A DNA stretch of 64,000 bases from positions 320,001 through 384,000 of the forward strand of contig CAVSSM010000002.1 in assembly GCA_963730605.1 (NCBI GenBank), in the 5' to 3' direction. The notes beneath the pieces were generated by a model. The model did not search any database, was not told where the DNA came from, and saw only the letters and a program-made list of their open reading frames with translations. A program made the translations under genes and the position numbers. Below are positions 1-64,000 of this stretch, one piece after another (position 1 is the first letter of the stretch; every line of letters begins with the position of its first letter). This stretch comes from an uncultured Chlamydiae bacterium (GTDB taxonomy: Bacteria > Chlamydiota > Chlamydiia > Chlamydiales > SM23-39).

Positions 1-563
1 ACATGATTCAGATCCAATGGTCCTAAATTACATTCATAGTAATGTCCCCCAGAAGACATAGACCCACTGTGCCAAGCCCCTTCATCTACCACCAGTACCT
101 CCGATCCTTCAGACTTGGAGTTCCATGGAAAAAGGGCGCCGAACCAACCCCGTTCAGGATCCGCCCCGTTTGAGAACTGTTTTTGAGTCTTAGCGTAGCG
201 TTGAAAAAGGGTAACGACACCACTTCCCATTTCTTTACCCGGAGGCTCATTAGTGCACGAGTATTTCAAGGTAATATGAGGACGGTTCGCCCTCGCGATC
301 CCCCACATAGCAGACTTAGACAGGTGGTTTAGTTCAATTCTATCAATATAGCCAGTTCCACCTTCGAAGGCATCGTCCCATGGAAGGTAATTATCGCAAC
401 GGATCCCTTGTGTTTCTTTGAAAACCTCGAAAACTTTGAAAACCGTGGATTCGGGATCCACAGCCGATAGCAGCTCCCACAACTGATCGGTGGGGCATGT
501 GACAACTGTCCTCTCTATTGGATTAACACCACTTGGCGCTAAATTTGCGTTGATTTGAGACAT
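1..563 (-). CDS. Hypothetical protein, 3' end runs off the window (MSQINANLAPSG...GGTGYIDRI...TLFQRY...)
   Basis: Manual translation: ATG at 563 preceded by GGGAGA-like RBS; frame stays open to position 1; absent from the ORF track because it has no stop in the window. Confidence 0.7.
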   Translation of the reverse strand, partial: MSQINANLAPSGVNPIERTVVTCPTDQLWELLSAVDPESTVFKVFEVFKETQGIRCDNYLPWDDAFEGGTGYIDRIELNHLSKSAMWGIARANRPHITLKYSCTNEPPGKEMGSGVVTLFQRYAKTQKQFSNGADPERGWFGALFPWNSKSEGSEVLVVDEGAWHSGSMSSGGHYYECNLGPLDLNH

Positions 564-894
564 CGGCCTTTCTCCCTAAAATTGCGTGAGCAGTTTACAC
601 CGAAATCAAAAAGCAACCAACAAAAAAACGTTCGGCTGGCTTAAGGTGAAGAGTTGAAGAAGAACTCGTTTGCGAAAATGAAGTGAAATAAGAGCGGGTA
701 GCGATTCAAGAAGAGGCGGAATCCCACCCCTGCTCTTTACTTCTTTTTATTTTTAGCAGCTCTATTACCTTTTCGGATTGCTTCTTGTTCTTCAGTCGAA
801 GAGGCAATTTTTCCGTAGTTCGCCCAATAGAATTGGATGTTGATCAGTGCAGAATCATCGCCCGCCTTGGCTTTCTCTGCAACGGCAGTCCAAT

Positions 895-2920
895 GGCTAT
901 TCAAAATGGATTCTTGTTCTTCATCGGAAACGATAATGGTCCATTGGCTCCACCTGGAGGTATCCATAGATTTCTTATCCCTCCAATTATTTTGAAGAGT
1001 CGTCAGGGCAGTTGTATCGCCTTGTACAGCCTTCTGCTTAATTTCTTTAAATTTAGGAAGGGCTGCACAATTATACGAATCTATGAGGGAGGCTTTATCT
1101 GCGTCTGAGATAGAGACGGTTTTAGCATCCCAAATGTCTTGAAGTTTTTCGATCGCGTCCCGATTTCCTTTTTTTCCAGCCTGTACCGTGTAATATTTAT
1201 ACAAAATGGATTCTTGTTCTTCATCGGAAACGATAATGGTCCATTGGCTCCACCTGGAGGTATACATAGATTTCTTATCCCTCCAATTATTTTGAAGAGT
1301 CGTCAGGGCAGTTGTATCGCCTTGTACAGCCTTCTGCTTAATTTCTTTAAATTTAGGAAGGGCTGCACAATTATACGAATCTATGAGGGAGGCTTTATCT
1401 GCGTCTGAGATAGAGACGGTTTTATACCGCTCGTGATTCAAAATTTTGATGCGTGAAAATTTCCCTTGACTGCACAATGGCTGCGTGAATTTTTTAACCG
1501 ACTCAGAACGACAGGAACTCAAACTCCGGCACCGGGGGGACCGCGATGGGCGGGTGCGTGATCGAATAAAGGCTGTTCTCCTCTATGATGAGGGGTGGGC
1601 TCCCAAAGACATTGCCAGGGTTCTGTTGATTTCTGACGAAGCAGTTCGTCACCATGTTGACGCATACAAAACGTCGAAAAAATTGCGCCCCGAAAGCGGC
1701 GGCTCCGAGGAGAAACTATCCCAAACGCAGTCCGAGCAACTTGAGGCTCATCTTCAAGAACACACGTACCTTTACGTCAAGGATATCGTCGCATATGTAG
1801 AAGTGACTTTCGGTATTGTCTATACCGTCCACGGATTGAGGGATTGGCTGCGAAGACACGGATTTTCCTACAAAAAACCCGCCGTTGTACCCGGGAAAGC
1901 CAACAAAGAGCAGCAACAAAAGTGGCTCGCCGGATACGAGAAACTCAAGGCAGAACTCCTCGAGGATGAGACTATCTGCTTTATTGACGGCGTTCATCCA
2001 ACGCACAATGTGCAGCCTGCTTATGGGTGGATCAAAAAAGGCGTGCGTAAAGAGATCCCAGCAAACACAGGACGTGCCAGGCTCAATCTTTCAGGGAGCA
2101 TCGATGTCATCACCCACAGTGTGGTAATCCAAGAAGACGAGACTTTAAACGCAGAATCGATAATCCGGTTTTTCCAAAAGATCGAAGAATTTTACCCGAG
2201 TAAACGAAAGATCCATGTATTTTGCGATAATGCACCGTACTATCGGAATAGGGCTGTGAGGCAGTACCTAGAAACGGCAAAAGTTTGTTTGCACTTTTTA
2301 CCGCCCTATAGCCCCAATCTAAACCCGATAGAACGACTGTGGAAATGGATGAAGGAGCGGGTAGTTTACAATACTTATTACGAGTACTTTGAAGACTTTA
2401 GAGGAGCGATTCTTGGTTTTTTCGCTGTATTGGCGACTGTGACCGCGGAGTCAACTTTAGGCCGGGATTTAAGAAGCCGGGTTAGGGATAAATTTAGTCC
2501 CTTTCAGGCACCTGCTGCCAAGTTTTGAATTTCCTTGGGTATAGCATCCCAAATGTCTTGAAGTTTTTCGATCGCGTCCCGATTTCCTTTTTTTCCAGCC
2601 TGTACCGTGTAATATTTATACAAAATGGATTCTTGTTCTTCATCGGAAACGATAATGGTCCATTGGCCCCACCTGGAGGTATACATAGATTTCTTATCCC
2701 TCCAATTATTTTGAAGAGTCGTCAGGGCAGTTGTATCGCCTTGTGCGGCCTTCTGCTTGAGTTCGTTAAATCTAGGAAGGGCTGCAGAGTTATACGAGTC
2801 TATGATAAGGGCTTTATCTGCGTCTGAGATAGAGACGGTTTTAGCATCCCAAATGGATTGAAGTTTTTCGATCGCGTCCCGATTTCCTTTTCCAGCCTTT
2901 ACCTTGTAAAATTTATACAA
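895..2920. repeat. Three near-identical 300-bp (100-aa) tandem repeats, with the IS630 inserted within the array
   Basis: CAAAATGGATTCTTGTTCTTCATCGGAAACG recurs at ~902, ~1202 and ~2621 (period 300 after removing the IS). Confidence 0.9.
1425..2541 (+). mobile_element. IS630-family insertion sequence, 1117 bp, transposase 1485-2528
   Basis: HTH + DDE motifs (FIDGVH, CDNAPY, LPPYSPNLNPIERLW); imperfect TIRs TACCGCTCGTGATTCAAAA / TACCCAAGGAAATTCAAAA; TA duplicated at 1423-1424 and 2542-2543. Confidence 0.97.
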
Positions 2921-5053
2921 TAGGGAGTGCTGTTCTTCTGCGGAAAGAAGAATGGTCCACTCATCGGAACCTAAATAGGTGTCTGGATCTTTCCATTTCT
3001 CTTTAAGAGTTGTCAGAGCCCCCTCATCGTCGCTTTCCGCTTTCTGCTTGAGTTCTTTATAATTCGGAAGGACGGCAGAATTATAAGAATCTCGGATGGA
3101 GGTTTGATCTTCTGGTGAGACAGAAACGGCTTTCTGCACCCAACAGTCTTCAAGTGCTATGATCGCCTCCCGAATTCCTTTTCCAGCCTGTTCCTTCAGT
3201 TCTTGATACTTCCTAGAAAGCGCTGCGTTATATTCGTTTTCGATGGAGGTTTTTTCTTGCTCCGAGCAAGGATATTTCCCAGCCTTCCAATCGTCCCGTA
3301 CGCTCCTCATTGCGCTCCAATCTCCTTCCTCTCGAGCCTCCTTTTTCCAACTTTCGTGAGCTTTGGCACGATCGAAAGCACGTTGAATCGAGTCTTTTTC
3401 TTTTTCTGAAGATTCAATGGTCCCATCCTTCCATTTCTCTTCAAGCAAATCCTTGGCCTTATCATCCCCGCCTGAGGCTTTTTGCACGAGCTCATTAAAA
3501 TCGAGTCCAAGCAATTTCTGAACGCTGGCTGAGTTATAAGCTTTTCTGACAGATGCTTGGTCTTCATTTGAGATTGAAATGCAGGGGGCCTCCCTAGTCA
3601 TCCCTCCCATGTTTTTGCAAAACCACCAAATGCGTTTAAGAGAATCTAGAGCGGTCGTTTCTCCATTCATGGTTTTTTGCTTCAGATCTGCATAAAGGTT
3701 AGCGAATGCTTTATCAGATTTATCTAGGATGTCGGCTTGTTCCTGCTCAGAAGGAATTGGAGTGATGTATTTTCGCAACCAAATATCGTCAAGAGCAAGT
3801 CGAGCTTTGAAATCTCCACTAAGGGCCTTTTGTTTGCATTCTTCATAATGGTGCTTGTAATACATCGCTAAGAGCATCATTGGTGCGCCACTCCCAACTC
3901 TGGTCTTGCTCTCATACCAAGCAGAATCTAAAAGAATCATAGCTTCCGAATCGCCCTTTTCGACTTTTTTCTGGAGGGCATTGTAATAAGCATCTCTAAT
4001 GATCCACCGCTGATTGTTGTTCTCTGGATCATTCGACCCATCGTTTTTCCATTTGATTTCAAGCCAATCCTTAGTCTTGGAATCGCCCTTCTTGGTTCTT
4101 TCAATAGCTGCCGACAAAAATGCAGTTCTAATTGGATCTTTCTCTTTGAATAAATCAGAAATTCCTTGCTCATTCCATTTAGATTCAAGGGTGTCCTTGG
4201 CTACCGGATCACCATCTATGGCGCTCTGCTTTAATTCTCTATATTCTGGAATGTGTACAGAGTAATAGGCTTCTCTTATAGCGGCTTGGTTATTTTCTGA
4301 AGCAGTGCCTCGATACCAACAGACCTCAAGAGCATCCATTATTTTTGAATTGCCTCCAGAAGCCAGCCACTTCATATCATCATATTCGTCAGGGAACACC
4401 CAGTTGTAAGCCTTTTCAATGGATGCTTTTTCGTCTGCTGAAGCAGAGACCATATTTTCGTCCCAATTGACTTGAACCATCGCCTTGGCATAGCAATCGC
4501 CTTTCATCGCATCCTGTACCAGTCCCTTGTATTCCGAGAGGATTGAAGACTCTGGCGCTGGCGACGGAGTTGGCACTGGGGCTGGCGATGTTGATGTTGG
4601 TGTAGGTATTGGGGCCGGAGAGTTTGGCGTTGGGGTCGGTGTTGGAATTGGTGTTGGGGTCTGAGCCTTTGGCGTTGGCGTTGGCGTCGGTGTTGGGGTT
4701 GGGGTTGGCGTCTGAGCCTTTGGCGTCGGGGTTGGCGTCGGTGTTGGGGTTGGGGTTGGGGTTGGCGTCGAGCCTTGGCGTCGGGGTTGGAGTTGGTTCA
4801 GGAGACTTGGGCGTTGGTTTTGGCGTCGGACCTGGATTTGGAACTGGAGTCGAAGAAGAGAAAATGGCGGGGCCCGCGAAGTAGATCGCCGCTAACCCAG
4901 CAATCGTAAGGGCTGTGTAGGCAACCGGTTTGACCCAGGTGGGAAGACGTTTCGCTTTGGGAGAAAGAGCATCGACCTTTTCTTGCCGCTGTGCATTGTA
5001 GTTACTTGAACCTAGATTAAAAGGGGTGTTTGTTACAGGCATCGATGTTCTCC

Positions 5054-6961
5054 TTAAATCGTGTTATTATATTTTGCTATTAACTCTTGATATTTTTCAT
5101 TAGCTCTATTGATCGATTTCTCTAGCTTGTTATAGACCTGCTCCACAAAGCAGTCTTTTTCAGTATTTGTAGAATGGTGTGATCCATCACGGAAGTAGCC
5201 GCGCATCTCGATCTCACCTGGTTCAGCCAGAGTGTCTAAAGGATCAAGGGAGCCATCCGCCCACTTTTCAAAAAGGGTCGTTTTAGCCGCTTCATCCCCC
5301 TTCAACGCTTTCTCTTGTATTTCAAAATAATTTGGATCGCGGGCTACGTTATAAGCCATTTTGAGAGCGTTTTGCTCGGCTTGATAAAACGAAGGCTCGA
5401 GTTGGCGCGAAATCGAAATGGAGGAACATAAGTTACCGTCCCAACATAGATTCTGACACGCCCACCATATACGTTTAATTGCATCTAAAGCGTTTGAATC
5501 TCCTAGGATCACTTTTTGTTTGAGATTTTCATATAGTTTTGAGAAAGCTGTTTCAAAAGCGGTTCTAATCGAGGTTTGTTCTTCTTTTGGAGTTGCTTTT
5601 CTCCCATCGCCTCGCCAATACGAGTGAATCCCAATCATCGCCAGCAAATCGCCGTCATTCATGGCTAACTTCTTACTTTCTTCGAGATCGAACTTGTAGT
5701 AGCCAGCTAATAGTTGGTCTGCAGTACTCAGATAGTAATCAGTCTTCCCCTCAAACCATCCGGAGACTAGGATATTCTTCGCTTCCTCATCTCCTTGCTC
5801 CATCTTCCATGCCATCTCTTTATAATATTCTTCAGTCCGTACCGGTTTAGGCGTTGGCTTCGGTGTCGGGGTTGCTTTAGGTGTTAGGGTTGGTTGAGGC
5901 GCTGGCGTTAGGGTCGGAGTAGGAGTTGGTGTTGGTGTTGGTGCTGGAGACTTTGGCGTTGGCGTCGGAGTAGGTGTTGGTGCTGGAGACTTTGGCGTTG
6001 GGGTTGGTGTAGGAGTTGGGGTTGGTGCTGGAGACTTTGGTGTTGGTGTCGGTGTTGGCGATGGTTTGGTTGCTTGATTGGCTGTCCCGGTCGGTTGAGA
6101 GGTTGCAGAGCCGCTTGCCTGACTGCCAGTTGCGCTGGATTGAGAAGTGCTGGTCTGGCTTTGCTTTTCTGGCTCTGCCTGCATCTGCTTATTGATTTCT
6201 TCGATAGTCGGCTGGAGACATTCTGTCAGATTTTGATATATCTCTCTAGTGGTGGGAGAAAATAAGCTCATTCCTTCTTCTGAAAATGGGGAGTGTGAGT
6301 AGGGGATTCCTACTGGGAAGTAGCCGTTTCCTACTGGGTCTGGGTCATTAGCGTATTGTTTGATGTGAATGACCGTACCAACCCAGCTCCAGCCAACAAT
6401 CCTTTTTTCTTTGAGCAGTTTGTCCACTGCAGAATATATCAATATTTGGGTGTCAGCCTCGTTTAAGGTGATAGGGGCGTTCCTTATTGTGAAGAAGCCT
6501 TTATAGCTAAAAGCGACTTCATTTAAATATTTCCCTTTGAGTAAGAACTCTGCCATAGACTCTACGGCTTCGTCAGACGTGATTTCGGCAAAGGGCTGGG
6601 TGGTTGCAGGCGTCGGGGTAGGAGTTGGTGTTGGCGTCGGGGTAGGGGTCTCTGGGCTGCCGTTTCCCCCCGTTTCTTGATTGCCTGTCCCTGGAGGTGT
6701 CCCCGGTGGCGAGCCTGGAGGCCCACCTGGCGTCCGACCTGGGTTTGGAACTGGATTCGGAGAAGAGGAAATGGCTGAGCCTACGAAGTAGATTGCCGCT
6801 AATGCAGCAACCGTTAGGGCGGCATAGGCAGCCGGTTTGACCCACGTCGGAAGAGGTTTTGATTTTGCTTTGGGAGAAAGAGCGTCGACTTTTTTTCCCT
6901 GATTTACATTGTAGTTACTTGATGCTAAATTAACAGGGATATTTGTTATAGGCTTAGTCAT
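5054..6961 (-). CDS. Intact paralog: membrane-anchored protein with two Pro/Thr stalks and helical repeat domain
   Basis: N-terminus very similar to the 5042 gene ([27 protein letters not shown]); PT linkers; shared AIKRIWW/SLKRIWW-type segment; likely ATG at 6961. Confidence 0.85.
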
Positions 6962-7063
6962 CGGATTTCCCCTTAAATTCTGCAAGTATTTTATCTCAAA
7001 GACTTAAAAAAGTCAATAATAAACACCGCCCACTAAGGACGCCCTTAACATAAAATTTTTAGT

Positions 7064-7170
7064 TTACGGCTGGTTGGGGAAGGCGGGGGGGTGGGCTCGA
7101 TATTGCGGTGATAAGCCCCTTTGCTGTGGCGGGCCTGCATATCGTCCTTCAGGATTTTGATCCCCTTTTC
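7064..7170 (-). repeat. Diverged duplicate of the last ~110 bp of amn (8127-8240)
   Basis: GGGGAAGGCGGGGG...GCTCGATATTGCGGTGATA...GGGCCTGCATATCG...CCTTCAGGATTTTGATCCCCTT present at both loci. Confidence 0.9.
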
Positions 7171-7627
7171 AAAGGTCGGTCGGGTACTTTTTGCAGTACT
7201 TCTTCACGTATTGAACGCTTTCAAGAATAATTGGCGTCCATTCCATGACTTGTTCGTAAATTTTGCCCAGTTTCGTTGGAAGATATTCGTGAGCGATTTC
7301 GTTTCGTAGATCGCGAATCTCCACAAAAATCTTGGCCGATGAGACGAGTCCTTTTTTTTCAGCGCGGTTAATCCGGTCTCGCACCGTGCCGGGAAGATCG
7401 AGATCAAATGTTTCAATGAGGCGAAAGATTTTCTGAATCAAGACATCGCTTAAGCGGGCAAAGCGGCTTGTCAAACCTTCAAAGTGATCCAATTCTTCTA
7501 GGGTATATTTTTCTTTGCTCCCAATTTTTTGACAGAGTTGATAGGAACGGGCCAATGTTTTTGCCGCTTCATCCAAAAGCGCTAGTTCTTTTTTTAAGAG
7601 ATCGCGTTCAGTCTGTTTCATGAGCAT
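7169..7627 (-). CDS. HEPN-domain toxin (nucleotidyltransferase substrate-binding / DUF86-like)
   Basis: Rx4H motif RNEIAH in an all-helical 152-aa protein, downstream of an MNT. Confidence 0.8.
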   Translation of the reverse strand: MLMKQTERDLLKKELALLDEAAKTLARSYQLCQKIGSKEKYTLEELDHFEGLTSRFARLSDVLIQKIFRLIETFDLDLPGTVRDRINRAEKKGLVSSAKIFVEIRDLRNEIAHEYLPTKLGKIYEQVMEWTPIILESVQYVKKYCKKYPTDL

Positions 7628-7628
7628 A

Positions 7629-7787
7629 TCCCACTATTAGGGTTTTAAATGTTTTTAGAGATTTTTGAGCAGATTTTGAACGCCCGCAAGGGTTTCTACT
7701 TTGAGGCCAGTGTGAAAACACACAGCCGAAAAGAGGCGTTCGAAATATGCCAAAAAGATCAAAAACAGGAAAATTCGAATAGTGGGA
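7629..7787. mobile_element. MITE, ~159 bp, between the MNT and HEPN genes
   Basis: Perfect 10-bp TIR TCCCACTATT/AATAGTGGGA, imperfectly extended inward, TA on both flanks, no coding capacity. Confidence 0.75.
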
Positions 7788-7792
7788 TAGGC

Positions 7793-8074
7793 TCATAATG
7801 GAATGCCCTTCACTAAAGCGATTTTTACAAATGGATCCATATCGTTTTTGGCGATTACGAGATCGATTTTTTGCTCCTCAATTTTTTCAAAAAGCGCCGT
7901 TCTGATCGAGCGGGCATCTTCCTGAACCAGCCGCTTGGATAGGATGAGGAGGTCAATATCCCCTCCTTTCGCATCGTCATTAATCCGAGAGCCAAAAAGA
8001 TAAATCTTGGCATCTGGATCGCGAGCCAAAATAACCGATTTAATGATATGAACTTCTTCTGAAGTGAGCCGCAT
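7793..8074 (-). CDS. Minimal nucleotidyltransferase (MNT) antitoxin
   Basis: YLFGSR...GGDIDL motif, 93 aa. Confidence 0.88.
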   Translation of the reverse strand: MRLTSEEVHIIKSVILARDPDAKIYLFGSRINDDAKGGDIDLLILSKRLVQEDARSIRTALFEKIEEQKIDLVIAKNDMDPFVKIALVKGIPL

Positions 8075-8126
8075 CCATCGTACATTCTAAGACCACACCG
8101 CGATTCTTAGCAATCGCAGATCGGGC

Positions 8127-8954
8127 TTATGGCTGGCTGGGGAAGGCGGGGGCGGGGGGCTCGATATTGCGGTGATAGGCCCCTTTGACGTGGTGGGCCT
8201 GCATATCGCGGGCGACCTTCAGGATTTTGATCCCCTTCTCGATATGGTCGGACATGTAGTTGTCATAAACGAACTGGGAGCTTTGCTTTGTCTTCAAACC
8301 CCCATTGGCCAAGGGAAGATCGGAGACGAGAAGGAGCGCCCCGAGTGTAAATTTTCTTTTATAGCTCGCGGCAAAGAGGGTCGCGCACTCCATTTCGATC
8401 CCTTGCGCTTTGGTGATCTTCAACCGGTTCTTGAACTCTTCGTTGAATTCCCAAAACCTCATGTTGGTCGTGTAGGTGATGCCGACATGATAGACCGACT
8501 TTTCCAGATCCATGACCCGAGTCACGGCCCGCTGCATCAAAAAATTGGCCAAAGCCGGCACCTCGATCGGAAAGTAGAAATCGGAGGTTCCTTCGCCCCG
8601 GATCGCAGCTACGGGAACGAAGTAATCGCCCACTTGATAGCGGCGCCTTAAGCCGCCGCACATCCCTAAAAGAAGGCTTGCCCGGATGGGAAGAAACGAG
8701 CAGACATCGACAACCAGGGCCGCCGCAGGGGAGCCGATCTTGAAATCGAGGATGCTCACCTCGTCTTTCGGGCTATGGGCGACTTTGAACATCGACCCTT
8801 CGCAGATGGGGACGTTCCTCGTCTTGGCGAAGTGCTCCACGTACCGGGGAAAGTTCGTTAAAATCAAATTCGGGAAAAATTGGGCCGCCTCGCAGCCCGA
8901 GTACCGCTCGAGGGTCTGGCGGGCGATCTCCGCCTCTTGGGGATTCGTCTCCAT
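8127..8954 (-). CDS. amn: AMP nucleosidase
   Basis: LILTNF, IGSPAAAL, GMCGGL, RGEGTS, IEMECATLF motifs of the short AMP nucleosidase/PNP_UDP family. Confidence 0.92.
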   Translation of the reverse strand: METNPQEAEIARQTLERYSGCEAAQFFPNLILTNFPRYVEHFAKTRNVPICEGSMFKVAHSPKDEVSILDFKIGSPAAALVVDVCSFLPIRASLLLGMCGGLRRRYQVGDYFVPVAAIRGEGTSDFYFPIEVPALANFLMQRAVTRVMDLEKSVYHVGITYTTNMRFWEFNEEFKNRLKITKAQGIEMECATLFAASYKRKFTLGALLLVSDLPLANGGLKTKQSSQFVYDNYMSDHIEKGIKILKVARDMQAHHVKGAYHRNIEPPAPAFPSQP

Positions 8955-9053
8955 AGTCCCGATTATAGACGAAGCCCTTTTATTGAGATAGCCGTAGATT
9001 CTTGCTTTGAAAGCTCTCGTACCCCATAATGAGATCTTTATTAAAGGATCTCC

Positions 9054-9623
9054 ATGTCAACACTTAGCACCAACGAAATCCGCGTCGGCATGAAAGTCGA
9101 GGTGGATAAGGAACCTTGGCTCATCATTTCCAACGAATTCGTAAAACCCGGCAAAGGCAACGCGTTCAACCGGATCAAAATGAAAAATATGGTCACCGGC
9201 CGCGTCGTCGAACGGACCTATAAGTCGGGCGATAAGCTCGATGTCGCCGACATCGAAGAGGCCCAGATGCGCTTCCTCTACAAAGAAGCCGACGGGGCCG
9301 TTTTCATGGACGACAAGACCTTCGACCAGATCACTATCCCTAATGAAATCATCGGCAATAACGCCCATTGGCTAATGGAAGAATTGATCTACCAGGTCGT
9401 CTTCTACAAGGGCACCGTCATCGAGCTGCTCCCGCCGACCTTCATGGAGATGAAGATCGTCGAAACGTCGCCGGGAGTGCGAGGAGATACCTCTGGCCGG
9501 GTCCTCAAACCCGCAACGACCGAAACGGGCGCCAAGATCCAAGTGCCGATCTTTGTCGAAGAGGGGGAAAAAGTGAAAGTCGACACCCGCACCGGCGAGT
9601 ATGTTTCCAGAGCAAACGATTGA
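9054..9623 (+). CDS. efp: Elongation factor P
   Basis: VKPGKG loop (Lys acceptor), PGVRGDT, KVDTRTGEY. Confidence 0.97.
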   Translation: MSTLSTNEIRVGMKVEVDKEPWLIISNEFVKPGKGNAFNRIKMKNMVTGRVVERTYKSGDKLDVADIEEAQMRFLYKEADGAVFMDDKTFDQITIPNEIIGNNAHWLMEELIYQVVFYKGTVIELLPPTFMEMKIVETSPGVRGDTSGRVLKPATTETGAKIQVPIFVEEGEKVKVDTRTGEYVSRAND

Positions 9624-9645
9624 GGCCCTAACTCGATATTGTACA

Positions 9646-10566
9646 ATGTCGAGTTTAATCGACCGGGCGCTCATGCTGAAAGCAGCCCGGGCCTTCTTTG
9701 AGGAGCGGGGGGTTCTCGAAGTAGACTGCTGCGCTCTCGGGCCCCGCGCTGCGATCAACTCCAACATCGACGTCATCTCTGCAACCGTATCCGAAACTGA
9801 GACCGGATTTCTTCATACCTCACCCGAGTACGCCATGAAACGGCTCCTTGCCGGCGGATCGGGAGATATTTATTACCTCGGGCATGTCTTTCGAAAAGGG
9901 GATATTGGCCGTCTTCACAACCCTGAATTTGCGATGGCCGAATGGTACCGCCTCGGGATCCCTTTTTCCGAAATGATCGAAGAGACTTGCGATTTTCTCT
10001 CCCTTTTTTTTGGCCCCCTTCCCGTCCGTCACGTCAGCTACCGGGAAGCGTTCGAGCGATATGCCGGCATCGACTATACGGCAGCCCCCCTCTCTCTGAT
10101 AAGAGTTGCGGCCGGCAAAGCGGGCGCCACTGGTTCGGACCATTGGAGCCGGGACGTTTGCCTCCACTTTCTCCTTACGCACGCGATCGAGCCTCACCTA
10201 GGACTTGGAGAGCTGACCGTTTTCACCGACTATCCTCCCCATGAGGCGGCGCTTGCCCAAGTTGTCGTAAAAAAGGGGGAAAAAGTCGCAGAGCGGTTCG
10301 AGATCTACCATGAAAGCGTGGAGCTGGCCAACGGCTACCATGAACTTGCCGACTCTTCTGAGCTCAGGCGCCGCTTCGAAGAAGAAAACGGGATCCGCAG
10401 ATCGCAAAACAAGGAGACCTATCTTCTCGACGAGCCGTTCCTCAAAGCGATGGGCAGGGGATTTCCCGAGTGCTGCGGCGTCTCGGTCGGATTCGACCGG
10501 ACCCTCATGCTTCGCCGCAAGGCAAAATCGCTCTCCGATGTGCTCCCCTTTGCTTGGAGGCAATAA
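9646..10566 (+). CDS. epmA: EF-P lysine aminoacylase (class II LysRS paralog)
   Basis: LHTSPEYAMKRLLA, HNPEF, ERFE..ELANGYHEL, GVSVGFDR; directly downstream of efp. Confidence 0.95.
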   Translation: MSSLIDRALMLKAARAFFEERGVLEVDCCALGPRAAINSNIDVISATVSETETGFLHTSPEYAMKRLLAGGSGDIYYLGHVFRKGDIGRLHNPEFAMAEWYRLGIPFSEMIEETCDFLSLFFGPLPVRHVSYREAFERYAGIDYTAAPLSLIRVAAGKAGATGSDHWSRDVCLHFLLTHAIEPHLGLGELTVFTDYPPHEAALAQVVVKKGEKVAERFEIYHESVELANGYHELADSSELRRRFEEENGIRRSQNKETYLLDEPFLKAMGRGFPECCGVSVGFDRTLMLRRKAKSLSDVLPFAWRQ

Positions 10567-10611
10567 TCCTTTGAAAACATTTATGGTCCGGTACTAGCAT
10601 GCAATTAAAGC

Positions 10612-11748
10612 ATGTATACCCTGGACCGCAAGGAACGTCAGGAACTCGACCGATTATATCGTCGTTTCGAGCAAGCGTCAAAGGAGATGGTCGGCTATCC
10701 CATCTCTCTATTTTTCGATTATTCCAAACTTTTCCGCTTCTTAAAATTCCACATTAACAATTTAGGAGACCCGTTCCTGCGCAGTTGGCACTACAGGACA
10801 AACACCTTGGAGATAGAAAAAAAGGTGATCACCCGCTTTGCCGAGCTCTTCCATGCGCCCAAGAATCACTTCTGGGGCTATGTGACCAATGGCGGGACCG
10901 AAGGGAACATGTACGGCCTTTACGTCGCCAGGGAAATGTACCCAAATGGCGTGGTCTACTATTCGGACCAGACTCACTACAGCGTCCCTAAGGTTCTGAA
11001 ACTTTTGAAGATGCCGGGAGTCAAAATCAAGAGCGACGAGAAGGGCGAATTGGATTATGTGGCCCTCCAGAATGCTTTGGATGAAAATACCCCGATCATT
11101 TTAGCCAATATCGGGACCACCATGAAAGGGGCGGTGGACGATATCGTCAAGATCAAGGAGATTCTCTCCGATTTGAAGATCAAGAAATACTACATTCACT
11201 GCGACGCGGCTTTTTTTGGCATGATCCTTCCTTTTTTGCCCAAATTGGAAGCGCAGCCGTTCGACTTCCGGACAGGCATCGATAGCATCGCGATCAGCGG
11301 CCACAAAATGATCGGCACTCCGATTCCTTGCGGCGTTTGCCTTTGCAAAAAATCGAACATGAAAAATATCGGCTCCTACATCGAGTATACGGGAGCCAAG
11401 GACAATACCATTACGGGATCGCGAAATGGGCTCAGTCCCTTATTCCTCTGGCATGAATTGAACTCTCTAAAGGACGGAAAGTTCGAGAAATTAATCCGGC
11501 ATTGCATCGAGTTGGCCGGCTATGCCATCCAGAAGTTCCATGAAGTTGGCGTTCGGGCTTGGCGCAATAAAAATTCGATCATCGTCATCTTTCCTAAGCC
11601 CTCCGAGAAACTCATCCGAAAATGGCAGCTTGCCTTCGAAGGAGACCTCTCACACCTCGTCGCTTTGCCCCACCTGACTCATAAGCTCATCGATGGACTC
11701 GTCGCTCAAATTGCAGCCGATTTGAAAAAGAAACGCGTCAGGCGATGA
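10612..11748 (+). CDS. hdc: PLP-dependent histidine decarboxylase (group II; serine decarboxylase not excluded)
   Basis: NNLGDP, GYVTNGGTEGN, HYS, HCDAA, SGHK (PLP lysine), GSRNG. Confidence 0.85.
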   Translation: MYTLDRKERQELDRLYRRFEQASKEMVGYPISLFFDYSKLFRFLKFHINNLGDPFLRSWHYRTNTLEIEKKVITRFAELFHAPKNHFWGYVTNGGTEGNMYGLYVAREMYPNGVVYYSDQTHYSVPKVLKLLKMPGVKIKSDEKGELDYVALQNALDENTPIILANIGTTMKGAVDDIVKIKEILSDLKIKKYYIHCDAAFFGMILPFLPKLEAQPFDFRTGIDSIAISGHKMIGTPIPCGVCLCKKSNMKNIGSYIEYTGAKDNTITGSRNGLSPLFLWHELNSLKDGKFEKLIRHCIELAGYAIQKFHEVGVRAWRNKNSIIVIFPKPSEKLIRKWQLAFEGDLSHLVALPHLTHKLIDGLVAQIAADLKKKRVRR

Positions 11749-12983
11749 ATATAACACTCACCCAAAAATCGGAAAAATCGATCATTTTTGCCGTCACCAT
11801 CGGCAATTTCCTCGAGTGGTATGAACTCTATCTCTACGTTTATTGGGCCCCCATCTTTTCGAAGCTCTTCTTTAAGTCCGATGAAGTGATAAGCCTCTTT
11901 TTCGTCTTTATGATTTTCGGCGTCGGGTTTTTGGCCCGCCCACTTGGCGGCCTTTTCTTCGGCAGGCTCGGAGACCGGATCGGACGAAGGAAGGCCCTCA
12001 TCCTCTCGGTCCTTTCCATGATCATTCCGACCTTCTGCACAGGGCTAATGCCAACGCGAACCGAGATTGGGATTGCCGCTCCGATCCTCCTGACAGTGAT
12101 GCGGATTCTCCAATCCTTCCCCGCTGGAGGCGAACTGCCCGGCGCCTTTTGCTACCTCTATGAAATCGCCCCTCCTGCCAAAAGAAGGTTCATGTGCAGT
12201 TGGTCTGGCGTGGGCTATCAATTGGGCATCCTCGTCGCAATCATCGAATGTTTCCTCATCGAATACTTCCTAACGCCTAAACATCTCTACACGTGGGGAT
12301 GGCGCGCCTCATTCATAGTCGGAGGGCTCCTCGGCTTTCTTGGCCTTATGTTGCGAAGAAGACTTCATGAAACTCCCCTTTTCCGCGAAATGGCCACGCA
12401 TGAAAAAATCGTTCGCGCTCCGCTCCAACATGTAATCGGCCACTATAAATATCCGATTCTCCTCGGCATCCTATTTTGCGCATTCAATTCCAGCGCCTTC
12501 TATTTCCTCTCCATCAACTTCCCCGTAAGTTTTAAGGAAAGCTCAACTCTTGGCCTTCTCGGCACGATCGGGATCCTACTGTTTATTACGATCCCCCTCC
12601 CTTTTCTTGGGGCTCTCGGAGACCGCTACGACAATAAAAAAATGCTGATCGGCTCGTGCAGCGCGATGCTTTTTCTCCTTGTCCCTTATTATTATCTTTC
12701 CTCGCCCCTTTGGATCCTTGCGGTCGCCCTCCTTTTCTGCTTCTTTTTTACGGTCCTCACCGCCCTGATTCCCTATATCCTCGCCGATCTCTTTCCCACC
12801 TCCGCCCGTTTCACCTGCGTCGCCTTGAGCTTCAACCTCTCCGATGCGATCATCGGTGGATTCACCCCGGCTGCCGCGCTCTACCTCATCCACGCAACTG
12901 GAAATCCTTCGGCCTTTTGCTGGATTCTCGCTATCGTAGCGCTTTTATCGCTTAGCTCCTACTTCGCGATCCGAAGAAAGTGA
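11745..12983 (+). CDS. MFS transporter, ProP/MHS family
   Basis: GNFLEWYE, RPLGGLFFGRLGDRIGRR, GGE, ETP; ATGA overlap with hdc. Confidence 0.9.
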   Translation: MNITLTQKSEKSIIFAVTIGNFLEWYELYLYVYWAPIFSKLFFKSDEVISLFFVFMIFGVGFLARPLGGLFFGRLGDRIGRRKALILSVLSMIIPTFCTGLMPTRTEIGIAAPILLTVMRILQSFPAGGELPGAFCYLYEIAPPAKRRFMCSWSGVGYQLGILVAIIECFLIEYFLTPKHLYTWGWRASFIVGGLLGFLGLMLRRRLHETPLFREMATHEKIVRAPLQHVIGHYKYPILLGILFCAFNSSAFYFLSINFPVSFKESSTLGLLGTIGILLFITIPLPFLGALGDRYDNKKMLIGSCSAMLFLLVPYYYLSSPLWILAVALLFCFFFTVLTALIPYILADLFPTSARFTCVALSFNLSDAIIGGFTPAAALYLIHATGNPSAFCWILAIVALLSLSSYFAIRRK

Positions 12984-13115
12984 AATTCTGGAAGGCCTAT
13001 GGAAAACGCCTCACGATTTGCGTTGAACTTCATCAAATAATGATTTGTCTGTTGTTCGTATTGTTTTTAATCAGAAAACCTGATATCATGATCTCATGAT
13101 TCTGTAGGAGAATTT

Positions 13116-13415
13116 ATGGAAAAAACAAAGAGAAAGAGAAGATTCGGGCGATCGCAAAAGAAGCCGGTTTTGCGGGCCAAGAGAAAGAAAACGCGGGTTA
13201 CGGTCGACTTTCTTCCGGATGAACACAAACGCCTTAAGGCAATGGCTGCCCTACAAGGAGTTACTCTTCAAGACTTGATCATCAACTGCGTCGACGAGAA
13301 GATGCACAAGCCGAACGCCAAGACGGTAGAGATCATCCGCAAAGCAGAAAGAGGCGAAGACTTAGTAGAATGCAAAGACATCGAAGACTTCATTAAAAAG
13401 ATGGGTTTAAATTGA
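13116..13415 (+). CDS. RHH antitoxin (DinJ/RelB-like)
   Basis: RVTVDF..EHKRLKAMAA RHH pattern, C-terminal PNAKTVEII, overlaps a YafQ-type gene. Confidence 0.75.
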   Translation: MEKTKRKRRFGRSQKKPVLRAKRKKTRVTVDFLPDEHKRLKAMAALQGVTLQDLIINCVDEKMHKPNAKTVEIIRKAERGEDLVECKDIEDFIKKMGLN

Positions 13416-13678
13416 AGACAATTGTATTTACTAATGAATTTAAAAAATAATTTAAATTAACCAAGAAGAGGGATAAGAAGGAAGAGAAGCTTCTAGCTAT
13501 TGTCCGTCTCTTGCAGAATGAGGAAAAGATTCCTGAAAGACACCGACTACATGTTCTTGTCGGCGACTTCAAAGGCTGCCACGAGCTTCATATTGAGCCA
13601 GACTGGTTGTTAATCTTCAAAGAGACTGGCAATTCGATCATTTTACTAAGAACCGGAACGCATTCTGACCTGTTCTAG
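13412..13678 (+). pseudogene. yafQ: YafQ-family mRNA interferase toxin with in-frame TAA at codon 13
   Basis: Manual translation LKTIVFTNEFKK*FKLTKKR...ELHIEPDWLLIF...LLRTGTHSDLF; stop at 13448-13450. Confidence 0.88.
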
Positions 13679-13733
13679 ATATCTAAATCCTTAAATTTCA
13701 TACGTAGGATAATTATGAGTTAGCCAAGTCTAC

Positions 13734-13995
13734 TCAACCTGTCATGAACTCGAGGAGGCGCTCCCCTTCGATATATCCTGCAAACACCTGAGCCGTCAGG
13801 AAATACTGTCCGGTTGCCAAGTTCATAGAGATCCCCGTCCCCGTTTTCGCATACACCTTGCCCACAGCCGTTGTCCCCTTCCCAAAGTCTTGCAAGAAGC
13901 CATCAACGCCAAGGACAGGCAGCCCTTTGAAAAATTTTTGGAACTTTGCTTTTGGCCATTTTCTCACGTATTCGAGCAATCTGACCTCCGCCTGG
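13734..13995 (-). pseudogene. dacB: C-terminal fragment of D-Ala-D-Ala carboxypeptidase/endopeptidase PBP4 (S13)
   Basis: LPVLGVDG.L and AKTGT (KTG triad), AGYI. Confidence 0.8.
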
Positions 13996-14254
13996 CTGCG
14001 CGCGGCTTGAAAGTTGGAATTATGCATGGACGCCTCGAACGCGGCGTTTCTCTATGAGAGGGCTATGTCAAGAGATTTGTCATGCAAATTCCCTGGCAAC
14101 TTATGTTAGGTTCGTGGACAATTTCTTAGGATTTTAAAAAGATTAATGAGATGCGTACAATTTATTTTTCAAAAAATTATTTCATTTTTTATTTTATACA
14201 AATGCTATATAACGTGTTTGCTGATTAAGAATTATATTTATTGCTAGGGAATCG

Positions 14255-16612
14255 ATGACAACCTCAATTTTAAACGCTGCTGCAGCTCTGGCTGCCTCAA
14301 CATCCTTCGGAGATCACTTTTCCGCTTCATTTACTGCACGTTCGCCAATCCAGAATCTTGCCGTCTCGGTCATGAAAATCTTCGTTTCGACACTTTTAGT
14401 CGCTCCCAAAGTCGCAGCAATTCCCTATCCAGATTTTTACTCAGAATGTATGATGATTGATGATACCGAGCCAGGCTATCGAAGCTATCCCAGCTATCCA
14501 GCATGCCTATCGTCCAACTATCTAAATTGTAGGTCATTCGACTGCTTTGATTTGGATGAAAAATTCTTAAGATACGAGGAAAAAAGAGTAATCGAAGCGC
14601 TCGATACAGCCAATTCTCCACTCCAAATCTCTGAAGCTCAAGAATATTTCCGATTACGAAGCGATGATACCCGAGAAAAAGCCATCGTTCTTTCAACTAG
14701 TCCTTCGATGGGAATTGATCCTTGGGACCTGAGCAATATACTCCTACAACTTAATAAAAAATTGGATCTACAGTATGCTCTATTTTCATCTGTCAAAGAG
14801 ATGTGCGAGATAATAGAGGAAGGCGCAAAAACCGGAAAATTAGTAAATATTTATGTCGCTGCATTCAATGAAGACAGCCTTTCGACGGTACTAGATCCGG
14901 GTATACCTTACCTCAAGAGCTGCTTTAAAGGTCTGCAAGATTCGGGAAAAATTGTATTATTGGGATTTGATTGTGGATCTCCAAAGAACGGGGATCCATA
15001 TGACAATATCGCTCAGACCATTGCTGTCGTTGGACAGAAGGCCGTGGTTGCTTTTGACAGTAATAATGATCAGGCACTGATTGATCTCATCGAAACAATA
15101 AATCCATTTGCAATATCTGGGTCGTCCCCAAACAATCCTCAAAAAGGTATCTTTAAAATTTTCTACCCTGATTGCGATGCAACAACAAAATCTACTTCTT
15201 CAAATCCAAATTGCATCTGCCCACCATGCCTTGACCTCGATGAACAAAAGCTGCATCCAAGAGAGCGCATGGCGATGCAAATCCTATCCGTTGGCCAACA
15301 GCCTTTTAAAGAAACGCAGGAAGCGCTGCGATTGCAACGAGACGACAAAAGAGATAAACTACTTTTTCTCGTTGCACCTCCTAGCACTGATAAAGATAAA
15401 TATGGGAACGATAAAAACGTTTTAATTCCTCCGCATATTATCCCTTTACTAAAAGGAATAAATCAAAGATACGACATGAAGTATAAGATTATTTTTTCAT
15501 ACGATGAAGTATGCAAAGAGATAAAGGATGCTGCTAAAGTTGGAAGATTACCCAATGTGGTGATTGAAGGTCACGGCATCCCTAGAGGAACCTGTTTGGC
15601 AAACGAATGTAAATCATGGAATGATTGGTTGAGCGATTTCAATTCTGACCTTTCCTCTTGCTTTGATGGTTTGCAGCCATCTGGAAGAATCGCTTTAATT
15701 AGCTGTAATGTGGGGGCTCCTGAAGGGGACGACGTTTATAATAATTTTGCCCACCGCCTTGCCGAAAAAACAAAAGGAACTGTTCTCGCAGCCAGATCTT
15801 TTGTTTCTCCTGGTTTTGTGCATTTGCTATCGGAAGATCCCCTGATGCTATATCACTCATCGGAACCCCATCCGTCTCGAGATATCCCAGATTCCAATAT
15901 TTTTAGAATCTTTCAATCTCACTATCCTACTTGCTCCAACATGGAATGGAATAAATTACACGACCGGGAACTTGTCGCAATTGAAGCAATCAATGAGTAT
16001 TACAAATCTCGATCGCTTATGCCATTCTCTCCTGATTGGGCAAAATCCCAAGAGCATGTCCGGCTTTGCAAAGAAGATCCCAAAGATAAATTGCTTTTTC
16101 TCTCCACCGCTTATGATCCTAATAAACAGATGGATCCTCGTTTAAATCCAGAGTTTTTTGGTCGAATCGCTGATAAATTCGATTGGAAATATAAAGTTGT
16201 TAAAAAAGCCAATGACATCTGCGATGAAATCACCAAGGCTTCCAAACTTGGGAAATTAAGAGCGGTAATCCTTCAAGGATATTACGATCCAACGCCAGAA
16301 AATCGCTTGGTTTTATGGAGAGAAACAGACCCAGGGGATCCGTCTAAGAAAGAAGAGCTTGTTTTAAACAAGATAGAGCATTCCTGCGTTTCTGCATTGG
16401 ATCCATCAAGCGCTATTTTTCTTCTTTCTGCAAATCAAAAGTTTGATTTCAACACAATCCAGGAAGTTGCGAATGAAATACGAAGGACTATAGTTGCTTC
16501 AGATACTTATATCCCATTCAATCAACAAAAAATTCGATCCTTCGAACCATTTGCATTAACCTCAAGCGCATCCCAATCTAAGCATGATTTTCGAGAATTT
16601 TATCCATACTAA
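14255..16612 (+). CDS. Cys-rich protein with three tandem putative caspase-fold (clan CD/DUF4347-like) domains
   Basis: Three repeats (CxDLDE/CSNMEW...DKLLFL...C.EI...K.G.L...IF.IF); middle copy has IEGHG and LISC. Confidence 0.65.
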   Translation: MTTSILNAAAALAASTSFGDHFSASFTARSPIQNLAVSVMKIFVSTLLVAPKVAAIPYPDFYSECMMIDDTEPGYRSYPSYPACLSSNYLNCRSFDCFDLDEKFLRYEEKRVIEALDTANSPLQISEAQEYFRLRSDDTREKAIVLSTSPSMGIDPWDLSNILLQLNKKLDLQYALFSSVKEMCEIIEEGAKTGKLVNIYVAAFNEDSLSTVLDPGIPYLKSCFKGLQDSGKIVLLGFDCGSPKNGDPYDNIAQTIAVVGQKAVVAFDSNNDQALIDLIETINPFAISGSSPNNPQKGIFKIFYPDCDATTKSTSSNPNCICPPCLDLDEQKLHPRERMAMQILSVGQQPFKETQEALRLQRDDKRDKLLFLVAPPSTDKDKYGNDKNVLIPPHIIPLLKGINQRYDMKYKIIFSYDEVCKEIKDAAKVGRLPNVVIEGHGIPRGTCLANECKSWNDWLSDFNSDLSSCFDGLQPSGRIALISCNVGAPEGDDVYNNFAHRLAEKTKGTVLAARSFVSPGFVHLLSEDPLMLYHSSEPHPSRDIPDSNIFRIFQSHYPTCSNMEWNKLHDRELVAIEAINEYYKSRSLMPFSPDWAKSQEHVRLCKEDPKDKLLFLSTAYDPNKQMDPRLNPEFFGRIADKFDWKYKVVKKANDICDEITKASKLGKLRAVILQGYYDPTPENRLVLWRETDPGDPSKKEELVLNKIEHSCVSALDPSSAIFLLSANQKFDFNTIQEVANEIRRTIVASDTYIPFNQQKIRSFEPFALTSSASQSKHDFREFYPY

Positions 16613-16626
16613 AATAAAGGCGACTT

Positions 16627-17988
16627 ATGACAGCGATTCATCGCTCAAAAGGAACTACAGCATTTCCTCTTCAAAACAAGGTCAATGCGTCTCAGACGAA
16701 TCGATTGAAGCCAATTGCAACCAGGCCGGCTTGGATGAAAGCGGCTCTTGGGATCATGAGCCTTGTGGGGGGTGCAATCATCTCATATGCCGTCATAAGC
16801 TCTACTTCCAATATACCAAAAAAACATGCACCGCCTCCACATGTGCCGCCTCCAGTTATTATCCCAGATATTACCACCTGTAAAGCATGCCTTCCTTTAA
16901 TGAGCGATTTTTCGAAAAATCTTTTAACTAAATTGGCTTCATCAGATCATAGTTCCTGGATTTCACCGCTTACTGTGATGGCCGTTACCGGCATGTTATT
17001 TGCAGGAGCTTCGGATAACACAAAAAATCTTATAGCCCAGAAATTAAAACCAAATGAAATAAACGAACAAGATTTTATTTCTTGTTTAGGAAAAATCTCA
17101 CGTCAATTAGATGGAACGAATGACATTATTAAACCGGAAGGTCTTGTCATCAATCAATCTTTTTTGGGTCTCATTCAAAATGATTATAACTTAAAACAAA
17201 CAGATAATGCTGATCAAGAAATCCACGAATTAATTGCAAAAATATCAGATGATCAGTTTGATCCTCTTGCAAATAACCTCTCTTTCATTTTACAGTCAAA
17301 AAACGAATTTAAAGCATCATGGGCGGCGCCTTTTAAACCTGAGCATACGATCCAAAAGTCTTTTGATTTTGGGAGCGGAAAATCAGAAACTGTTTGGATG
17401 ATGCGCCAAATCAATCATTTTGACTATTACGAAGAGAAAGACGATTTTAAATTAGTCCGAATTCCCTATCAGTCAAAAAATGGAAGAAATTTTTATAAAT
17501 TGATCTTTTTACCCAACAACGCCGAAAGATTGAGCGATCTTGAAAGCCGTTTGAGTATGGAGTTTATTAAAGATTGTTTGAAAAAACTTCAATCTCAGCG
17601 GGTCGAACTCATGATTCCTAAACTTCACATTGAAAAAACCTACAAGCTCAAAAAAGCTTTTCATGAAATGCAGTTGCTGGCGGATGTTGGCTTTTCAAAA
17701 ATTGTGCCAGGTGCATTCTTAAAAGAAATTTTCCATAAAACCATCTTGAAAGAGGATGAGAGTGGGTCCTCTGCCGCCTCTCGAACAATTGCTCTCATGT
17801 ACGTCATATCCAGCGAACACAATCCTTTTGAACCAGCTCCTTTACCTTTTCATGCCGATCACAGCTTCCATCAAGTGATTATAGAAGGGGAAGATTTGAT
17901 TCTTTTCCGTGGAAGTGTTGCGGATTCTTCTGCTTTTCCCAAGGGTAACTATTCACATCCCCCTCCTTCGTCGGGGGATGGAAAATAA
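16627..17988 (+). CDS. Serpin with N-terminal TM anchor and Pro-rich linker
   Basis: ISPLTV, FKASWAAPF, VWMMRQ, RIPY, IFLP, IPKL, hinge EDESGSSAASRT, FHADHSF, ILFRGSV. Confidence 0.9.
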   Translation: MTAIHRSKGTTAFPLQNKVNASQTNRLKPIATRPAWMKAALGIMSLVGGAIISYAVISSTSNIPKKHAPPPHVPPPVIIPDITTCKACLPLMSDFSKNLLTKLASSDHSSWISPLTVMAVTGMLFAGASDNTKNLIAQKLKPNEINEQDFISCLGKISRQLDGTNDIIKPEGLVINQSFLGLIQNDYNLKQTDNADQEIHELIAKISDDQFDPLANNLSFILQSKNEFKASWAAPFKPEHTIQKSFDFGSGKSETVWMMRQINHFDYYEEKDDFKLVRIPYQSKNGRNFYKLIFLPNNAERLSDLESRLSMEFIKDCLKKLQSQRVELMIPKLHIEKTYKLKKAFHEMQLLADVGFSKIVPGAFLKEIFHKTILKEDESGSSAASRTIALMYVISSEHNPFEPAPLPFHADHSFHQVIIEGEDLILFRGSVADSSAFPKGNYSHPPPSSGDGK

Positions 17989-18063
17989 GAACTATAGTAT
18001 TTGTTCAGGGGGTATAGCAAATTTTTTAGGTGAATATTCGCCAACATGCTAAGCTAGAACAGC

Positions 18064-19302
18064 ATGAACGCCAGTTACGAAGAGCTGCTCACAGAAATTC
18101 GATTGCTCCGTAGTGAGGTGGCCTCGCTCAAGGTCGAAAACTTCAGACTACGTGAAGAAAATGCCCGTTTGAAAGAACAGATCGACCTCAATTCCAAAAA
18201 CAGTTCCAAGCCACCCTCAACGGACCAAAAAGGCAAGAATGATGCCCCCAAGAAAAAAGATGGGGCAAAGCTTGGTCACCCCGGCCATTTTCGTCCCCTG
18301 TTCTCAGCAGCTCAAGTTGATGCCTTTGTCAACCTACGAGCAGAAAATTGCCCATCCTGTGGAGAAGCAGTGCAGCCATCAGGTGAACCACCCTCGGTTC
18401 ACCAACAAGTGGAAATAGCCCCTAAGCCATACATCGTCACTCAATATAACCGAGAAAGCTTCTACTGCCCCTGCTGCAGAAAATATGGGGTAGCCCCACT
18501 TCCCAGCCATGTCGGCCCATCGGCATTTGGAACACGACTGTCTGCCTTCATGGGGTTCCTGACTGGTACATGCCGACTAAGCCGTCGGATTGCATTAAGC
18601 ATCCTGCAAGAAGGGCTCGATCTTCGAGCAGCAGTTGGAACCCAGAGCAATATAGAAAATCGTATGTCAGCCGCTCTTAAGCCATCGTACGAAGAGATCG
18701 AAAAGCAGGTGCATGGTAGTAACGAAACAAAACATGTTGAAGAAACAGGTTGGAAATGCTGGGGAAAACGAGCATTTGTATGGATTATGTCCACTGCATC
18801 CGGGGCCGTGTACAAGATCCAGGAAGGGAGAGGAGCCGAATGCAGAGATGCCCTATTAGGCACTACTGCAACAAAACGTGTAGCCTTCGTTACTGACAGG
18901 TTAGCAATTTATCGCTTCCAGTGGCCACATCAGTTCTGTCTTGCTCATCTCAAACGGGACATAAAGCGTTTTGCCGAGCGAGCAGGTCTCGATGGCGAGT
19001 GGGGCCAAGTGATGCTAGAATATCTCAAAACGATCTTCGAACTCTGGCGAGACTACCGGGAAAAACGGAGAAGCCGGCGTTCATTTAGACGCAAAAGCAG
19101 GCAGTACCGAGATGATTTTGCATATGGGCTACTGGTTGCATCTACGAAAGGCAAGCATAGCGCCTCCCTCAAACGGTTCGCCCGAGCTCTCTTGCGGAGG
19201 GCGCAAAATCTGTGGATTTTTGCCACTCGAGATGGCGTAGAGCCAACGAACAATCAGGCTGAAAGGGATCTAAGAGGGATCGTGATTACCCGTAGAAATT
19301 AG
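18064..19302 (+). mobile_element. IS66-family transposase, C-terminally truncated
   Basis: NSKNSSKPPSTD, CPSCG zinc finger, Q.CLAHLKR, EPTNNQAERDLR; HVEETGW instead of the usual DETGW. Confidence 0.9.
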
Positions 19303-19445
19303 CTAAGGACGATTCTACTCATGTCGAAGGTAAAAAAATGTCAAAAATTGGACTTAATCTGACACCCGTGCTATGAGCACGTAAAAAGAACCTAAATGAA
19401 AAGAGACCGAACCAGTACCGCTGGCCGGCCCCTTTTTGATTAACT

Positions 19446-19676
19446 ATGGTGTCAATCATGAATGTAACACAAAATGAAAAAGTGATCAAAAACAAATTAG
19501 GCCTACTCAACCTGGCTAGAACCCTCGGGAATGTCACCCAGGCCTGTCGTACACTGGGTTACTCCAGGGACAGCTTCTATCGATTTAAAGAACTCTACGA
19601 GAACGGTGGAGAGATCGCGCTGCAGGAGATTAGCCGCAGAAAACCATGCATGAAAAATCGTGTTGAAGAGAATATG
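19446..19676 (+). mobile_element. IS481-family transposase N-terminal fragment, cut by IS630
   Basis: [38 protein letters not shown]. Confidence 0.85.
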
Positions 19677-19678
19677 TA

Positions 19679-20795
19679 TACCCAAGGAAATTCAAAACTT
19701 GGCAGCAGGTGCCTGAAAGGGACTAAATTTATCCCTAACCCGGCTTCTTAAATCCCGGCCTAAAGTTGACTCCGCGGTCACAGTCGCCAATACAGCGAAA
19801 AAACCAAGAATCGCTCCTCTAAAGTCTTCAAAGTACTCGTAATAAGTATTGTAAACTACCCGCTCCTTCATCCATTTCCACAGTCGTTCTATCGGGTTTA
19901 GATTGGGGCTATAGGGCGGTAAAAAGTGCAAACAAACTTTTGCCGTTTCTAGGTACTGCCTCACAGCCCTATTCCGATAGTACGGTGCATTATCGCAAAA
20001 TACATGGATCTTTCGTTTACTCGGGTAAAATTCTTCGATCTTTTGGAAAAACCGGATTATCGATTCTGCGTTTAAAGTCTCGTCTTCTTGGATTACCACA
20101 CTGTGGGTGATGACATCGATGCTCCCTGAAAGATTGAGCCTGGCACGTCCTGTGTTTGCTGGGATCTCTTTACGCACGCCTTTTTTGATCCACCCATAAG
20201 CAGGCTGCACATTGTGCGTTGGATGAACGCCGTCAATAAAGCAGATAGTCTCATCCTCGAGGAGTTCTGCCTTGAGTTTCTCGTATCCGGCGAGCCACTT
20301 TTGTTGCTGCTCTTTGTTGGCTTTCCCGGGTACAACGGCGGGTTTTTTGTAGGAAAATCCGTGTCTTCGCAGCCAATCCCTCAATCCGTGGACGGTATAG
20401 ACAATACCGAAAGTCACTTCTACATATGCGACGATATCCTTGACGTAAAGGTACGTGTGTTCTTGAAGATGAGCCTCAAGTTGCTCGGACTGCGTTTGGG
20501 ATAGTTTCTCCTCGGAGCCGCCGCTTTCGGGGCGCAATTTTTTCGACGTTTTGTATGCGTCAACATGGTGACGAACTGCTTCGTCAGAAATCAACAGAAC
20601 CCTGGCAATGTCTTTGGGAGCCCACCCCTCATCATAGAGGAGAACAGCCTTTATTCGATCACGCACCCGCCCATCGCGGTCCCCCCGGTGCCGGAGTTTG
20701 AGTTCCTGTCGTTCTGAGTCGGTTAAAAAATTCACGCAGCCATTGTGCAGTCAAGGGAAATTTTCACGCATCAAAATTTTGAATCACGAGCGGTA
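19679..20795 (-). mobile_element. Second copy of the IS630 element (1117 bp), transposase 19692-20735
   Basis: Protein identical to 1485-2528; same TIRs; TA at 19677-19678 and 20796-20797. Confidence 0.97.
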
Positions 20796-20797
20796 TA

Positions 20798-21943
20798 GGA
20801 GGCAAGGCAGGCGTCTTGCCGCGTCCATGTATTCAGTATGTTGACTATGTAAATTGGCAAAATAGCTCTTTTGAAAAAACTCCGACGGAAAACCAGACGA
20901 CTTGGTGGGTTGAAAAACTACAGGATGCGCCATTTTTTCTAAATTTATCTACCGACAAACAGAGACCACCAATCCAAACCCATAATGGAGCTTTACTTGA
21001 GTTCTTAATATTAGATCATTCCGATTTATCAGATTTAAAAAAATTGGCTCAGAAACATGAATTAACAGTTTTCATGGTTTTATTAGCTGTATTTCATGTG
21101 TTTTTATATCGCTATACTGGTCAAAACGACCTAATTATTGGTATTCCTGTTTCTGGCAGAAGTCACAATGATTTGAATTCTCTTATCGGATGCTTCATTA
21201 ATACATTGGCACTGCGAACTACCTCGAATAGTAAAGGTGCTTTTAGTGAATTTTTAAATTGGATAAGAAAAGAAACTTTCGAAGCATTTAAGAATCAAGA
21301 TGTTCCTTTTGAAAAAGTCATAGAAAAACTTAAAATTGAAAGATCCTTGAGCCATTCTCTCTTATTTCAAGTCATGTTCAATATGCTCCCTCAAATGGAA
21401 ATCAATAAGATTCAAGATCTGCAAGTAAGATTAAAAAATGTCGATCGGAAGATGGCTCATCTTGATCTAAGTTTATCTGTTCAAGAAAACGAAGAACGAC
21501 TTATTGGGATGTTCGAATACAATACAGACCTTTTTTTTAAAAGCACTATTAAGAGAATGGCTAAACATTTCCAGCGGATTCTAAAGGCCATTATTAGAAA
21601 TCCAGACGAGAAGATTTGCAAATTACCATTATTATCTCAATCTGAAATTCACAGACAGACTATTCAATGGAATGAGCAGCCTATTATTTATCATAAAAAT
21701 GAAAATATTATTCAACTAATTGAAAAATGGGTGGAATGTCTACCTGATGCAGTAGCCATTGTATGCAAGGATAAAAGCTACTCGTATCGTGAGATCAATA
21801 CCCAGGCTAACAAAATAGCTCATACCCTCATAAACTCCGGCATACAATCAGAAGATAGAATTGCTGTTTGCTTTGAGAGGTCGGCAGACTTCATTTCAAC
21901 AATTCTTGGGATCCTTAAGGCTGGAGGAGTTTATGTTCCTTTA
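20798..21943 (+). pseudogene. NRPS fragment (second half of a condensation domain + start of an adenylation domain)
   Basis: IQYVDY..WQ, IGCFINTLALR, QDVPFEKV, LFQVMF, EYNTDLF, SYREIN..AN, ILKAGGVYVPL; cut by IS630 (5') and ISAzo13 (3'). Confidence 0.92.
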
Positions 21944-22958
21944 GGGATTGTCTGAGGATAACTCGTACACTTTCATAGGGAAATACCGATTCTTACCATT
22001 GGAGAAATGGTATAATTCCAGTCACCCCGAAATTCATTGAAGGTGATCGCAATCTCTCGAAAATCTTCATCGCTAATCTCTCTGCCTTTTTCATACTCTC
22101 TGAAGTCGATTTGGGCTTGAATTTCTAGCCCTTTGGTCGTTTTTGTGCTACCGATTAACTGCACGATCGCCTCACGGGTGATCAGCGGCACCCCTCTCCA
22201 GTTCTGAGAAATATAGCTGAACATCTTGTGTTCGATTTTATTCCATTTACTTGTCGCTGGCGGGAAATGACATACATGAATTTCTAACCCCAATTCAGCA
22301 GTTCCCACTTCCAAAGCCTCACCCTATTGCCATTGCTGCCACCACAATCGGCAGTTATCATCAACTTGGAGGCATTTCGATAGTCTTTTTTTCCTATTTT
22401 TTGCCACCAACTACGAATCGTATTTACAGCAAATTCAGCAGTGTCGCTCGTAATTCCAACACTGACCCAGCCCTTATTTTTGCCAATATCATATACCCCA
22501 TACGGGGCCACTTTCCCCGCTTCTTTGTCGGAAAAATCATGAACATCGACCTTAACTGGCTCTCCTCGCTTGTGGTATTCTCTCCCGCCATTTTTGAAAT
22601 TCCCAACCAATTCTTTTTTCTTGGTGTCAACGGAAATCACAGGCTGTTTCTCTTGCAAGAATGCATTCGCCTGCTCATTGATGTGTTCAAATTGAGCGTT
22701 TCTGTCCGGCACGGATTTGCCTTCTTTGTCTTTCTTATTCAACTGCAAACTGTACCCGGCCTCCTCTAATAAATTGCCCACCGTAGAGCGACCTACTTCG
22801 TATCCCCGATTTTTGAGCTCTGCGGATAGTTTGCGTAAACTCTTACTGGTCCACCTCAAGGAAACCTCGGGATCTCCTTTGGTGAAAGCCTCAATCAATG
22901 TTTCCAGCACCGATAATATCCCAGGCATTTTGCTCGAAATGGGTTTTGCTCCACCACC
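21944..22958 (-). mobile_element. ISAzo13-family (Rhodopirellula-type DDE) transposase remnant, frameshifted and 5'-truncated
   Basis: ISVDTKKKELVGNFKNGG, ITADCGGSN, HFPPATSKWNKIEH, WNYTI; end GGGATTGTCTGAG. Confidence 0.9.
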
Positions 22959-23738
22959 TGAGGTGGACCCAATCGACTGGACAACTTTTTAGGCTAAACT
23001 AGTTTGCCTCTACCGTTTCGTTTTCCTTCTTTGAGAAGGAACAACGGCTGCTGTCGGTTGAGCAGCCTATCAAAACAACAGATTTACTCACAACTGTTTT
23101 TTAATACACACTCCTTTGCTCTTTGTTCAGAGCTACACATATCTTCAGATCCGCAGGTAAACAGAAGCACGGGGGAACCCCCGTGCGCGCGCGCGGGCGC
23201 GACCCGGTGTTCATTGTGCATAGTGCACCTCGTGAGGTGTTTTGTAGCCGAGCGCCTGGTGTGGTCTCTTGGTGTTGTAGTACTGAAAATAGCTGGCAAG
23301 GCCGATCCTTGCTTCAGGCACGCTTTGGTAGTCTTGCAAATACACGTTCTCATACTTCACCGATCTCCATAGCCGTTCCACGAACACGTTGTCCAAGGCG
23401 CGGCCTCGGCCGTCCATGCTGAAGCGAATATCGCGGCCAATCACCGCCTGAACGAACTCTTTCGAGGTAAATTACACGCCTTGGTCGGTATTGAAGATTT
23501 TGGGCCTCCCGTGCTGTTCTATCGCTTCTTCGAGGGCATCCAGGCAAAAGCTCGTCTCCAAGCTGTTGGAGAGGCGATAGGATAGCACCAGGCGGCTGAA
23601 CCAGTCGATTACAGCGACGAGGTACACAAACCCGTTTGGCAGCCGAATATACGTGATATCCGTGCTCCAGGCAATCAACGGCGCCATCAACACCAAGCCG
23701 CACCCGGAGCACATCAAATTTCCCTACCTGCTGGGGCG
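22959..23738 (-). mobile_element. IS3-family remnant (integrase core, frameshifted)
   Basis: WSTDITYI, YLVAVIDWFSR, FNTDQG, MDGRGRALDNVFVERLWRSVKYE, YYNTKRPHQAL; terminal TG at 22959. Confidence 0.9.
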
Positions 23739-23875
23739 TCTTTAACGAGGATGCCCCAATTCGCATGCTGGTATTTCTTTTGCCGCATGATGTTTTCGAC
23801 CTTAGGAGGAAGCGGGAGCGAATAGATAGCTGTAAAGCAAGAGAGGATAAGAAGAAGGGATATAGGGTTAGACAT
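23737..23875 (-). pseudogene. dacB: N-terminal fragment of PBP4 (signal peptide + first strand)
   Basis: MSNPISLLLILSCFTAIYSLPLPPKVENIMRQKKYQHANWGILVKD resembles S13 N-termini; same strand as the C-terminal piece at 13.7 kb. Confidence 0.6.
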
Positions 23876-23886
23876 CGATAGACCTT

Positions 23887-24651
23887 TTAGAAATTTTCGT
23901 GGGTGTAGGAGCCGCGGGCGTAAATGAGCCGCTCCCATCCCCGGTTTTTCATCGCGGAAAACGCCCGCTTTTCCCAAACATCGCCCCGGGGAAAATGGCT
24001 GCTGTCAGGGCGGATCTCCCCGTAGATCGGCTGCCTGAAATCGCTCGTCTTGACGAGGAACATCTGATCGGAAAAGCCCTCTTTGGCGAGATAAAAATTC
24101 CATTCCCTCTTATAAGACTCTTTGCGCGCCTCATGAACCCGACCATTCCAAACGAGGTTTGCCACTTTAAGGAAAGCCGATTTCTCCATGCGCCGTATCG
24201 ATTGACCGATCCAATCGACCTTTTTATCGAGTTTAACGTCGCCTGTCAAGTAAAGCAAGTACTCGGACCTTGCGGCATAGAGAGCGGAGAGCGGCCCCAA
24301 AGCGTTGTAATAGATCCAGTCGGGGTTGACGCCAATATAGTTGGGAGCGTCAGGCCCGACCCGGAAATCGGCCCGCTCAAGCTGGAAGAAAGAGAGAGCT
24401 GTGGGCGCGATTTCATCGGAGAGGCAATACCCTGTCAGGGTGCCATCTGCCACTTTAGCCTCCGCCGCCGCCCGGACGGCGGACGGATCCGATACGTTAT
24501 TGATCACGAGGAGCCTTTCTGAAAACGGGAAGGAGTGGTTGCCGATCTGCCGCACTCGCAGGTAATCGGGATCAAGGAGAACATGACGCCAGTCCTTATC
24601 CCAGACAGAGGTTGCGAAGGTAACCGATGGAAGTACCGATCTTCTAAACAT
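23887..24651 (-). CDS. Hypothetical protein (possibly a divergent GT-A glycosyltransferase fold)
   Basis: Long ORF with core-like codon usage; likely start MFRRSVL; EYLLYLTGDV strand. Confidence 0.6.
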   Translation of the reverse strand: MFRRSVLPSVTFATSVWDKDWRHVLLDPDYLRVRQIGNHSFPFSERLLVINNVSDPSAVRAAAEAKVADGTLTGYCLSDEIAPTALSFFQLERADFRVGPDAPNYIGVNPDWIYYNALGPLSALYAARSEYLLYLTGDVKLDKKVDWIGQSIRRMEKSAFLKVANLVWNGRVHEARKESYKREWNFYLAKEGFSDQMFLVKTSDFRQPIYGEIRPDSSHFPRGDVWEKRAFSAMKNRGWERLIYARGSYTHENF

Positions 24652-24988
24652 ACTATGAATGTACCACCACACGCAGAACTGACGTATTAAAATAGTAGGA
24701 CCAGAGAGACGGTCCAAAAAATCGTTGGATCTAAGCTGCTCTGCATTCCCTCCAATAATCTCGCCAATATCCATTCGCTCGTGCTGTTCGCAGATGAGAC
24801 TCCTTCCCAATCCCAACAAAGCGAGGATGCAGGGAAAAAAGAAATGATCGATACCCATATGGCCCAATAAATTAATTACATCTTTCAAAACAAAATAAAT
24901 GAATAAAATGTTTAATTTGATCATATTCACAATTAGTTGATTATTTGTCTCACAAATCATATAATGACTCTATTTAAAGGATGCTGCA

Positions 24989-25238
24989 ATGGTTTATATA
25001 CGAGCTCAAGAAGGTCCAGCAAACATTGGCGAAAGCAAACCAACCGTCCAATATTTTGATGAACAAGGAAATATGATCATCAGGAGCGGCGGAACTTGGG
25101 CTTGGAGAAATAATAAACCCAGGCAATATGGTTGCCAATCATTACACCATGGGAGCGGAACGTTCATCAAAAGCTATCGGAAAAGCAGGAGGTTTTGCAA
25201 TATATTCTGATTACAAAACTGGTCATCAAGCTTTGGTT
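24989..25238 (+). pseudogene. RNNNPGN-motif (lysozyme-like/muralytic) protein fragment, frameshifted and IS5-interrupted
   Basis: GGTWAWRNN(+1 A)NPGNM...GGFAIYSDYKTGHQAL after correcting one extra A. Confidence 0.65.
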
Positions 25239-26153
25239 GAGCCTATCCCTCCTTGTTAAATAAATTCTTTATGTGATACCGTATTTGCCCTGATTTTAAA
25301 GGAGTTGTATCGATGGGCAAGTTCGTAGGACTTAACGATCATGAATGGGCTGTTATAGAACCGTTGATTCCTTATCCGTGGGGAATAGCAGTAAGCGGAA
25401 CGCAACCAATGCATCCAAGAAAAGTTCTCAATACCTTGATTTGGGTGCTGACAACCGGAGCGCGTTGGTGCGACGTGCCGACCGGTGAACAATGGGCGTC
25501 GAAATCTTGTGCACATCGATATCTGGGATTGTGGAAAGAGAATGGAATTCTAGAGCGCGTACTCGCTGCATTGCAGGAAGTTTGTCTGGAGTGGAAAATG
25601 ATCGATTTAACCCGATTGGCAATTGATGGTTTTTTTTCTGCTGGGAAGGGAGGCGGAGAAAAAGTAGACCATGGTTACAAAGGAAAAGGCGTTACCACTC
25701 ACCTGCTTGTCGACGGTTTAGGTCAACCTCTTAGGACCACAAGTACGGGGGCTGCCGGTGATGAACGAAAGGAGGTGATTCCCCTGATAAAAAAAAATCA
25801 GCGGGTGGCTAAAGCCTCTCGTAGCACGCGGAATAACACCGATCGTGGAAGCAGATAAGGGGTATGATGCGGAAGAATTGCGGTTGCAAATTTTGGCGAT
25901 GAAGTTATTTCCGTATATCCCTCACCGAAGAATGGGACGGGACAACGCGGAACAACAAACGAAAGTCCTAGAAAACCACCGATGGAAAGTGGAGCGAGGA
26001 ATCTCGTGGTTACAACGAAAATACCGACGATTGGTTGTGCGATGGGAAAGAAGAATGAGATATTGGGAAGGTTTTTTGATGCTCGGCGTATTACTTTACT
26101 GGGTGAGAGAATGTGTTTTGTTTGGATTAGGTTAATGAGTAGGGGATAGGCTC
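25239..26153 (+). mobile_element. IS5-family element, 915 bp, two-ORF transposase (25313-25858 / 25845-26135)
   Basis: TIR GAGCCTATCCC/GGGATAGGCTC; TGARWCDVP, ADKGYD, RWKVERGISW; A9 run near 25790 as the likely frameshift site. Confidence 0.92.
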
Positions 26154-26180
26154 TTGAAGCTCTGGTCAGCAATAGTGCTT

Positions 26181-28046
26181 TCATAATTTTTTAGTTCTAT
26201 AGGCCTGTTGAGGGTGTGCTGGATTATCAGGAAATACTAATTCTAACTCTCCCAATTCAACCATAGGAGTTAAGTAATAATCGCGCACATAGCGATGATT
26301 TCTTTTTAAAAGAAGAGCTATTTCACTAGGTTTGAAAGGACGTGATAAACAGAGGTTTTTAATTACCTCTTTGACTTTATCGGGAGGCGTTCTTATGCCG
26401 ATTTTTCGAACCATTTCTGTTAAGTCATAACTTAGCTCGGACAAGGGTCTTATATGGGGAGTTAACCCCTCAGATAACGGGCTTGTATGAGGGGTTAACC
26501 CCTCAGATAACGGGCTTGTATGAGGGGTTTCGAGTATTGTCCCCGGGGCTAATAACCGATTAGTGGGAACATAGAAGGTGGTATTTCCCCGCCCTTTTTG
26601 GTCCAGTAATCCAAGATCTCTCAGTCGTCTTAAATGACTGCTTGCGGCTAAAGTATCGACACCGTTGATAGTCCTACATTCGGCGTTGGAGATAGAGCCT
26701 TTTTCTCTAACAACAATTAGAGTCCTCGCCTCTTCATCGTTTAGGTTGTGTTCTTTGAATGATCGGAGCCATTCAATATCTCGCTTGTCAAAAAGATGGT
26801 GGGGAAGCAGAGTTAATACAAACAAATTGCTGGAACGATCCGACTGAATCAAGGGAACTGACAGATTTGCCTTTTTCATCTCATCGCGCATTGTTCCAAT
26901 ACCCGTTCCTTTTCCTTCAGCATAATGAATATCGCGAAATACTTGGGCGAGAATGGGATTTCTCGTCATTGACCCAGGAAGCCCTAACTCTTCTTGCGGT
27001 TTTAGAGAATAGCCAACATTGCGAAATTCCGTGCGATTCGCATATTTAATGATTTGTGTAGGGCTGATCACTCGATAGTCTTTGTGCATCAAAGCATTGA
27101 CTACACATTCTCGAATGACTTTTCGGGGAATGATGGGGTTGTCTTTTCTTCTGATTTCGTCATCTTCTAGAGCAAAAACCTGAGGAATATCCATCATAAT
27201 CTGACTGATGAGGCGAGGAATACCAGTAACCAGGGCTTCGGCCATTTCAAAAGCTGTATAACGCTTCTCCGAATCGGTAATCCATTCTCTCCCCTCGACA
27301 AGCATATAGTCTACTTGGGTCATCAAAGGAAATAGCCGTCTGAGCGACATTTGTTTCCCAAAGAGAAGAATCCCTCCTATTGTGGGTAGGGAAGCGCCCT
27401 TTTCTGTTTCAATCGCACGCACAGCTTTCAATAAATCTTCATCACTATAACGAAGCTCTGTTGCATCTGCTTTGACTTTGGTTCTTTCATAACGGTACCA
27501 TTTAATAGCTTCAGGCTCAAAATCTTCAAAGGAGGCGTTTCCGACGAGAGTCTCATCGTATTTCCTCTTTGAACGAAGTTGGAAAAGCAGATCTAAGTCT
27601 TCTCGGGTGCATAACTGATCCGAAGAACCAATCCGTCGATAGGTGCCCGCATCCAATCCTTGTTTTTTGATATAGACTGGTTTGTCATGACTCATGGCTT
27701 CTTCAACGTAGACTAATAGGATAGCACCCTGAGCATGAGGAATTGTTTTAATGATCGGCCGAATGGGAATGCTGAATAATTCACGACATTGGGAAGCGAT
27801 ATCTAATTGAAGCTGATCTGGATCAGGGACGCCAGTCATATTGTATTTCGGTTCATCATTGTCTTCATTCCTTGAGATCCCGAGTAAGATATAGCCTCCA
27901 CCGAGGCCGGGTTCATTGCTGAAAGAAGAAACCGTTTGACGAAAGCTTTTATCGACTCCATTCGCCGCCGATTTCGCCTCAATGCGATCGGTCTCATCAG
28001 CATCTTGCAGCAAGCTGAAGAGTTCGTTAAAACTCATTACATCCAC
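26181..28046 (-). CDS. AlbA_2 (Schlafen-like) + HATPase_c_4 + wHTH protein
   Basis: IEAK..TVSSFSN..GGGYILLGI; IRECVVNALMHKDY; RNPILA..EGKGTGI; C-terminal PDNPAHPQQAY. Confidence 0.88.
   Translation of the reverse strand: MDVMSFNELFSLLQDADETDRIEAKSAANGVDKSFRQTVSSFSNEPGLGGGYILLGISRNEDNDEPKYNMTGVPDPDQLQLDIASQCRELFSIPIRPIIKTIPHAQGAILLVYVEEAMSHDKPVYIKKQGLDAGTYRRIGSSDQLCTREDLDLLFQLRSKRKYDETLVGNASFEDFEPEAIKWYRYERTKVKADATELRYSDEDLLKAVRAIETEKGASLPTIGGILLFGKQMSLRRLFPLMTQVDYMLVEGREWITDSEKRYTAFEMAEALVTGIPRLISQIMMDIPQVFALEDDEIRRKDNPIIPRKVIRECVVNALMHKDYRVISPTQIIKYANRTEFRNVGYSLKPQEELGLPGSMTRNPILAQVFRDIHYAEGKGTGIGTMRDEMKKANLSVPLIQSDRSSNLFVLTLLPHHLFDKRDIEWLRSFKEHNLNDEEARTLIVVREKGSISNAECRTINGVDTLAASSHLRRLRDLGLLDQKGRGNTTFYVPTNRLLAPGTILETPHTSPLSEGLTPHTSPLSEGLTPHIRPLSELSYDLTEMVRKIGIRTPPDKVKEVIKNLCLSRPFKPSEIALLLKRNHRYVRDYYLTPMVELGELELVFPDNPAHPQQAYRTKKL
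26461..26526. repeat. 33-bp tandem duplication (TPHTSPLSEGL x2) in the AlbA protein linker
   Basis: GTTAACCCCTCAGATAACGGGCTTGTATGAGGG repeated twice. Confidence 0.9.
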
Positions 28047-28256
28047 TTTAGGCTCCCTGGGGAGATGCGATATTGTCGCCGCGCTAACTACTTGCGTTTA
28101 TGGCGCAAATTCCCTATGAGTCACAAACATCACAAGTGTCGCAGCATCTTATCATATGAAGCTGAAAAAAACCAAAAATATGTTTACGCCAGTTTCATTT
28201 GGTTTAGTTCGTAAAATTTGCGTAAATGAACATGGAATTTTGAGTTCATTTGTCTA

Positions 28257-28610
28257 TAGAAAATTGAGAAAGAATCGCCCGTGTTCAATTCTCTCCTGCG
28301 ATGCGACGCGAAAGCGAAGCTGAAGCGCTCATCGAAGCCGGTGCCCGCTGAGACACAGCAGAATCGCGGCACAGGCGTGAAGACTGCGGAATCACAAAAA
28401 AAAGCGGGTTCGCTCTTTTTTGTTGCGGAGCAGTGCTTTGCACGGCGAACGGCGAGCACGCGATAGGGTAAGCATTGAGCGAACCCGGTCTGTAAAGTCT
28501 CAATAGGGCCACTGGGCGTGCGGGAGCGTAGCGGAAAGGGGCCCCCGAACGTCTCGTTTGGGGAAAGTCCGCTTTGCCCCCCGACCGTCTATTCTTCTTT
28601 ATGTTTTTAA
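28257..28610. mobile_element. Degenerate hairpin-rich MITE-like element upstream of mutS
   Basis: Contains AAAAAAGCGGGTTCGCTCTTTTTT and GGGGCCCCCGAACGTCTCGTTTGGGG, resembling hairpins of the MITEs at 41.6/44.3/59.9 kb; only weak terminal IR. Confidence 0.45.
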
Positions 28611-28662
28611 ACGGAGTCGAATTTGCCATTTTTTTGGTTAAGAGATTAGAATAGCTTCCTCC

Positions 28663-31212
28663 ATGAACCAGAACACGCCTCCGACTCCCATGATGGCGCA
28701 ATGGCAGGCATGCAAAGCCGAGGCCAAAGACGCGCTCCTTTTTTTCCGCCTCGGCGATTTCTATGAGGCCTTCTATGAAGATGCCCAGGTGATTGCGAAG
28801 GAGATCAACCTCACCCTGACATCCCGTCAAGAGATTCCTATGTGCGGCGTCCCGTTCCACACCTCCGAAGCTTATATCGACAAATTGATCGCTAAGGGAT
28901 ACAAAATCGCAATCGCAGAACAGATGGAAGATCCTAAGCAAGCAAAAGGGATCATCAAGAGAAAAATCACCCGGATCATAACACCCGGCACCATCGTCTC
29001 TTCCCAACTTTTATCCGATAAGCGGAACAACTTCTTCGCAAGCCTTACGATAGTGGAGGAAACCTTAGGTTTGAGTTATCTCGACCTTTCGACCGGAGAG
29101 TTCACTGCGATCGAGTTTATCGAAGAGACTCTTCTTCTCGATGAACTCCACCGCCTCCGGCCTTCTGAATTTTTGGCCTCGAAGAACTTCGTCGCCGCTC
29201 ATCCTCGCTTCTTCGAAGAGCTGTCCCATGCCTTCCCCTTCCTACTGAATCAAAAAGAAGACCCGCGCTTGCCTTTAGAGACCCTCTCTTTGCATTTCGA
29301 TGTGCCCAATCTGGAAGGTTTTGGGTTGAAAGCAAGATCTGCGGCGGTATCGGCTGCAGGAATGCTGATTCTCCATCTCAAAGAAGACCTCAACCTCAGC
29401 CTCGAGCAGGTCAGGACGATCCAAACAGAGAGGCATTCGGAGTTCATGGCGATCGACCGGATGACGCTCCGCCATCTCGAATTGACCGAATCGGCAGGAG
29501 GCGGGAAAAATACGCTGCTCGATTTCTTGGACGAAACTTCCACTCCGATGGGGGGCCGGTTGCTCTCTTCCTGGCTCAAACGGCCGCTTCTTTCTTGCTC
29601 TGAAATCGTTCGGCGTCAAAACGGAGTCGCCGCGTTTCTCCTTTCATCCGAAAAAGCAGAAGAGATCCGTCTAACACTATCGCAAGTGCGGGACGTCGAG
29701 AGGCTCATGATGAAGATCGTGGCCAGGATGGCAAATCCCCGCGATCTCTATGCGCTTGGGCTCTCCCTTTCCCATCTGCCTCGTTTGAAAGAAACCCTTC
29801 TTGGATTTGAGTCTTCCGAGATCAAAGTGGAGGCCCAGGCCATTTTCGATGCCAACTCGCTTGCCCAAAAAATCCTTTCCGCCATGAAGGATTCTCCTCC
29901 GCTTCGCATCGGCGAAGGGGAGATTTTCCAAGATGGGTTTCATCCTGAGCTCGACCGGTTGAGAGGGCTTTCGAAAGAATCGTTCAGTTGGATGGCCCGC
30001 TATCAAACCACCTTGCGGGAAGAGACCGGGATCAAAACCCTCAAAGTGGGATTTACAAGAGCTTTTGGCTACTATATCGAAGTGAGCCGCGCCTCCAGCG
30101 AAAAAGTCCCACCCTCCTTCCAACGCCGTCAGACGCTTGTGAACGGAGAGAGATTCGTCACAGAAGAATTGAAAAGGTTCGAACATCAGGTGCTGACCGC
30201 TGAAGAGCGCGCTGTAGCTTTGGAGGCGGAAGAGTTCGAGCGCCTCCGCTCCGATGTGGCCAAAGAGTCTGCCTCCATCTCAGCTGCTTCAAAGGCCATC
30301 GCCCGGATCGATGTCCTTCTCTCGCTTGCCCGAGTGGCAATTACGCATCGTTTCGTCCGCCCCGCGGTCGACACGTCCGACCTTCTCGAGATCAAAGAAG
30401 GGCGCCACCCCATTGTCGAGCGGGCTATCGGCGCCTCTTCCTACATCCCGAACGATACTTGGCTTAAGCGTGAAAAGCAGATGATGCTCATCACCGGGCC
30501 GAATATGGCCGGTAAGTCGACCTACATCCGCCAAGTTGCGATCATTGCAATTCTCGCTCAAATGGGTTCCTACGTTCCCGCAGCAGGCGCTCATATCGGT
30601 CTTATCGACAAAGTCTTTTCCCGGATCGGGGCGAGCGACGACCTTTCGCGGGGCCAGTCGACCTTTATGGTCGAGATGAGCGAGACAGCGAACATCCTCA
30701 ACAACGCCACCTCTCGTTCTCTTGTCCTCCTTGATGAGATCGGTCGCGGGACCAGCACCTACGACGGGATTTCGATCGCATGGGCGGTCGCTGAATTTCT
30801 CCTCACCACACCAAGAGCTCAAGCAAAAACGCTCTTTGCGACCCATTACTGGGAACTGACGCAATTAGAAGCCGAATTTCCGCATGCGATGAATTTCCAA
30901 ACCGCTGTGCAAGAGGTCCCTTCGGGCATCGTTTTCTTAAGGAAAATCATTAAAGGGGGCACGGATAAAAGCTACGGCATCCATGTGGCCAAGCTGGCAG
31001 GCCTTCCGAAAAAGGCGATCGCCCGCGCCGAGGAGATGCTGCAGAAGCTCGAAGCGAGATCCCCTCGCAAGATAAAAACCGATGAGCAGCTTTTCCTCTT
31101 CAAGCCGCCCGAAGATCCAATGATGGCCGAGCTCAAGTCGCTCGATTTGAACCAGGTTTCTCCCTTCCAGGCCCTCCAAAAACTCATGGAGTGGCAAGGG
31201 CGTTTGTCTTGA
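28663..31212 (+). CDS. mutS: DNA mismatch repair protein MutS
   Basis: TPMMAQW, FRLGDFYE, GPNMAGKST, STFMVEM, DEIGRGT. Confidence 0.98.
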   Translation: MNQNTPPTPMMAQWQACKAEAKDALLFFRLGDFYEAFYEDAQVIAKEINLTLTSRQEIPMCGVPFHTSEAYIDKLIAKGYKIAIAEQMEDPKQAKGIIKRKITRIITPGTIVSSQLLSDKRNNFFASLTIVEETLGLSYLDLSTGEFTAIEFIEETLLLDELHRLRPSEFLASKNFVAAHPRFFEELSHAFPFLLNQKEDPRLPLETLSLHFDVPNLEGFGLKARSAAVSAAGMLILHLKEDLNLSLEQVRTIQTERHSEFMAIDRMTLRHLELTESAGGGKNTLLDFLDETSTPMGGRLLSSWLKRPLLSCSEIVRRQNGVAAFLLSSEKAEEIRLTLSQVRDVERLMMKIVARMANPRDLYALGLSLSHLPRLKETLLGFESSEIKVEAQAIFDANSLAQKILSAMKDSPPLRIGEGEIFQDGFHPELDRLRGLSKESFSWMARYQTTLREETGIKTLKVGFTRAFGYYIEVSRASSEKVPPSFQRRQTLVNGERFVTEELKRFEHQVLTAEERAVALEAEEFERLRSDVAKESASISAASKAIARIDVLLSLARVAITHRFVRPAVDTSDLLEIKEGRHPIVERAIGASSYIPNDTWLKREKQMMLITGPNMAGKSTYIRQVAIIAILAQMGSYVPAAGAHIGLIDKVFSRIGASDDLSRGQSTFMVEMSETANILNNATSRSLVLLDEIGRGTSTYDGISIAWAVAEFLLTTPRAQAKTLFATHYWELTQLEAEFPHAMNFQTAVQEVPSGIVFLRKIIKGGTDKSYGIHVAKLAGLPKKAIARAEEMLQKLEARSPRKIKTDEQLFLFKPPEDPMMAELKSLDLNQVSPFQALQKLMEWQGRLS

Positions 31213-31448
31213 CGATCGCAGCTCTGTCAATAGACCAGCGCGGCCGAGCCAGGTTATCCCGATATTTTTGAGCTTCTGTGCGGCACCTGCTTTGACTCTC
31301 CAATCTCTTTAAATCCGAACGCTCTTTATTCATTGAAATCTAATAACTTACGATTAAATAAAAAAGAATGCGCAAAAATCAAATAAAATATTTAATTAAA
31401 TTAAATATTTAGTTATAATATTTTTATAAAAACAAAAAAGAGATACTT

Positions 31449-32447
31449 ATGAGTTACAATGTAATTTTTTCAGCGATGACTAGATGGGCCAACAGTCAGG
31501 TCCCTTTAAATACAATTGAAAAGGAGCCTCCAGCGGCCCCTGAAAAGTTGCCTTCATTGATCGCATCTATTGGGAATTGGCTTGCCCGATCATCTTCAGA
31601 GGATCAGAAGCCGCTCACCCCGACCCCAATTCAGGTCACCTCAAGTCAGCAAACTCAGAGCATCCGCATAGATCATCAGTCTCTCGAGGAACCTTTGAAG
31701 GATCAGGTTTATATAAAAATTGATGTAAAAGCTAAGTTGAATTTTCGGGATTTTTTATCTCCCAATGAACAAAGTCCAAAGAACGTAAAGCCACACCTTG
31801 AGCCAATGTCTCAAGGATTGATGGTGTCAACGGGTACCGAAAGAAGCTTTTATGACCTTTTGCTCAGCAGTGAAGAGAAATGCACAGGGCTCGTAGTAAG
31901 AGATATTAACCCAAGAGTTAAGGCCTATGTAGACTTTGTGATCCTTCTTCTTCGAATTTGCGATACAAGAGAAGAATTTCTGAAATTATCAAGTAATCCC
32001 AAAAAGAAGGGATTTGATGCAAGAATCGAACTCATCAAAGAAAAACTCATTGGAAGCGATGTGCCTACACAGATCAAAGAGTATTATTTAACGCACCTTT
32101 CCGATTTCGCGACGATCTATTTTCCGGAAAAGCATCTACCGGAACATGGAGATAATACTCAGACAGATTATCGTTCGGATGATCGACTTTTTGCGAAACT
32201 ACAGAGATATGCAAAAGCTGGAGCGATTATAGCCACAGTAGGATCAATCAACGATCTCCAATTTTTGGGCGACCAAAAAGTGGCGGTTGTCGACACATCG
32301 AATGTCTGCGACTACGAAGAGATCAACTTAAAAGGAAACGGTGAATTCAATCCAATCACCATCTGGACGAAGGTACCATTGGGCGATGCCCAATATTTCT
32401 CTCATCCGTTCGATTCCTGGTACAAAACAATCACCTGGCAATCTTGA
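31449..32447 (+). CDS. Hypothetical protein (effector-like, low-complexity N-terminus)
   Basis: 332-aa ORF behind an AT-rich promoter region; no recognised motif. Confidence 0.7.
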   Translation: MSYNVIFSAMTRWANSQVPLNTIEKEPPAAPEKLPSLIASIGNWLARSSSEDQKPLTPTPIQVTSSQQTQSIRIDHQSLEEPLKDQVYIKIDVKAKLNFRDFLSPNEQSPKNVKPHLEPMSQGLMVSTGTERSFYDLLLSSEEKCTGLVVRDINPRVKAYVDFVILLLRICDTREEFLKLSSNPKKKGFDARIELIKEKLIGSDVPTQIKEYYLTHLSDFATIYFPEKHLPEHGDNTQTDYRSDDRLFAKLQRYAKAGAIIATVGSINDLQFLGDQKVAVVDTSNVCDYEEINLKGNGEFNPITIWTKVPLGDAQYFSHPFDSWYKTITWQS

Positions 32448-32523
32448 ATGACAAAGCTAGCAACCTTTCCCCTTTACATTTTCCTCGTCCTTTCTTAAAA
32501 TCTTCCTCCTAAATAGGTGAGCG

Positions 32524-33849
32524 ATGTCCGGCATAGGGAGTTTTTTGGAGAGATACGAATTTCTGAACCTGACGAAATCGGTGACCGAATCGCAGATGTC
32601 CCTCTACAAAAAGCCGAACGAAACCTGGTCGCAAATCGGAAGCAAACTCTATCACATCTCCTTGTACAACGGCTTGAGCATAGGTGCGGTGGGCGCCGAT
32701 GTCGCGGTCTATTTGGCTCTCTCGACGCTCCGCAGCATGGGGCTCTTTTGCTCGCCGCCGCCTCAGCCGCCTGTGTTTCCATTTCCTCAGGACAACGTGC
32801 AATTCATCGACTGCGCCATCAAGCGAGCCCTCTGGGATTGGGACCTTTGGGCCCGTAAAGAAATCGAAGAAGGGATCGAATCGAGCTTCTCTGAAAAATG
32901 GAATGTCTTTGCAGTCGTCGGCGAATGGTCGCTTGGCTTTTCGCTCGAGAATATGGCAAGAGGCAGCTACTTCAAACCCACATTCCTAACGATTTCCGAA
33001 CAGCTTGAAAACGGAGCCTCCTTTCGCTCCGTTTGCACCGACTTTGCGAAATTGTGGCAAAGCGAAAAGCAAGCGATTCTCAAAGCATTGTACACTCAAA
33101 ACGCTCCTCCGGCGCTTGGGTTTAGAGCAAAAAAAGTGTATCAAGATATTCGGGCCCTTGCATCGAAACTGCATCATGGGAACCAGAATTATCTCACTGC
33201 CTATGCCGAGTATTTAAAACGGAAAAGTTCTCCCGCCTTATCCCCAACCCAGGCGCCCAGAATGAATTCAGGAGTGAATTCAGAAGTGAATTTCCAACCT
33301 CCGGCCCATGCCTCTGTTATCCCCTTTCCCGTTATCGCCAAAGTCGATGCGGCTTTGGGACCTCCCCCTCCCGTAGTTCCCAGCGCACCTCCTCTTCTGA
33401 CCGAACGGGATCTCGAAGAGGAGATGGCTTTGGGCGTCGCTTTTTTAAGACGCGCCGTGAGCGGCTTGCCGAATAGCCGCCGGCTTCGCTCTGACATCCT
33501 CAGCGATGAGACCCATCCCTCCAGCCTAGCATCTCCCAAAACCTTAAGCGCCAGGCTTGCTTTGCTTCAGGCTTTCTCTGCCGAAAATCGCCCCTCATTC
33601 TTCCCCTGGAACCAAAGCCTTGAAAACGGTAAGACATTTCGCCAGGCCTTGCAAGACGCAGCGGCTTTAACAAAATCCGACTCCCTAAAATTGCAAGACG
33701 CGCTTATCGATCCTTGGCGAAGCAGGAATCTCAGCGCATCACTAAAAGAAAGGCTCAAAGACCTGAACGAATTTGGGAAGATTCTTGCCGAAAGCAAAGA
33801 CTTTTTAAAAGTCTACGAAGCCCTCCGCATCGATTTACTGGCTTCGTAA
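32524..33849 (+). CDS. Hypothetical protein with an internal duplicated helical domain
   Basis: EQLENGASFRS / QSLENGKTFRQ duplicated around a Pro-rich linker. Confidence 0.7.
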   Translation: MSGIGSFLERYEFLNLTKSVTESQMSLYKKPNETWSQIGSKLYHISLYNGLSIGAVGADVAVYLALSTLRSMGLFCSPPPQPPVFPFPQDNVQFIDCAIKRALWDWDLWARKEIEEGIESSFSEKWNVFAVVGEWSLGFSLENMARGSYFKPTFLTISEQLENGASFRSVCTDFAKLWQSEKQAILKALYTQNAPPALGFRAKKVYQDIRALASKLHHGNQNYLTAYAEYLKRKSSPALSPTQAPRMNSGVNSEVNFQPPAHASVIPFPVIAKVDAALGPPPPVVPSAPPLLTERDLEEEMALGVAFLRRAVSGLPNSRRLRSDILSDETHPSSLASPKTLSARLALLQAFSAENRPSFFPWNQSLENGKTFRQALQDAAALTKSDSLKLQDALIDPWRSRNLSASLKERLKDLNEFGKILAESKDFLKVYEALRIDLLAS

Positions 33850-33856
33850 GAACCTA

Positions 33857-34038
33857 GAGGCAGTTGCAAAACTCCACACCTGCGAAAAATCGATGATTTT
33901 GGCGACCTCTCGTCAGAACCGGCATGCCGGTTCTGACAGCAGCGACGAGACCATACTTGAGAAAGTAGGCGAGTCGCTGCTGCGACGAGGGGCGCCAAAA
34001 GGGCGGTTTTGCGCGGTGAAGAGTTTTGCAATTGGCTC
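33857..34038. mobile_element. MITE, 182 bp, with 4-bp target duplication CCTA
   Basis: TIR GAGGCAGTTGCAAAACTC / GAGTTTTGCAATTGGCTC; CCTA at 33853-33856 and 34039-34042; internal hairpin GTCAGAACCGGCATGCCGGTTCTGAC. Confidence 0.85.
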
Positions 34039-34169
34039 CCTATCCAAATAAAAAGTTTCAGTCAATTTTTCGGTAAGCGGCCAAAATAATCCAAAAACTC
34101 GACGAAAAATTTTACTTGGATAGGTTCCAAGGTTGACCGGCCTCCCTACTCCAGATATTCTAAGTCGGT

Positions 34170-35990
34170 ATGTTTGATCCGCGCACTTTGGCTCTTTACC
34201 CAGACCAGCCGGGCGTCTACTTGATGAAAGATGGCGTGGGACGAGTCCTTTACATCGGCAAGGCAAAAAGCCTTCGCTCTCGCTTGAAGCAATATTATGC
34301 GGTCTCCGGCGACCAGAGGGAGATGGTCCCCTATCTTCGGGCCCAGGTGGAGGCGATCGATACGATCGTCGCGCTCACGGAAAAAGACGCCCTCATCCTG
34401 GAAAACAACCTGATCAAGCGGCACCTTCCCAAATACAACGTTCTCCTCAAAGATGATAAGGCCTATATCAGCTTGGTTGTCACGCGCCACAAGTGGCCAA
34501 TGATCCGCCTCATCCGGTTCAAAGAAAAACCTCCGAAAAACATCGGCACCATCTTCGGCCCCTACACGAACGCTCTTGCCGCAAGGCAAACCTTCGATCT
34601 CATCTCCCGCCTCTTTCCTTTACGCCAATGTTCCGACGCTGAACTCGCCTCCCGCGCAAGGCCGTGTCTCCTCTATGATATCAAGCGGTGCATCGCCCCT
34701 TGCGTCGAAAAATGCTCCGAGGACGAATACCAAAGGCATGTGGATGGCGCGATGCGCCTTCTCAAAGGGCAGGACAAAGAAGTGGTTCGGGATTTGCGAA
34801 GAAGGATGGAGGCCGCATCGGACGCCCTCGAATTCGAGAAGGCAGACGAGTACCTCAGAATGATCGAGCAGATCGAACATGTCACACAAGTGCAGCATGT
34901 CGATAACCCTGCCGCTAAAGATTGCGACGTCCTCGGCCTCTACCGCGAAGCCGATGCGGTCCTCATCGCGCTTCTCTATTTTCGGGATGGCAAGATCGTC
35001 GGCTCCAAGCATTTCAGCTTTCATCTCATCGCGGGAGACGATGCGGAAGTGCTAGAATCGTTCCTCCTCCAACATTACAAATACTTAGGAGCCTGGCCTC
35101 AGGAGATCCTAATCCCCACCGAACTGCCGCAGCAAACTGCGCTCGAAGAAATCCTTTCCGAGTCGGCAGGAAGACGGGTCGCCGTTCTCGCACCCCAAAA
35201 GGGAAAAAAACGGGATCTCATCGAAATGGGCTTGCGCAACGCAACCGCGCTGTTTGTGCGCGAGCAAGACGCCCGCTCTCTCAAAGAAAAGATGCTCCTC
35301 GACCTGCAAGAAACGCTCCAACTGACCCGTTTCCCGCGCAGGATCGAATGTTTCGATACCTCTAATATCTCTGGAACTGACCCGGTGGCAAGCCTTGCCT
35401 CCTTTGTCCATGGGGAAAAGGACGCCCCGCGCACCCGGCTCTTTAAGATCAAAGATGTGGACAGGGCGGATGACTATACCGCAATGAAGCAAGTGCTGAG
35501 ACGCCACTTCACCAAAGAAAAAGAAAAAGGGGATTTTTGCGATCTCCTCATCGTCGACGGGGGGAAGGGCCATCTCAATTTGAGCTTGGCTGTTTTTGAG
35601 GAGCTCGGCATCGCTTCCATCGATGTGATCGCGGTATCGAAAGAAGAAGCGCGCCACGATAAAGGGCTGACCCAAGAAAAGATATTTCTGCCCCATCGTA
35701 AAGACCCGGTCCTCATCGACCCACGCTCGCCGCTCCTTTTCCTTCTGCAGCGAATCCGCGATGAGGCTCACAGGATGGCTATCGGTTTCCACCGCAAAAG
35801 GCGCTCGAAAAGGATGCTCTCAAGCGCGCTCGACGAGATCCCGGGCATCGGCCCGATCAAAAAAAAGAGACTGCTCCAGCGTTTCGGCAGCGTGAAAGGG
35901 ATCAAGGCTGCAAGCGTTGAAGAATGGGGAGCAGTCAAGGGGATCACGAAGCGCGATATCGAGACTCTCCTTAAGTTAAAGGAGAGTTGA
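34170..35990 (+). CDS. uvrC: Excinuclease ABC subunit C
   Basis: GIY-YIG (PGVYLM..YIGKAKSLR), UVR domain, IECFD, DGGKG, RDEAHR, HhH. Confidence 0.98.
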   Translation: MFDPRTLALYPDQPGVYLMKDGVGRVLYIGKAKSLRSRLKQYYAVSGDQREMVPYLRAQVEAIDTIVALTEKDALILENNLIKRHLPKYNVLLKDDKAYISLVVTRHKWPMIRLIRFKEKPPKNIGTIFGPYTNALAARQTFDLISRLFPLRQCSDAELASRARPCLLYDIKRCIAPCVEKCSEDEYQRHVDGAMRLLKGQDKEVVRDLRRRMEAASDALEFEKADEYLRMIEQIEHVTQVQHVDNPAAKDCDVLGLYREADAVLIALLYFRDGKIVGSKHFSFHLIAGDDAEVLESFLLQHYKYLGAWPQEILIPTELPQQTALEEILSESAGRRVAVLAPQKGKKRDLIEMGLRNATALFVREQDARSLKEKMLLDLQETLQLTRFPRRIECFDTSNISGTDPVASLASFVHGEKDAPRTRLFKIKDVDRADDYTAMKQVLRRHFTKEKEKGDFCDLLIVDGGKGHLNLSLAVFEELGIASIDVIAVSKEEARHDKGLTQEKIFLPHRKDPVLIDPRSPLLFLLQRIRDEAHRMAIGFHRKRRSKRMLSSALDEIPGIGPIKKKRLLQRFGSVKGIKAASVEEWGAVKGITKRDIETLLKLKES

Positions 35991-35994
35991 GCGG

Positions 35995-36562
35995 CTATCG
36001 AATCTTCACTTCTGGCCCTTTCAATTGCTTCACTATAGGCTTCGTAGAATTGGCCTGCATCGCTTGCTTCCGGATCAAGGAGGGTTCAGACGCTTCATAG
36101 CTCTCAAGTCCCCCTTTTCGGCCTTTTCCAGAGCTTTACTATATGCTTTCGGGAAGGTAATTGTATCTTCAAAAATCCCCCCTTCTTTCCTGATATCCTC
36201 AAGAATGGCGTGCAATTCAGGGCTTTCATAAGCAAAGAAGGCATTACGCCTTGGTTTGCCAGACTTGCAAAGCTTTTTCAGAGTATCTGCATCACAAAGA
36301 GTCTTTCTCGCTTCCACTCCTTTACAAAAGCGTCGGTGGCCATTTCATTGTTCCGGCATTTGTCAGGGTGTACCTTGAAAGCGATCTCATGGAAGAGTTT
36401 CCGGATGGCTTTGCATCCATCTTGGCAGTACGAAGCCTGATTGAACGGTTTGAAGAAGGAAAGAATCTTCGCTGCATCGCCATCATATTGCGGATCTAAA
36501 TGAGTAGTAGCCAATGCTTGAACGATCGGATGGCATGCCGAATTAGAATTAATAATTGTCAT
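35995..36562 (-). pseudogene. J-domain (HPD) protein with frameshifts
   Basis: IRKLFHEIAFKVHPDKC..ATDAFVK then frameshift to EARKTL; probable second shift near 36080. Confidence 0.65.
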
Positions 36563-36620
36563 TTTATCTCATTAATTTATTTTTTAAACAAATGGATTAT
36601 GTCAAAATTTGGCACAAAAT

Positions 36621-37148
36621 TCAAGGATTATGAATCCCAGAATAAGGAGTTTTAACGACGAGGCCGAAGGGCTTGGAGTAGCCGAATTTCTCTTCGAGAA
36701 GGGGGACGAGTTGCTTTTGCACGGCGGCAAAAAGCTCTTCGCGGACGAGTTCAACGGAGGGGGCCAAAGAGATTTCGATTTCGAGTTTGCCGCCGCGAGC
36801 CACATAGAGGTCGGATAACGCGATTTGCGGGCCGAACTGGCCCTTGAGACACTCTTCGACTGTTTTGTAAACGGCCGCCGCATCGATAGAAATGGGATTT
36901 CCTCCCATCGAGATCCGTAAGTAACGCCCCCGGCTTAAAAAATAGAATCCTCCGATGAGGACAATCGCAGCGGCCATCAAGAAGGCCCCGACTAGGTGGC
37001 ATAGACTCGGACTGGCAAGGAGAACATCGGAAATCTTGAGTCGAAGCAACGGCCGGAAGGGGAGGCTAAAGAAAAAGATAGCGCCCGCAAAAAAGGAAAA
37101 CCCGGCGAAGAGTTGGAGAAGAGAGAGCATCGCGTTTTGCGAGTTCAT
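36621..37148 (-). CDS. Membrane protein (two TM helices), co-transcribed with the Asp23 gene
   Basis: Two hydrophobic helices; adjacent to an Asp23-family gene (AmaP-like context). Confidence 0.7.
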   Translation of the reverse strand: MNSQNAMLSLLQLFAGFSFFAGAIFFFSLPFRPLLRLKISDVLLASPSLCHLVGAFLMAAAIVLIGGFYFLSRGRYLRISMGGNPISIDAAAVYKTVEECLKGQFGPQIALSDLYVARGGKLEIEISLAPSVELVREELFAAVQKQLVPLLEEKFGYSKPFGLVVKTPYSGIHNP

Positions 37149-37156
37149 AAAATACT

Positions 37157-37603
37157 TTAAAACGCTTCTTCGAATGCCCCTGCTTCTTGAGCAGTCCCTT
37201 CAGGGGGAATCCCCACTTCGGCTTCTGTCTGGATAAGGTCCTTGAAAATCACATGAACCGATGCCACATGGAGACCTGTCCAGCGGCTGATTTCTTCCAC
37301 TAAGCGGGTTTGGATCTCTTCAGCCTTTTCCGGGATCGCAACGCCAAAAGCGATATTGATTTCCACGCGGATATCAACCGAATGTTTTTTTTGATCTTGT
37401 TCGACGTGGATCCCCTTGACACTCTCAATTTCACGTCCCAGCAGGCTATCGAAAAGACTACCCTCCAGCAGCCCTATGCCGGAAATTTTCGCAAGGGTCT
37501 GTACAACGATCCCTTGAAAAACGCGTGTTTCTATGTCGCGGACGAACACCGTATCGGGAAGTTCGATCTCCCTGGCATCCATATTCTTGAACGAGTCGTA
37601 CAT
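37157..37603 (-). CDS. Asp23/Gls24 family protein
   Basis: VKGIHVE..VDIRVEINIAFGVAIPEKAEEIQ..TGLHVASVHV. Confidence 0.9.
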   Translation of the reverse strand: MYDSFKNMDAREIELPDTVFVRDIETRVFQGIVVQTLAKISGIGLLEGSLFDSLLGREIESVKGIHVEQDQKKHSVDIRVEINIAFGVAIPEKAEEIQTRLVEEISRWTGLHVASVHVIFKDLIQTEAEVGIPPEGTAQEAGAFEEAF

Positions 37604-37700
37604 AGGCGGCCCCCCCTATCAATCGAGCCCCAGTATAGCAGAATGTATGGCTCAATGGAAAGTATTTCCCTCATTCTGCTATAGTCTGGATTAAAAAATT

Positions 37701-38117
37701 ATGCATATTCCCATTACCCCGCTAACTATCGTAGCCGCCCTTCTGACCGGCGCTTTGGGTGCCTATCTTGCCCATAGGCGCGGCCACAATCCCTATATTT
37801 GGTTCTGCATCGGCTCCTTTTTCGGCATCCTAGGAGCTTTTGCGATCTTCTTCGCCCCGTCTAGAAAAAACACCTTGGCAAAACTCGAACCGGAGCCCCC
37901 CGTACAGCAATTGCTTCCCGGGATTCAAGGCCCATCGGACAAATTCTGGTATTATTTGAATCAGGAACACCAGCAGATCGGCCCCATGAGTCTTGAGGGA
38001 CTGACCAATGCTTGGCGGCAAGGAAAAATTTCTCTTACGACTTATGTATGGAACGAGGAGCTTCCAGATTGGAAGCCCCTTCGAGAATTACAAGTGTCTA
38101 ATTGCAAAAATCCTTAA
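37701..38117 (+). CDS. Membrane protein with GYF_2 (DUF4339) domain
   Basis: WYYL..QQIGPMS..L..G.I...TYVW..L.DWKPL after two TM helices. Confidence 0.85.
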   Translation: MHIPITPLTIVAALLTGALGAYLAHRRGHNPYIWFCIGSFFGILGAFAIFFAPSRKNTLAKLEPEPPVQQLLPGIQGPSDKFWYYLNQEHQQIGPMSLEGLTNAWRQGKISLTTYVWNEELPDWKPLRELQVSNCKNP

Positions 38118-38130
38118 ATCTGAACTCTAG

Positions 38131-38436
38131 CTACCAGCTCGCCTTAACGATACCGGGGATGAGGCCCTGGTTGGCCATCTCTCTGAAGCAGAGGCGGGAG
38201 AGCTTAAATTTTCTTAAAAAACCTCTAGCGCGTCCTGTCAATTGACAGCGGTTGCGCAGGCGCACGGGCGAGGAGTTCTTGGGCATTTTATTCAGCGCAT
38301 CGACTGCATTGAGCCTCTCTTCGATAGGCTTCGTCATATCGAGAATGACCTGTTTCAGCGCTTGGCGTTTATTCCACCTGGTTTTCACCATCCGTTCTCT
38401 TTTCTTTTGCTTGGCGATCGAAGATTTTTTTGCCAT
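38131..38436 (-). CDS. rpsN: 30S ribosomal protein S14
   Basis: [36 protein letters not shown]. Confidence 0.98.
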
Positions 38437-38438
38437 GT

Positions 38439-38576
38439 TTATTTCCTTCTGGCAGGCCCTTTCTGGCGCTGCTTGCGGTTTGGGTCTTTCTTGTTAATCA
38501 CGTAGATGCGGCCTTTCCGGCGGACGATGATGTCCCCCTTGGAAGGATCCGCTTTAATGGAAGCTCCGACTTTCAT
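38439..38576 (-). CDS. rpmJ: 50S ribosomal protein L36
   Basis: Manual translation [45 protein letters not shown]. Confidence 0.95.
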
Positions 38577-38711
38577 GAAATTTCCTCTTTCGATGACTGG
38601 GATGATACCCTATCCCCTCATTTGCCTTCAAGACCTTCACTGCAACGTTGAGAATTTAATCGCAGATGAGATATCCTTGCCCTCAGCAACCCATTTTTAG
38701 GATGAAAACTA

Positions 38712-38846
38712 ATGAAACGGACCTTCCAACCCACGAAACTCCGCCGCAAACGGAAATTCGGCTTCCGCGCCCGTATGAAAACCACCAATGGGCGGAAAGT
38801 GATCAACCGTCGCCGCAGAGCCGGCCGCAAAACCCTCTCGAAATAG
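38712..38846 (+). CDS. rpmH: 50S ribosomal protein L34
   Basis: Manual translation [44 protein letters not shown]. Confidence 0.97.
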
Positions 38847-38854
38847 GCCTCTCG

Positions 38855-39190
38855 GTGCCTGCCCCCCGCCGCACCTTCTCTAAAAAGGATCGCCTTTTGA
38901 AGCGGCGCGAGTACAAGCGGCTCTCGCGCGAAGGAAAGCGGCTGGTCGGCGCCCGCCTCTGCATCGATTGCGCAAAAAGCTCGAAGGGCACCCGCCTTGG
39001 GATCACTGCGTCCACCCGTTATGGCGATGCTCCCGAGAGGAACCGCTTCAAACGGCTTGTGCGGGAAGCGTTCCGCCTGGGCCGAGCCCAGATCCCTTCC
39101 GGCGTCGACCTTAATGTCATCCCCCGCCAACTGGCCAAAACGGCAACCCTCGCCGAGATCCAAGCTGAAATTTTTCGTTTGCTATGTTAA
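38855..39190 (+). CDS. rnpA: Ribonuclease P protein component
   Basis: RLLKRREY, RLGITAS..G.A.ERNRFKRLVREAFR; follows rpmH; probable GTG start. Confidence 0.95.
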   Translation: MPAPRRTFSKKDRLLKRREYKRLSREGKRLVGARLCIDCAKSSKGTRLGITASTRYGDAPERNRFKRLVREAFRLGRAQIPSGVDLNVIPRQLAKTATLAEIQAEIFRLLC

Positions 39191-41124
39191 ATCAAGCGCA
39201 GCAAAAAGCGGTTTGCAGCACGGAAGGGCGGCTCCTCGTATTAGCCGGGGCCGGAAGCGGCAAAACCCGAGTCATCGTCCACCGGATTGCCCACCTCATC
39301 CGCGAGAAGGGCGTTGCTCCCCAGGCGATCTTGGGGCTTACCTTCACGAATAAAGCCGCCGCGGAAATGCGGGAGAGAGTCCAATCGCTCATCGGGGCGG
39401 AAAATGCCCGTCTCGCGACCCTTTCGACCTTCCATAGCTTTTGCATGCAAGTGCTCCGAAAAGAGATCGGCAGGCTCGGCTACACCCGCGATTTCAGCCT
39501 CTACAATGAAAGCGACATGGACCGCGTCGTCAAGCAGCTTGCTCGGGAAATGCTGGGACATGTTGGGGAGATGCCATCGCTTGCGTCCACGAAAGCGGCG
39601 TTAACTCAAAACAGACAATCTGCCGAAAGTTCTACATGGCATGACCAATTTTCCAAAGATCTCCATGAGCGGCTCCAATCGACTTTGCGCGCCTACAACG
39701 CGGTCAGTTTCGATCATTTGATCACTTTAACCATTCGGCTCTTCGAAAAGCATCCCGAAGTGCTGGACCGCTATCAAGACCGATTCCGCTATCTGATGAT
39801 CGACGAGTACCAAGATACGAATCCGCCACAGTTCCGTCTGGCCGAGCTGCTCTCGGCCAAATTCGGAAACCTTTGCGTGGTCGGCGACGACGACCAATCG
39901 ATTTACGGATGGCGCGGGGCCGAAGTGAGCCATATCCTCCATTTCAAAGCCGGCCAAACCATCAAATTGGAGCAAAATTACCGCTCGACTCCCTCGATCC
40001 TCGACGCGGCAAACGCGGTGATCGCCCATAACAAAAACCGCCACGATAAAAAACTTTGGAGCTCCGAGAGGCCGGGAGAGCCGATCGAAGTTTTCAATGC
40101 GCCAACGGACGCCGAAGAGGCTGCGGGGGTCATTGCCCGCCTTCTTCGATTGAGGGAAAAAGAAGGGTTGAAATGGCGCGACATGGCGATCCTTTACCGC
40201 TCGAACGCCCTCTCGCGCCAGTTCGAGATCGCCCTCATGCAAGCCTCTTGGCAAAAAGGGGGCCATTGGATCCGTGGTATTCCGTACGAGGTATTCGGAG
40301 GGCTCGAATTTTCTGAAAGAAGCGAAATCAAAGACCTCCTCGCCTATCTTCGGGTCATTGCAAATGAACGGGACGAAGAGGCGATGCTTCGGATCATCAA
40401 CGTCCCGAGAAGAGGCGTCTCGGACGCTCTTCTCGATGAGTTGACGCAAATCAACCGCGCTGAAAAAGTCCCGCTTTGGAATATCCTCCTCGACGTCGCA
40501 TCAAACCAAAGAGAATTTCGCTCTCACCCTCGAGGCGTGAGCGGCATCCGCTCATTCGTGTCGTTGATTGACAAGGCCCGCAGCCGTTTTGGCAATATGC
40601 CGCTCTCCGAGACGCTCGTTTGGTTCTTGGAAGAGATCCAGTATAAAAAAGCGATCGAAGAGGAAGTGAAAAGCGAAAAAATGCGCCTATTTAAATGGGA
40701 AAACATAGAGGAGTGCGTGAATGCGCTCTCCCAATATGAACAAGAAGCAGAGGACCCAACCCTTTCCGACTTCATTGCGACGACCGCCCTTGGAAAACCG
40801 ACGTTTTCCGCTGAAATGAAAGAGTCTCAGGAAGACAAGGTGCAGCTCATGACCCTCCATAGCGCCAAGGGGCTCGAATTTCCCGCCTGTTTCATCGTCG
40901 GGCTTGAAGACCACATTCTTCCTCATGAAAAAAGCATGGCCGCCACAGGGATCGAAGAGGAGCGGCGGCTCTTTTATGTCGGGATCACCCGCGCGCGGAA
41001 GTTTTTGACCTTGAGCATGGCCCGCTCGCGGGTGCGGATGGGCAAGGCCCAGCCGACCAACCCTTCGCGCTTCTTATTCGAAATCCCCAAACATTTGTTG
41101 CAAGCAACTTCCCATAAATTATGA
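39184..41124 (+). CDS. uvrD: UvrD/PcrA/Rep-family DNA helicase
   Basis: LAGAGSGKT, TFTNKAA, IDEYQD, VGDDDQSIY, MTLHSAKGLEF, EERRLFYV. Confidence 0.95.
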   Translation: MLNQAQQKAVCSTEGRLLVLAGAGSGKTRVIVHRIAHLIREKGVAPQAILGLTFTNKAAAEMRERVQSLIGAENARLATLSTFHSFCMQVLRKEIGRLGYTRDFSLYNESDMDRVVKQLAREMLGHVGEMPSLASTKAALTQNRQSAESSTWHDQFSKDLHERLQSTLRAYNAVSFDHLITLTIRLFEKHPEVLDRYQDRFRYLMIDEYQDTNPPQFRLAELLSAKFGNLCVVGDDDQSIYGWRGAEVSHILHFKAGQTIKLEQNYRSTPSILDAANAVIAHNKNRHDKKLWSSERPGEPIEVFNAPTDAEEAAGVIARLLRLREKEGLKWRDMAILYRSNALSRQFEIALMQASWQKGGHWIRGIPYEVFGGLEFSERSEIKDLLAYLRVIANERDEEAMLRIINVPRRGVSDALLDELTQINRAEKVPLWNILLDVASNQREFRSHPRGVSGIRSFVSLIDKARSRFGNMPLSETLVWFLEEIQYKKAIEEEVKSEKMRLFKWENIEECVNALSQYEQEAEDPTLSDFIATTALGKPTFSAEMKESQEDKVQLMTLHSAKGLEFPACFIVGLEDHILPHEKSMAATGIEEERRLFYVGITRARKFLTLSMARSRVRMGKAQPTNPSRFLFEIPKHLLQATSHKL

Positions 41125-41561
41125 CAACCGCGATCCTTCGCCACCGGCGCGAAAACTTAAAAAAATGCTCGCTTAAGGGACTTGTTGGAAAAGAGGGCCT
41201 CAAGTTCTACACTTACCCCATCGATCCGCTGCCCAATTTTGCGGGATTTCTCCTCCTAAAAGTCGGAGCGCTCCCATTAACGCGAGCGGATTTGGGAAGA
41301 GATCTCCTTCTGATCGACGGAACCTGGCGGCTTGCCCAAGCGATCGAAAAAGCGCTGCCGCGCTTAGAGGCAAGAAGCCTCCCCTCTCATTACCGAACCG
41401 CCTACCCGCGCAAGCAAACCCATTGCCCCGATCCTGAGGCGGGGCTATCTTCCGTTGAAGCGCTCTACTTATCGCATCGGATCTTAGGACGCCCCTATGC
41501 CGATCTCCTTGATTTTTATCACTGGAAAGAACGGTTTCTAGAGTTGAACCTAGGTTCTTGA
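41121..41561 (+). CDS. DUF367/Tsr3-like (DTW-related) RNA modification protein
   Basis: KKCS, LLIDGTW, RSLP..TAYPR, LSSVEALY. Confidence 0.7.
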   Translation: MTTAILRHRRENLKKCSLKGLVGKEGLKFYTYPIDPLPNFAGFLLLKVGALPLTRADLGRDLLLIDGTWRLAQAIEKALPRLEARSLPSHYRTAYPRKQTHCPDPEAGLSSVEALYLSHRILGRPYADLLDFYHWKERFLELNLGS

Positions 41562-41566
41562 ATCTA

Positions 41567-41858
41567 TACACAAATGACTTCAAAAGTTGGGAATATGCCG
41601 AGGCTGCGGACACTTGAAAAAGCTCGGGGGTTCGAGCTTTTTCAAGGGAAGCAGCCCTGAATTTGAGCCAGGCCTTGCCGGCGCCGGGTCCGAGGTCCCC
41701 AAAAACGCATCGTTTTTGGGGTGGGCCGTTGCAGCTCAACTTGAAGTTGAGCGCCGGGGTCCCCGAAGACGCATCGTCTTTGGGGTGGGGTGCAGGCGGG
41801 CTCAAAGGCAGTGGCTGTCCGACGAAGGCAGAAACCAACTTTTGAAGTTGTTTGTGTA
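41567..41858. mobile_element. TA-flanked MITE, 292 bp, carrying two 36-bp palindromic modules
   Basis: TIR TACACAAATGACTTCAAAAGTTGG / CCAACTTTTGAAGTTGTTTGTGTA; TA at 41565-41566 and 41859-41860; body homologous to 44284-44557. Confidence 0.9.
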
Positions 41859-41886
41859 TATTGTCCTGATTCCGCAAGATCCGGTC

Positions 41887-43197
41887 ATGGACAGCGCTTT
41901 TCAATTTTTTACGTGGATCAATAATCTCATCTGGGCTTATCTCGCTTTTCTTATGATCGTGGGGATGGGTTTTTATTTTTCAGTCCGCTCCCGCCTATTT
42001 CAAATCAGGCGATTCGGAGGCATCCTCCGGTCGTTTGCCGCCTTCATTACAGAAGCGTCCAGCCACCGACGGGGCATCCATCCTTTGAAAGCCTTTTTTG
42101 CAAGCGTCGGAGGATGTATCGGCATTGGGAATGTGGTCGGGATCTGCACGGCGATCGAAATCGGAGGCCCCGGCGCAATCTTCTGGGCGTGGATCGGAGG
42201 GCTTTGCGGAATGCTGCTCCAATATTCGGAAGTCTATTTGGGATTGAAGTACCGCGTGAAGAGCGAATCCAATAATTACGACGGAGGGCCGATGTACTAC
42301 CTGCCTGTCGCATATAAGAAGAGATGGATCGGGCCAGTCGCGAGCCTCATTTTGGCCATTTATGGCATCGAAATTTTCATGTTCAATGTCATGGCCGATA
42401 GCATGTCGGTCAATTGGCATATCGACCTTTGGATCATCGTCGTCCTTTTGTGCTTTGCGACGTTTGCCGTTGCGATCGGAGGAATCAAGAGGGTCGGGGA
42501 AGTCTGCAGCGCCATCATTCCCTTCTTCATCCTCGTCTATTTCGGGATGTGCGTATGGGTGCTGGCTATCCATTATTCCGAATTGCCGCGCGTGATGCTC
42601 GAGATCTTTTCTGGCGCCTTTACCGCACAAGCTGCCCAGGGCGGATTTGCAGGAAGCACCGTGATGTTGGCCGTCTCGATGGGCTTATCAAGAGGGGCCT
42701 ATTCAGGAGACATCGGCGTGGGGTACACATCAATCATCTATGCCGAAAGCCGGACAAAGCAGTTCCAGCGCCTCTCCTCTCTTGCCATCTTCGGCCTTTT
42801 TCTCGACACGTTCGTCGTTTGCACCTTGAGCGTCCTCGTCGTCTTAACGACCGGCCTTTGGAAATCGGGCATCGACGTCACCCTGATGGTTCAAGAATCG
42901 CTTGCTCTCCACTTTCCCTACATGAACTATTTTATGCCCTTTTTCCTTTTTCTCCTTGGGCTTACGACGATTCTGGCCTACTTCGTCGTAGGGGTCAAAT
43001 GCGCAAAGTTCCTCTCGCCCAAATGGGGGCCGGTTGTCTACTATTGCTATGCCGCCATTTCGCTTCCGCTTTTTGCTTTCACGAAGCCGAACCATGCGTT
43101 CACGATCATGTCGCTCTCTGGCGCTTTGCTTCTTCTTCTCAACCTTTACGGAATCTTTCGGCTGCGTAAAGAAGTTGTGTTCGGGCTCGACGGGTGA
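41887..43197 (+). CDS. alsT: Alanine/glycine:cation symporter (AGCS family)
   Basis: IGIGNVVGI..IEIGGPGAIFWAW, GGPMYY, GGIKRVG, FLDTFVVCT; upstream ORF extension is MITE sequence. Confidence 0.9.
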   Translation: MDSAFQFFTWINNLIWAYLAFLMIVGMGFYFSVRSRLFQIRRFGGILRSFAAFITEASSHRRGIHPLKAFFASVGGCIGIGNVVGICTAIEIGGPGAIFWAWIGGLCGMLLQYSEVYLGLKYRVKSESNNYDGGPMYYLPVAYKKRWIGPVASLILAIYGIEIFMFNVMADSMSVNWHIDLWIIVVLLCFATFAVAIGGIKRVGEVCSAIIPFFILVYFGMCVWVLAIHYSELPRVMLEIFSGAFTAQAAQGGFAGSTVMLAVSMGLSRGAYSGDIGVGYTSIIYAESRTKQFQRLSSLAIFGLFLDTFVVCTLSVLVVLTTGLWKSGIDVTLMVQESLALHFPYMNYFMPFFLFLLGLTTILAYFVVGVKCAKFLSPKWGPVVYYCYAAISLPLFAFTKPNHAFTIMSLSGALLLLLNLYGIFRLRKEVVFGLDG

Positions 43198-43209
43198 TAA
43201 GAAAGAATA

Positions 43210-43605
43210 TTATTTCTTCTTTTGAGATGACACGAAAAACAAAATCGAGCCGACGAGGGCAAATCCTGCCGCGCTTAAATCGGGAAAAGTAATCCAGCCG
43301 AAAAGGGAAAAAATGGGTTTGGCACATTCTCTGCCGCAGATCTGTAAAGAAGGGAAGTGGATGCCGATGGCTTGGAGAAGCGCCACGATCATCCCAAACG
43401 CGCAAAGGGGAATGGCGTAGCCGATCACAGTTCGGTCGTTCCGGTAGGTGCCGACCCCCAGGAGAAGGGCAAGCGGGAAAAGAGCCATCCGCTGATACCA
43501 ACACATGCGGCAAGGCTCGATCATCAGAATCTCTCCGTAGTATAAACTCACCGCGCATCCAAGCAAGACGATGAGCCAGCAAAAATAGAGGAGATTTTTT
43601 TTCAT
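43210..43605 (-). CDS. dsbB: Disulfide bond formation protein DsbB/BdbC
   Basis: EPCRMCWYQR motif, four TM helices. Confidence 0.92.
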   Translation of the reverse strand: MKKNLLYFCWLIVLLGCAVSLYYGEILMIEPCRMCWYQRMALFPLALLLGVGTYRNDRTVIGYAIPLCAFGMIVALLQAIGIHFPSLQICGRECAKPIFSLFGWITFPDLSAAGFALVGSILFFVSSQKKK

Positions 43606-44255
43606 GGACGATCCGCTTTAAGATCCTTCTCGATCTGCAAGGAGATGCTTTCAAAAGAGATATCGGGCATTGGATGGCCATTGATGAAAACAGCCGGGGT
43701 GCGAAGGCTTTTCTTCATCGCTTTTTTCGCCATTTGGTAATTGTGGGCAAGCTCGGTATCATACCGCCTCGTTTTTACGCTGCTCTCAAATTCCTCCAAG
43801 TCGATGGCTTCGAACTTCGCTGCCGCATCGACTAAATCTTTGAATTCCAGGGTTCCATTTGCAAACAAGAGAAAGAGTTCGTGGACGTAAGGAAAGTACA
43901 CTGCAGGCGCTTGATGGTAAACCGCGAGGGCGGCATTGGCAATTTCTTTAGAATGAGACGAAGTGGCAAGAGGCACCATCACATATTTTACGATCCCCCG
44001 ATCGACGTAGGTGGTCTGGATGGCAGGAAATACTTCCATGCTAAAATACCGGCAGGTATGGCAGAGGAAATCCTCGAACACGACCAGTTCGATTTTGGCA
44101 TTTTCAAATCCGATCGAAGGATACCCGTCCCCAATGATGACGAAAGGCCTCCGGTCGAAGACGGCCCTATAAATACTTAAAGCTCCTAAACAGGCGCCGA
44201 AAGCGGCCAATGTGGAGAGGACGAGAAACTTTCTTCTCTTCATGAAAGCATACAT
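43602..44255 (-). CDS. dsbA: DsbA-family thiol-disulfide oxidoreductase
   Basis: FEDFLCHTC and TPAVFING; N-terminal anchor; upstream of dsbB. Confidence 0.85.
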   Translation of the reverse strand: MYAFMKRRKFLVLSTLAAFGACLGALSIYRAVFDRRPFVIIGDGYPSIGFENAKIELVVFEDFLCHTCRYFSMEVFPAIQTTYVDRGIVKYVMVPLATSSHSKEIANAALAVYHQAPAVYFPYVHELFLLFANGTLEFKDLVDAAAKFEAIDLEEFESSVKTRRYDTELAHNYQMAKKAMKKSLRTPAVFINGHPMPDISFESISLQIEKDLKADRP

Positions 44256-44283
44256 ATACTTTCACGGGATTTCTAAGCCACTA

Positions 44284-44557
44284 TACCGAGAGGGATTCAA
44301 AAATCGGAATATGGCAAGGCTGCAGACACTTGAAAAAGCTCGGGGGGTTCGAGCTTTTTCAAGGGAAACAGCCCTGAATTTGAGCCAGGCATTGCCGGCG
44401 CCGGGTCCGGGGTCCCCGAAGACGCAACGTCTTTGGGGTGGGGTGCAGGCGGGACACAAATTCAGTGGCTGCCCGACGCCGCCACCGGGGTCCCCCAAAA
44501 ACGCATCGTTTTGGGGGTGGGGCGCCGCCAGAACCGATTTTTGAATCACGAGTGGTA
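44284..44557. mobile_element. IS630-type MITE, 274 bp, with two palindromic modules, inserted into the 3' end of tyrP
   Basis: Ends TACCGAGAGGGATTCAAAAAT / ATTTTTGAATCACGAGTGGTA match the IS630 TIR; TA at 44282-44283 and 44558-44559. Confidence 0.92.
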
Positions 44558-45730
44558 TAATCCCGCCCACTCGACGCCGAGTTCCAAAATAACGAGAAGG
44601 AAAAGGATAAAAAGAACCCCCCTCCCTCCTCCGAGCTGCAACTTCCCGGAGAGCGGCCGTATTTGGGTATAACGGGCGGAGTAAGACATCAAGATGGGAA
44701 GCAGCACGAGCAAAAGCGAACATCCGATGCCGCCCGCCATCGAAAGGGCCGTAAGAAAGAGGGAAGGATAGATCAAAGCGATGACGGCGGGCGGAGCAAA
44801 AGTCAAAACGGCCAGCAGCAAGCGAGCCCCCCCTTTTTTGGGCCTTTTGAGGCCGTCGGCCAAAAAGTCGAAGAGGCCCAATGTGATGCCTAAAAACGAG
44901 GTTGCGATCGCAAAAAAGGCAAATACTTGCCCGATGGAAGAAATGGCATCTTGGCCGATGCGGGCGCTTAAAGGCGCAACTGCGGTGAAGCCGAATCTCT
45001 TTGCCATTCCGAGCCCCTGCTCCCCTTCAAGGGGAATTGTCCCGAGGATGAGAAATTCCCAGAGCAAATAGATGAGAAAAGCGGCGCTCGTCCCCCCGAT
45101 GATGGAGATTCGGACAAGCTTCGCGTCCCGCTTCAGATAGGCAGTCAAAGTGGGGATAATGCCCTGATAGCTGAAAGAGGTGAAAATCACCGGGATCGCA
45201 AGCCACGATTTCCCCCAGTCGGCTCTTTGCAAAGGGGCCAAGCGGACATGAGGCAGGCAAAAAACGACAAAAGCCACATAGGACAAAATGAGGCCGGCCA
45301 TTAAAACCGAATTGACTTTGTCGACCGCTTTTGCGCCAAAGTAGACGATGGGGGAGAGCAAAGCGAGAAAAAGAAGGACGCCTCCCCAAGGCGGCAAGGC
45401 GCCGCTCGCCCCACGGATGATGCCGCCGCCTCCGGCGAGGTAGGCGACGCTCAGGCAATAAAAAAGGAAAAGATAAAGAACCCAAGCGAAAATTTTCCCG
45501 CCTCGTCCCAAATAAGCGCCGGCCATGGTGATGAGATTGGCTTCTGGGGGCATCTCAAGGCAGATCTCGAGCATGAGGAGGCCTGTGCACGTCATGACTC
45601 CCCAGCAAAGAAGGTAAGTGAAAAAGGAAGGGAGAAAACCCGCTTCGGCGGTCACTACGGGCAACGCCAGCATGCCGGCCCCGATAGCGGTGCCCGTTAC
45701 TAGGAGGATGCCGCTCATGAGCTGTTTCAT
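44546..45730 (-). CDS. tyrP: Aromatic amino acid (tyrosine) permease, HAAAP family
   Basis: LVTGTAIGAGMLALP, FTSFSYQGIIP, AIATSFLG. Confidence 0.9.
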   Translation of the reverse strand: MKQLMSGILLVTGTAIGAGMLALPVVTAEAGFLPSFFTYLLCWGVMTCTGLLMLEICLEMPPEANLITMAGAYLGRGGKIFAWVLYLFLFYCLSVAYLAGGGGIIRGASGALPPWGGVLLFLALLSPIVYFGAKAVDKVNSVLMAGLILSYVAFVVFCLPHVRLAPLQRADWGKSWLAIPVIFTSFSYQGIIPTLTAYLKRDAKLVRISIIGGTSAAFLIYLLWEFLILGTIPLEGEQGLGMAKRFGFTAVAPLSARIGQDAISSIGQVFAFFAIATSFLGITLGLFDFLADGLKRPKKGGARLLLAVLTFAPPAVIALIYPSLFLTALSMAGGIGCSLLLVLLPILMSYSARYTQIRPLSGKLQLGGGRGVLFILFLLVILELGVEWAGLYHS

Positions 45731-45829
45731 AGGTGAAAAGTGTAAAGGAGGCTCGATTTAAAGGGAATTGAGAATTGACTTTTACGAGAGGGTGGACTAC
45801 TCTCTAGAATCAGCTTTATCGAAGAATTC

Positions 45830-47104
45830 GTGGATCCGAAAGTCTATACTGCCGAGCAGCATAAAATTCCTTCCGAAAAAGTCGACCAGCAGGCTTCTTA
45901 CGTCATTGAAAAATTGCGGCAGGCGGGCCATAAGGCATATCTTGTCGGAGGTGGGGTGCGCGATCTTCTTTTGAACGTCCGCCCGAAAGATTTCGACGTC
46001 TCGACCTCCGCTAGCCCCGAGGAGATCCGCAGCCTTTTTCGCAGCGCCATCCTCATTGGCCGCCGTTTTCGCCTCGCCCATGTCCGGTTCGGGAAAAAAG
46101 TGATTGAAGTCTCCACCTTCCGCGCGGGCGATATCGAATCTGCCGAACTCATTGTCCGGGACAATCAATGGGGATCTGAGGAAGAAGACGTGCTGAGGCG
46201 CGATTTCACGATCAATGGCCTTTTCTACGATCCCCATAAAGAAATCGTGATCGATTATGTGGACGGCTATCCGGACATTGAAAAAAGAGTTTTGAGGACG
46301 ATCGGGCAGCCGGAAGCCCGTTTCAGCCAAGATCCTGTCAGGATGATCCGGCTCGTCAAATTCTCAGCCCGTTTCAATTTCGAGATCGACCGGCCCACTT
46401 TCGAAGCGCTTTTGTCTTGCAGAAGGGAGATTATCAAAAGTTCATCGGCCCGCGTCTTTGAAGAGCTGCTTCGCATGCTGGAATCGGGGGCTTCCAAACC
46501 GTTTTTCCATCTCCTCCAAGAATACGGCCTTCTCGCGCCGCTTCTCCCCGAACTTGCCTACTTTTTGGGAAATAAAGAAGATAACGATTTAACTCTCAAA
46601 TTCCTAAGCGAAATCGATGCGGAGATCCAAAAAGGCGAAGGGCTGTCTCCCGATCGAGCGATTCTCGCTGCCGCCCTCGTCTTCCCGCTCTTTGACCGGT
46701 ATTTACGCGAAAGAGCCAAGACGGAAGAGCTCCCTCTTCATTTGGGTCAAATCGGCACGGCGGCCTTTCATGTTATCGACTGTATTTTTTCCCCATTTTT
46801 CAAAATCCCTCGAAGGCTCAGGGCCGTGATGGCGTTCATCTTGACCTCCCAATACCGTTTCATCCCTCTCGATGGGAAAGAGGTCCGACTCCCTCGCCTT
46901 CCCAACGATTCGCTCACCCCGCTGGCTCTCCAACTTTTGAAAATCCGGTCCGCCGTCCAGCCAGAAATTCTTCCTCAATACACTCTTTGGACGGAAGCGG
47001 CCTTCCGCGCTTCCGCGGAAGGTCCGCCAAGAGACGCTGCGGAAGAGGGCGTTAGGCCGCCTCTCCGCCGGCGGCGCCGAAGATCCAGAAGAAGAGGGCC
47101 GTGA
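45830..47104 (+). CDS. pcnB: Poly(A) polymerase I
   Basis: VGGGVRD..PKDFD, PAP signature LIGRRFRLAHV, RRDFTIN. Confidence 0.92.
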   Translation: MDPKVYTAEQHKIPSEKVDQQASYVIEKLRQAGHKAYLVGGGVRDLLLNVRPKDFDVSTSASPEEIRSLFRSAILIGRRFRLAHVRFGKKVIEVSTFRAGDIESAELIVRDNQWGSEEEDVLRRDFTINGLFYDPHKEIVIDYVDGYPDIEKRVLRTIGQPEARFSQDPVRMIRLVKFSARFNFEIDRPTFEALLSCRREIIKSSSARVFEELLRMLESGASKPFFHLLQEYGLLAPLLPELAYFLGNKEDNDLTLKFLSEIDAEIQKGEGLSPDRAILAAALVFPLFDRYLRERAKTEELPLHLGQIGTAAFHVIDCIFSPFFKIPRRLRAVMAFILTSQYRFIPLDGKEVRLPRLPNDSLTPLALQLLKIRSAVQPEILPQYTLWTEAAFRASAEGPPRDAAEEGVRPPLRRRRRRSRRRGP

Positions 47105-47865
47105 TCAACAAAATCGTGAGCCTAGCAGTGACTCCCGACCTCCCCTTGTTTCATTTCGGGCCTCCGCTCGACCATGGACCGCTCCCCTCCTTTTTTTACT
47201 TTGCCCTTTCCGGCCCCGATTCCTTATGTCTCGACCCCTTTAACCAACCTGTCCAATTTCTCCAGGGAAAAATGATCCGGGTTTTTTCTATGACCCTCCC
47301 GGGCCATGAAGCGAACCTTCCAGCGGAAAACGCCATCCTGCTTTGGGCTGAGGATATAGCTCGGGGGATGGACCCGATCGGTTCTTTTCTTGACAATACC
47401 GCCGCTGCCGTCGACTTCGCCATCCGCGAACGGTTCGCCGATCCAAAGAGGCTAGCCGTCGGAGGCCTTTCGCGGGGAGGATTTATCGCGGCGCATGTGG
47501 CCGCCCGCGATGTTAGGTTCCAGTTCCTTCTCGGTTTTGCTCCCTTAACGCGCCTCTCCACCCTCAAAGAATTTGCCTCGATGCGGGATCATCCTCTAAT
47601 CAAAGACCTCGATCTTGAAAATTTGAGCCCTTCTTTGGCGAAGCTTCATAGCCGGTTCTACATCGGCAACCGCGACACTCGGGTAGGGACCCGAGCCTGT
47701 TTTGACTTCGCGATGTCGCTTGTTGAGGCGGCTCATGCCCATAAAATCCGCACCCCGCAAGTCGAATGTTTCATCACCCCGTCGATGGGCCGAGACGGCC
47801 ATGGGACCTCACCGGAAGTATTCCAAGACGGAGCCGCTTGGGTGGCCAAATGCCTACAGCGGTGA
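47101..47865 (+). CDS. Alpha/beta hydrolase
   Basis: GLSRGG nucleophile elbow, Asp (NRDTRV) and His (GHGT). Confidence 0.8.
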   Translation: MINKIVSLAVTPDLPLFHFGPPLDHGPLPSFFYFALSGPDSLCLDPFNQPVQFLQGKMIRVFSMTLPGHEANLPAENAILLWAEDIARGMDPIGSFLDNTAAAVDFAIRERFADPKRLAVGGLSRGGFIAAHVAARDVRFQFLLGFAPLTRLSTLKEFASMRDHPLIKDLDLENLSPSLAKLHSRFYIGNRDTRVGTRACFDFAMSLVEAAHAHKIRTPQVECFITPSMGRDGHGTSPEVFQDGAAWVAKCLQR

Positions 47866-48980
47866 CAGGCGCTGGGGTAGACCTCTTTATTTTAGCGGCG
47901 GAGCCGAGCGGTGATTTGCATGGGGCAAAACTCATCGAAGAGCTCTTGAAGCTTCGTCCAGATCTCCAAATCGCCGCCGTCGCAGGGCCAAGAATGCGCC
48001 GTCTTCCCATCCAAACCCTTTTTCCCATGGAAAGCCTCCAAGTCATGGGCTTCATCGACGTAGCCGTAGCCCTGCCTAGGATTGTGAAACAGTTCTTCGC
48101 CATCCGCCGCAAGATCTTACTGCTAAAACCCAAGGCGGTTCTCTTCATCGATTATCCTGGTTTCAACCTAAGGCTCTCACGGTCGCTGAAGAAAAAAAAT
48201 AACATGTGCCGTCTGATTCATTATATCTGCCCGACCGTCTGGGCGTGGGGGAAGAAGAGGATCCCTCGCATGGCCGAGACGCTCGATCTTCTCCTCGTCC
48301 TTTTTCCCTTCGAAAAAAAGTGTTTCTCATCGACCCCTCTTCGCGTCGAATATGTGGGACACCCTCTTGCCGTGCAAATCCCGCCATTCCCAAGGACACC
48401 TCAGCCGATGCTGGCCCTATTTCCGGGCAGCCGCGAGATCGAGATCGTCCGCAATTTTCCCCTGCAGCTTGCCGCTGCAAAGAAACTTTTAGGAAAAGAT
48501 CCTGGACTCCAGATCGCCGTATCGGTGGCCGAAAGCGCCTTTCTTCCTCTCATCCGTTCGATTGCAAGAGCAACTCCTCTCCAATATTTCCCCGGCGAGA
48601 AGAACTACGAATGGATGAGATCGGCCAAGCTCGCCATCGCAACCTCCGGGACTGTGACCCTCGAATTAGCCCTCCATGAGGTCCCTACCGTCGTCAATTA
48701 CGCCATCCGTCCCCTGGATCTGTTTCTCGCTCAAAAAATTTTTCGAATTAACCTCCCCTTCTACTGCATAGTAAATATTATTTTATCTAAAGCCGCGTTC
48801 CCTGAACTCTTTGGCCCGAACCTCAATGAGAAAAATCTCGAGTTTTGGACGACAGAGCTTTGGTTCAATGATGCGGCGAGGGCCAAAGCGGCGGCAGGAT
48901 GCCAAGAGCTTCGCCAGGCGCTTGGGAACCAAGATGCCAGCCGGGAGGCGGCCCGCGCACTGATCTCTCTCGATTTTTAA
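47850..48980 (+). CDS. lpxB: Lipid-A-disaccharide synthase
   Basis: AEPSGDLHG, IDYPGFN, PTVWAW, VGHPL, PGSR, SGTVTLE. Confidence 0.96.
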   Translation: MPTAVTGAGVDLFILAAEPSGDLHGAKLIEELLKLRPDLQIAAVAGPRMRRLPIQTLFPMESLQVMGFIDVAVALPRIVKQFFAIRRKILLLKPKAVLFIDYPGFNLRLSRSLKKKNNMCRLIHYICPTVWAWGKKRIPRMAETLDLLLVLFPFEKKCFSSTPLRVEYVGHPLAVQIPPFPRTPQPMLALFPGSREIEIVRNFPLQLAAAKKLLGKDPGLQIAVSVAESAFLPLIRSIARATPLQYFPGEKNYEWMRSAKLAIATSGTVTLELALHEVPTVVNYAIRPLDLFLAQKIFRINLPFYCIVNIILSKAAFPELFGPNLNEKNLEFWTTELWFNDAARAKAAAGCQELRQALGNQDASREAARALISLDF

Positions 48981-49008
48981 CCGCTTCTTCTTGTATACTC
49001 CCTAGCTT

Positions 49009-49473
49009 ATGCAGGAGATGTTTAAAATTTGGGTCGACCGCCTCAAGGGTGGTCAAGTTCAAAAGATCGAGAGATCTTTTGATCCTTCCTTTCTTGAGAT
49101 TGATGAGAAGGAGCTCAAATTCCGTGTCCCGGTCCAGGTGGACGGAGAGGCCTATCTTGCCGATCAGCATTTGGTCATCCGCCTCAAGGCTCGGACAAAC
49201 GCGACCCTTCCTTGCGTGATCTGCAATAAAATGATGGATACGGAATTGAAAGTAGAAAATTTTTATCACGCGGTAGGCATCGAAGAGATCGCAAACGCCG
49301 TGTTCGATTTCGCTGCGCCGCTCCGAGAGGCTCTCCTCATCGAGCTGCCCAACTATTTTGAATGCCGCGAAGGCAATTGTCCTGAGCGCGAGAGCTTGGC
49401 GCCTTATTTGCGTTTGAGCCCAAAGACGGATGGGAAGAAAAACCTTCCCTTCGCTGACTTAGAAAAAAATTAG
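49009..49473 (+). CDS. yceD: YceD/DUF177 family protein
   Basis: CxxC (PCVICN), LREALLIELP, upstream of rpmF. Confidence 0.85.
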   Translation: MQEMFKIWVDRLKGGQVQKIERSFDPSFLEIDEKELKFRVPVQVDGEAYLADQHLVIRLKARTNATLPCVICNKMMDTELKVENFYHAVGIEEIANAVFDFAAPLREALLIELPNYFECREGNCPERESLAPYLRLSPKTDGKKNLPFADLEKN

Positions 49474-49488
49474 GAGAATGATCATACT

Positions 49489-49668
49489 ATGGCAGTCCCA
49501 CGCAACCGGGTATCGAATGCGAAAAAGAATTCGCGCCGAGCCCACCATGCAAAAACACCTAAAAACCTCTCGGCTTGTTCCAATTGCGGCAAGCAGCGCC
49601 TTCCTCACCGGATGTGTCCGTCTTGCGGCCATTATGGCACCCGAGGATCCGTGATGAGTGAAGCGTAA
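49489..49668 (+). CDS. rpmF: 50S ribosomal protein L32
   Basis: Manual translation MAVPRNRVSNAKKNSRRAHH...CSNCG..RLPHRMCPSCGHY. Confidence 0.97.
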   Translation: MAVPRNRVSNAKKNSRRAHHAKTPKNLSACSNCGKQRLPHRMCPSCGHYGTRGSVMSEA

Positions 49669-49673
49669 ACAAT

Positions 49674-50687
49674 TTGTCGGCTCGTAAACAATTTGTCGGC
49701 GTTGATTTGATGGGGAGCGACAATGTCCCGGCGGCACTCCTCTCTGCTGCGGCATCGCTTTCTCCATTTTTGCCGTCCCATATCGAACTCATCGCTATCG
49801 GCACTCCCGATTGCGAAAAAGAGGCAAGATCTCACGGTTTGCATTTTCAGGCGGCGCTCGAAGCGATTGGGATGGAAGAAAGTCCCCTCTTGGCACTCCG
49901 CAGGAAGAAGCAATCTTCCCTTTGCGTCGGTTTACGGCTCGTGAAAGAAGGGAAGCTCGATGCCTTCGTCTCCGCCGGCAATACGGGCGCTCTCGTCAGC
50001 GCATCAAAAATGATCCTCGGCACCTTCCGAGATATTTCGAGGCCGGCGCTCCTGGCCCTCATGCCGACCAAGAAGCGGCCCGTCGCAGTCCTTGACGTAG
50101 GAGCCAACCTCCAGGCGAAAGCATCCCAACTCGTTCAATTCGCGCATCTTGGCGCCGCCTATCAGAAAGCCCGGGGCATATCGGAGCCCAGAATTGGCAT
50201 CTTGAACATTGGCTCGGAAGCCTCGAAAGGGACCTCGGAGATCCGCCTCGCATATAAAGAGCTGTCAAAGCTGCCGGCGTTTGCAGGCAATATCGAAGGG
50301 AAATCGGTCTTTGACGGAGATGTCGACGTATTAGTGACCGACGGCTTCACCGGCAACATATTTTTGAAAACCGCCGAAGGGATCGCGAATCTGGTCCTTG
50401 ACCGGCTCCATGCCCGTATCCCGCCCTCCCCTCTCCCACCCCAAAGACGATGCGTCTTCGGGGACCCCGGTTCGGAAATCCAGGTCCATCTCGATGATCT
50501 GCAGCGGCATCTCCATTATGCCGAATACCCGGGCGCGCTCCTCTGCGGCGTCAAAGGGGCGGTCGTCAAATGCCATGGCTACTCGACACCGGAAGCCTTC
50601 GCGAACGGGATAAGAGGGGCTATCGAATTTGCCTCCGCCCATTTCATCACCATCCTCCAGAATCAACTGTATACCGAAAAAACCTGA
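49674..50687 (+). CDS. plsX: Phosphate acyltransferase PlsX (carries an in-frame 12-aa palindrome-derived insert)
   Basis: VDLMGSD, VSAGNTGA, RPAL, LDVGAN, LNIGSE..KG, VTDGFTGNI.LK, VKCHG. Confidence 0.96.
   Translation: MSARKQFVGVDLMGSDNVPAALLSAAASLSPFLPSHIELIAIGTPDCEKEARSHGLHFQAALEAIGMEESPLLALRRKKQSSLCVGLRLVKEGKLDAFVSAGNTGALVSASKMILGTFRDISRPALLALMPTKKRPVAVLDVGANLQAKASQLVQFAHLGAAYQKARGISEPRIGILNIGSEASKGTSEIRLAYKELSKLPAFAGNIEGKSVFDGDVDVLVTDGFTGNIFLKTAEGIANLVLDRLHARIPPSPLPPQRRCVFGDPGSEIQVHLDDLQRHLHYAEYPGALLCGVKGAVVKCHGYSTPEAFANGIRGAIEFASAHFITILQNQLYTEKT
50435..50470. repeat. 36-bp palindromic module inside the plsX coding sequence
   Basis: CCCACCCCAAAGACGATGCGTCTTCGGGGACCCCGG is the exact reverse complement of 41754-41789. 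Confidence 0.95.
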
Positions 50688-50800
50688 AGAGTAAACGCAG
50701 ATCCCGCTCTAAAGATTATTTTTTAACAACGCCTATTTTTCTTGCGAGTATTGCTGGAATCGTAGTAAAATCATTGCCAACCAAGGTTGCGAGGGTGGAA

Positions 50801-51697
50801 ATGCAAATAGATTTAAGCAATTCTAAATTAATAATGGATTTTCATCAAAAATATTGTGACAAAGATATTCTGAATAAAAGTCTTACGCCTAGGGTGCACG
50901 AATTTTTTTCGAAAGCATTTGATGTTATTATAGCTGGCAATTTTTCGAAATCCTGCACTCTTCCTAAGCCATTCATAGAACATCAGGACTGTACTGCTGA
51001 GTGTGTCAATCAAAACGTTGATGATTTTAAGCTAAAATTACATCAAACTGCTAATGCGCCATGCGATTTAACATTTCAGATAACAAGAAAGAAAGACATG
51101 TTCAGCATAAGGTGCAACCTTTATGAAGATCCTTATGTCTTTTCCTATAGTTCCAAACCCATTATAGGCAAAGGCTTTCGTACTGATGTTACTCTTCATG
51201 AAAACGAGCCGTTTTCTTGGAGTTCCTTATCATATTTATCAAAAAAAGATGAAGATGGAGTCGTAGGGGCAAGAAGCGGGAACTCTTCATTAGGATCATG
51301 CCTCAAAGACAATCTGACTCAATGTCAAGAGTCTCTATTGGACGCATTCAAGTCTTCACTAGCGGAGTTCAAACAAGATGCAATGGCTAATAATGAAGCT
51401 ACCCAGGATGAGCGCATCAAAATGCAAACTCCACCATCCCCTGGACCCCTTGATATAGATTCACAATCCAAACCTTCCTCCCCAAGTGTTCAAACAACTG
51501 GAACTGTCGGTCGACCATTTGCTCTCGTCCTTACAGGCATTGCTGGGAGTCTCGTCTTTGCAGGCCTTGCTGGGATTGGGGTGGGATTGGGCCTTCTATA
51601 TGCGAAACATAAATCGCACCGACAATCACAGAAAGATGCTTCTGTGGAGGCAAAGAAAAAGCCAAATCCCTCAAAAATTTTGCCCAGTTCTGCATAA
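50801..51697 (+). CDS. Hypothetical AT-rich protein with C-terminal TM anchor
   Basis: Likely start MQIDLSN; Pro/Ser linker, Gly-rich TM, basic tail. Confidence 0.7.
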   Translation: MQIDLSNSKLIMDFHQKYCDKDILNKSLTPRVHEFFSKAFDVIIAGNFSKSCTLPKPFIEHQDCTAECVNQNVDDFKLKLHQTANAPCDLTFQITRKKDMFSIRCNLYEDPYVFSYSSKPIIGKGFRTDVTLHENEPFSWSSLSYLSKKDEDGVVGARSGNSSLGSCLKDNLTQCQESLLDAFKSSLAEFKQDAMANNEATQDERIKMQTPPSPGPLDIDSQSKPSSPSVQTTGTVGRPFALVLTGIAGSLVFAGLAGIGVGLGLLYAKHKSHRQSQKDASVEAKKKPNPSKILPSSA

Positions 51698-51891
51698 TCC
51701 ATCGAATCGTTTTAGGGGAATGGGGGTAGTGAGCGCCTAAAAGGCCGAGAGATCTCCGCAGCCGTAGTCAGCCCCGGCGGTCTAAATGGCTAAAATTTTT
51801 AATGAGGCAGTCCCGCATTCCTCTATGGGGTTGCAAAAGAAGGAGGGTTAGTCTATCCTTAATGCAGTCGTGTGAAGGCGGATGCGGATTT

Positions 51892-53433
51892 ATGCATGAA
51901 ATTTTACTCAACGTCGAATCGAAAGAGGTTCGCTACGCATACCTGAAACATGGCCTCCTGTATGACTTAGTCCTCGACCGGAAAAAATCGCGCCAGATCA
52001 CCGGAAATATCTATCGGGGACGGGTCACCAATATCCTCCACAATATCCAATCTGCCTTCATCGATATCAACGAAGGGGAAAACGGATTCATCCACATCAG
52101 CGACATCCTCGAGAATACGAAAAAATTCGAAGAGATGTTCGAGATGGACTTCGATCTGGATTATGACATCTCGAAGATGAGCCCAAGCCCAAAAGCGAAG
52201 GATATCGCGCAGCTTTTGAAGATCGACCAACCCGTCTTGGTCCAGGTCGTCAAGGAGCCGATCGGGACTAAGGGAGCGCGCCTCACCTCGAATATTTCGA
52301 TCGCAGGCCGCTATCTCGTCATGCTTCCGAATAACCCGCATAGAGGCGTGTCGCGGAAAATCGAAGATAAAGAGGCAAGAGAGAGGCTAAAAAAACTCAT
52401 CCGTTCCTTTGAAATGCCCCAGGATATGGGCCTCATCTGCCGCACTGCAAGCGCAGGCGCCACGACCGAAATGCTCGTCGAAGAGGCCACCGACCTCCTC
52501 CATTCTTGGCAAACGATCGTCGATAAATTTCACAAGTCAAGCGGTCCCACCCTCCTTTACGAAGAATCGGACCTAATCAAGCGGGCGGTCATCCAATGCG
52601 TCGACAAAAAATTTGAAAGGCTTCTCATCGACGATTACTCCACGTATCAACGATGCAAACAAATCTATCAGAAATATGCATCCGAACATCCGCTCAAGAT
52701 CGAATTCTACCGCGACAAGCCCCCCATGTTCGAGAGATTCAACGTCGAAAAAGAAATCGATAGGGCCGTGCGCCGCAAGATTTGGCTGGGGTCGGGCGGT
52801 TACCTCTTTTTCGATCGCACCGAAGCGATGCATACGATCGACGTCAACTCGGGCCGCAGTTCGATGAACCTACAGGGAAGCGACGTCGAAGAAACTCTCG
52901 TGCGGATCAACCTGGAAGCCGCCGATGAAATCGCAAGGCAATTGAGGATCCGCAACATCGGAGGGCTCATCATCTGCGATTTCATCGACATGCGCTCTCG
53001 CAAAAACCAAAAGCGGGTGTTGGAGCGGCTGAAAGAATGCATGAAAGACGATTCGGCCAAGTGCACCATTTTGGGAATGAGCGAATTCGGCCTCATCGAA
53101 ATGACTAGGCAAAGAAGCCGCGAATCCCTCTCTCAAACCATCTATACGGGCTGCCCTTACTGCTTAGGCAGCGGCTTAGTGAAAAGCCACGAGAGCGTTT
53201 CGGTCGATATCGAACGGTCTTTGAAAAAGCTGATCCTTTGCCAAAACCAGTACGCCCTAAAGCTGGTGACCCACCCTGAATTGAACCGCTATCTCGATAA
53301 CGGCGACAAAGATTATTATGTCAAGGTCGCCGGCATTTCGAACGCGCATCTGGAATTCGGGGTCAATGACAACCTTCATCTCAACGAATATCTATTTTAC
53401 TCGACGCTGAATGGACAAAAAATCGACGCATGA
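51892..53433 (+). CDS. rne: Ribonuclease E/G
   Basis: S1 domain GNIYRGRV..AFIDI, QVVKEPIGTKGARLT, IDVNSG, DFIDM, EMTRQR. Confidence 0.96.
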   Translation: MHEILLNVESKEVRYAYLKHGLLYDLVLDRKKSRQITGNIYRGRVTNILHNIQSAFIDINEGENGFIHISDILENTKKFEEMFEMDFDLDYDISKMSPSPKAKDIAQLLKIDQPVLVQVVKEPIGTKGARLTSNISIAGRYLVMLPNNPHRGVSRKIEDKEARERLKKLIRSFEMPQDMGLICRTASAGATTEMLVEEATDLLHSWQTIVDKFHKSSGPTLLYEESDLIKRAVIQCVDKKFERLLIDDYSTYQRCKQIYQKYASEHPLKIEFYRDKPPMFERFNVEKEIDRAVRRKIWLGSGGYLFFDRTEAMHTIDVNSGRSSMNLQGSDVEETLVRINLEAADEIARQLRIRNIGGLIICDFIDMRSRKNQKRVLERLKECMKDDSAKCTILGMSEFGLIEMTRQRSRESLSQTIYTGCPYCLGSGLVKSHESVSVDIERSLKKLILCQNQYALKLVTHPELNRYLDNGDKDYYVKVAGISNAHLEFGVNDNLHLNEYLFYSTLNGQKIDA

Positions 53434-54418
53434 AATCCTTTTAGCTGATGCGCTCGAAGACCTGAAGGGAAAAATACCCGGCAAATACTACACGATCGTC
53501 GTAGAGTTCATCGCATGCTATCGCGAAGCGGTCCGAGCCCTTTTCGATGAGGCGATCCCCAATCTTCTTCTTTTCCTCCAGCTTGCCCGGAGGCAGTTCG
53601 AGGCCCCCTTTTCTTTCGAACCTTACCATAAGAAAATCCGGCACCCGGTCGACTACTATCGCTTTTCTCTCGATTTCATTCGGCCCCTTGTCGATCTCGA
53701 CCGCTCTTCCATCTTGGGTCTGGAATATCTCGAAGAGGCGGCAATTGGCCTCTGCAAAGGGGAAAATGCCATCCTCTTGGCGAACCATCAAACTGAGCCG
53801 GACCCGCAGGCGATTTCGATCCTCTTGGAAAAAACGCACCCTGAAATTGCCGAAAAGATCATTTACGTTGCCGGAGAACGGGTAATCACAGATCCCTTGG
53901 CAGTCCCCTTCAGCATGGGCTGCGATTTGATCTGCATCTATTCGAAACGGTACATAGACAATCCGCCCGAATTAAAAGCAAAAAAGCAGCTGCATAATAA
54001 AAACACCATGAAACAAATGAGCGATCTACTCGAACTGGGAGGGCGGATGATCTACGTCGCGCCGAGCGGTGGGCGAGACCGGAGAAACGCCAAAGGCATC
54101 GTTGAAGTCGCCCCTTTCGACGCCGCAAGCATCGAAATGTTCTATCTCATGGTAAAAAAAGCGAAACGGCCAACTCGCTTCATCCCATTTGCCCTCTCTA
54201 CCTACGACCTTCTTCCCCCTCCAGAAGCGATCCAAAGGGAACTCGGCGAAGTCAGGAAAGCGAAACGGACGCCGATCTCGATTTCTTTCGCCCCGCCGTT
54301 CGACATGGAGCATTTTCCAGGATCGGATGTTGAAGACCGAATTGAAAGGCGAGAAAACCGCGCTCGTAAAATATGGGCCATTGTAAATACAATGTATACA
54401 CGGATGGTAAAGCGATGA
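53411..54418 (+). CDS. plsB: Glycerol-3-phosphate acyltransferase, plastid/chlamydial type
   Basis: NHQTEPDP (HxxxxD), PFSMG, VAPSGGRDR, YDLLPPP. Confidence 0.92.
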   Translation: MDKKSTHEILLADALEDLKGKIPGKYYTIVVEFIACYREAVRALFDEAIPNLLLFLQLARRQFEAPFSFEPYHKKIRHPVDYYRFSLDFIRPLVDLDRSSILGLEYLEEAAIGLCKGENAILLANHQTEPDPQAISILLEKTHPEIAEKIIYVAGERVITDPLAVPFSMGCDLICIYSKRYIDNPPELKAKKQLHNKNTMKQMSDLLELGGRMIYVAPSGGRDRRNAKGIVEVAPFDAASIEMFYLMVKKAKRPTRFIPFALSTYDLLPPPEAIQRELGEVRKAKRTPISISFAPPFDMEHFPGSDVEDRIERRENRARKIWAIVNTMYTRMVKR

Positions 54419-57402
54419 AATGCAGTGGGCGAGAGCGAACGAAATGCGATCCTGCCTCAGGATCGAACTACAGTTTCCGAAGGAATCCTATAAAATATCT
54501 CCTTTTTGTAATCGCCTTGAGCGGCAGCTTGGGCTTTTCTCATGAGAAGCAGAGCTTCCAGGGCGAAATTCCCGATGCCTCAGGGTTGCCGCTCTTGGGC
54601 CGCGATTTTTCGGAGAGGAAAACGCTGAAAATGCGCCTTGACAATGGATTAGAACTCCTCTTGATTTCCGATCCGCGCGCTGAAAATTCCGCTGCGGCAG
54701 TTTCTGTGGGAGCCGGGTCTTGGAACGATCCCGCTGAATTTCCCGGAATGGCTCATTTCTGCGAGCATATGCTATTCATGGGAACCCAAAAATATCCGGA
54801 TGAAAATGAATTCATGGCAAAAGTCTCAGATCAGGGTGGCAAGACCAATGCTATGACCGCGTCGGATCGGACGATCTACATGTTCTCCTCCCATCCCGAA
54901 GGCTTTCCCTCCCTTCTCGACCGGTTCGCCCATTTTTTCATCGACCCTCTTTTCAAACCTTCCAATATCTCCCGAGAGCTGCACGCGGTCGACCAGGAAT
55001 TTGCGAAAAATGTGGAGAACGACGGATGGAGGCTGTCGATGATTCTCAAAGAAACGGGCAACCCCGTCCATCCGAACAGGATGTTCAATTGCGGCAATTC
55101 CGAAACGCTTTCCCACATCCCTCAAAGCGCTCTCCAAAAATGGCATAAACAGCACTACAGCGCAAACCGGATGCACGCCATCCTTTTTTCCTCGTTAAAG
55201 ATAGAAACCCTCCGGGATATAGCTCTCGCTTGCTTTGGCAAAGTCCCCCAATCTCCCGCTCCTGCCTCCATCGATCCTTCCCTTCCCCTCACCTCCCCCG
55301 AGCAGCGCGGCCATATCACCTACGTCAAGCCTGTGCAAAATAAAAATAGCTTGCTTTTGCTCTGGGAGCTTCCCCTTTCCCTCTCTGAGGACCCCACCCA
55401 ATCGGCAGCCCTCATCGCCTATGCCTTGAACCGGGGACAGAAACAAAACCTTTATGAAAAGTTGAAAGAGGAGGAGCTCATCGACAGCCTTTTGGTGGAA
55501 GTCGAAGAGATGGGAGGCCGCCAACATAAGTTCTTTGAAATTTCCCTGGAACTGACTGAGAAAGGGATGAAAATGGTAGACCAAGTCCTGCTTCGGGTTT
55601 TCCAATCGATCGCTCTCATTCAGTCGACAGGCATTCCGAACTATCTCTTTCACGAAAAAAACACTCTTGCCCAAATCAAGTACCAATACCAAAGCCGTCA
55701 AGAAGCTTTTGAGTTTGTGATGCAGCTCGCGTTGACCCTGCCAGACGAGCCGCTCGAAACCTATCCGAAACAGCAACTGCTCTCCTCAGCATTCTCGCCG
55801 AAAATGATCTCGGAGGCAGCCTCTTTTTTGACTCCCGACCGGTGTGCCTTTCTTCTTCTTAGCTCGCCCTCTTTGACCGGGGTTGTCCCCGACCGGATGG
55901 AAAAATGGCTAGGCGCCGAATATGCGATCCGCCCCATTCCGGCCGATTGGATGAATGCTTTGACCAAAGCTACGCCTCATCCTCAAATTCGCCTCCCTGA
56001 GCCGAACCCCTTCGCTCCGGCCCAGATGAACCTTGTCTCCGAACCGCCCCCTAGGGTAAGTCCCCTTCTCATTTCAAAAAATGAAAACGGGATCGCCTAT
56101 TTCTCCCGCTGCCCCGAGTTCAAGAATCCCGAAGCCGCCATCCGGATCCATATCCTAGCGCCAGAACTTAAGCCCTCGCCTCGCTCGCAAGTCCTCGTCT
56201 CTCTTTTCTCTGCTCATTTCACCGATATCCTCCATCCGGTTTTGGCCGCCGCCGCTGAAGCGAACCTCACCGCCTCTATTACAGCGGAAAGATGCCGCAT
56301 CCACATCAAAATCGACGGATTCAGCGAAAAATCGACTGTTCTCCTTCAAGAAATCCTCCAACGCCTCCCCCTCCCGCCACCAACCCCTGAACAATTCGAA
56401 AACCTCGTAGCGGCAGCGGAAAAAGAATACTCTAATGCGCAAAAAGATCTCGCCTTCCGTCAGGCAAAAGATCTCTTGGATTCTTTGATCAACCAAGATA
56501 AGGCGACGAAAAAAGAGAAATTAGCGGCCCTCAAAGGGATCCAATACGACGATTTTCTCGCCTTTCAAAAAAACGTCTTTGAGAAGACCTATATCGAAGC
56601 GCTTTTCTCCGGCAATCTCACTCTGAAAGAGGCCGAATCGGCTTGGCTCGACGTGATCCATGTCTTGGGAAAAACTCCGTTCCAAAAAAGAGAACATCCC
56701 CAGACCTTCGTCGCCCAGCTTCCCGACCGCCCTCATTCGATCGCCGAAACCACCGAGGCGCAAGGCAATTCGACGCTCCTATTGATTGACGAGGGGCCAT
56801 TTACTCTTCAAAAGCGCGCCGCCCAGGAGATCCTCTCAAGCGCTTTGAAAGAGGCGTTCTTTCAAGAGCTGAGGACGCGGCAAAAAACCGGCTATTTCGC
56901 AAGCGCGGAGTGTCAGGAGCTCGAAGAGCGCCTCTATCAAATGTTCATCGTGCAATCGAATTCGCACCAGCCGGAAGACCTTCTCTACCGCTATGAGCTG
57001 TTCCTCGAAGAGTTCCTCGAGGATTTCTCCCATAAAATCCCGAAAGAAAGATTCGCTACACTGCAAGAGAGCGCCGCCGCCCAGCTCAAAAACCGGTTCT
57101 GCAATCTGAAAGAAAAAAGCGCGCTCTTAGACCTTCTCGCCTTCCAATACCGGGGCGATTTCCAGTTCGTCGACAAGAGGATCTTAGCGATCCGAAACCT
57201 CTCCTATGAAGAATTTTGCGAATTCGCATCGGAATTTCTCGCGCGGAGCAACAAAAAGCGACTTGCGATCCTCTTCGAGGGCAAGCTCGCATCCCCTTTC
57301 GCCTACGAGTCGACAACCCCGGCCGAGTTAACGGAAATCTCCACCTATGCGCCCAAGCCGGAAAAGCTGGCCGAAGAGAGCTCCTCCGTTTCTGCGGAAT
57401 GA
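54415..57402 (+). CDS. ptr: Insulinase-family (M16) metalloprotease Ptr
   Basis: GMAHFCEHMLFMGT.KYP inverted zinc motif, ELRT.Q.TGY; ATGA overlap with plsB. Confidence 0.93.
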   Translation: MKCSGRERTKCDPASGSNYSFRRNPIKYLLFVIALSGSLGFSHEKQSFQGEIPDASGLPLLGRDFSERKTLKMRLDNGLELLLISDPRAENSAAAVSVGAGSWNDPAEFPGMAHFCEHMLFMGTQKYPDENEFMAKVSDQGGKTNAMTASDRTIYMFSSHPEGFPSLLDRFAHFFIDPLFKPSNISRELHAVDQEFAKNVENDGWRLSMILKETGNPVHPNRMFNCGNSETLSHIPQSALQKWHKQHYSANRMHAILFSSLKIETLRDIALACFGKVPQSPAPASIDPSLPLTSPEQRGHITYVKPVQNKNSLLLLWELPLSLSEDPTQSAALIAYALNRGQKQNLYEKLKEEELIDSLLVEVEEMGGRQHKFFEISLELTEKGMKMVDQVLLRVFQSIALIQSTGIPNYLFHEKNTLAQIKYQYQSRQEAFEFVMQLALTLPDEPLETYPKQQLLSSAFSPKMISEAASFLTPDRCAFLLLSSPSLTGVVPDRMEKWLGAEYAIRPIPADWMNALTKATPHPQIRLPEPNPFAPAQMNLVSEPPPRVSPLLISKNENGIAYFSRCPEFKNPEAAIRIHILAPELKPSPRSQVLVSLFSAHFTDILHPVLAAAAEANLTASITAERCRIHIKIDGFSEKSTVLLQEILQRLPLPPPTPEQFENLVAAAEKEYSNAQKDLAFRQAKDLLDSLINQDKATKKEKLAALKGIQYDDFLAFQKNVFEKTYIEALFSGNLTLKEAESAWLDVIHVLGKTPFQKREHPQTFVAQLPDRPHSIAETTEAQGNSTLLLIDEGPFTLQKRAAQEILSSALKEAFFQELRTRQKTGYFASAECQELEERLYQMFIVQSNSHQPEDLLYRYELFLEEFLEDFSHKIPKERFATLQESAAAQLKNRFCNLKEKSALLDLLAFQYRGDFQFVDKRILAIRNLSYEEFCEFASEFLARSNKKRLAILFEGKLASPFAYESTTPAELTEISTYAPKPEKLAEESSSVSAE

Positions 57403-57421
57403 CCGTTCGATGCGTCTTCCC

Positions 57422-57676
57422 TCACGTGTGCCGGCTTAAGTGAGCGAGAATCTCAGCCGTTTTTTCTTTGGAAAACTCGTCTCCGTAAAATCGCAAGAAA
57501 AGCTGCTGCTTCAGTTCCACTTTAGAAATCCCAGGGTTTTCCCTCAAAATCGCTTGCGTCACGAGATACCTTGAAGCATCATACATCTCACATCCCATCC
57601 TAAGACGCTCCTCTGGCGTTTTCTTTCTAAAAATTTCGTGCACTTTCTCTTCAATTTCTGGAGATGTATCATTCAT
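57422..57676 (-). CDS. Small helical protein, putative antitoxin (MenA1/Rv0078B-like)
   Basis: TPEERLRMGCEMY...RENP...E; ATGA-coupled to the upstream nucleotidyltransferase. Confidence 0.6.
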   Translation of the reverse strand: MNDTSPEIEEKVHEIFRKKTPEERLRMGCEMYDASRYLVTQAILRENPGISKVELKQQLFLRFYGDEFSKEKTAEILAHLSRHT

Positions 57677-58221
57677 CGCGGATTAACCTTTGCATAAACT
57701 TCGTTCAAATTCAATTGCAGAACCCATTGATTAATGTATTTTAGGTCGAGGTTTTGAATGGCTCCCATGAGATTTCTGACATCTTTTATTTGTAAATCAG
57801 AAAAACTGTCTTTGGCCCAATAAAGTTTAGAAATAATCAGGTCTTCGGGAGAAACAATCCATATTTTTACCCCATCGAATTCAATTTGGCGCCGCCTTTG
57901 AAATTCAATGCTCCGATAAGGCATATCTTTCCTAATAATAAAATCGACTTTAAATCCAGAATCGTTGTGAATAATATTAAACATCGTCTCAAATTTAATC
58001 GCTTCAAAAATGGAATCTTTGGCGATATAAAAATCGTCTTGAAAAACTCGAAAAACCTTATTCACCTCGAGATTCATAATTTCAATGACTATATCAATAT
58101 CCCGTGTCATGCGTGGGACTGCATAAAAGTGAGCCGCAAGAGAGCCTGTTAGCATGTAGGGCATTCCAGCATGGTCCAACTTACGACAAACAGACTTTAA
58201 AAGTTCGATTTCTTGAGTCAT
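57673..58221 (-). CDS. Nucleotidyltransferase (AbiEii/MenT-like), putative toxin
   Basis: YMLTGSLA..Y..PRMTRDID, VDF, SPEDLIISKL, QIKDV. Confidence 0.75.
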   Translation of the reverse strand: MTQEIELLKSVCRKLDHAGMPYMLTGSLAAHFYAVPRMTRDIDIVIEIMNLEVNKVFRVFQDDFYIAKDSIFEAIKFETMFNIIHNDSGFKVDFIIRKDMPYRSIEFQRRRQIEFDGVKIWIVSPEDLIISKLYWAKDSFSDLQIKDVRNLMGAIQNLDLKYINQWVLQLNLNEVYAKVNPR

Positions 58222-58278
58222 GATCTTTCGAATTTACCTCTAATGGAAAATGAAGTCAAAAAACAAGCGACAGAAACA

Positions 58279-59133
58279 TCAGGCACCCAAATTGGTCATG
58301 GCGGCCTCGCTGGGCTGGGAGCGCGCTGTTACACAGTCCATCCGCTTTTGAAGCCGCCTCACTGCGACACAGCCCAATACGGCAGTGAATGCTGAGAGGA
58401 CCCAAAAACTGTGCCAGAAGGGAATGTATCCCTCTTGGCCTAAAGCCGCGGCCCTCATTCCTTCCATGACGTAGAGAAACGGGTTGATGAGATGGGCGAT
58501 CCCGACCGCAGGAGAAAGATCATAGACTGTCTGCCACGAATACAACCATGCGCCAAAGATATTCATTGGGTTGATGACCCGGGTGAGAAGATGACCCAGG
58601 CTGCTTATATTTTTCATCATGCTGCAGAGCCAAAGGGCAAAAAACCCTAAGAACAAATGACTCGCGATGAAGATGAGCGGGAGCTTAAACCAACTGATCT
58701 TCCCTAAATCGAATTGCGTGAACAAGATCAACTTCCCCAAAGGAAACATAAGAAGAGCGATGATCGACCAAATGATCGCCCATGAGACCGCTATGTAGAC
58801 GAAGACGAGCCAGGATGGGATCGGCAAAGACAAGGTATAGAGAATCGTCCGGTCTCCTTCCATATCTGCAATCATCATGCTGACCTTCCCGATCACTTCA
58901 AAAAATCCATATCTGCCGATGGCCCCGATCAAAACAAAAGAGCCGTAATCGGCAGGGAGCCCATAGGAAGGAAGAATGTAGGCGAAAACCGAGACGGTCG
59001 CGAAAAGCAAAATCCCCGCATCGATGGATTTTCCCCAAAATTCTCCTTTGAACACGGCGAGATCGCGCCGGATCAACTGCGCGGCGGTGGATAAGAAGTC
59101 GGCATATCGGGAAATCTTCTTACTCTGCAGCAT
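58279..59133 (-). CDS. ABC-2 type transporter permease
   Basis: About six TM helices, INPFLYVMEGMR. Confidence 0.88.
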   Translation of the reverse strand: MLQSKKISRYADFLSTAAQLIRRDLAVFKGEFWGKSIDAGILLFATVSVFAYILPSYGLPADYGSFVLIGAIGRYGFFEVIGKVSMMIADMEGDRTILYTLSLPIPSWLVFVYIAVSWAIIWSIIALLMFPLGKLILFTQFDLGKISWFKLPLIFIASHLFLGFFALWLCSMMKNISSLGHLLTRVINPMNIFGAWLYSWQTVYDLSPAVGIAHLINPFLYVMEGMRAAALGQEGYIPFWHSFWVLSAFTAVLGCVAVRRLQKRMDCVTARSQPSEAAMTNLGA

Positions 59134-59866
59134 ATTCGGGCACCTTGATCAGTTTGAGAAACACATCTTCAAGACGATGCATTTGATGGCGATATTTCAA
59201 GTTGGCCGGCGTGTCGAGGGCAATGACAGCTCCGGCGTCAATAATGCAAACCCGGTCTGAAAGGGCTTCAGCTTCATCAAGATAATGAGTCGTGAGCAGG
59301 ATCGAGGCCCCCTCTTTTTTCATCGCTCTGATCCCTTCCCATAACTGATGTCGGACATGCGGATCGAGGCCGACCGTGGGCTCGTCGAGGATGATGAATT
59401 CCGGCGAATGAATCAATGTCCGGGCGATCAAGAACCTTTGCTTATATCCCCCTGAGAGAATGGAAGCTTTCGCCTTGGCATATTGATGCAGGTCGAACTG
59501 ATCCATCAAGACATCGATCCGAGCGCGGATCTTTTTCTCTCTCATCCGGTGATATCTTCCGGCAAACGAGAGATTTTCTTCCAGTGTCAAGGAGAGGTCG
59601 AGATTTGGCTTTTGCGGGCAGAAGCCGACATTTTTCCGGTAGGAGACGACATCTTTATAAATTGACTCGCCTCGGTACAGCACATCCCCCCCGCTGCACG
59701 GGTGGAGGGCGGCTAAAATGTTAGAGAGGGTCGTCTTGCCGGCGCCGTTGACGCCCAAAAGTCCGAAAACTTCTCCTTCGCACATGTCGAAGGAAATCCC
59801 CTTCAGCGCCTCCTTGACAAAGTTTTTGTCTTGGTAGCGCTTCTTCACCGATCGCAACTGGATCAA
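59120..59866 (-). CDS. ABC transporter ATP-binding protein
   Basis: GVNGAGKTT, LSGG, LDEPTVGLDP, TTHY. Confidence 0.95.
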   Translation of the reverse strand: MIQLRSVKKRYQDKNFVKEALKGISFDMCEGEVFGLLGVNGAGKTTLSNILAALHPCSGGDVLYRGESIYKDVVSYRKNVGFCPQKPNLDLSLTLEENLSFAGRYHRMREKKIRARIDVLMDQFDLHQYAKAKASILSGGYKQRFLIARTLIHSPEFIILDEPTVGLDPHVRHQLWEGIRAMKKEGASILLTTHYLDEAEALSDRVCIIDAGAVIALDTPANLKYRHQMHRLEDVFLKLIKVPEYAAE

Positions 59867-59941
59867 ACTTTGACTCGTAAAGACTCACACATAAAATAGC
59901 GCGAAGAAATCCCCCACGGACAAACACCTTTTTCTAAGGCA

Positions 59942-60181
59942 TACCGCTCGTGATTGAAAAATCGGTTCTGGCGGCGCCCCACCCCAAAAACGATGCGTTT
60001 TTGGGGACCCCGGTGGCGGCGCCCCACCCCAAAAACGATGCGTTTTTGGGGACCCCGGTGGCGGCGTCGGACAGCCACTGAATTTGTGTCCCGCCTGCTT
60101 CCCTTGCAAAAGAGCGAACCCCCGCTCTTTTGAAAGTGTCCGCAGCTTTGCCATATTCCGATTTTTGAATCCCTCTCGGTA
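59942..60181. mobile_element. IS630-type MITE, 240 bp, opposite orientation, with a tandem pair of 36-bp modules
   Basis: Left end TACCGCTCGTGATTGAAAA (1 mismatch to the IS630 end), right end TTTTGAATCCCTCTCGGTA; TA on the right flank, CA on the left. Confidence 0.92.
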
Positions 60182-60273
60182 TAGGTTCACAGGCGAACTA
60201 CGAACTGGGAAAACCCCGTTCAGAGCAGTACAAAGGTATTCCAACATAAGAAATTAAGTCAATTATTAAATAA

Positions 60274-60314
60274 CAAAAAAACCCCGGGGAGAAATCCCCC
60301 CGGGGCGTTCCTTT
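60274..60314 (-). terminator. Rho-independent terminator
   Basis: CCCCGGGG...CCCCGGGG stem with A7 (T-run on the minus strand), downstream of the 60330-61043 gene. Confidence 0.7.
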
Positions 60315-60329
60315 TGAACTGATCTGGAT

Positions 60330-61043
60330 TTATACTTTACTAAACTTAGAAAGAGGCACACGATTCGACTTGGCGTCGATCGTGTTTTGCTGTTCTTTTT
60401 TTTCCTGCATTTTCTGCGCTCCGTAAACCAGTGCGCCGCCAACAGCTGCGCTGCCAGCCAGTGCAAGGCCTGTGCCAATGGACCAACCTTCTTGAGGCGT
60501 AGCGCCAGGTTTAACATTAGTTAGGATCGTCTCCAACTGTTTCACGGCGTTTTCCAATCCCTGTTTCTCTGCATTGTTGGTGTCCTCTTTCAAAGTAGAT
60601 TTGAAAGCTGCGTTACTACCATCATGATAAACCGCGAAAGCATCGTTCTTATTAGATTTAGAAAGTGATGCACTCACGCTTTTGTTGGCAGCAAAAAGGT
60701 CGTAGATGTCGATGTTAAGCCATCTGTCTTCGCTCGACGCATCGAGCTTTGATCGGAATGTCACTACGTGAGTGTCGCCAAGTTTTCCACAAACCGCAGC
60801 GCAACCTTTCTCATCGTTTCCAGCCTTTTGACATGTAGAGTCTAGAACGCAGGATTCTAAAATACTAGCACCGTTATTGTTAAATTTGATCACAATCGGG
60901 TCTAAGAACACATTGGCACTACTTACGAAATAAGGCGTAAAAGTCGTAGTTGTATTAAAAGGAACAGTCCCGTTTAAAGTAGGTGAATAGTCTTGATAAA
61001 AAGACATGATGTTGGCTGTGGTCGATAAATTTATGGATGACAT
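60330..61043 (-). CDS. Hypothetical protein with C-terminal TM anchor
   Basis: GAGG RBS, 237 aa, Gly/Ala-rich TM then a basic tail. Confidence 0.8.
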   Translation of the reverse strand: MSSINLSTTANIMSFYQDYSPTLNGTVPFNTTTTFTPYFVSSANVFLDPIVIKFNNNGASILESCVLDSTCQKAGNDEKGCAAVCGKLGDTHVVTFRSKLDASSEDRWLNIDIYDLFAANKSVSASLSKSNKNDAFAVYHDGSNAAFKSTLKEDTNNAEKQGLENAVKQLETILTNVKPGATPQEGWSIGTGLALAGSAAVGGALVYGAQKMQEKKEQQNTIDAKSNRVPLSKFSKV

Positions 61044-61145
61044 GACTTCCTCATGGTTGATGGTTTAAGAGAGTAAGGCAAGGACTTTGCCACGGTTGTC
61101 TATTTAAGGTCTAGAAAAAAATTGAGCATAGAGACCTCAGGTTCG

Positions 61146-61180
61146 AAAAAAAGGCCCCGGAAAGAATCTCCCCCGGGGCG
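61146..61180 (-). terminator. rRNA operon terminator
   Basis: GCCCCGG...CCGGGGC stem with A7, immediately downstream of the 5S gene. Confidence 0.75.
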
Positions 61181-61189
61181 AAGAAAAAA

Positions 61190-61304
61190 TCTGGCGGCTA
61201 CCTACTCTCCCATACTCTTGCGTATAGTACCATCGGCGACGAGAGGCTTAACTGCTGAGTTCGGGATGGGATCAGGTGTTTCCCTCTCTCTATGGCCGCC
61301 AGAA
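61190..61304 (-). rRNA. rrf: 5S ribosomal RNA
   Basis: Reverse complement contains ACACCTGATCCCATCCCGAAC, GCCGATGGTAC, GGGAGAGTAGG; ends pair (CTGGCGGC/GCCGCCAG). Confidence 0.96.
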
Positions 61305-61362
61305 AAGGCTTGCGGCTGGCTTCGACCTTCGTTCTACTTTAATAGTCTCGCTCAACCTTACA

Positions 61363-61522
61363 TACTGCGCCCACTCAGTTTGAGTGAATTTTGTTGAGCA
61401 CCTTTTGCGCCCCAGCTCATTACTCGATCTTGCTAACATACTAAAGTTTGCAGCGATCTCCGCAACGCTACTAGAACGCAAAATTCGCTCTCAAAATTCA
61501 CACAACCTAAGCGGGCACGGTA
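61363..61522. mobile_element. MITE, 160 bp, in the 23S-5S spacer
   Basis: 31-bp imperfect TIR TACTGCGCCCACTCAGTTTGAGTGAATTTTG / CAAAATTCACACAACCTAAGCGGGCACGGTA; TA on the right flank. Confidence 0.8.
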
Positions 61523-61582
61523 TACTTGAATTACAGGCATTCATTCACTTGAATCGGCTCTTGAAGAAAGCTTGAAAAAATG

Positions 61583-64000
<2,418 letters not shown>

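Follow-up and report, generated by a model that had tools for sequence, protein, structure and literature searches.

What is the short palindrome that recurs both inside and outside the MITEs of this chlamydial contig, and how does it move? The window is a stretch of 64,000 nucleotides from an uncultured Chlamydiae bacterium (contig CAVSSM010000002.1, positions 320,001 to 384,000; genome G000). Seven copies of the module were found where the first-pass annotation had placed them, with the same spacings of 28, 42 and 9 nt within the MITEs and the same lengths, namely 36 nt for six copies and 37 nt for the other (Table 1). These copies scored 44-61 bits against a covariance model, and the seven-copy pattern had no match in 100 shuffles. 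A degenerate copy previously noted near 28538 is present, but only as a weak match to the model. A search of Rfam with positions 41400-60300 returned a single chance match (E=0.7).

Table 1. Module copies, host gene and mobile elements in the window
Feature	Position	Strand	Context
Module copy, ATG-loop strand on -	41690..41725	-	Inside MITE 1; 36 nt
Module copy	41754..41789	-	Inside MITE 1; same site empty in some paralogous MITEs; 36 nt
Module copy, TTG loop	44407..44442	-	Inside MITE 2; 36 nt
Module copy, 37 nt	44485..44521	-	Inside MITE 2, between 8-nt direct repeats 44477-44484 and 44523-44530
Free module copy	50435..50470	+	In frame in plsX, +12 aa; 36 nt
Module copy in the first of a pair of 45-nt tandem units	59978..60013	+	MITE 3; 36 nt
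Module copy, second tandem unit	60023..60058	+	MITE 3; 8-nt repeat at 59969, 60014, 60059; 36 nt
Degenerate module copy	28534..28567	-	Upstream of mutS; 19.7 bits, E ~0.004
plsX, host gene	49674..50687	+	Holds free module copy
Host MITE 1	41565..41860		TATACACAAA-type ends, unlike those of the window's IS630
Host MITE 2	44282..44559		IS630 right-end type
Host MITE 3	~59941..60183		IS630 right-end type; orthologous G003 site without MITE 3
IS630-family element	19677..20797	-	14 near-identical copies; without module

The module is a gene-less hairpin of about 35 nt with approximately 172 copies genome-wide, and the covariance model recovered 140 copies among 150 candidates scored. A fixed 30-nt core, CCCC-stem-GATGC-stem-GGGG-R-CCCC, is accompanied by a 2-bp outer stem that reads GC-A..GC in 52, CC-A..GG in 49 and a mixture in 1 of the matches counted. 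Because this outer stem covaries, the ends of the module can be regarded as consistent. An alignment of 30 sequences had 96.9% of its cells paired, with changes on both sides in 8 of 13 pairs, and when the stem letters were left free, pairing at at least four of six positions was seen in 117 of 123 metagenome matches (chance 3.9%). Mismatches are asymmetric, with 61 A.C against 3 G.T and, among distinct G000 variants, 25 C.A against 10 T.G where the C/G pairs are pattern-neutral (P=0.017). This asymmetry indicates that one strand only forms the fold, and this folding strand is the putative active strand. Its unpaired 5' tag is a GGGG-Y bulge, not GTAG, and the sequence around the GGGG reads GGGGTCCC; GTAG-tagged hairpins occur at background rate in G000. 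Most copies are single or head-to-tail, not inverted doublets. Compensatory changes can also come from template switching without selection.

The three host MITEs of the window had been described as homologous, which is only partly true: MITEs 2 and 3 have the right end of the window's IS630, and the ends of MITE 1 differ. The IS630-family element of the window is likely the mover of MITEs 2 and 3, and one contig of run X5 skips 242 nt at MITE 3. The direct repeat said to bracket copies in two MITEs was recovered in both (CGCCGCCA/TGGCGGCG). IS-derived terminal inverted repeats and a TA duplication are features of host MITEs 2 and 3 only and are absent from the module itself. Many unrelated host repeats also carry the module, such that its proposed parasitism of IS630 MITEs stands as regards hosting, but these MITEs are merely one host among many. 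IS630 was rejected as mover of the module, as it lacks the module and has matches in only 5 of the 27 module-bearing genomes described below.

Since 97 of the 172 copies lie within larger repeats, free copies could be imagined as deletion remnants of IS630 MITEs. Empty-site alleles largely refute this origin. The sister species G003 was used to compare filled and empty orthologous sites, and of the 34 free loci for which an ortholog exists, 22 lack the module there; other inserts are present in G003 only, so that empty alleles exist in both directions. Paralogous MITEs can likewise be empty at a site that is filled in another MITE. Minimal gains of 26-27 nt adjoin a pre-existing CCCC, while longer gains of 33-51 nt are clean insertions with direct repeats of 0-9 nt and no MITE ends. 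Together with the variety of unrelated hosts and the IS630 results above, these findings make the remnant explanation scarcely credible. The suggestion of an independently mobile unit is therefore upheld by 75 free copies (the plsX copy being far from the only one), by empty alleles and by consistent ends. The module has been gained independently at many sites, as inserts of ~26 to 51 nt with short duplications or none, and such varied lengths and duplications fit a copy-in process better than cut-and-paste with a fixed target.

Gains are also clustered locally: 14 of 46 free clusters lie within 3 kb, where 5.2 would be expected (P=0.0065). Tandem growth of the module was seen, and at one orthologous site the inner hairpin is inverted, which fits template switching. 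An automatic junction fit, which was noisy and partly mis-fitted, did not resolve 10 G000 sites cleanly. Nesting was observed in 9 cases among 288 copies, 8 of them in the same orientation. Sites that hold copies include loops of the module's own kind, the arms of a GxxExxY cassette and a tRNA anticodon loop. The last of these is in a tRNA-Arg, with an imperfect 5-nt duplication. A folding test for hairpin targets was weak, with 66% of free G000 sites against 44-48%, and elsewhere the real flanks did little better than swapped ones. In genome G049, the two modules of an inverted pair belong to separate MITEs with ordinary genes between them.

Inside genes, the module is retained in a frame-preserving manner. 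In-frame copies are present in ~25 predicted genes of G000, and the length change is a multiple of 3 at 22 of 23 coding loci versus 4 of 11 intergenic ones (P=0.0004). Five of the six reading frames are used by these copies, with no single conserved peptide, and added stretches of 9-17 residues recur in housekeeping enzymes. The proposal that the module adds peptides to proteins is borne out by plsX, where the copy makes the product 12 residues longer than at most of the 29 plsX loci aligned with it. The plsX genes of the two sister species hold different 36-nt variants, placed 3 nt apart in the same empty sequence. In alignment, the insert falls on the membrane-binding amphipathic peptide of Bacillus subtilis PlsX; this membrane-anchor loop has received additions twice. 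One contig matches the plsX copy exactly as far as 30 letters in, one fewer than the bridging rule demands, and possibly derives from the source sample; it was not counted. Short in-frame palindromes in genes are already known (PMC3733652). Freedom from stop codons in six frames, noted earlier for one variant, is true of all seven window copies and of 131 of 173 genomic cores in G000, but is not a special property: sequences shuffled by base are equally open in 24% of cases, and those shuffled with the palindrome preserved in 33%. Six-frame openness as an adaptation is rejected on these grounds.

The module was found in 27 of 103 genomes of one chlamydial family and in none of 332 genomes of other chlamydial families. 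Metagenome contigs carry the same shape with other stem letters; one non-chlamydial contig, the only such contig given a taxon, was traced to Pyrinomonadaceae, and the shape recurs in soil Acidobacteria. The viral contigs searched gave no module match, and phage and plasmid records gave chance matches only. This distribution bears on whether a dedicated mover is needed at all. Spontaneous template switching could spread the module, with uniformity imposed by a conserved host binding protein; local clustering, inversion and tail duplications suit polymerase slips, and neither a recurring gene family nor a mobile gene was found beside the metagenome copies. However, the patchy distribution, the fast turnover between sister species, and the copies found in loops of a tRNA and of enzymes argue for selfish spread, and we consider a process with no mover improbable.

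The reading we tentatively favor, at chances a little short of even, is that of a mobile hairpin some 35 bases long that carries no gene and whose ends, loop and GGGG-Y bulge are fixed. One folded strand of it would be copied into nicked single-stranded DNA, hairpin loops for example, with a GxxExxY (PD-(D/E)XK) nuclease acting in trans as the leading, putative nick enzyme. The loop and bulge would be recognized by a protein. The nick, for which the GxxExxY nuclease is the leading candidate, would expose a 3' end. Once a few bases of this end, often in C-runs matched to G-runs, had paired with a copy close by, host polymerase would copy the hairpin plus some donor flank and then return. Further transport, also from one phylum to another, would be provided by MITEs and GxxExxY cassettes.

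The nuclease was matched in 23 of the 27 module-bearing genomes (3 of these matches being weak fragments, and four genomes having none) versus 26 of the 76 other genomes of the family, which thus have the nuclease without the module. One GxxExxY cassette has the module in both arms, the only such case among 20 loci fetched. In genome G020 a GxxExxY fragment is merely ~300 nt from two module copies, and the G000 gene, at C5:26566-27054, lies between arms of a different kind that lack the module. Because the genomes are related and incomplete, the association may be just a mark of repeat-rich lineages, and GxxExxY nucleases may track the module only as hosts. Four-helix-bundle genes are also enriched (8/27 versus 4/76), yet have no match in G000 or G003 and were rejected as mover. 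Also rejected were IS110 (none of five genomes), Ku (two of five) and a stand-alone GIY-YIG nuclease, for which each of five genomes had one long UvrC-sized match, the name UvrC being our reading.

The first-pass annotation had instead named a RAYT/HUH-type transposase elsewhere as a candidate. An atypical REP moved by a Y1/HUH enzyme (RAYT or TIRYT), with GGGG as 5' guide, would account for strand-specific folding and for a folding strand composed of a 4-nt tag, 1 nt and a hairpin with a 3-nt loop, like the group 3 REPs in sections of PMC8266576. Variable flanks and tandem growth are expected from RAYT models, as outlined in part of PMC3333891, GGGGWS is common to TIRYT repeats, and TIRYTs are present in Acidobacteria. 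Among 44 free clusters, the folding strand has the sequence of the leading strand (lagging template) in 29 (P=0.049), but this bias is marginal and confounded with gene direction. Against such an enzyme, no RAYT exceeded the cut-off in five module-rich but incomplete genomes, and Y1 does not track the module (9/27 module-bearing versus 28/76 other family genomes) and was absent from 100 ORFs beside metagenome copies. The only Y1 match in G000 is a broken IS605 piece without the module, and no junction dinucleotide was shared at the sites read, where ~10% divergence blurs the junctions. The proposed RAYT/HUH mover is thus not borne out, and we regard this route as unlikely.

An RNA template is less probable still. 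A stable hairpin RNA cut from MITE transcripts could serve as template for a group II intron reverse transcriptase that writes it into breaks; G000 has 3 near-identical copies of such an intron. RNA typically shows one-strand wobble pairs and conserved internal loops, and variable duplications are typical of target-primed copying. Group II-type enzymes reportedly carry out microhomology end joining (bioRxiv 10.1101/2022.03.14.484287). However, reverse transcriptase, rejected as mover, occurs in 4 of 27 module-bearing versus 16 of 76 other genomes, no clear transcribed-strand bias was found (25/41 by hand count; P=0.21), and local clustering suits DNA templates better.

The nearest known kinds are the cyanobacterial small dispersed repeats (SDRs) of Nostocaceae, intragenic REPs and Rickettsia palindromic elements (RPEs). 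SDRs are likewise very small, gene-less, dispersed and probably mobile; they reportedly keep their structure by compensatory changes, lie inside mini-transposons and their own copies, and have no known mover. The module displays these traits in its compensatory change and its nesting in mini-transposon-like repeats and itself. It differs in length (~35 nt versus ~20), in its occurrence in a chlamydial family and Acidobacteria, and in having a candidate nuclease in view. SDR5 is placed in Nostocaceae in the literature that cites SDRs (PMC5861425, PMC2884548, PMC3116915). GTAG/CGTC REPs and REPINs with RAYT, as portrayed in PMC3733652, PMC8266576, PMC3333891 and PMC6006769, likewise are 20-40-nt hairpins with a short unpaired tag at the 5' foot and a single active strand; they too form clusters and now and then lie in frame in genes. 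The module tag, however, is GGGG-Y and not GTAG or GTGG 0-2 nt 5' of the stem, and there is an extra 2-bp outer stem, nesting inside other repeats, and no RAYT gene found flanked by the module in these incomplete genomes. TIRYT repeats are GGGGWSAS in inverted repeats around a Y1 gene, whereas no Y1 gene lies between module copies, which have their own sequence at the GGGG. The likeness to RPEs is that both insert in frame into housekeeping genes unrelated to one another, in bacteria of intracellular type; classic RPEs measure ~150 nt, and the module has neither a single conserved peptide nor a CGTC tag (excerpts of PMC10969869, PMC3733652). IS630-derived MITEs are one host type that carries the module to new sites, the module itself having no IS ends. 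Searches of the open literature listed no description of the module, although how new it is could depend on the REP family tables that supplement PMC3733652.

CGTC REPs apparently lack a cognate transposase, as stated in part of PMC3733652, and the module offers a way to study how tiny palindromes such as SDRs, RPEs and CGTC REPs spread without one. Its sharp ends, covariation-defined fold, folding strand, filled and empty alleles and few candidate enzymes make oligonucleotide tests possible. The recurrent addition of 9-17 residues to housekeeping enzymes, twice in the PlsX membrane-anchor loop, is a second point of interest. A bolder reading, which we hold to be doubtful, is that of a 35-nt hyperparasite that crosses phyla and bears a structural signature of its own, mobilized by GxxExxY PD-(D/E)XK nucleases and riding their cassettes between soil Acidobacteria and chlamydiae. 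It would target the loops of other hairpin elements, of tRNAs and of itself, and would repeatedly rewrite enzyme loops such as the PlsX membrane anchor. If true, this would be the first worked mechanism for SDR/RPE-type elements.

The first-pass annotation was right about the window's seven module copies, the distances between them and the 8-nt direct repeat; its degenerate eighth copy matches the covariance model weakly. In the source assembly (G000; 2.2 Mb, 83% complete), a relaxed search returned 172 copies and a stricter structural search 125 vs. one in each of two Markov-shuffled genomes; the covariance model recovered 140 of the 150 candidates scored. Ninety-seven copies lie inside larger repeats and 75 are free. 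Of the free ones, 24 are intergenic and 51 fall within 26 predicted ORFs, of which one is doubtful and one a duplicate; this split was made with seven seeds for the repeats and our own simple gene finder based on hexamers. PlsX was the only host gene product confirmed by family scan; other host ORFs presumably resemble MurC-Ddl, MurG, PriA, NAD kinase and acetate kinase, names that we assign from sequence. In-gene copies are read in five of the six frames. The lack of stops in all six frames, previously singled out, is nothing special, since 24-33% of shuffles are stop-free and 131 of 173 cores share it.

The core reads CCCC-N6-G-ATG-C-N6-GGGG-R-CCCC, with the ATG loop in 152 of 173 ungapped G000 copies, and a 2-bp outer stem encloses an internal loop of 1x5 nt. 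When metagenomes were scanned with any letters allowed in the stem, an estimated ~1100 stretches matched; the matches listed cover at least 120 loci, and the fixed core letters in them are set by the search pattern itself. At least four of six stem positions pair in 117 of the 123 matches listed (chance 3.9%), and judged by stem and GC content only 12 appear chlamydial. In these matches the outer stem covaries (52 GC-A..GC, 49 CC-A..GG, 1 mixed, the rest scattered), which bears out the module boundaries originally drawn. A hand-picked alignment of 30 sequences has 96.9% of its cells paired, and both sides are changed in 8 of 13 pairs. Mismatches in the metagenome matches take the form A.C when read on the ATG strand, which corresponds to G.T wobbles on the opposite strand (61 vs. 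3); the same asymmetry is seen in distinct G000 variants (67 vs. 21, partly favored by the pattern) and in pattern-neutral pairs (25 vs. 10). Because of these wobbles, the folding strand is the one reading GGGG-Y-hairpin, with a CAT loop.

Within the chlamydial family the module is present in 27 of 103 genomes, and in other chlamydial families in 0 of 332. Exact modules were found in records titled Chlamydiales, Chlamydiae, Chlamydiia, Parachlamydiales or uncultured bacterium; two assemblies with it are titled Verrucomicrobia, and the flanks there are similar to the chlamydial MITEs. One non-chlamydial contig was typed by its IlvC (85-87% identical to three named matches, labelled Pyrinomonadaceae or Acidobacteriota); the others are untyped and encode proteins only distantly similar to those of G000. 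Among the hosts are several repeat families unrelated to one another, the anticodon loop of a tRNA-Arg and two genes that carry the module in frame, for a thymidylate synthase and a SpoIID-domain protein. The module is also nested in loops of its own kind and in those of a sister hairpin that shares its tail, with the same orientation in eight of nine cases, the ninth being ambiguous.

Features observed in the window, in the genome of the window (G000, contigs C1, C2, etc.) and in loci retrieved for comparison (L numbers; G003, sister species; G020, another genome)
Location	Feature	Remarks
Window 818-3196, 4416-6985	300-nt repeats	Repeats broken by IS630; also a pair of related ORFs containing Pro-Thr repeats
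Window 1423-2543, 19677-20797	Identical IS630 pair	14 near-identical copies genome-wide
Window 41613-41646, ~60103-60135	Second hairpin module in MITEs	GGGGTT/AACCCC loop; stem differences between copies compensated
G000 C1:285-288 kb, C4:1-1938, C8:29770-31716	Three group II introns, ~1.95 kb	Near-identical, hence recently active
G000 C4:66421-67444	Four module copies around tRNA gene	Other variants/numbers at same places in G003
G000 C5:65878-66231	Ten tandem 36-nt units	+120 residues right after signal-peptide-like start; absent in G003
L031 1500-2400 (G000 C2 ~395 kb)	Broken IS605 tnpA/tnpB remnant	Beside a gene that we take to be gmhA
L331 50-5637	Array of 25 tRNA genes	
L331 ~2455-2570	Further tRNA-Arg(TCG)	Module in anticodon loop; overlooked by ARAGORN
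L014 (G020)	plsX broken into two frames close to the loop that carries the module in G000	No module there; may be assembly error
L425-L444	Family GxxExxY genes	Between several different inverted-arm types; some arms contain sister hairpin with ATG loop and ACCCC tail

It is very likely that the module moves independently. For comparison with the sister species G003, 1.38 Mb of its ~1.7-Mb genome was used (~90% nucleotide identity), and 57 of 115 G000 module clusters had an alignable ortholog. Of 34 free loci with an ortholog, the module is missing in G003 at 22 and present at 12, where the G003 copy is not always at the same place; G003 likewise has inserts without a counterpart in G000. Of 45 flank matches to one MITE site in G000, 28 contain the module and 17 do not count as filled, six of these being plainly empty paralogs; IS630 itself lacks it. 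The plsX copy is a CCCA..GG variant in G000 but in G003 a T6..GCCCC variant, read in a different frame; with each 36-mer taken out the two sequences are the same, and the insertion points are 3 nt apart. These variants are two insertions or a replacement, and mobility of the module alone is required either way. The spot aligns with amphipathic peptide 253-261 of Bacillus subtilis PlsX, which anchors that protein to the membrane according to PMC6702220.

By their defining tests, the module does not qualify as a REP/RAYT, TIRYT or classic RPE element or as an IS630 MITE. It behaves like the SDRs of cyanobacteria in the features generally known of these. It also resembles intragenic REPs and RPEs as described in PMC3733652, PMC10969869, PMC8266576 and PMC3333891; further comparison sources on REP/RPE/SDR-type repeats are PMC6006769, PMC3116915, PMC5861425 and PMC2884548.

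Automatic junction fits often failed or were mis-fitted, and in alignments read by eye, gains range from ~26-27 nt beside a pre-existing CCCC up to 33-51 nt. Direct repeats are lacking at some sites and reach 8-9 nt in a MITE; tails are partly duplicated in places, and as many as 10 units stand in tandem. Free clusters lie within 3 kb of one another in 14 of 46 cases vs. 5.2 expected (P=0.0065), and G000 and G003 have the inner hairpin in opposite orientations at one orthologous site. Gains of variable length, microhomology, the closeness of clusters, the inversion and nesting on the same strand suggest that the folded single strand would be copied into nicks, in steps between recognition and fill-in that are conjectural. 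Movement by an HUH transposase is unlikely: the junctions read, which divergence blurs, had no target dinucleotide in common, Y1 genes occur in 9 of 27 module-bearing vs. 28 of 76 other family genomes, and the RAYT proposed in the first-pass annotation was not found in the five module-rich genomes searched. RNA-templated spread seems a little less likely still, with reverse transcriptases in 4 of 27 vs. 16 of 76. IS630 occurs in 5 of 27 vs. 27 of 76, a four-helix bundle in 8 of 27 vs. 4 of 76 and a GxxExxY nuclease in 23 of 27 vs. 26 of 76, all among related and incomplete genomes, for which P values overstate the differences. Spread with no dedicated mover is about as improbable as the RNA route.

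GxxExxY cassettes are hosts of the module and may be its vehicles. Among 20 GxxExxY loci examined, L435 alone carries copies in its two inverted arms, where the module overlaps the start and supplies the stop of a PDDEXK_3 ORF; gene-less repeats of a type like this cassette carry it in other genomes. We infer that GxxExxY could be the mover; the literature passage found on it does not describe its function. Copying-in at a probable GxxExxY nick is our tentative reading, with a little under even chances.

Between G000 and G003, the length difference is divisible by three at 22 of the 23 coding loci and at 4 of the 11 intergenic ones (P=0.0004), the sole coding locus off this rule spanning an N gap. 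Reading frames are thus nearly always kept, which suggests that selection still acts on the host genes while they carry the insert.
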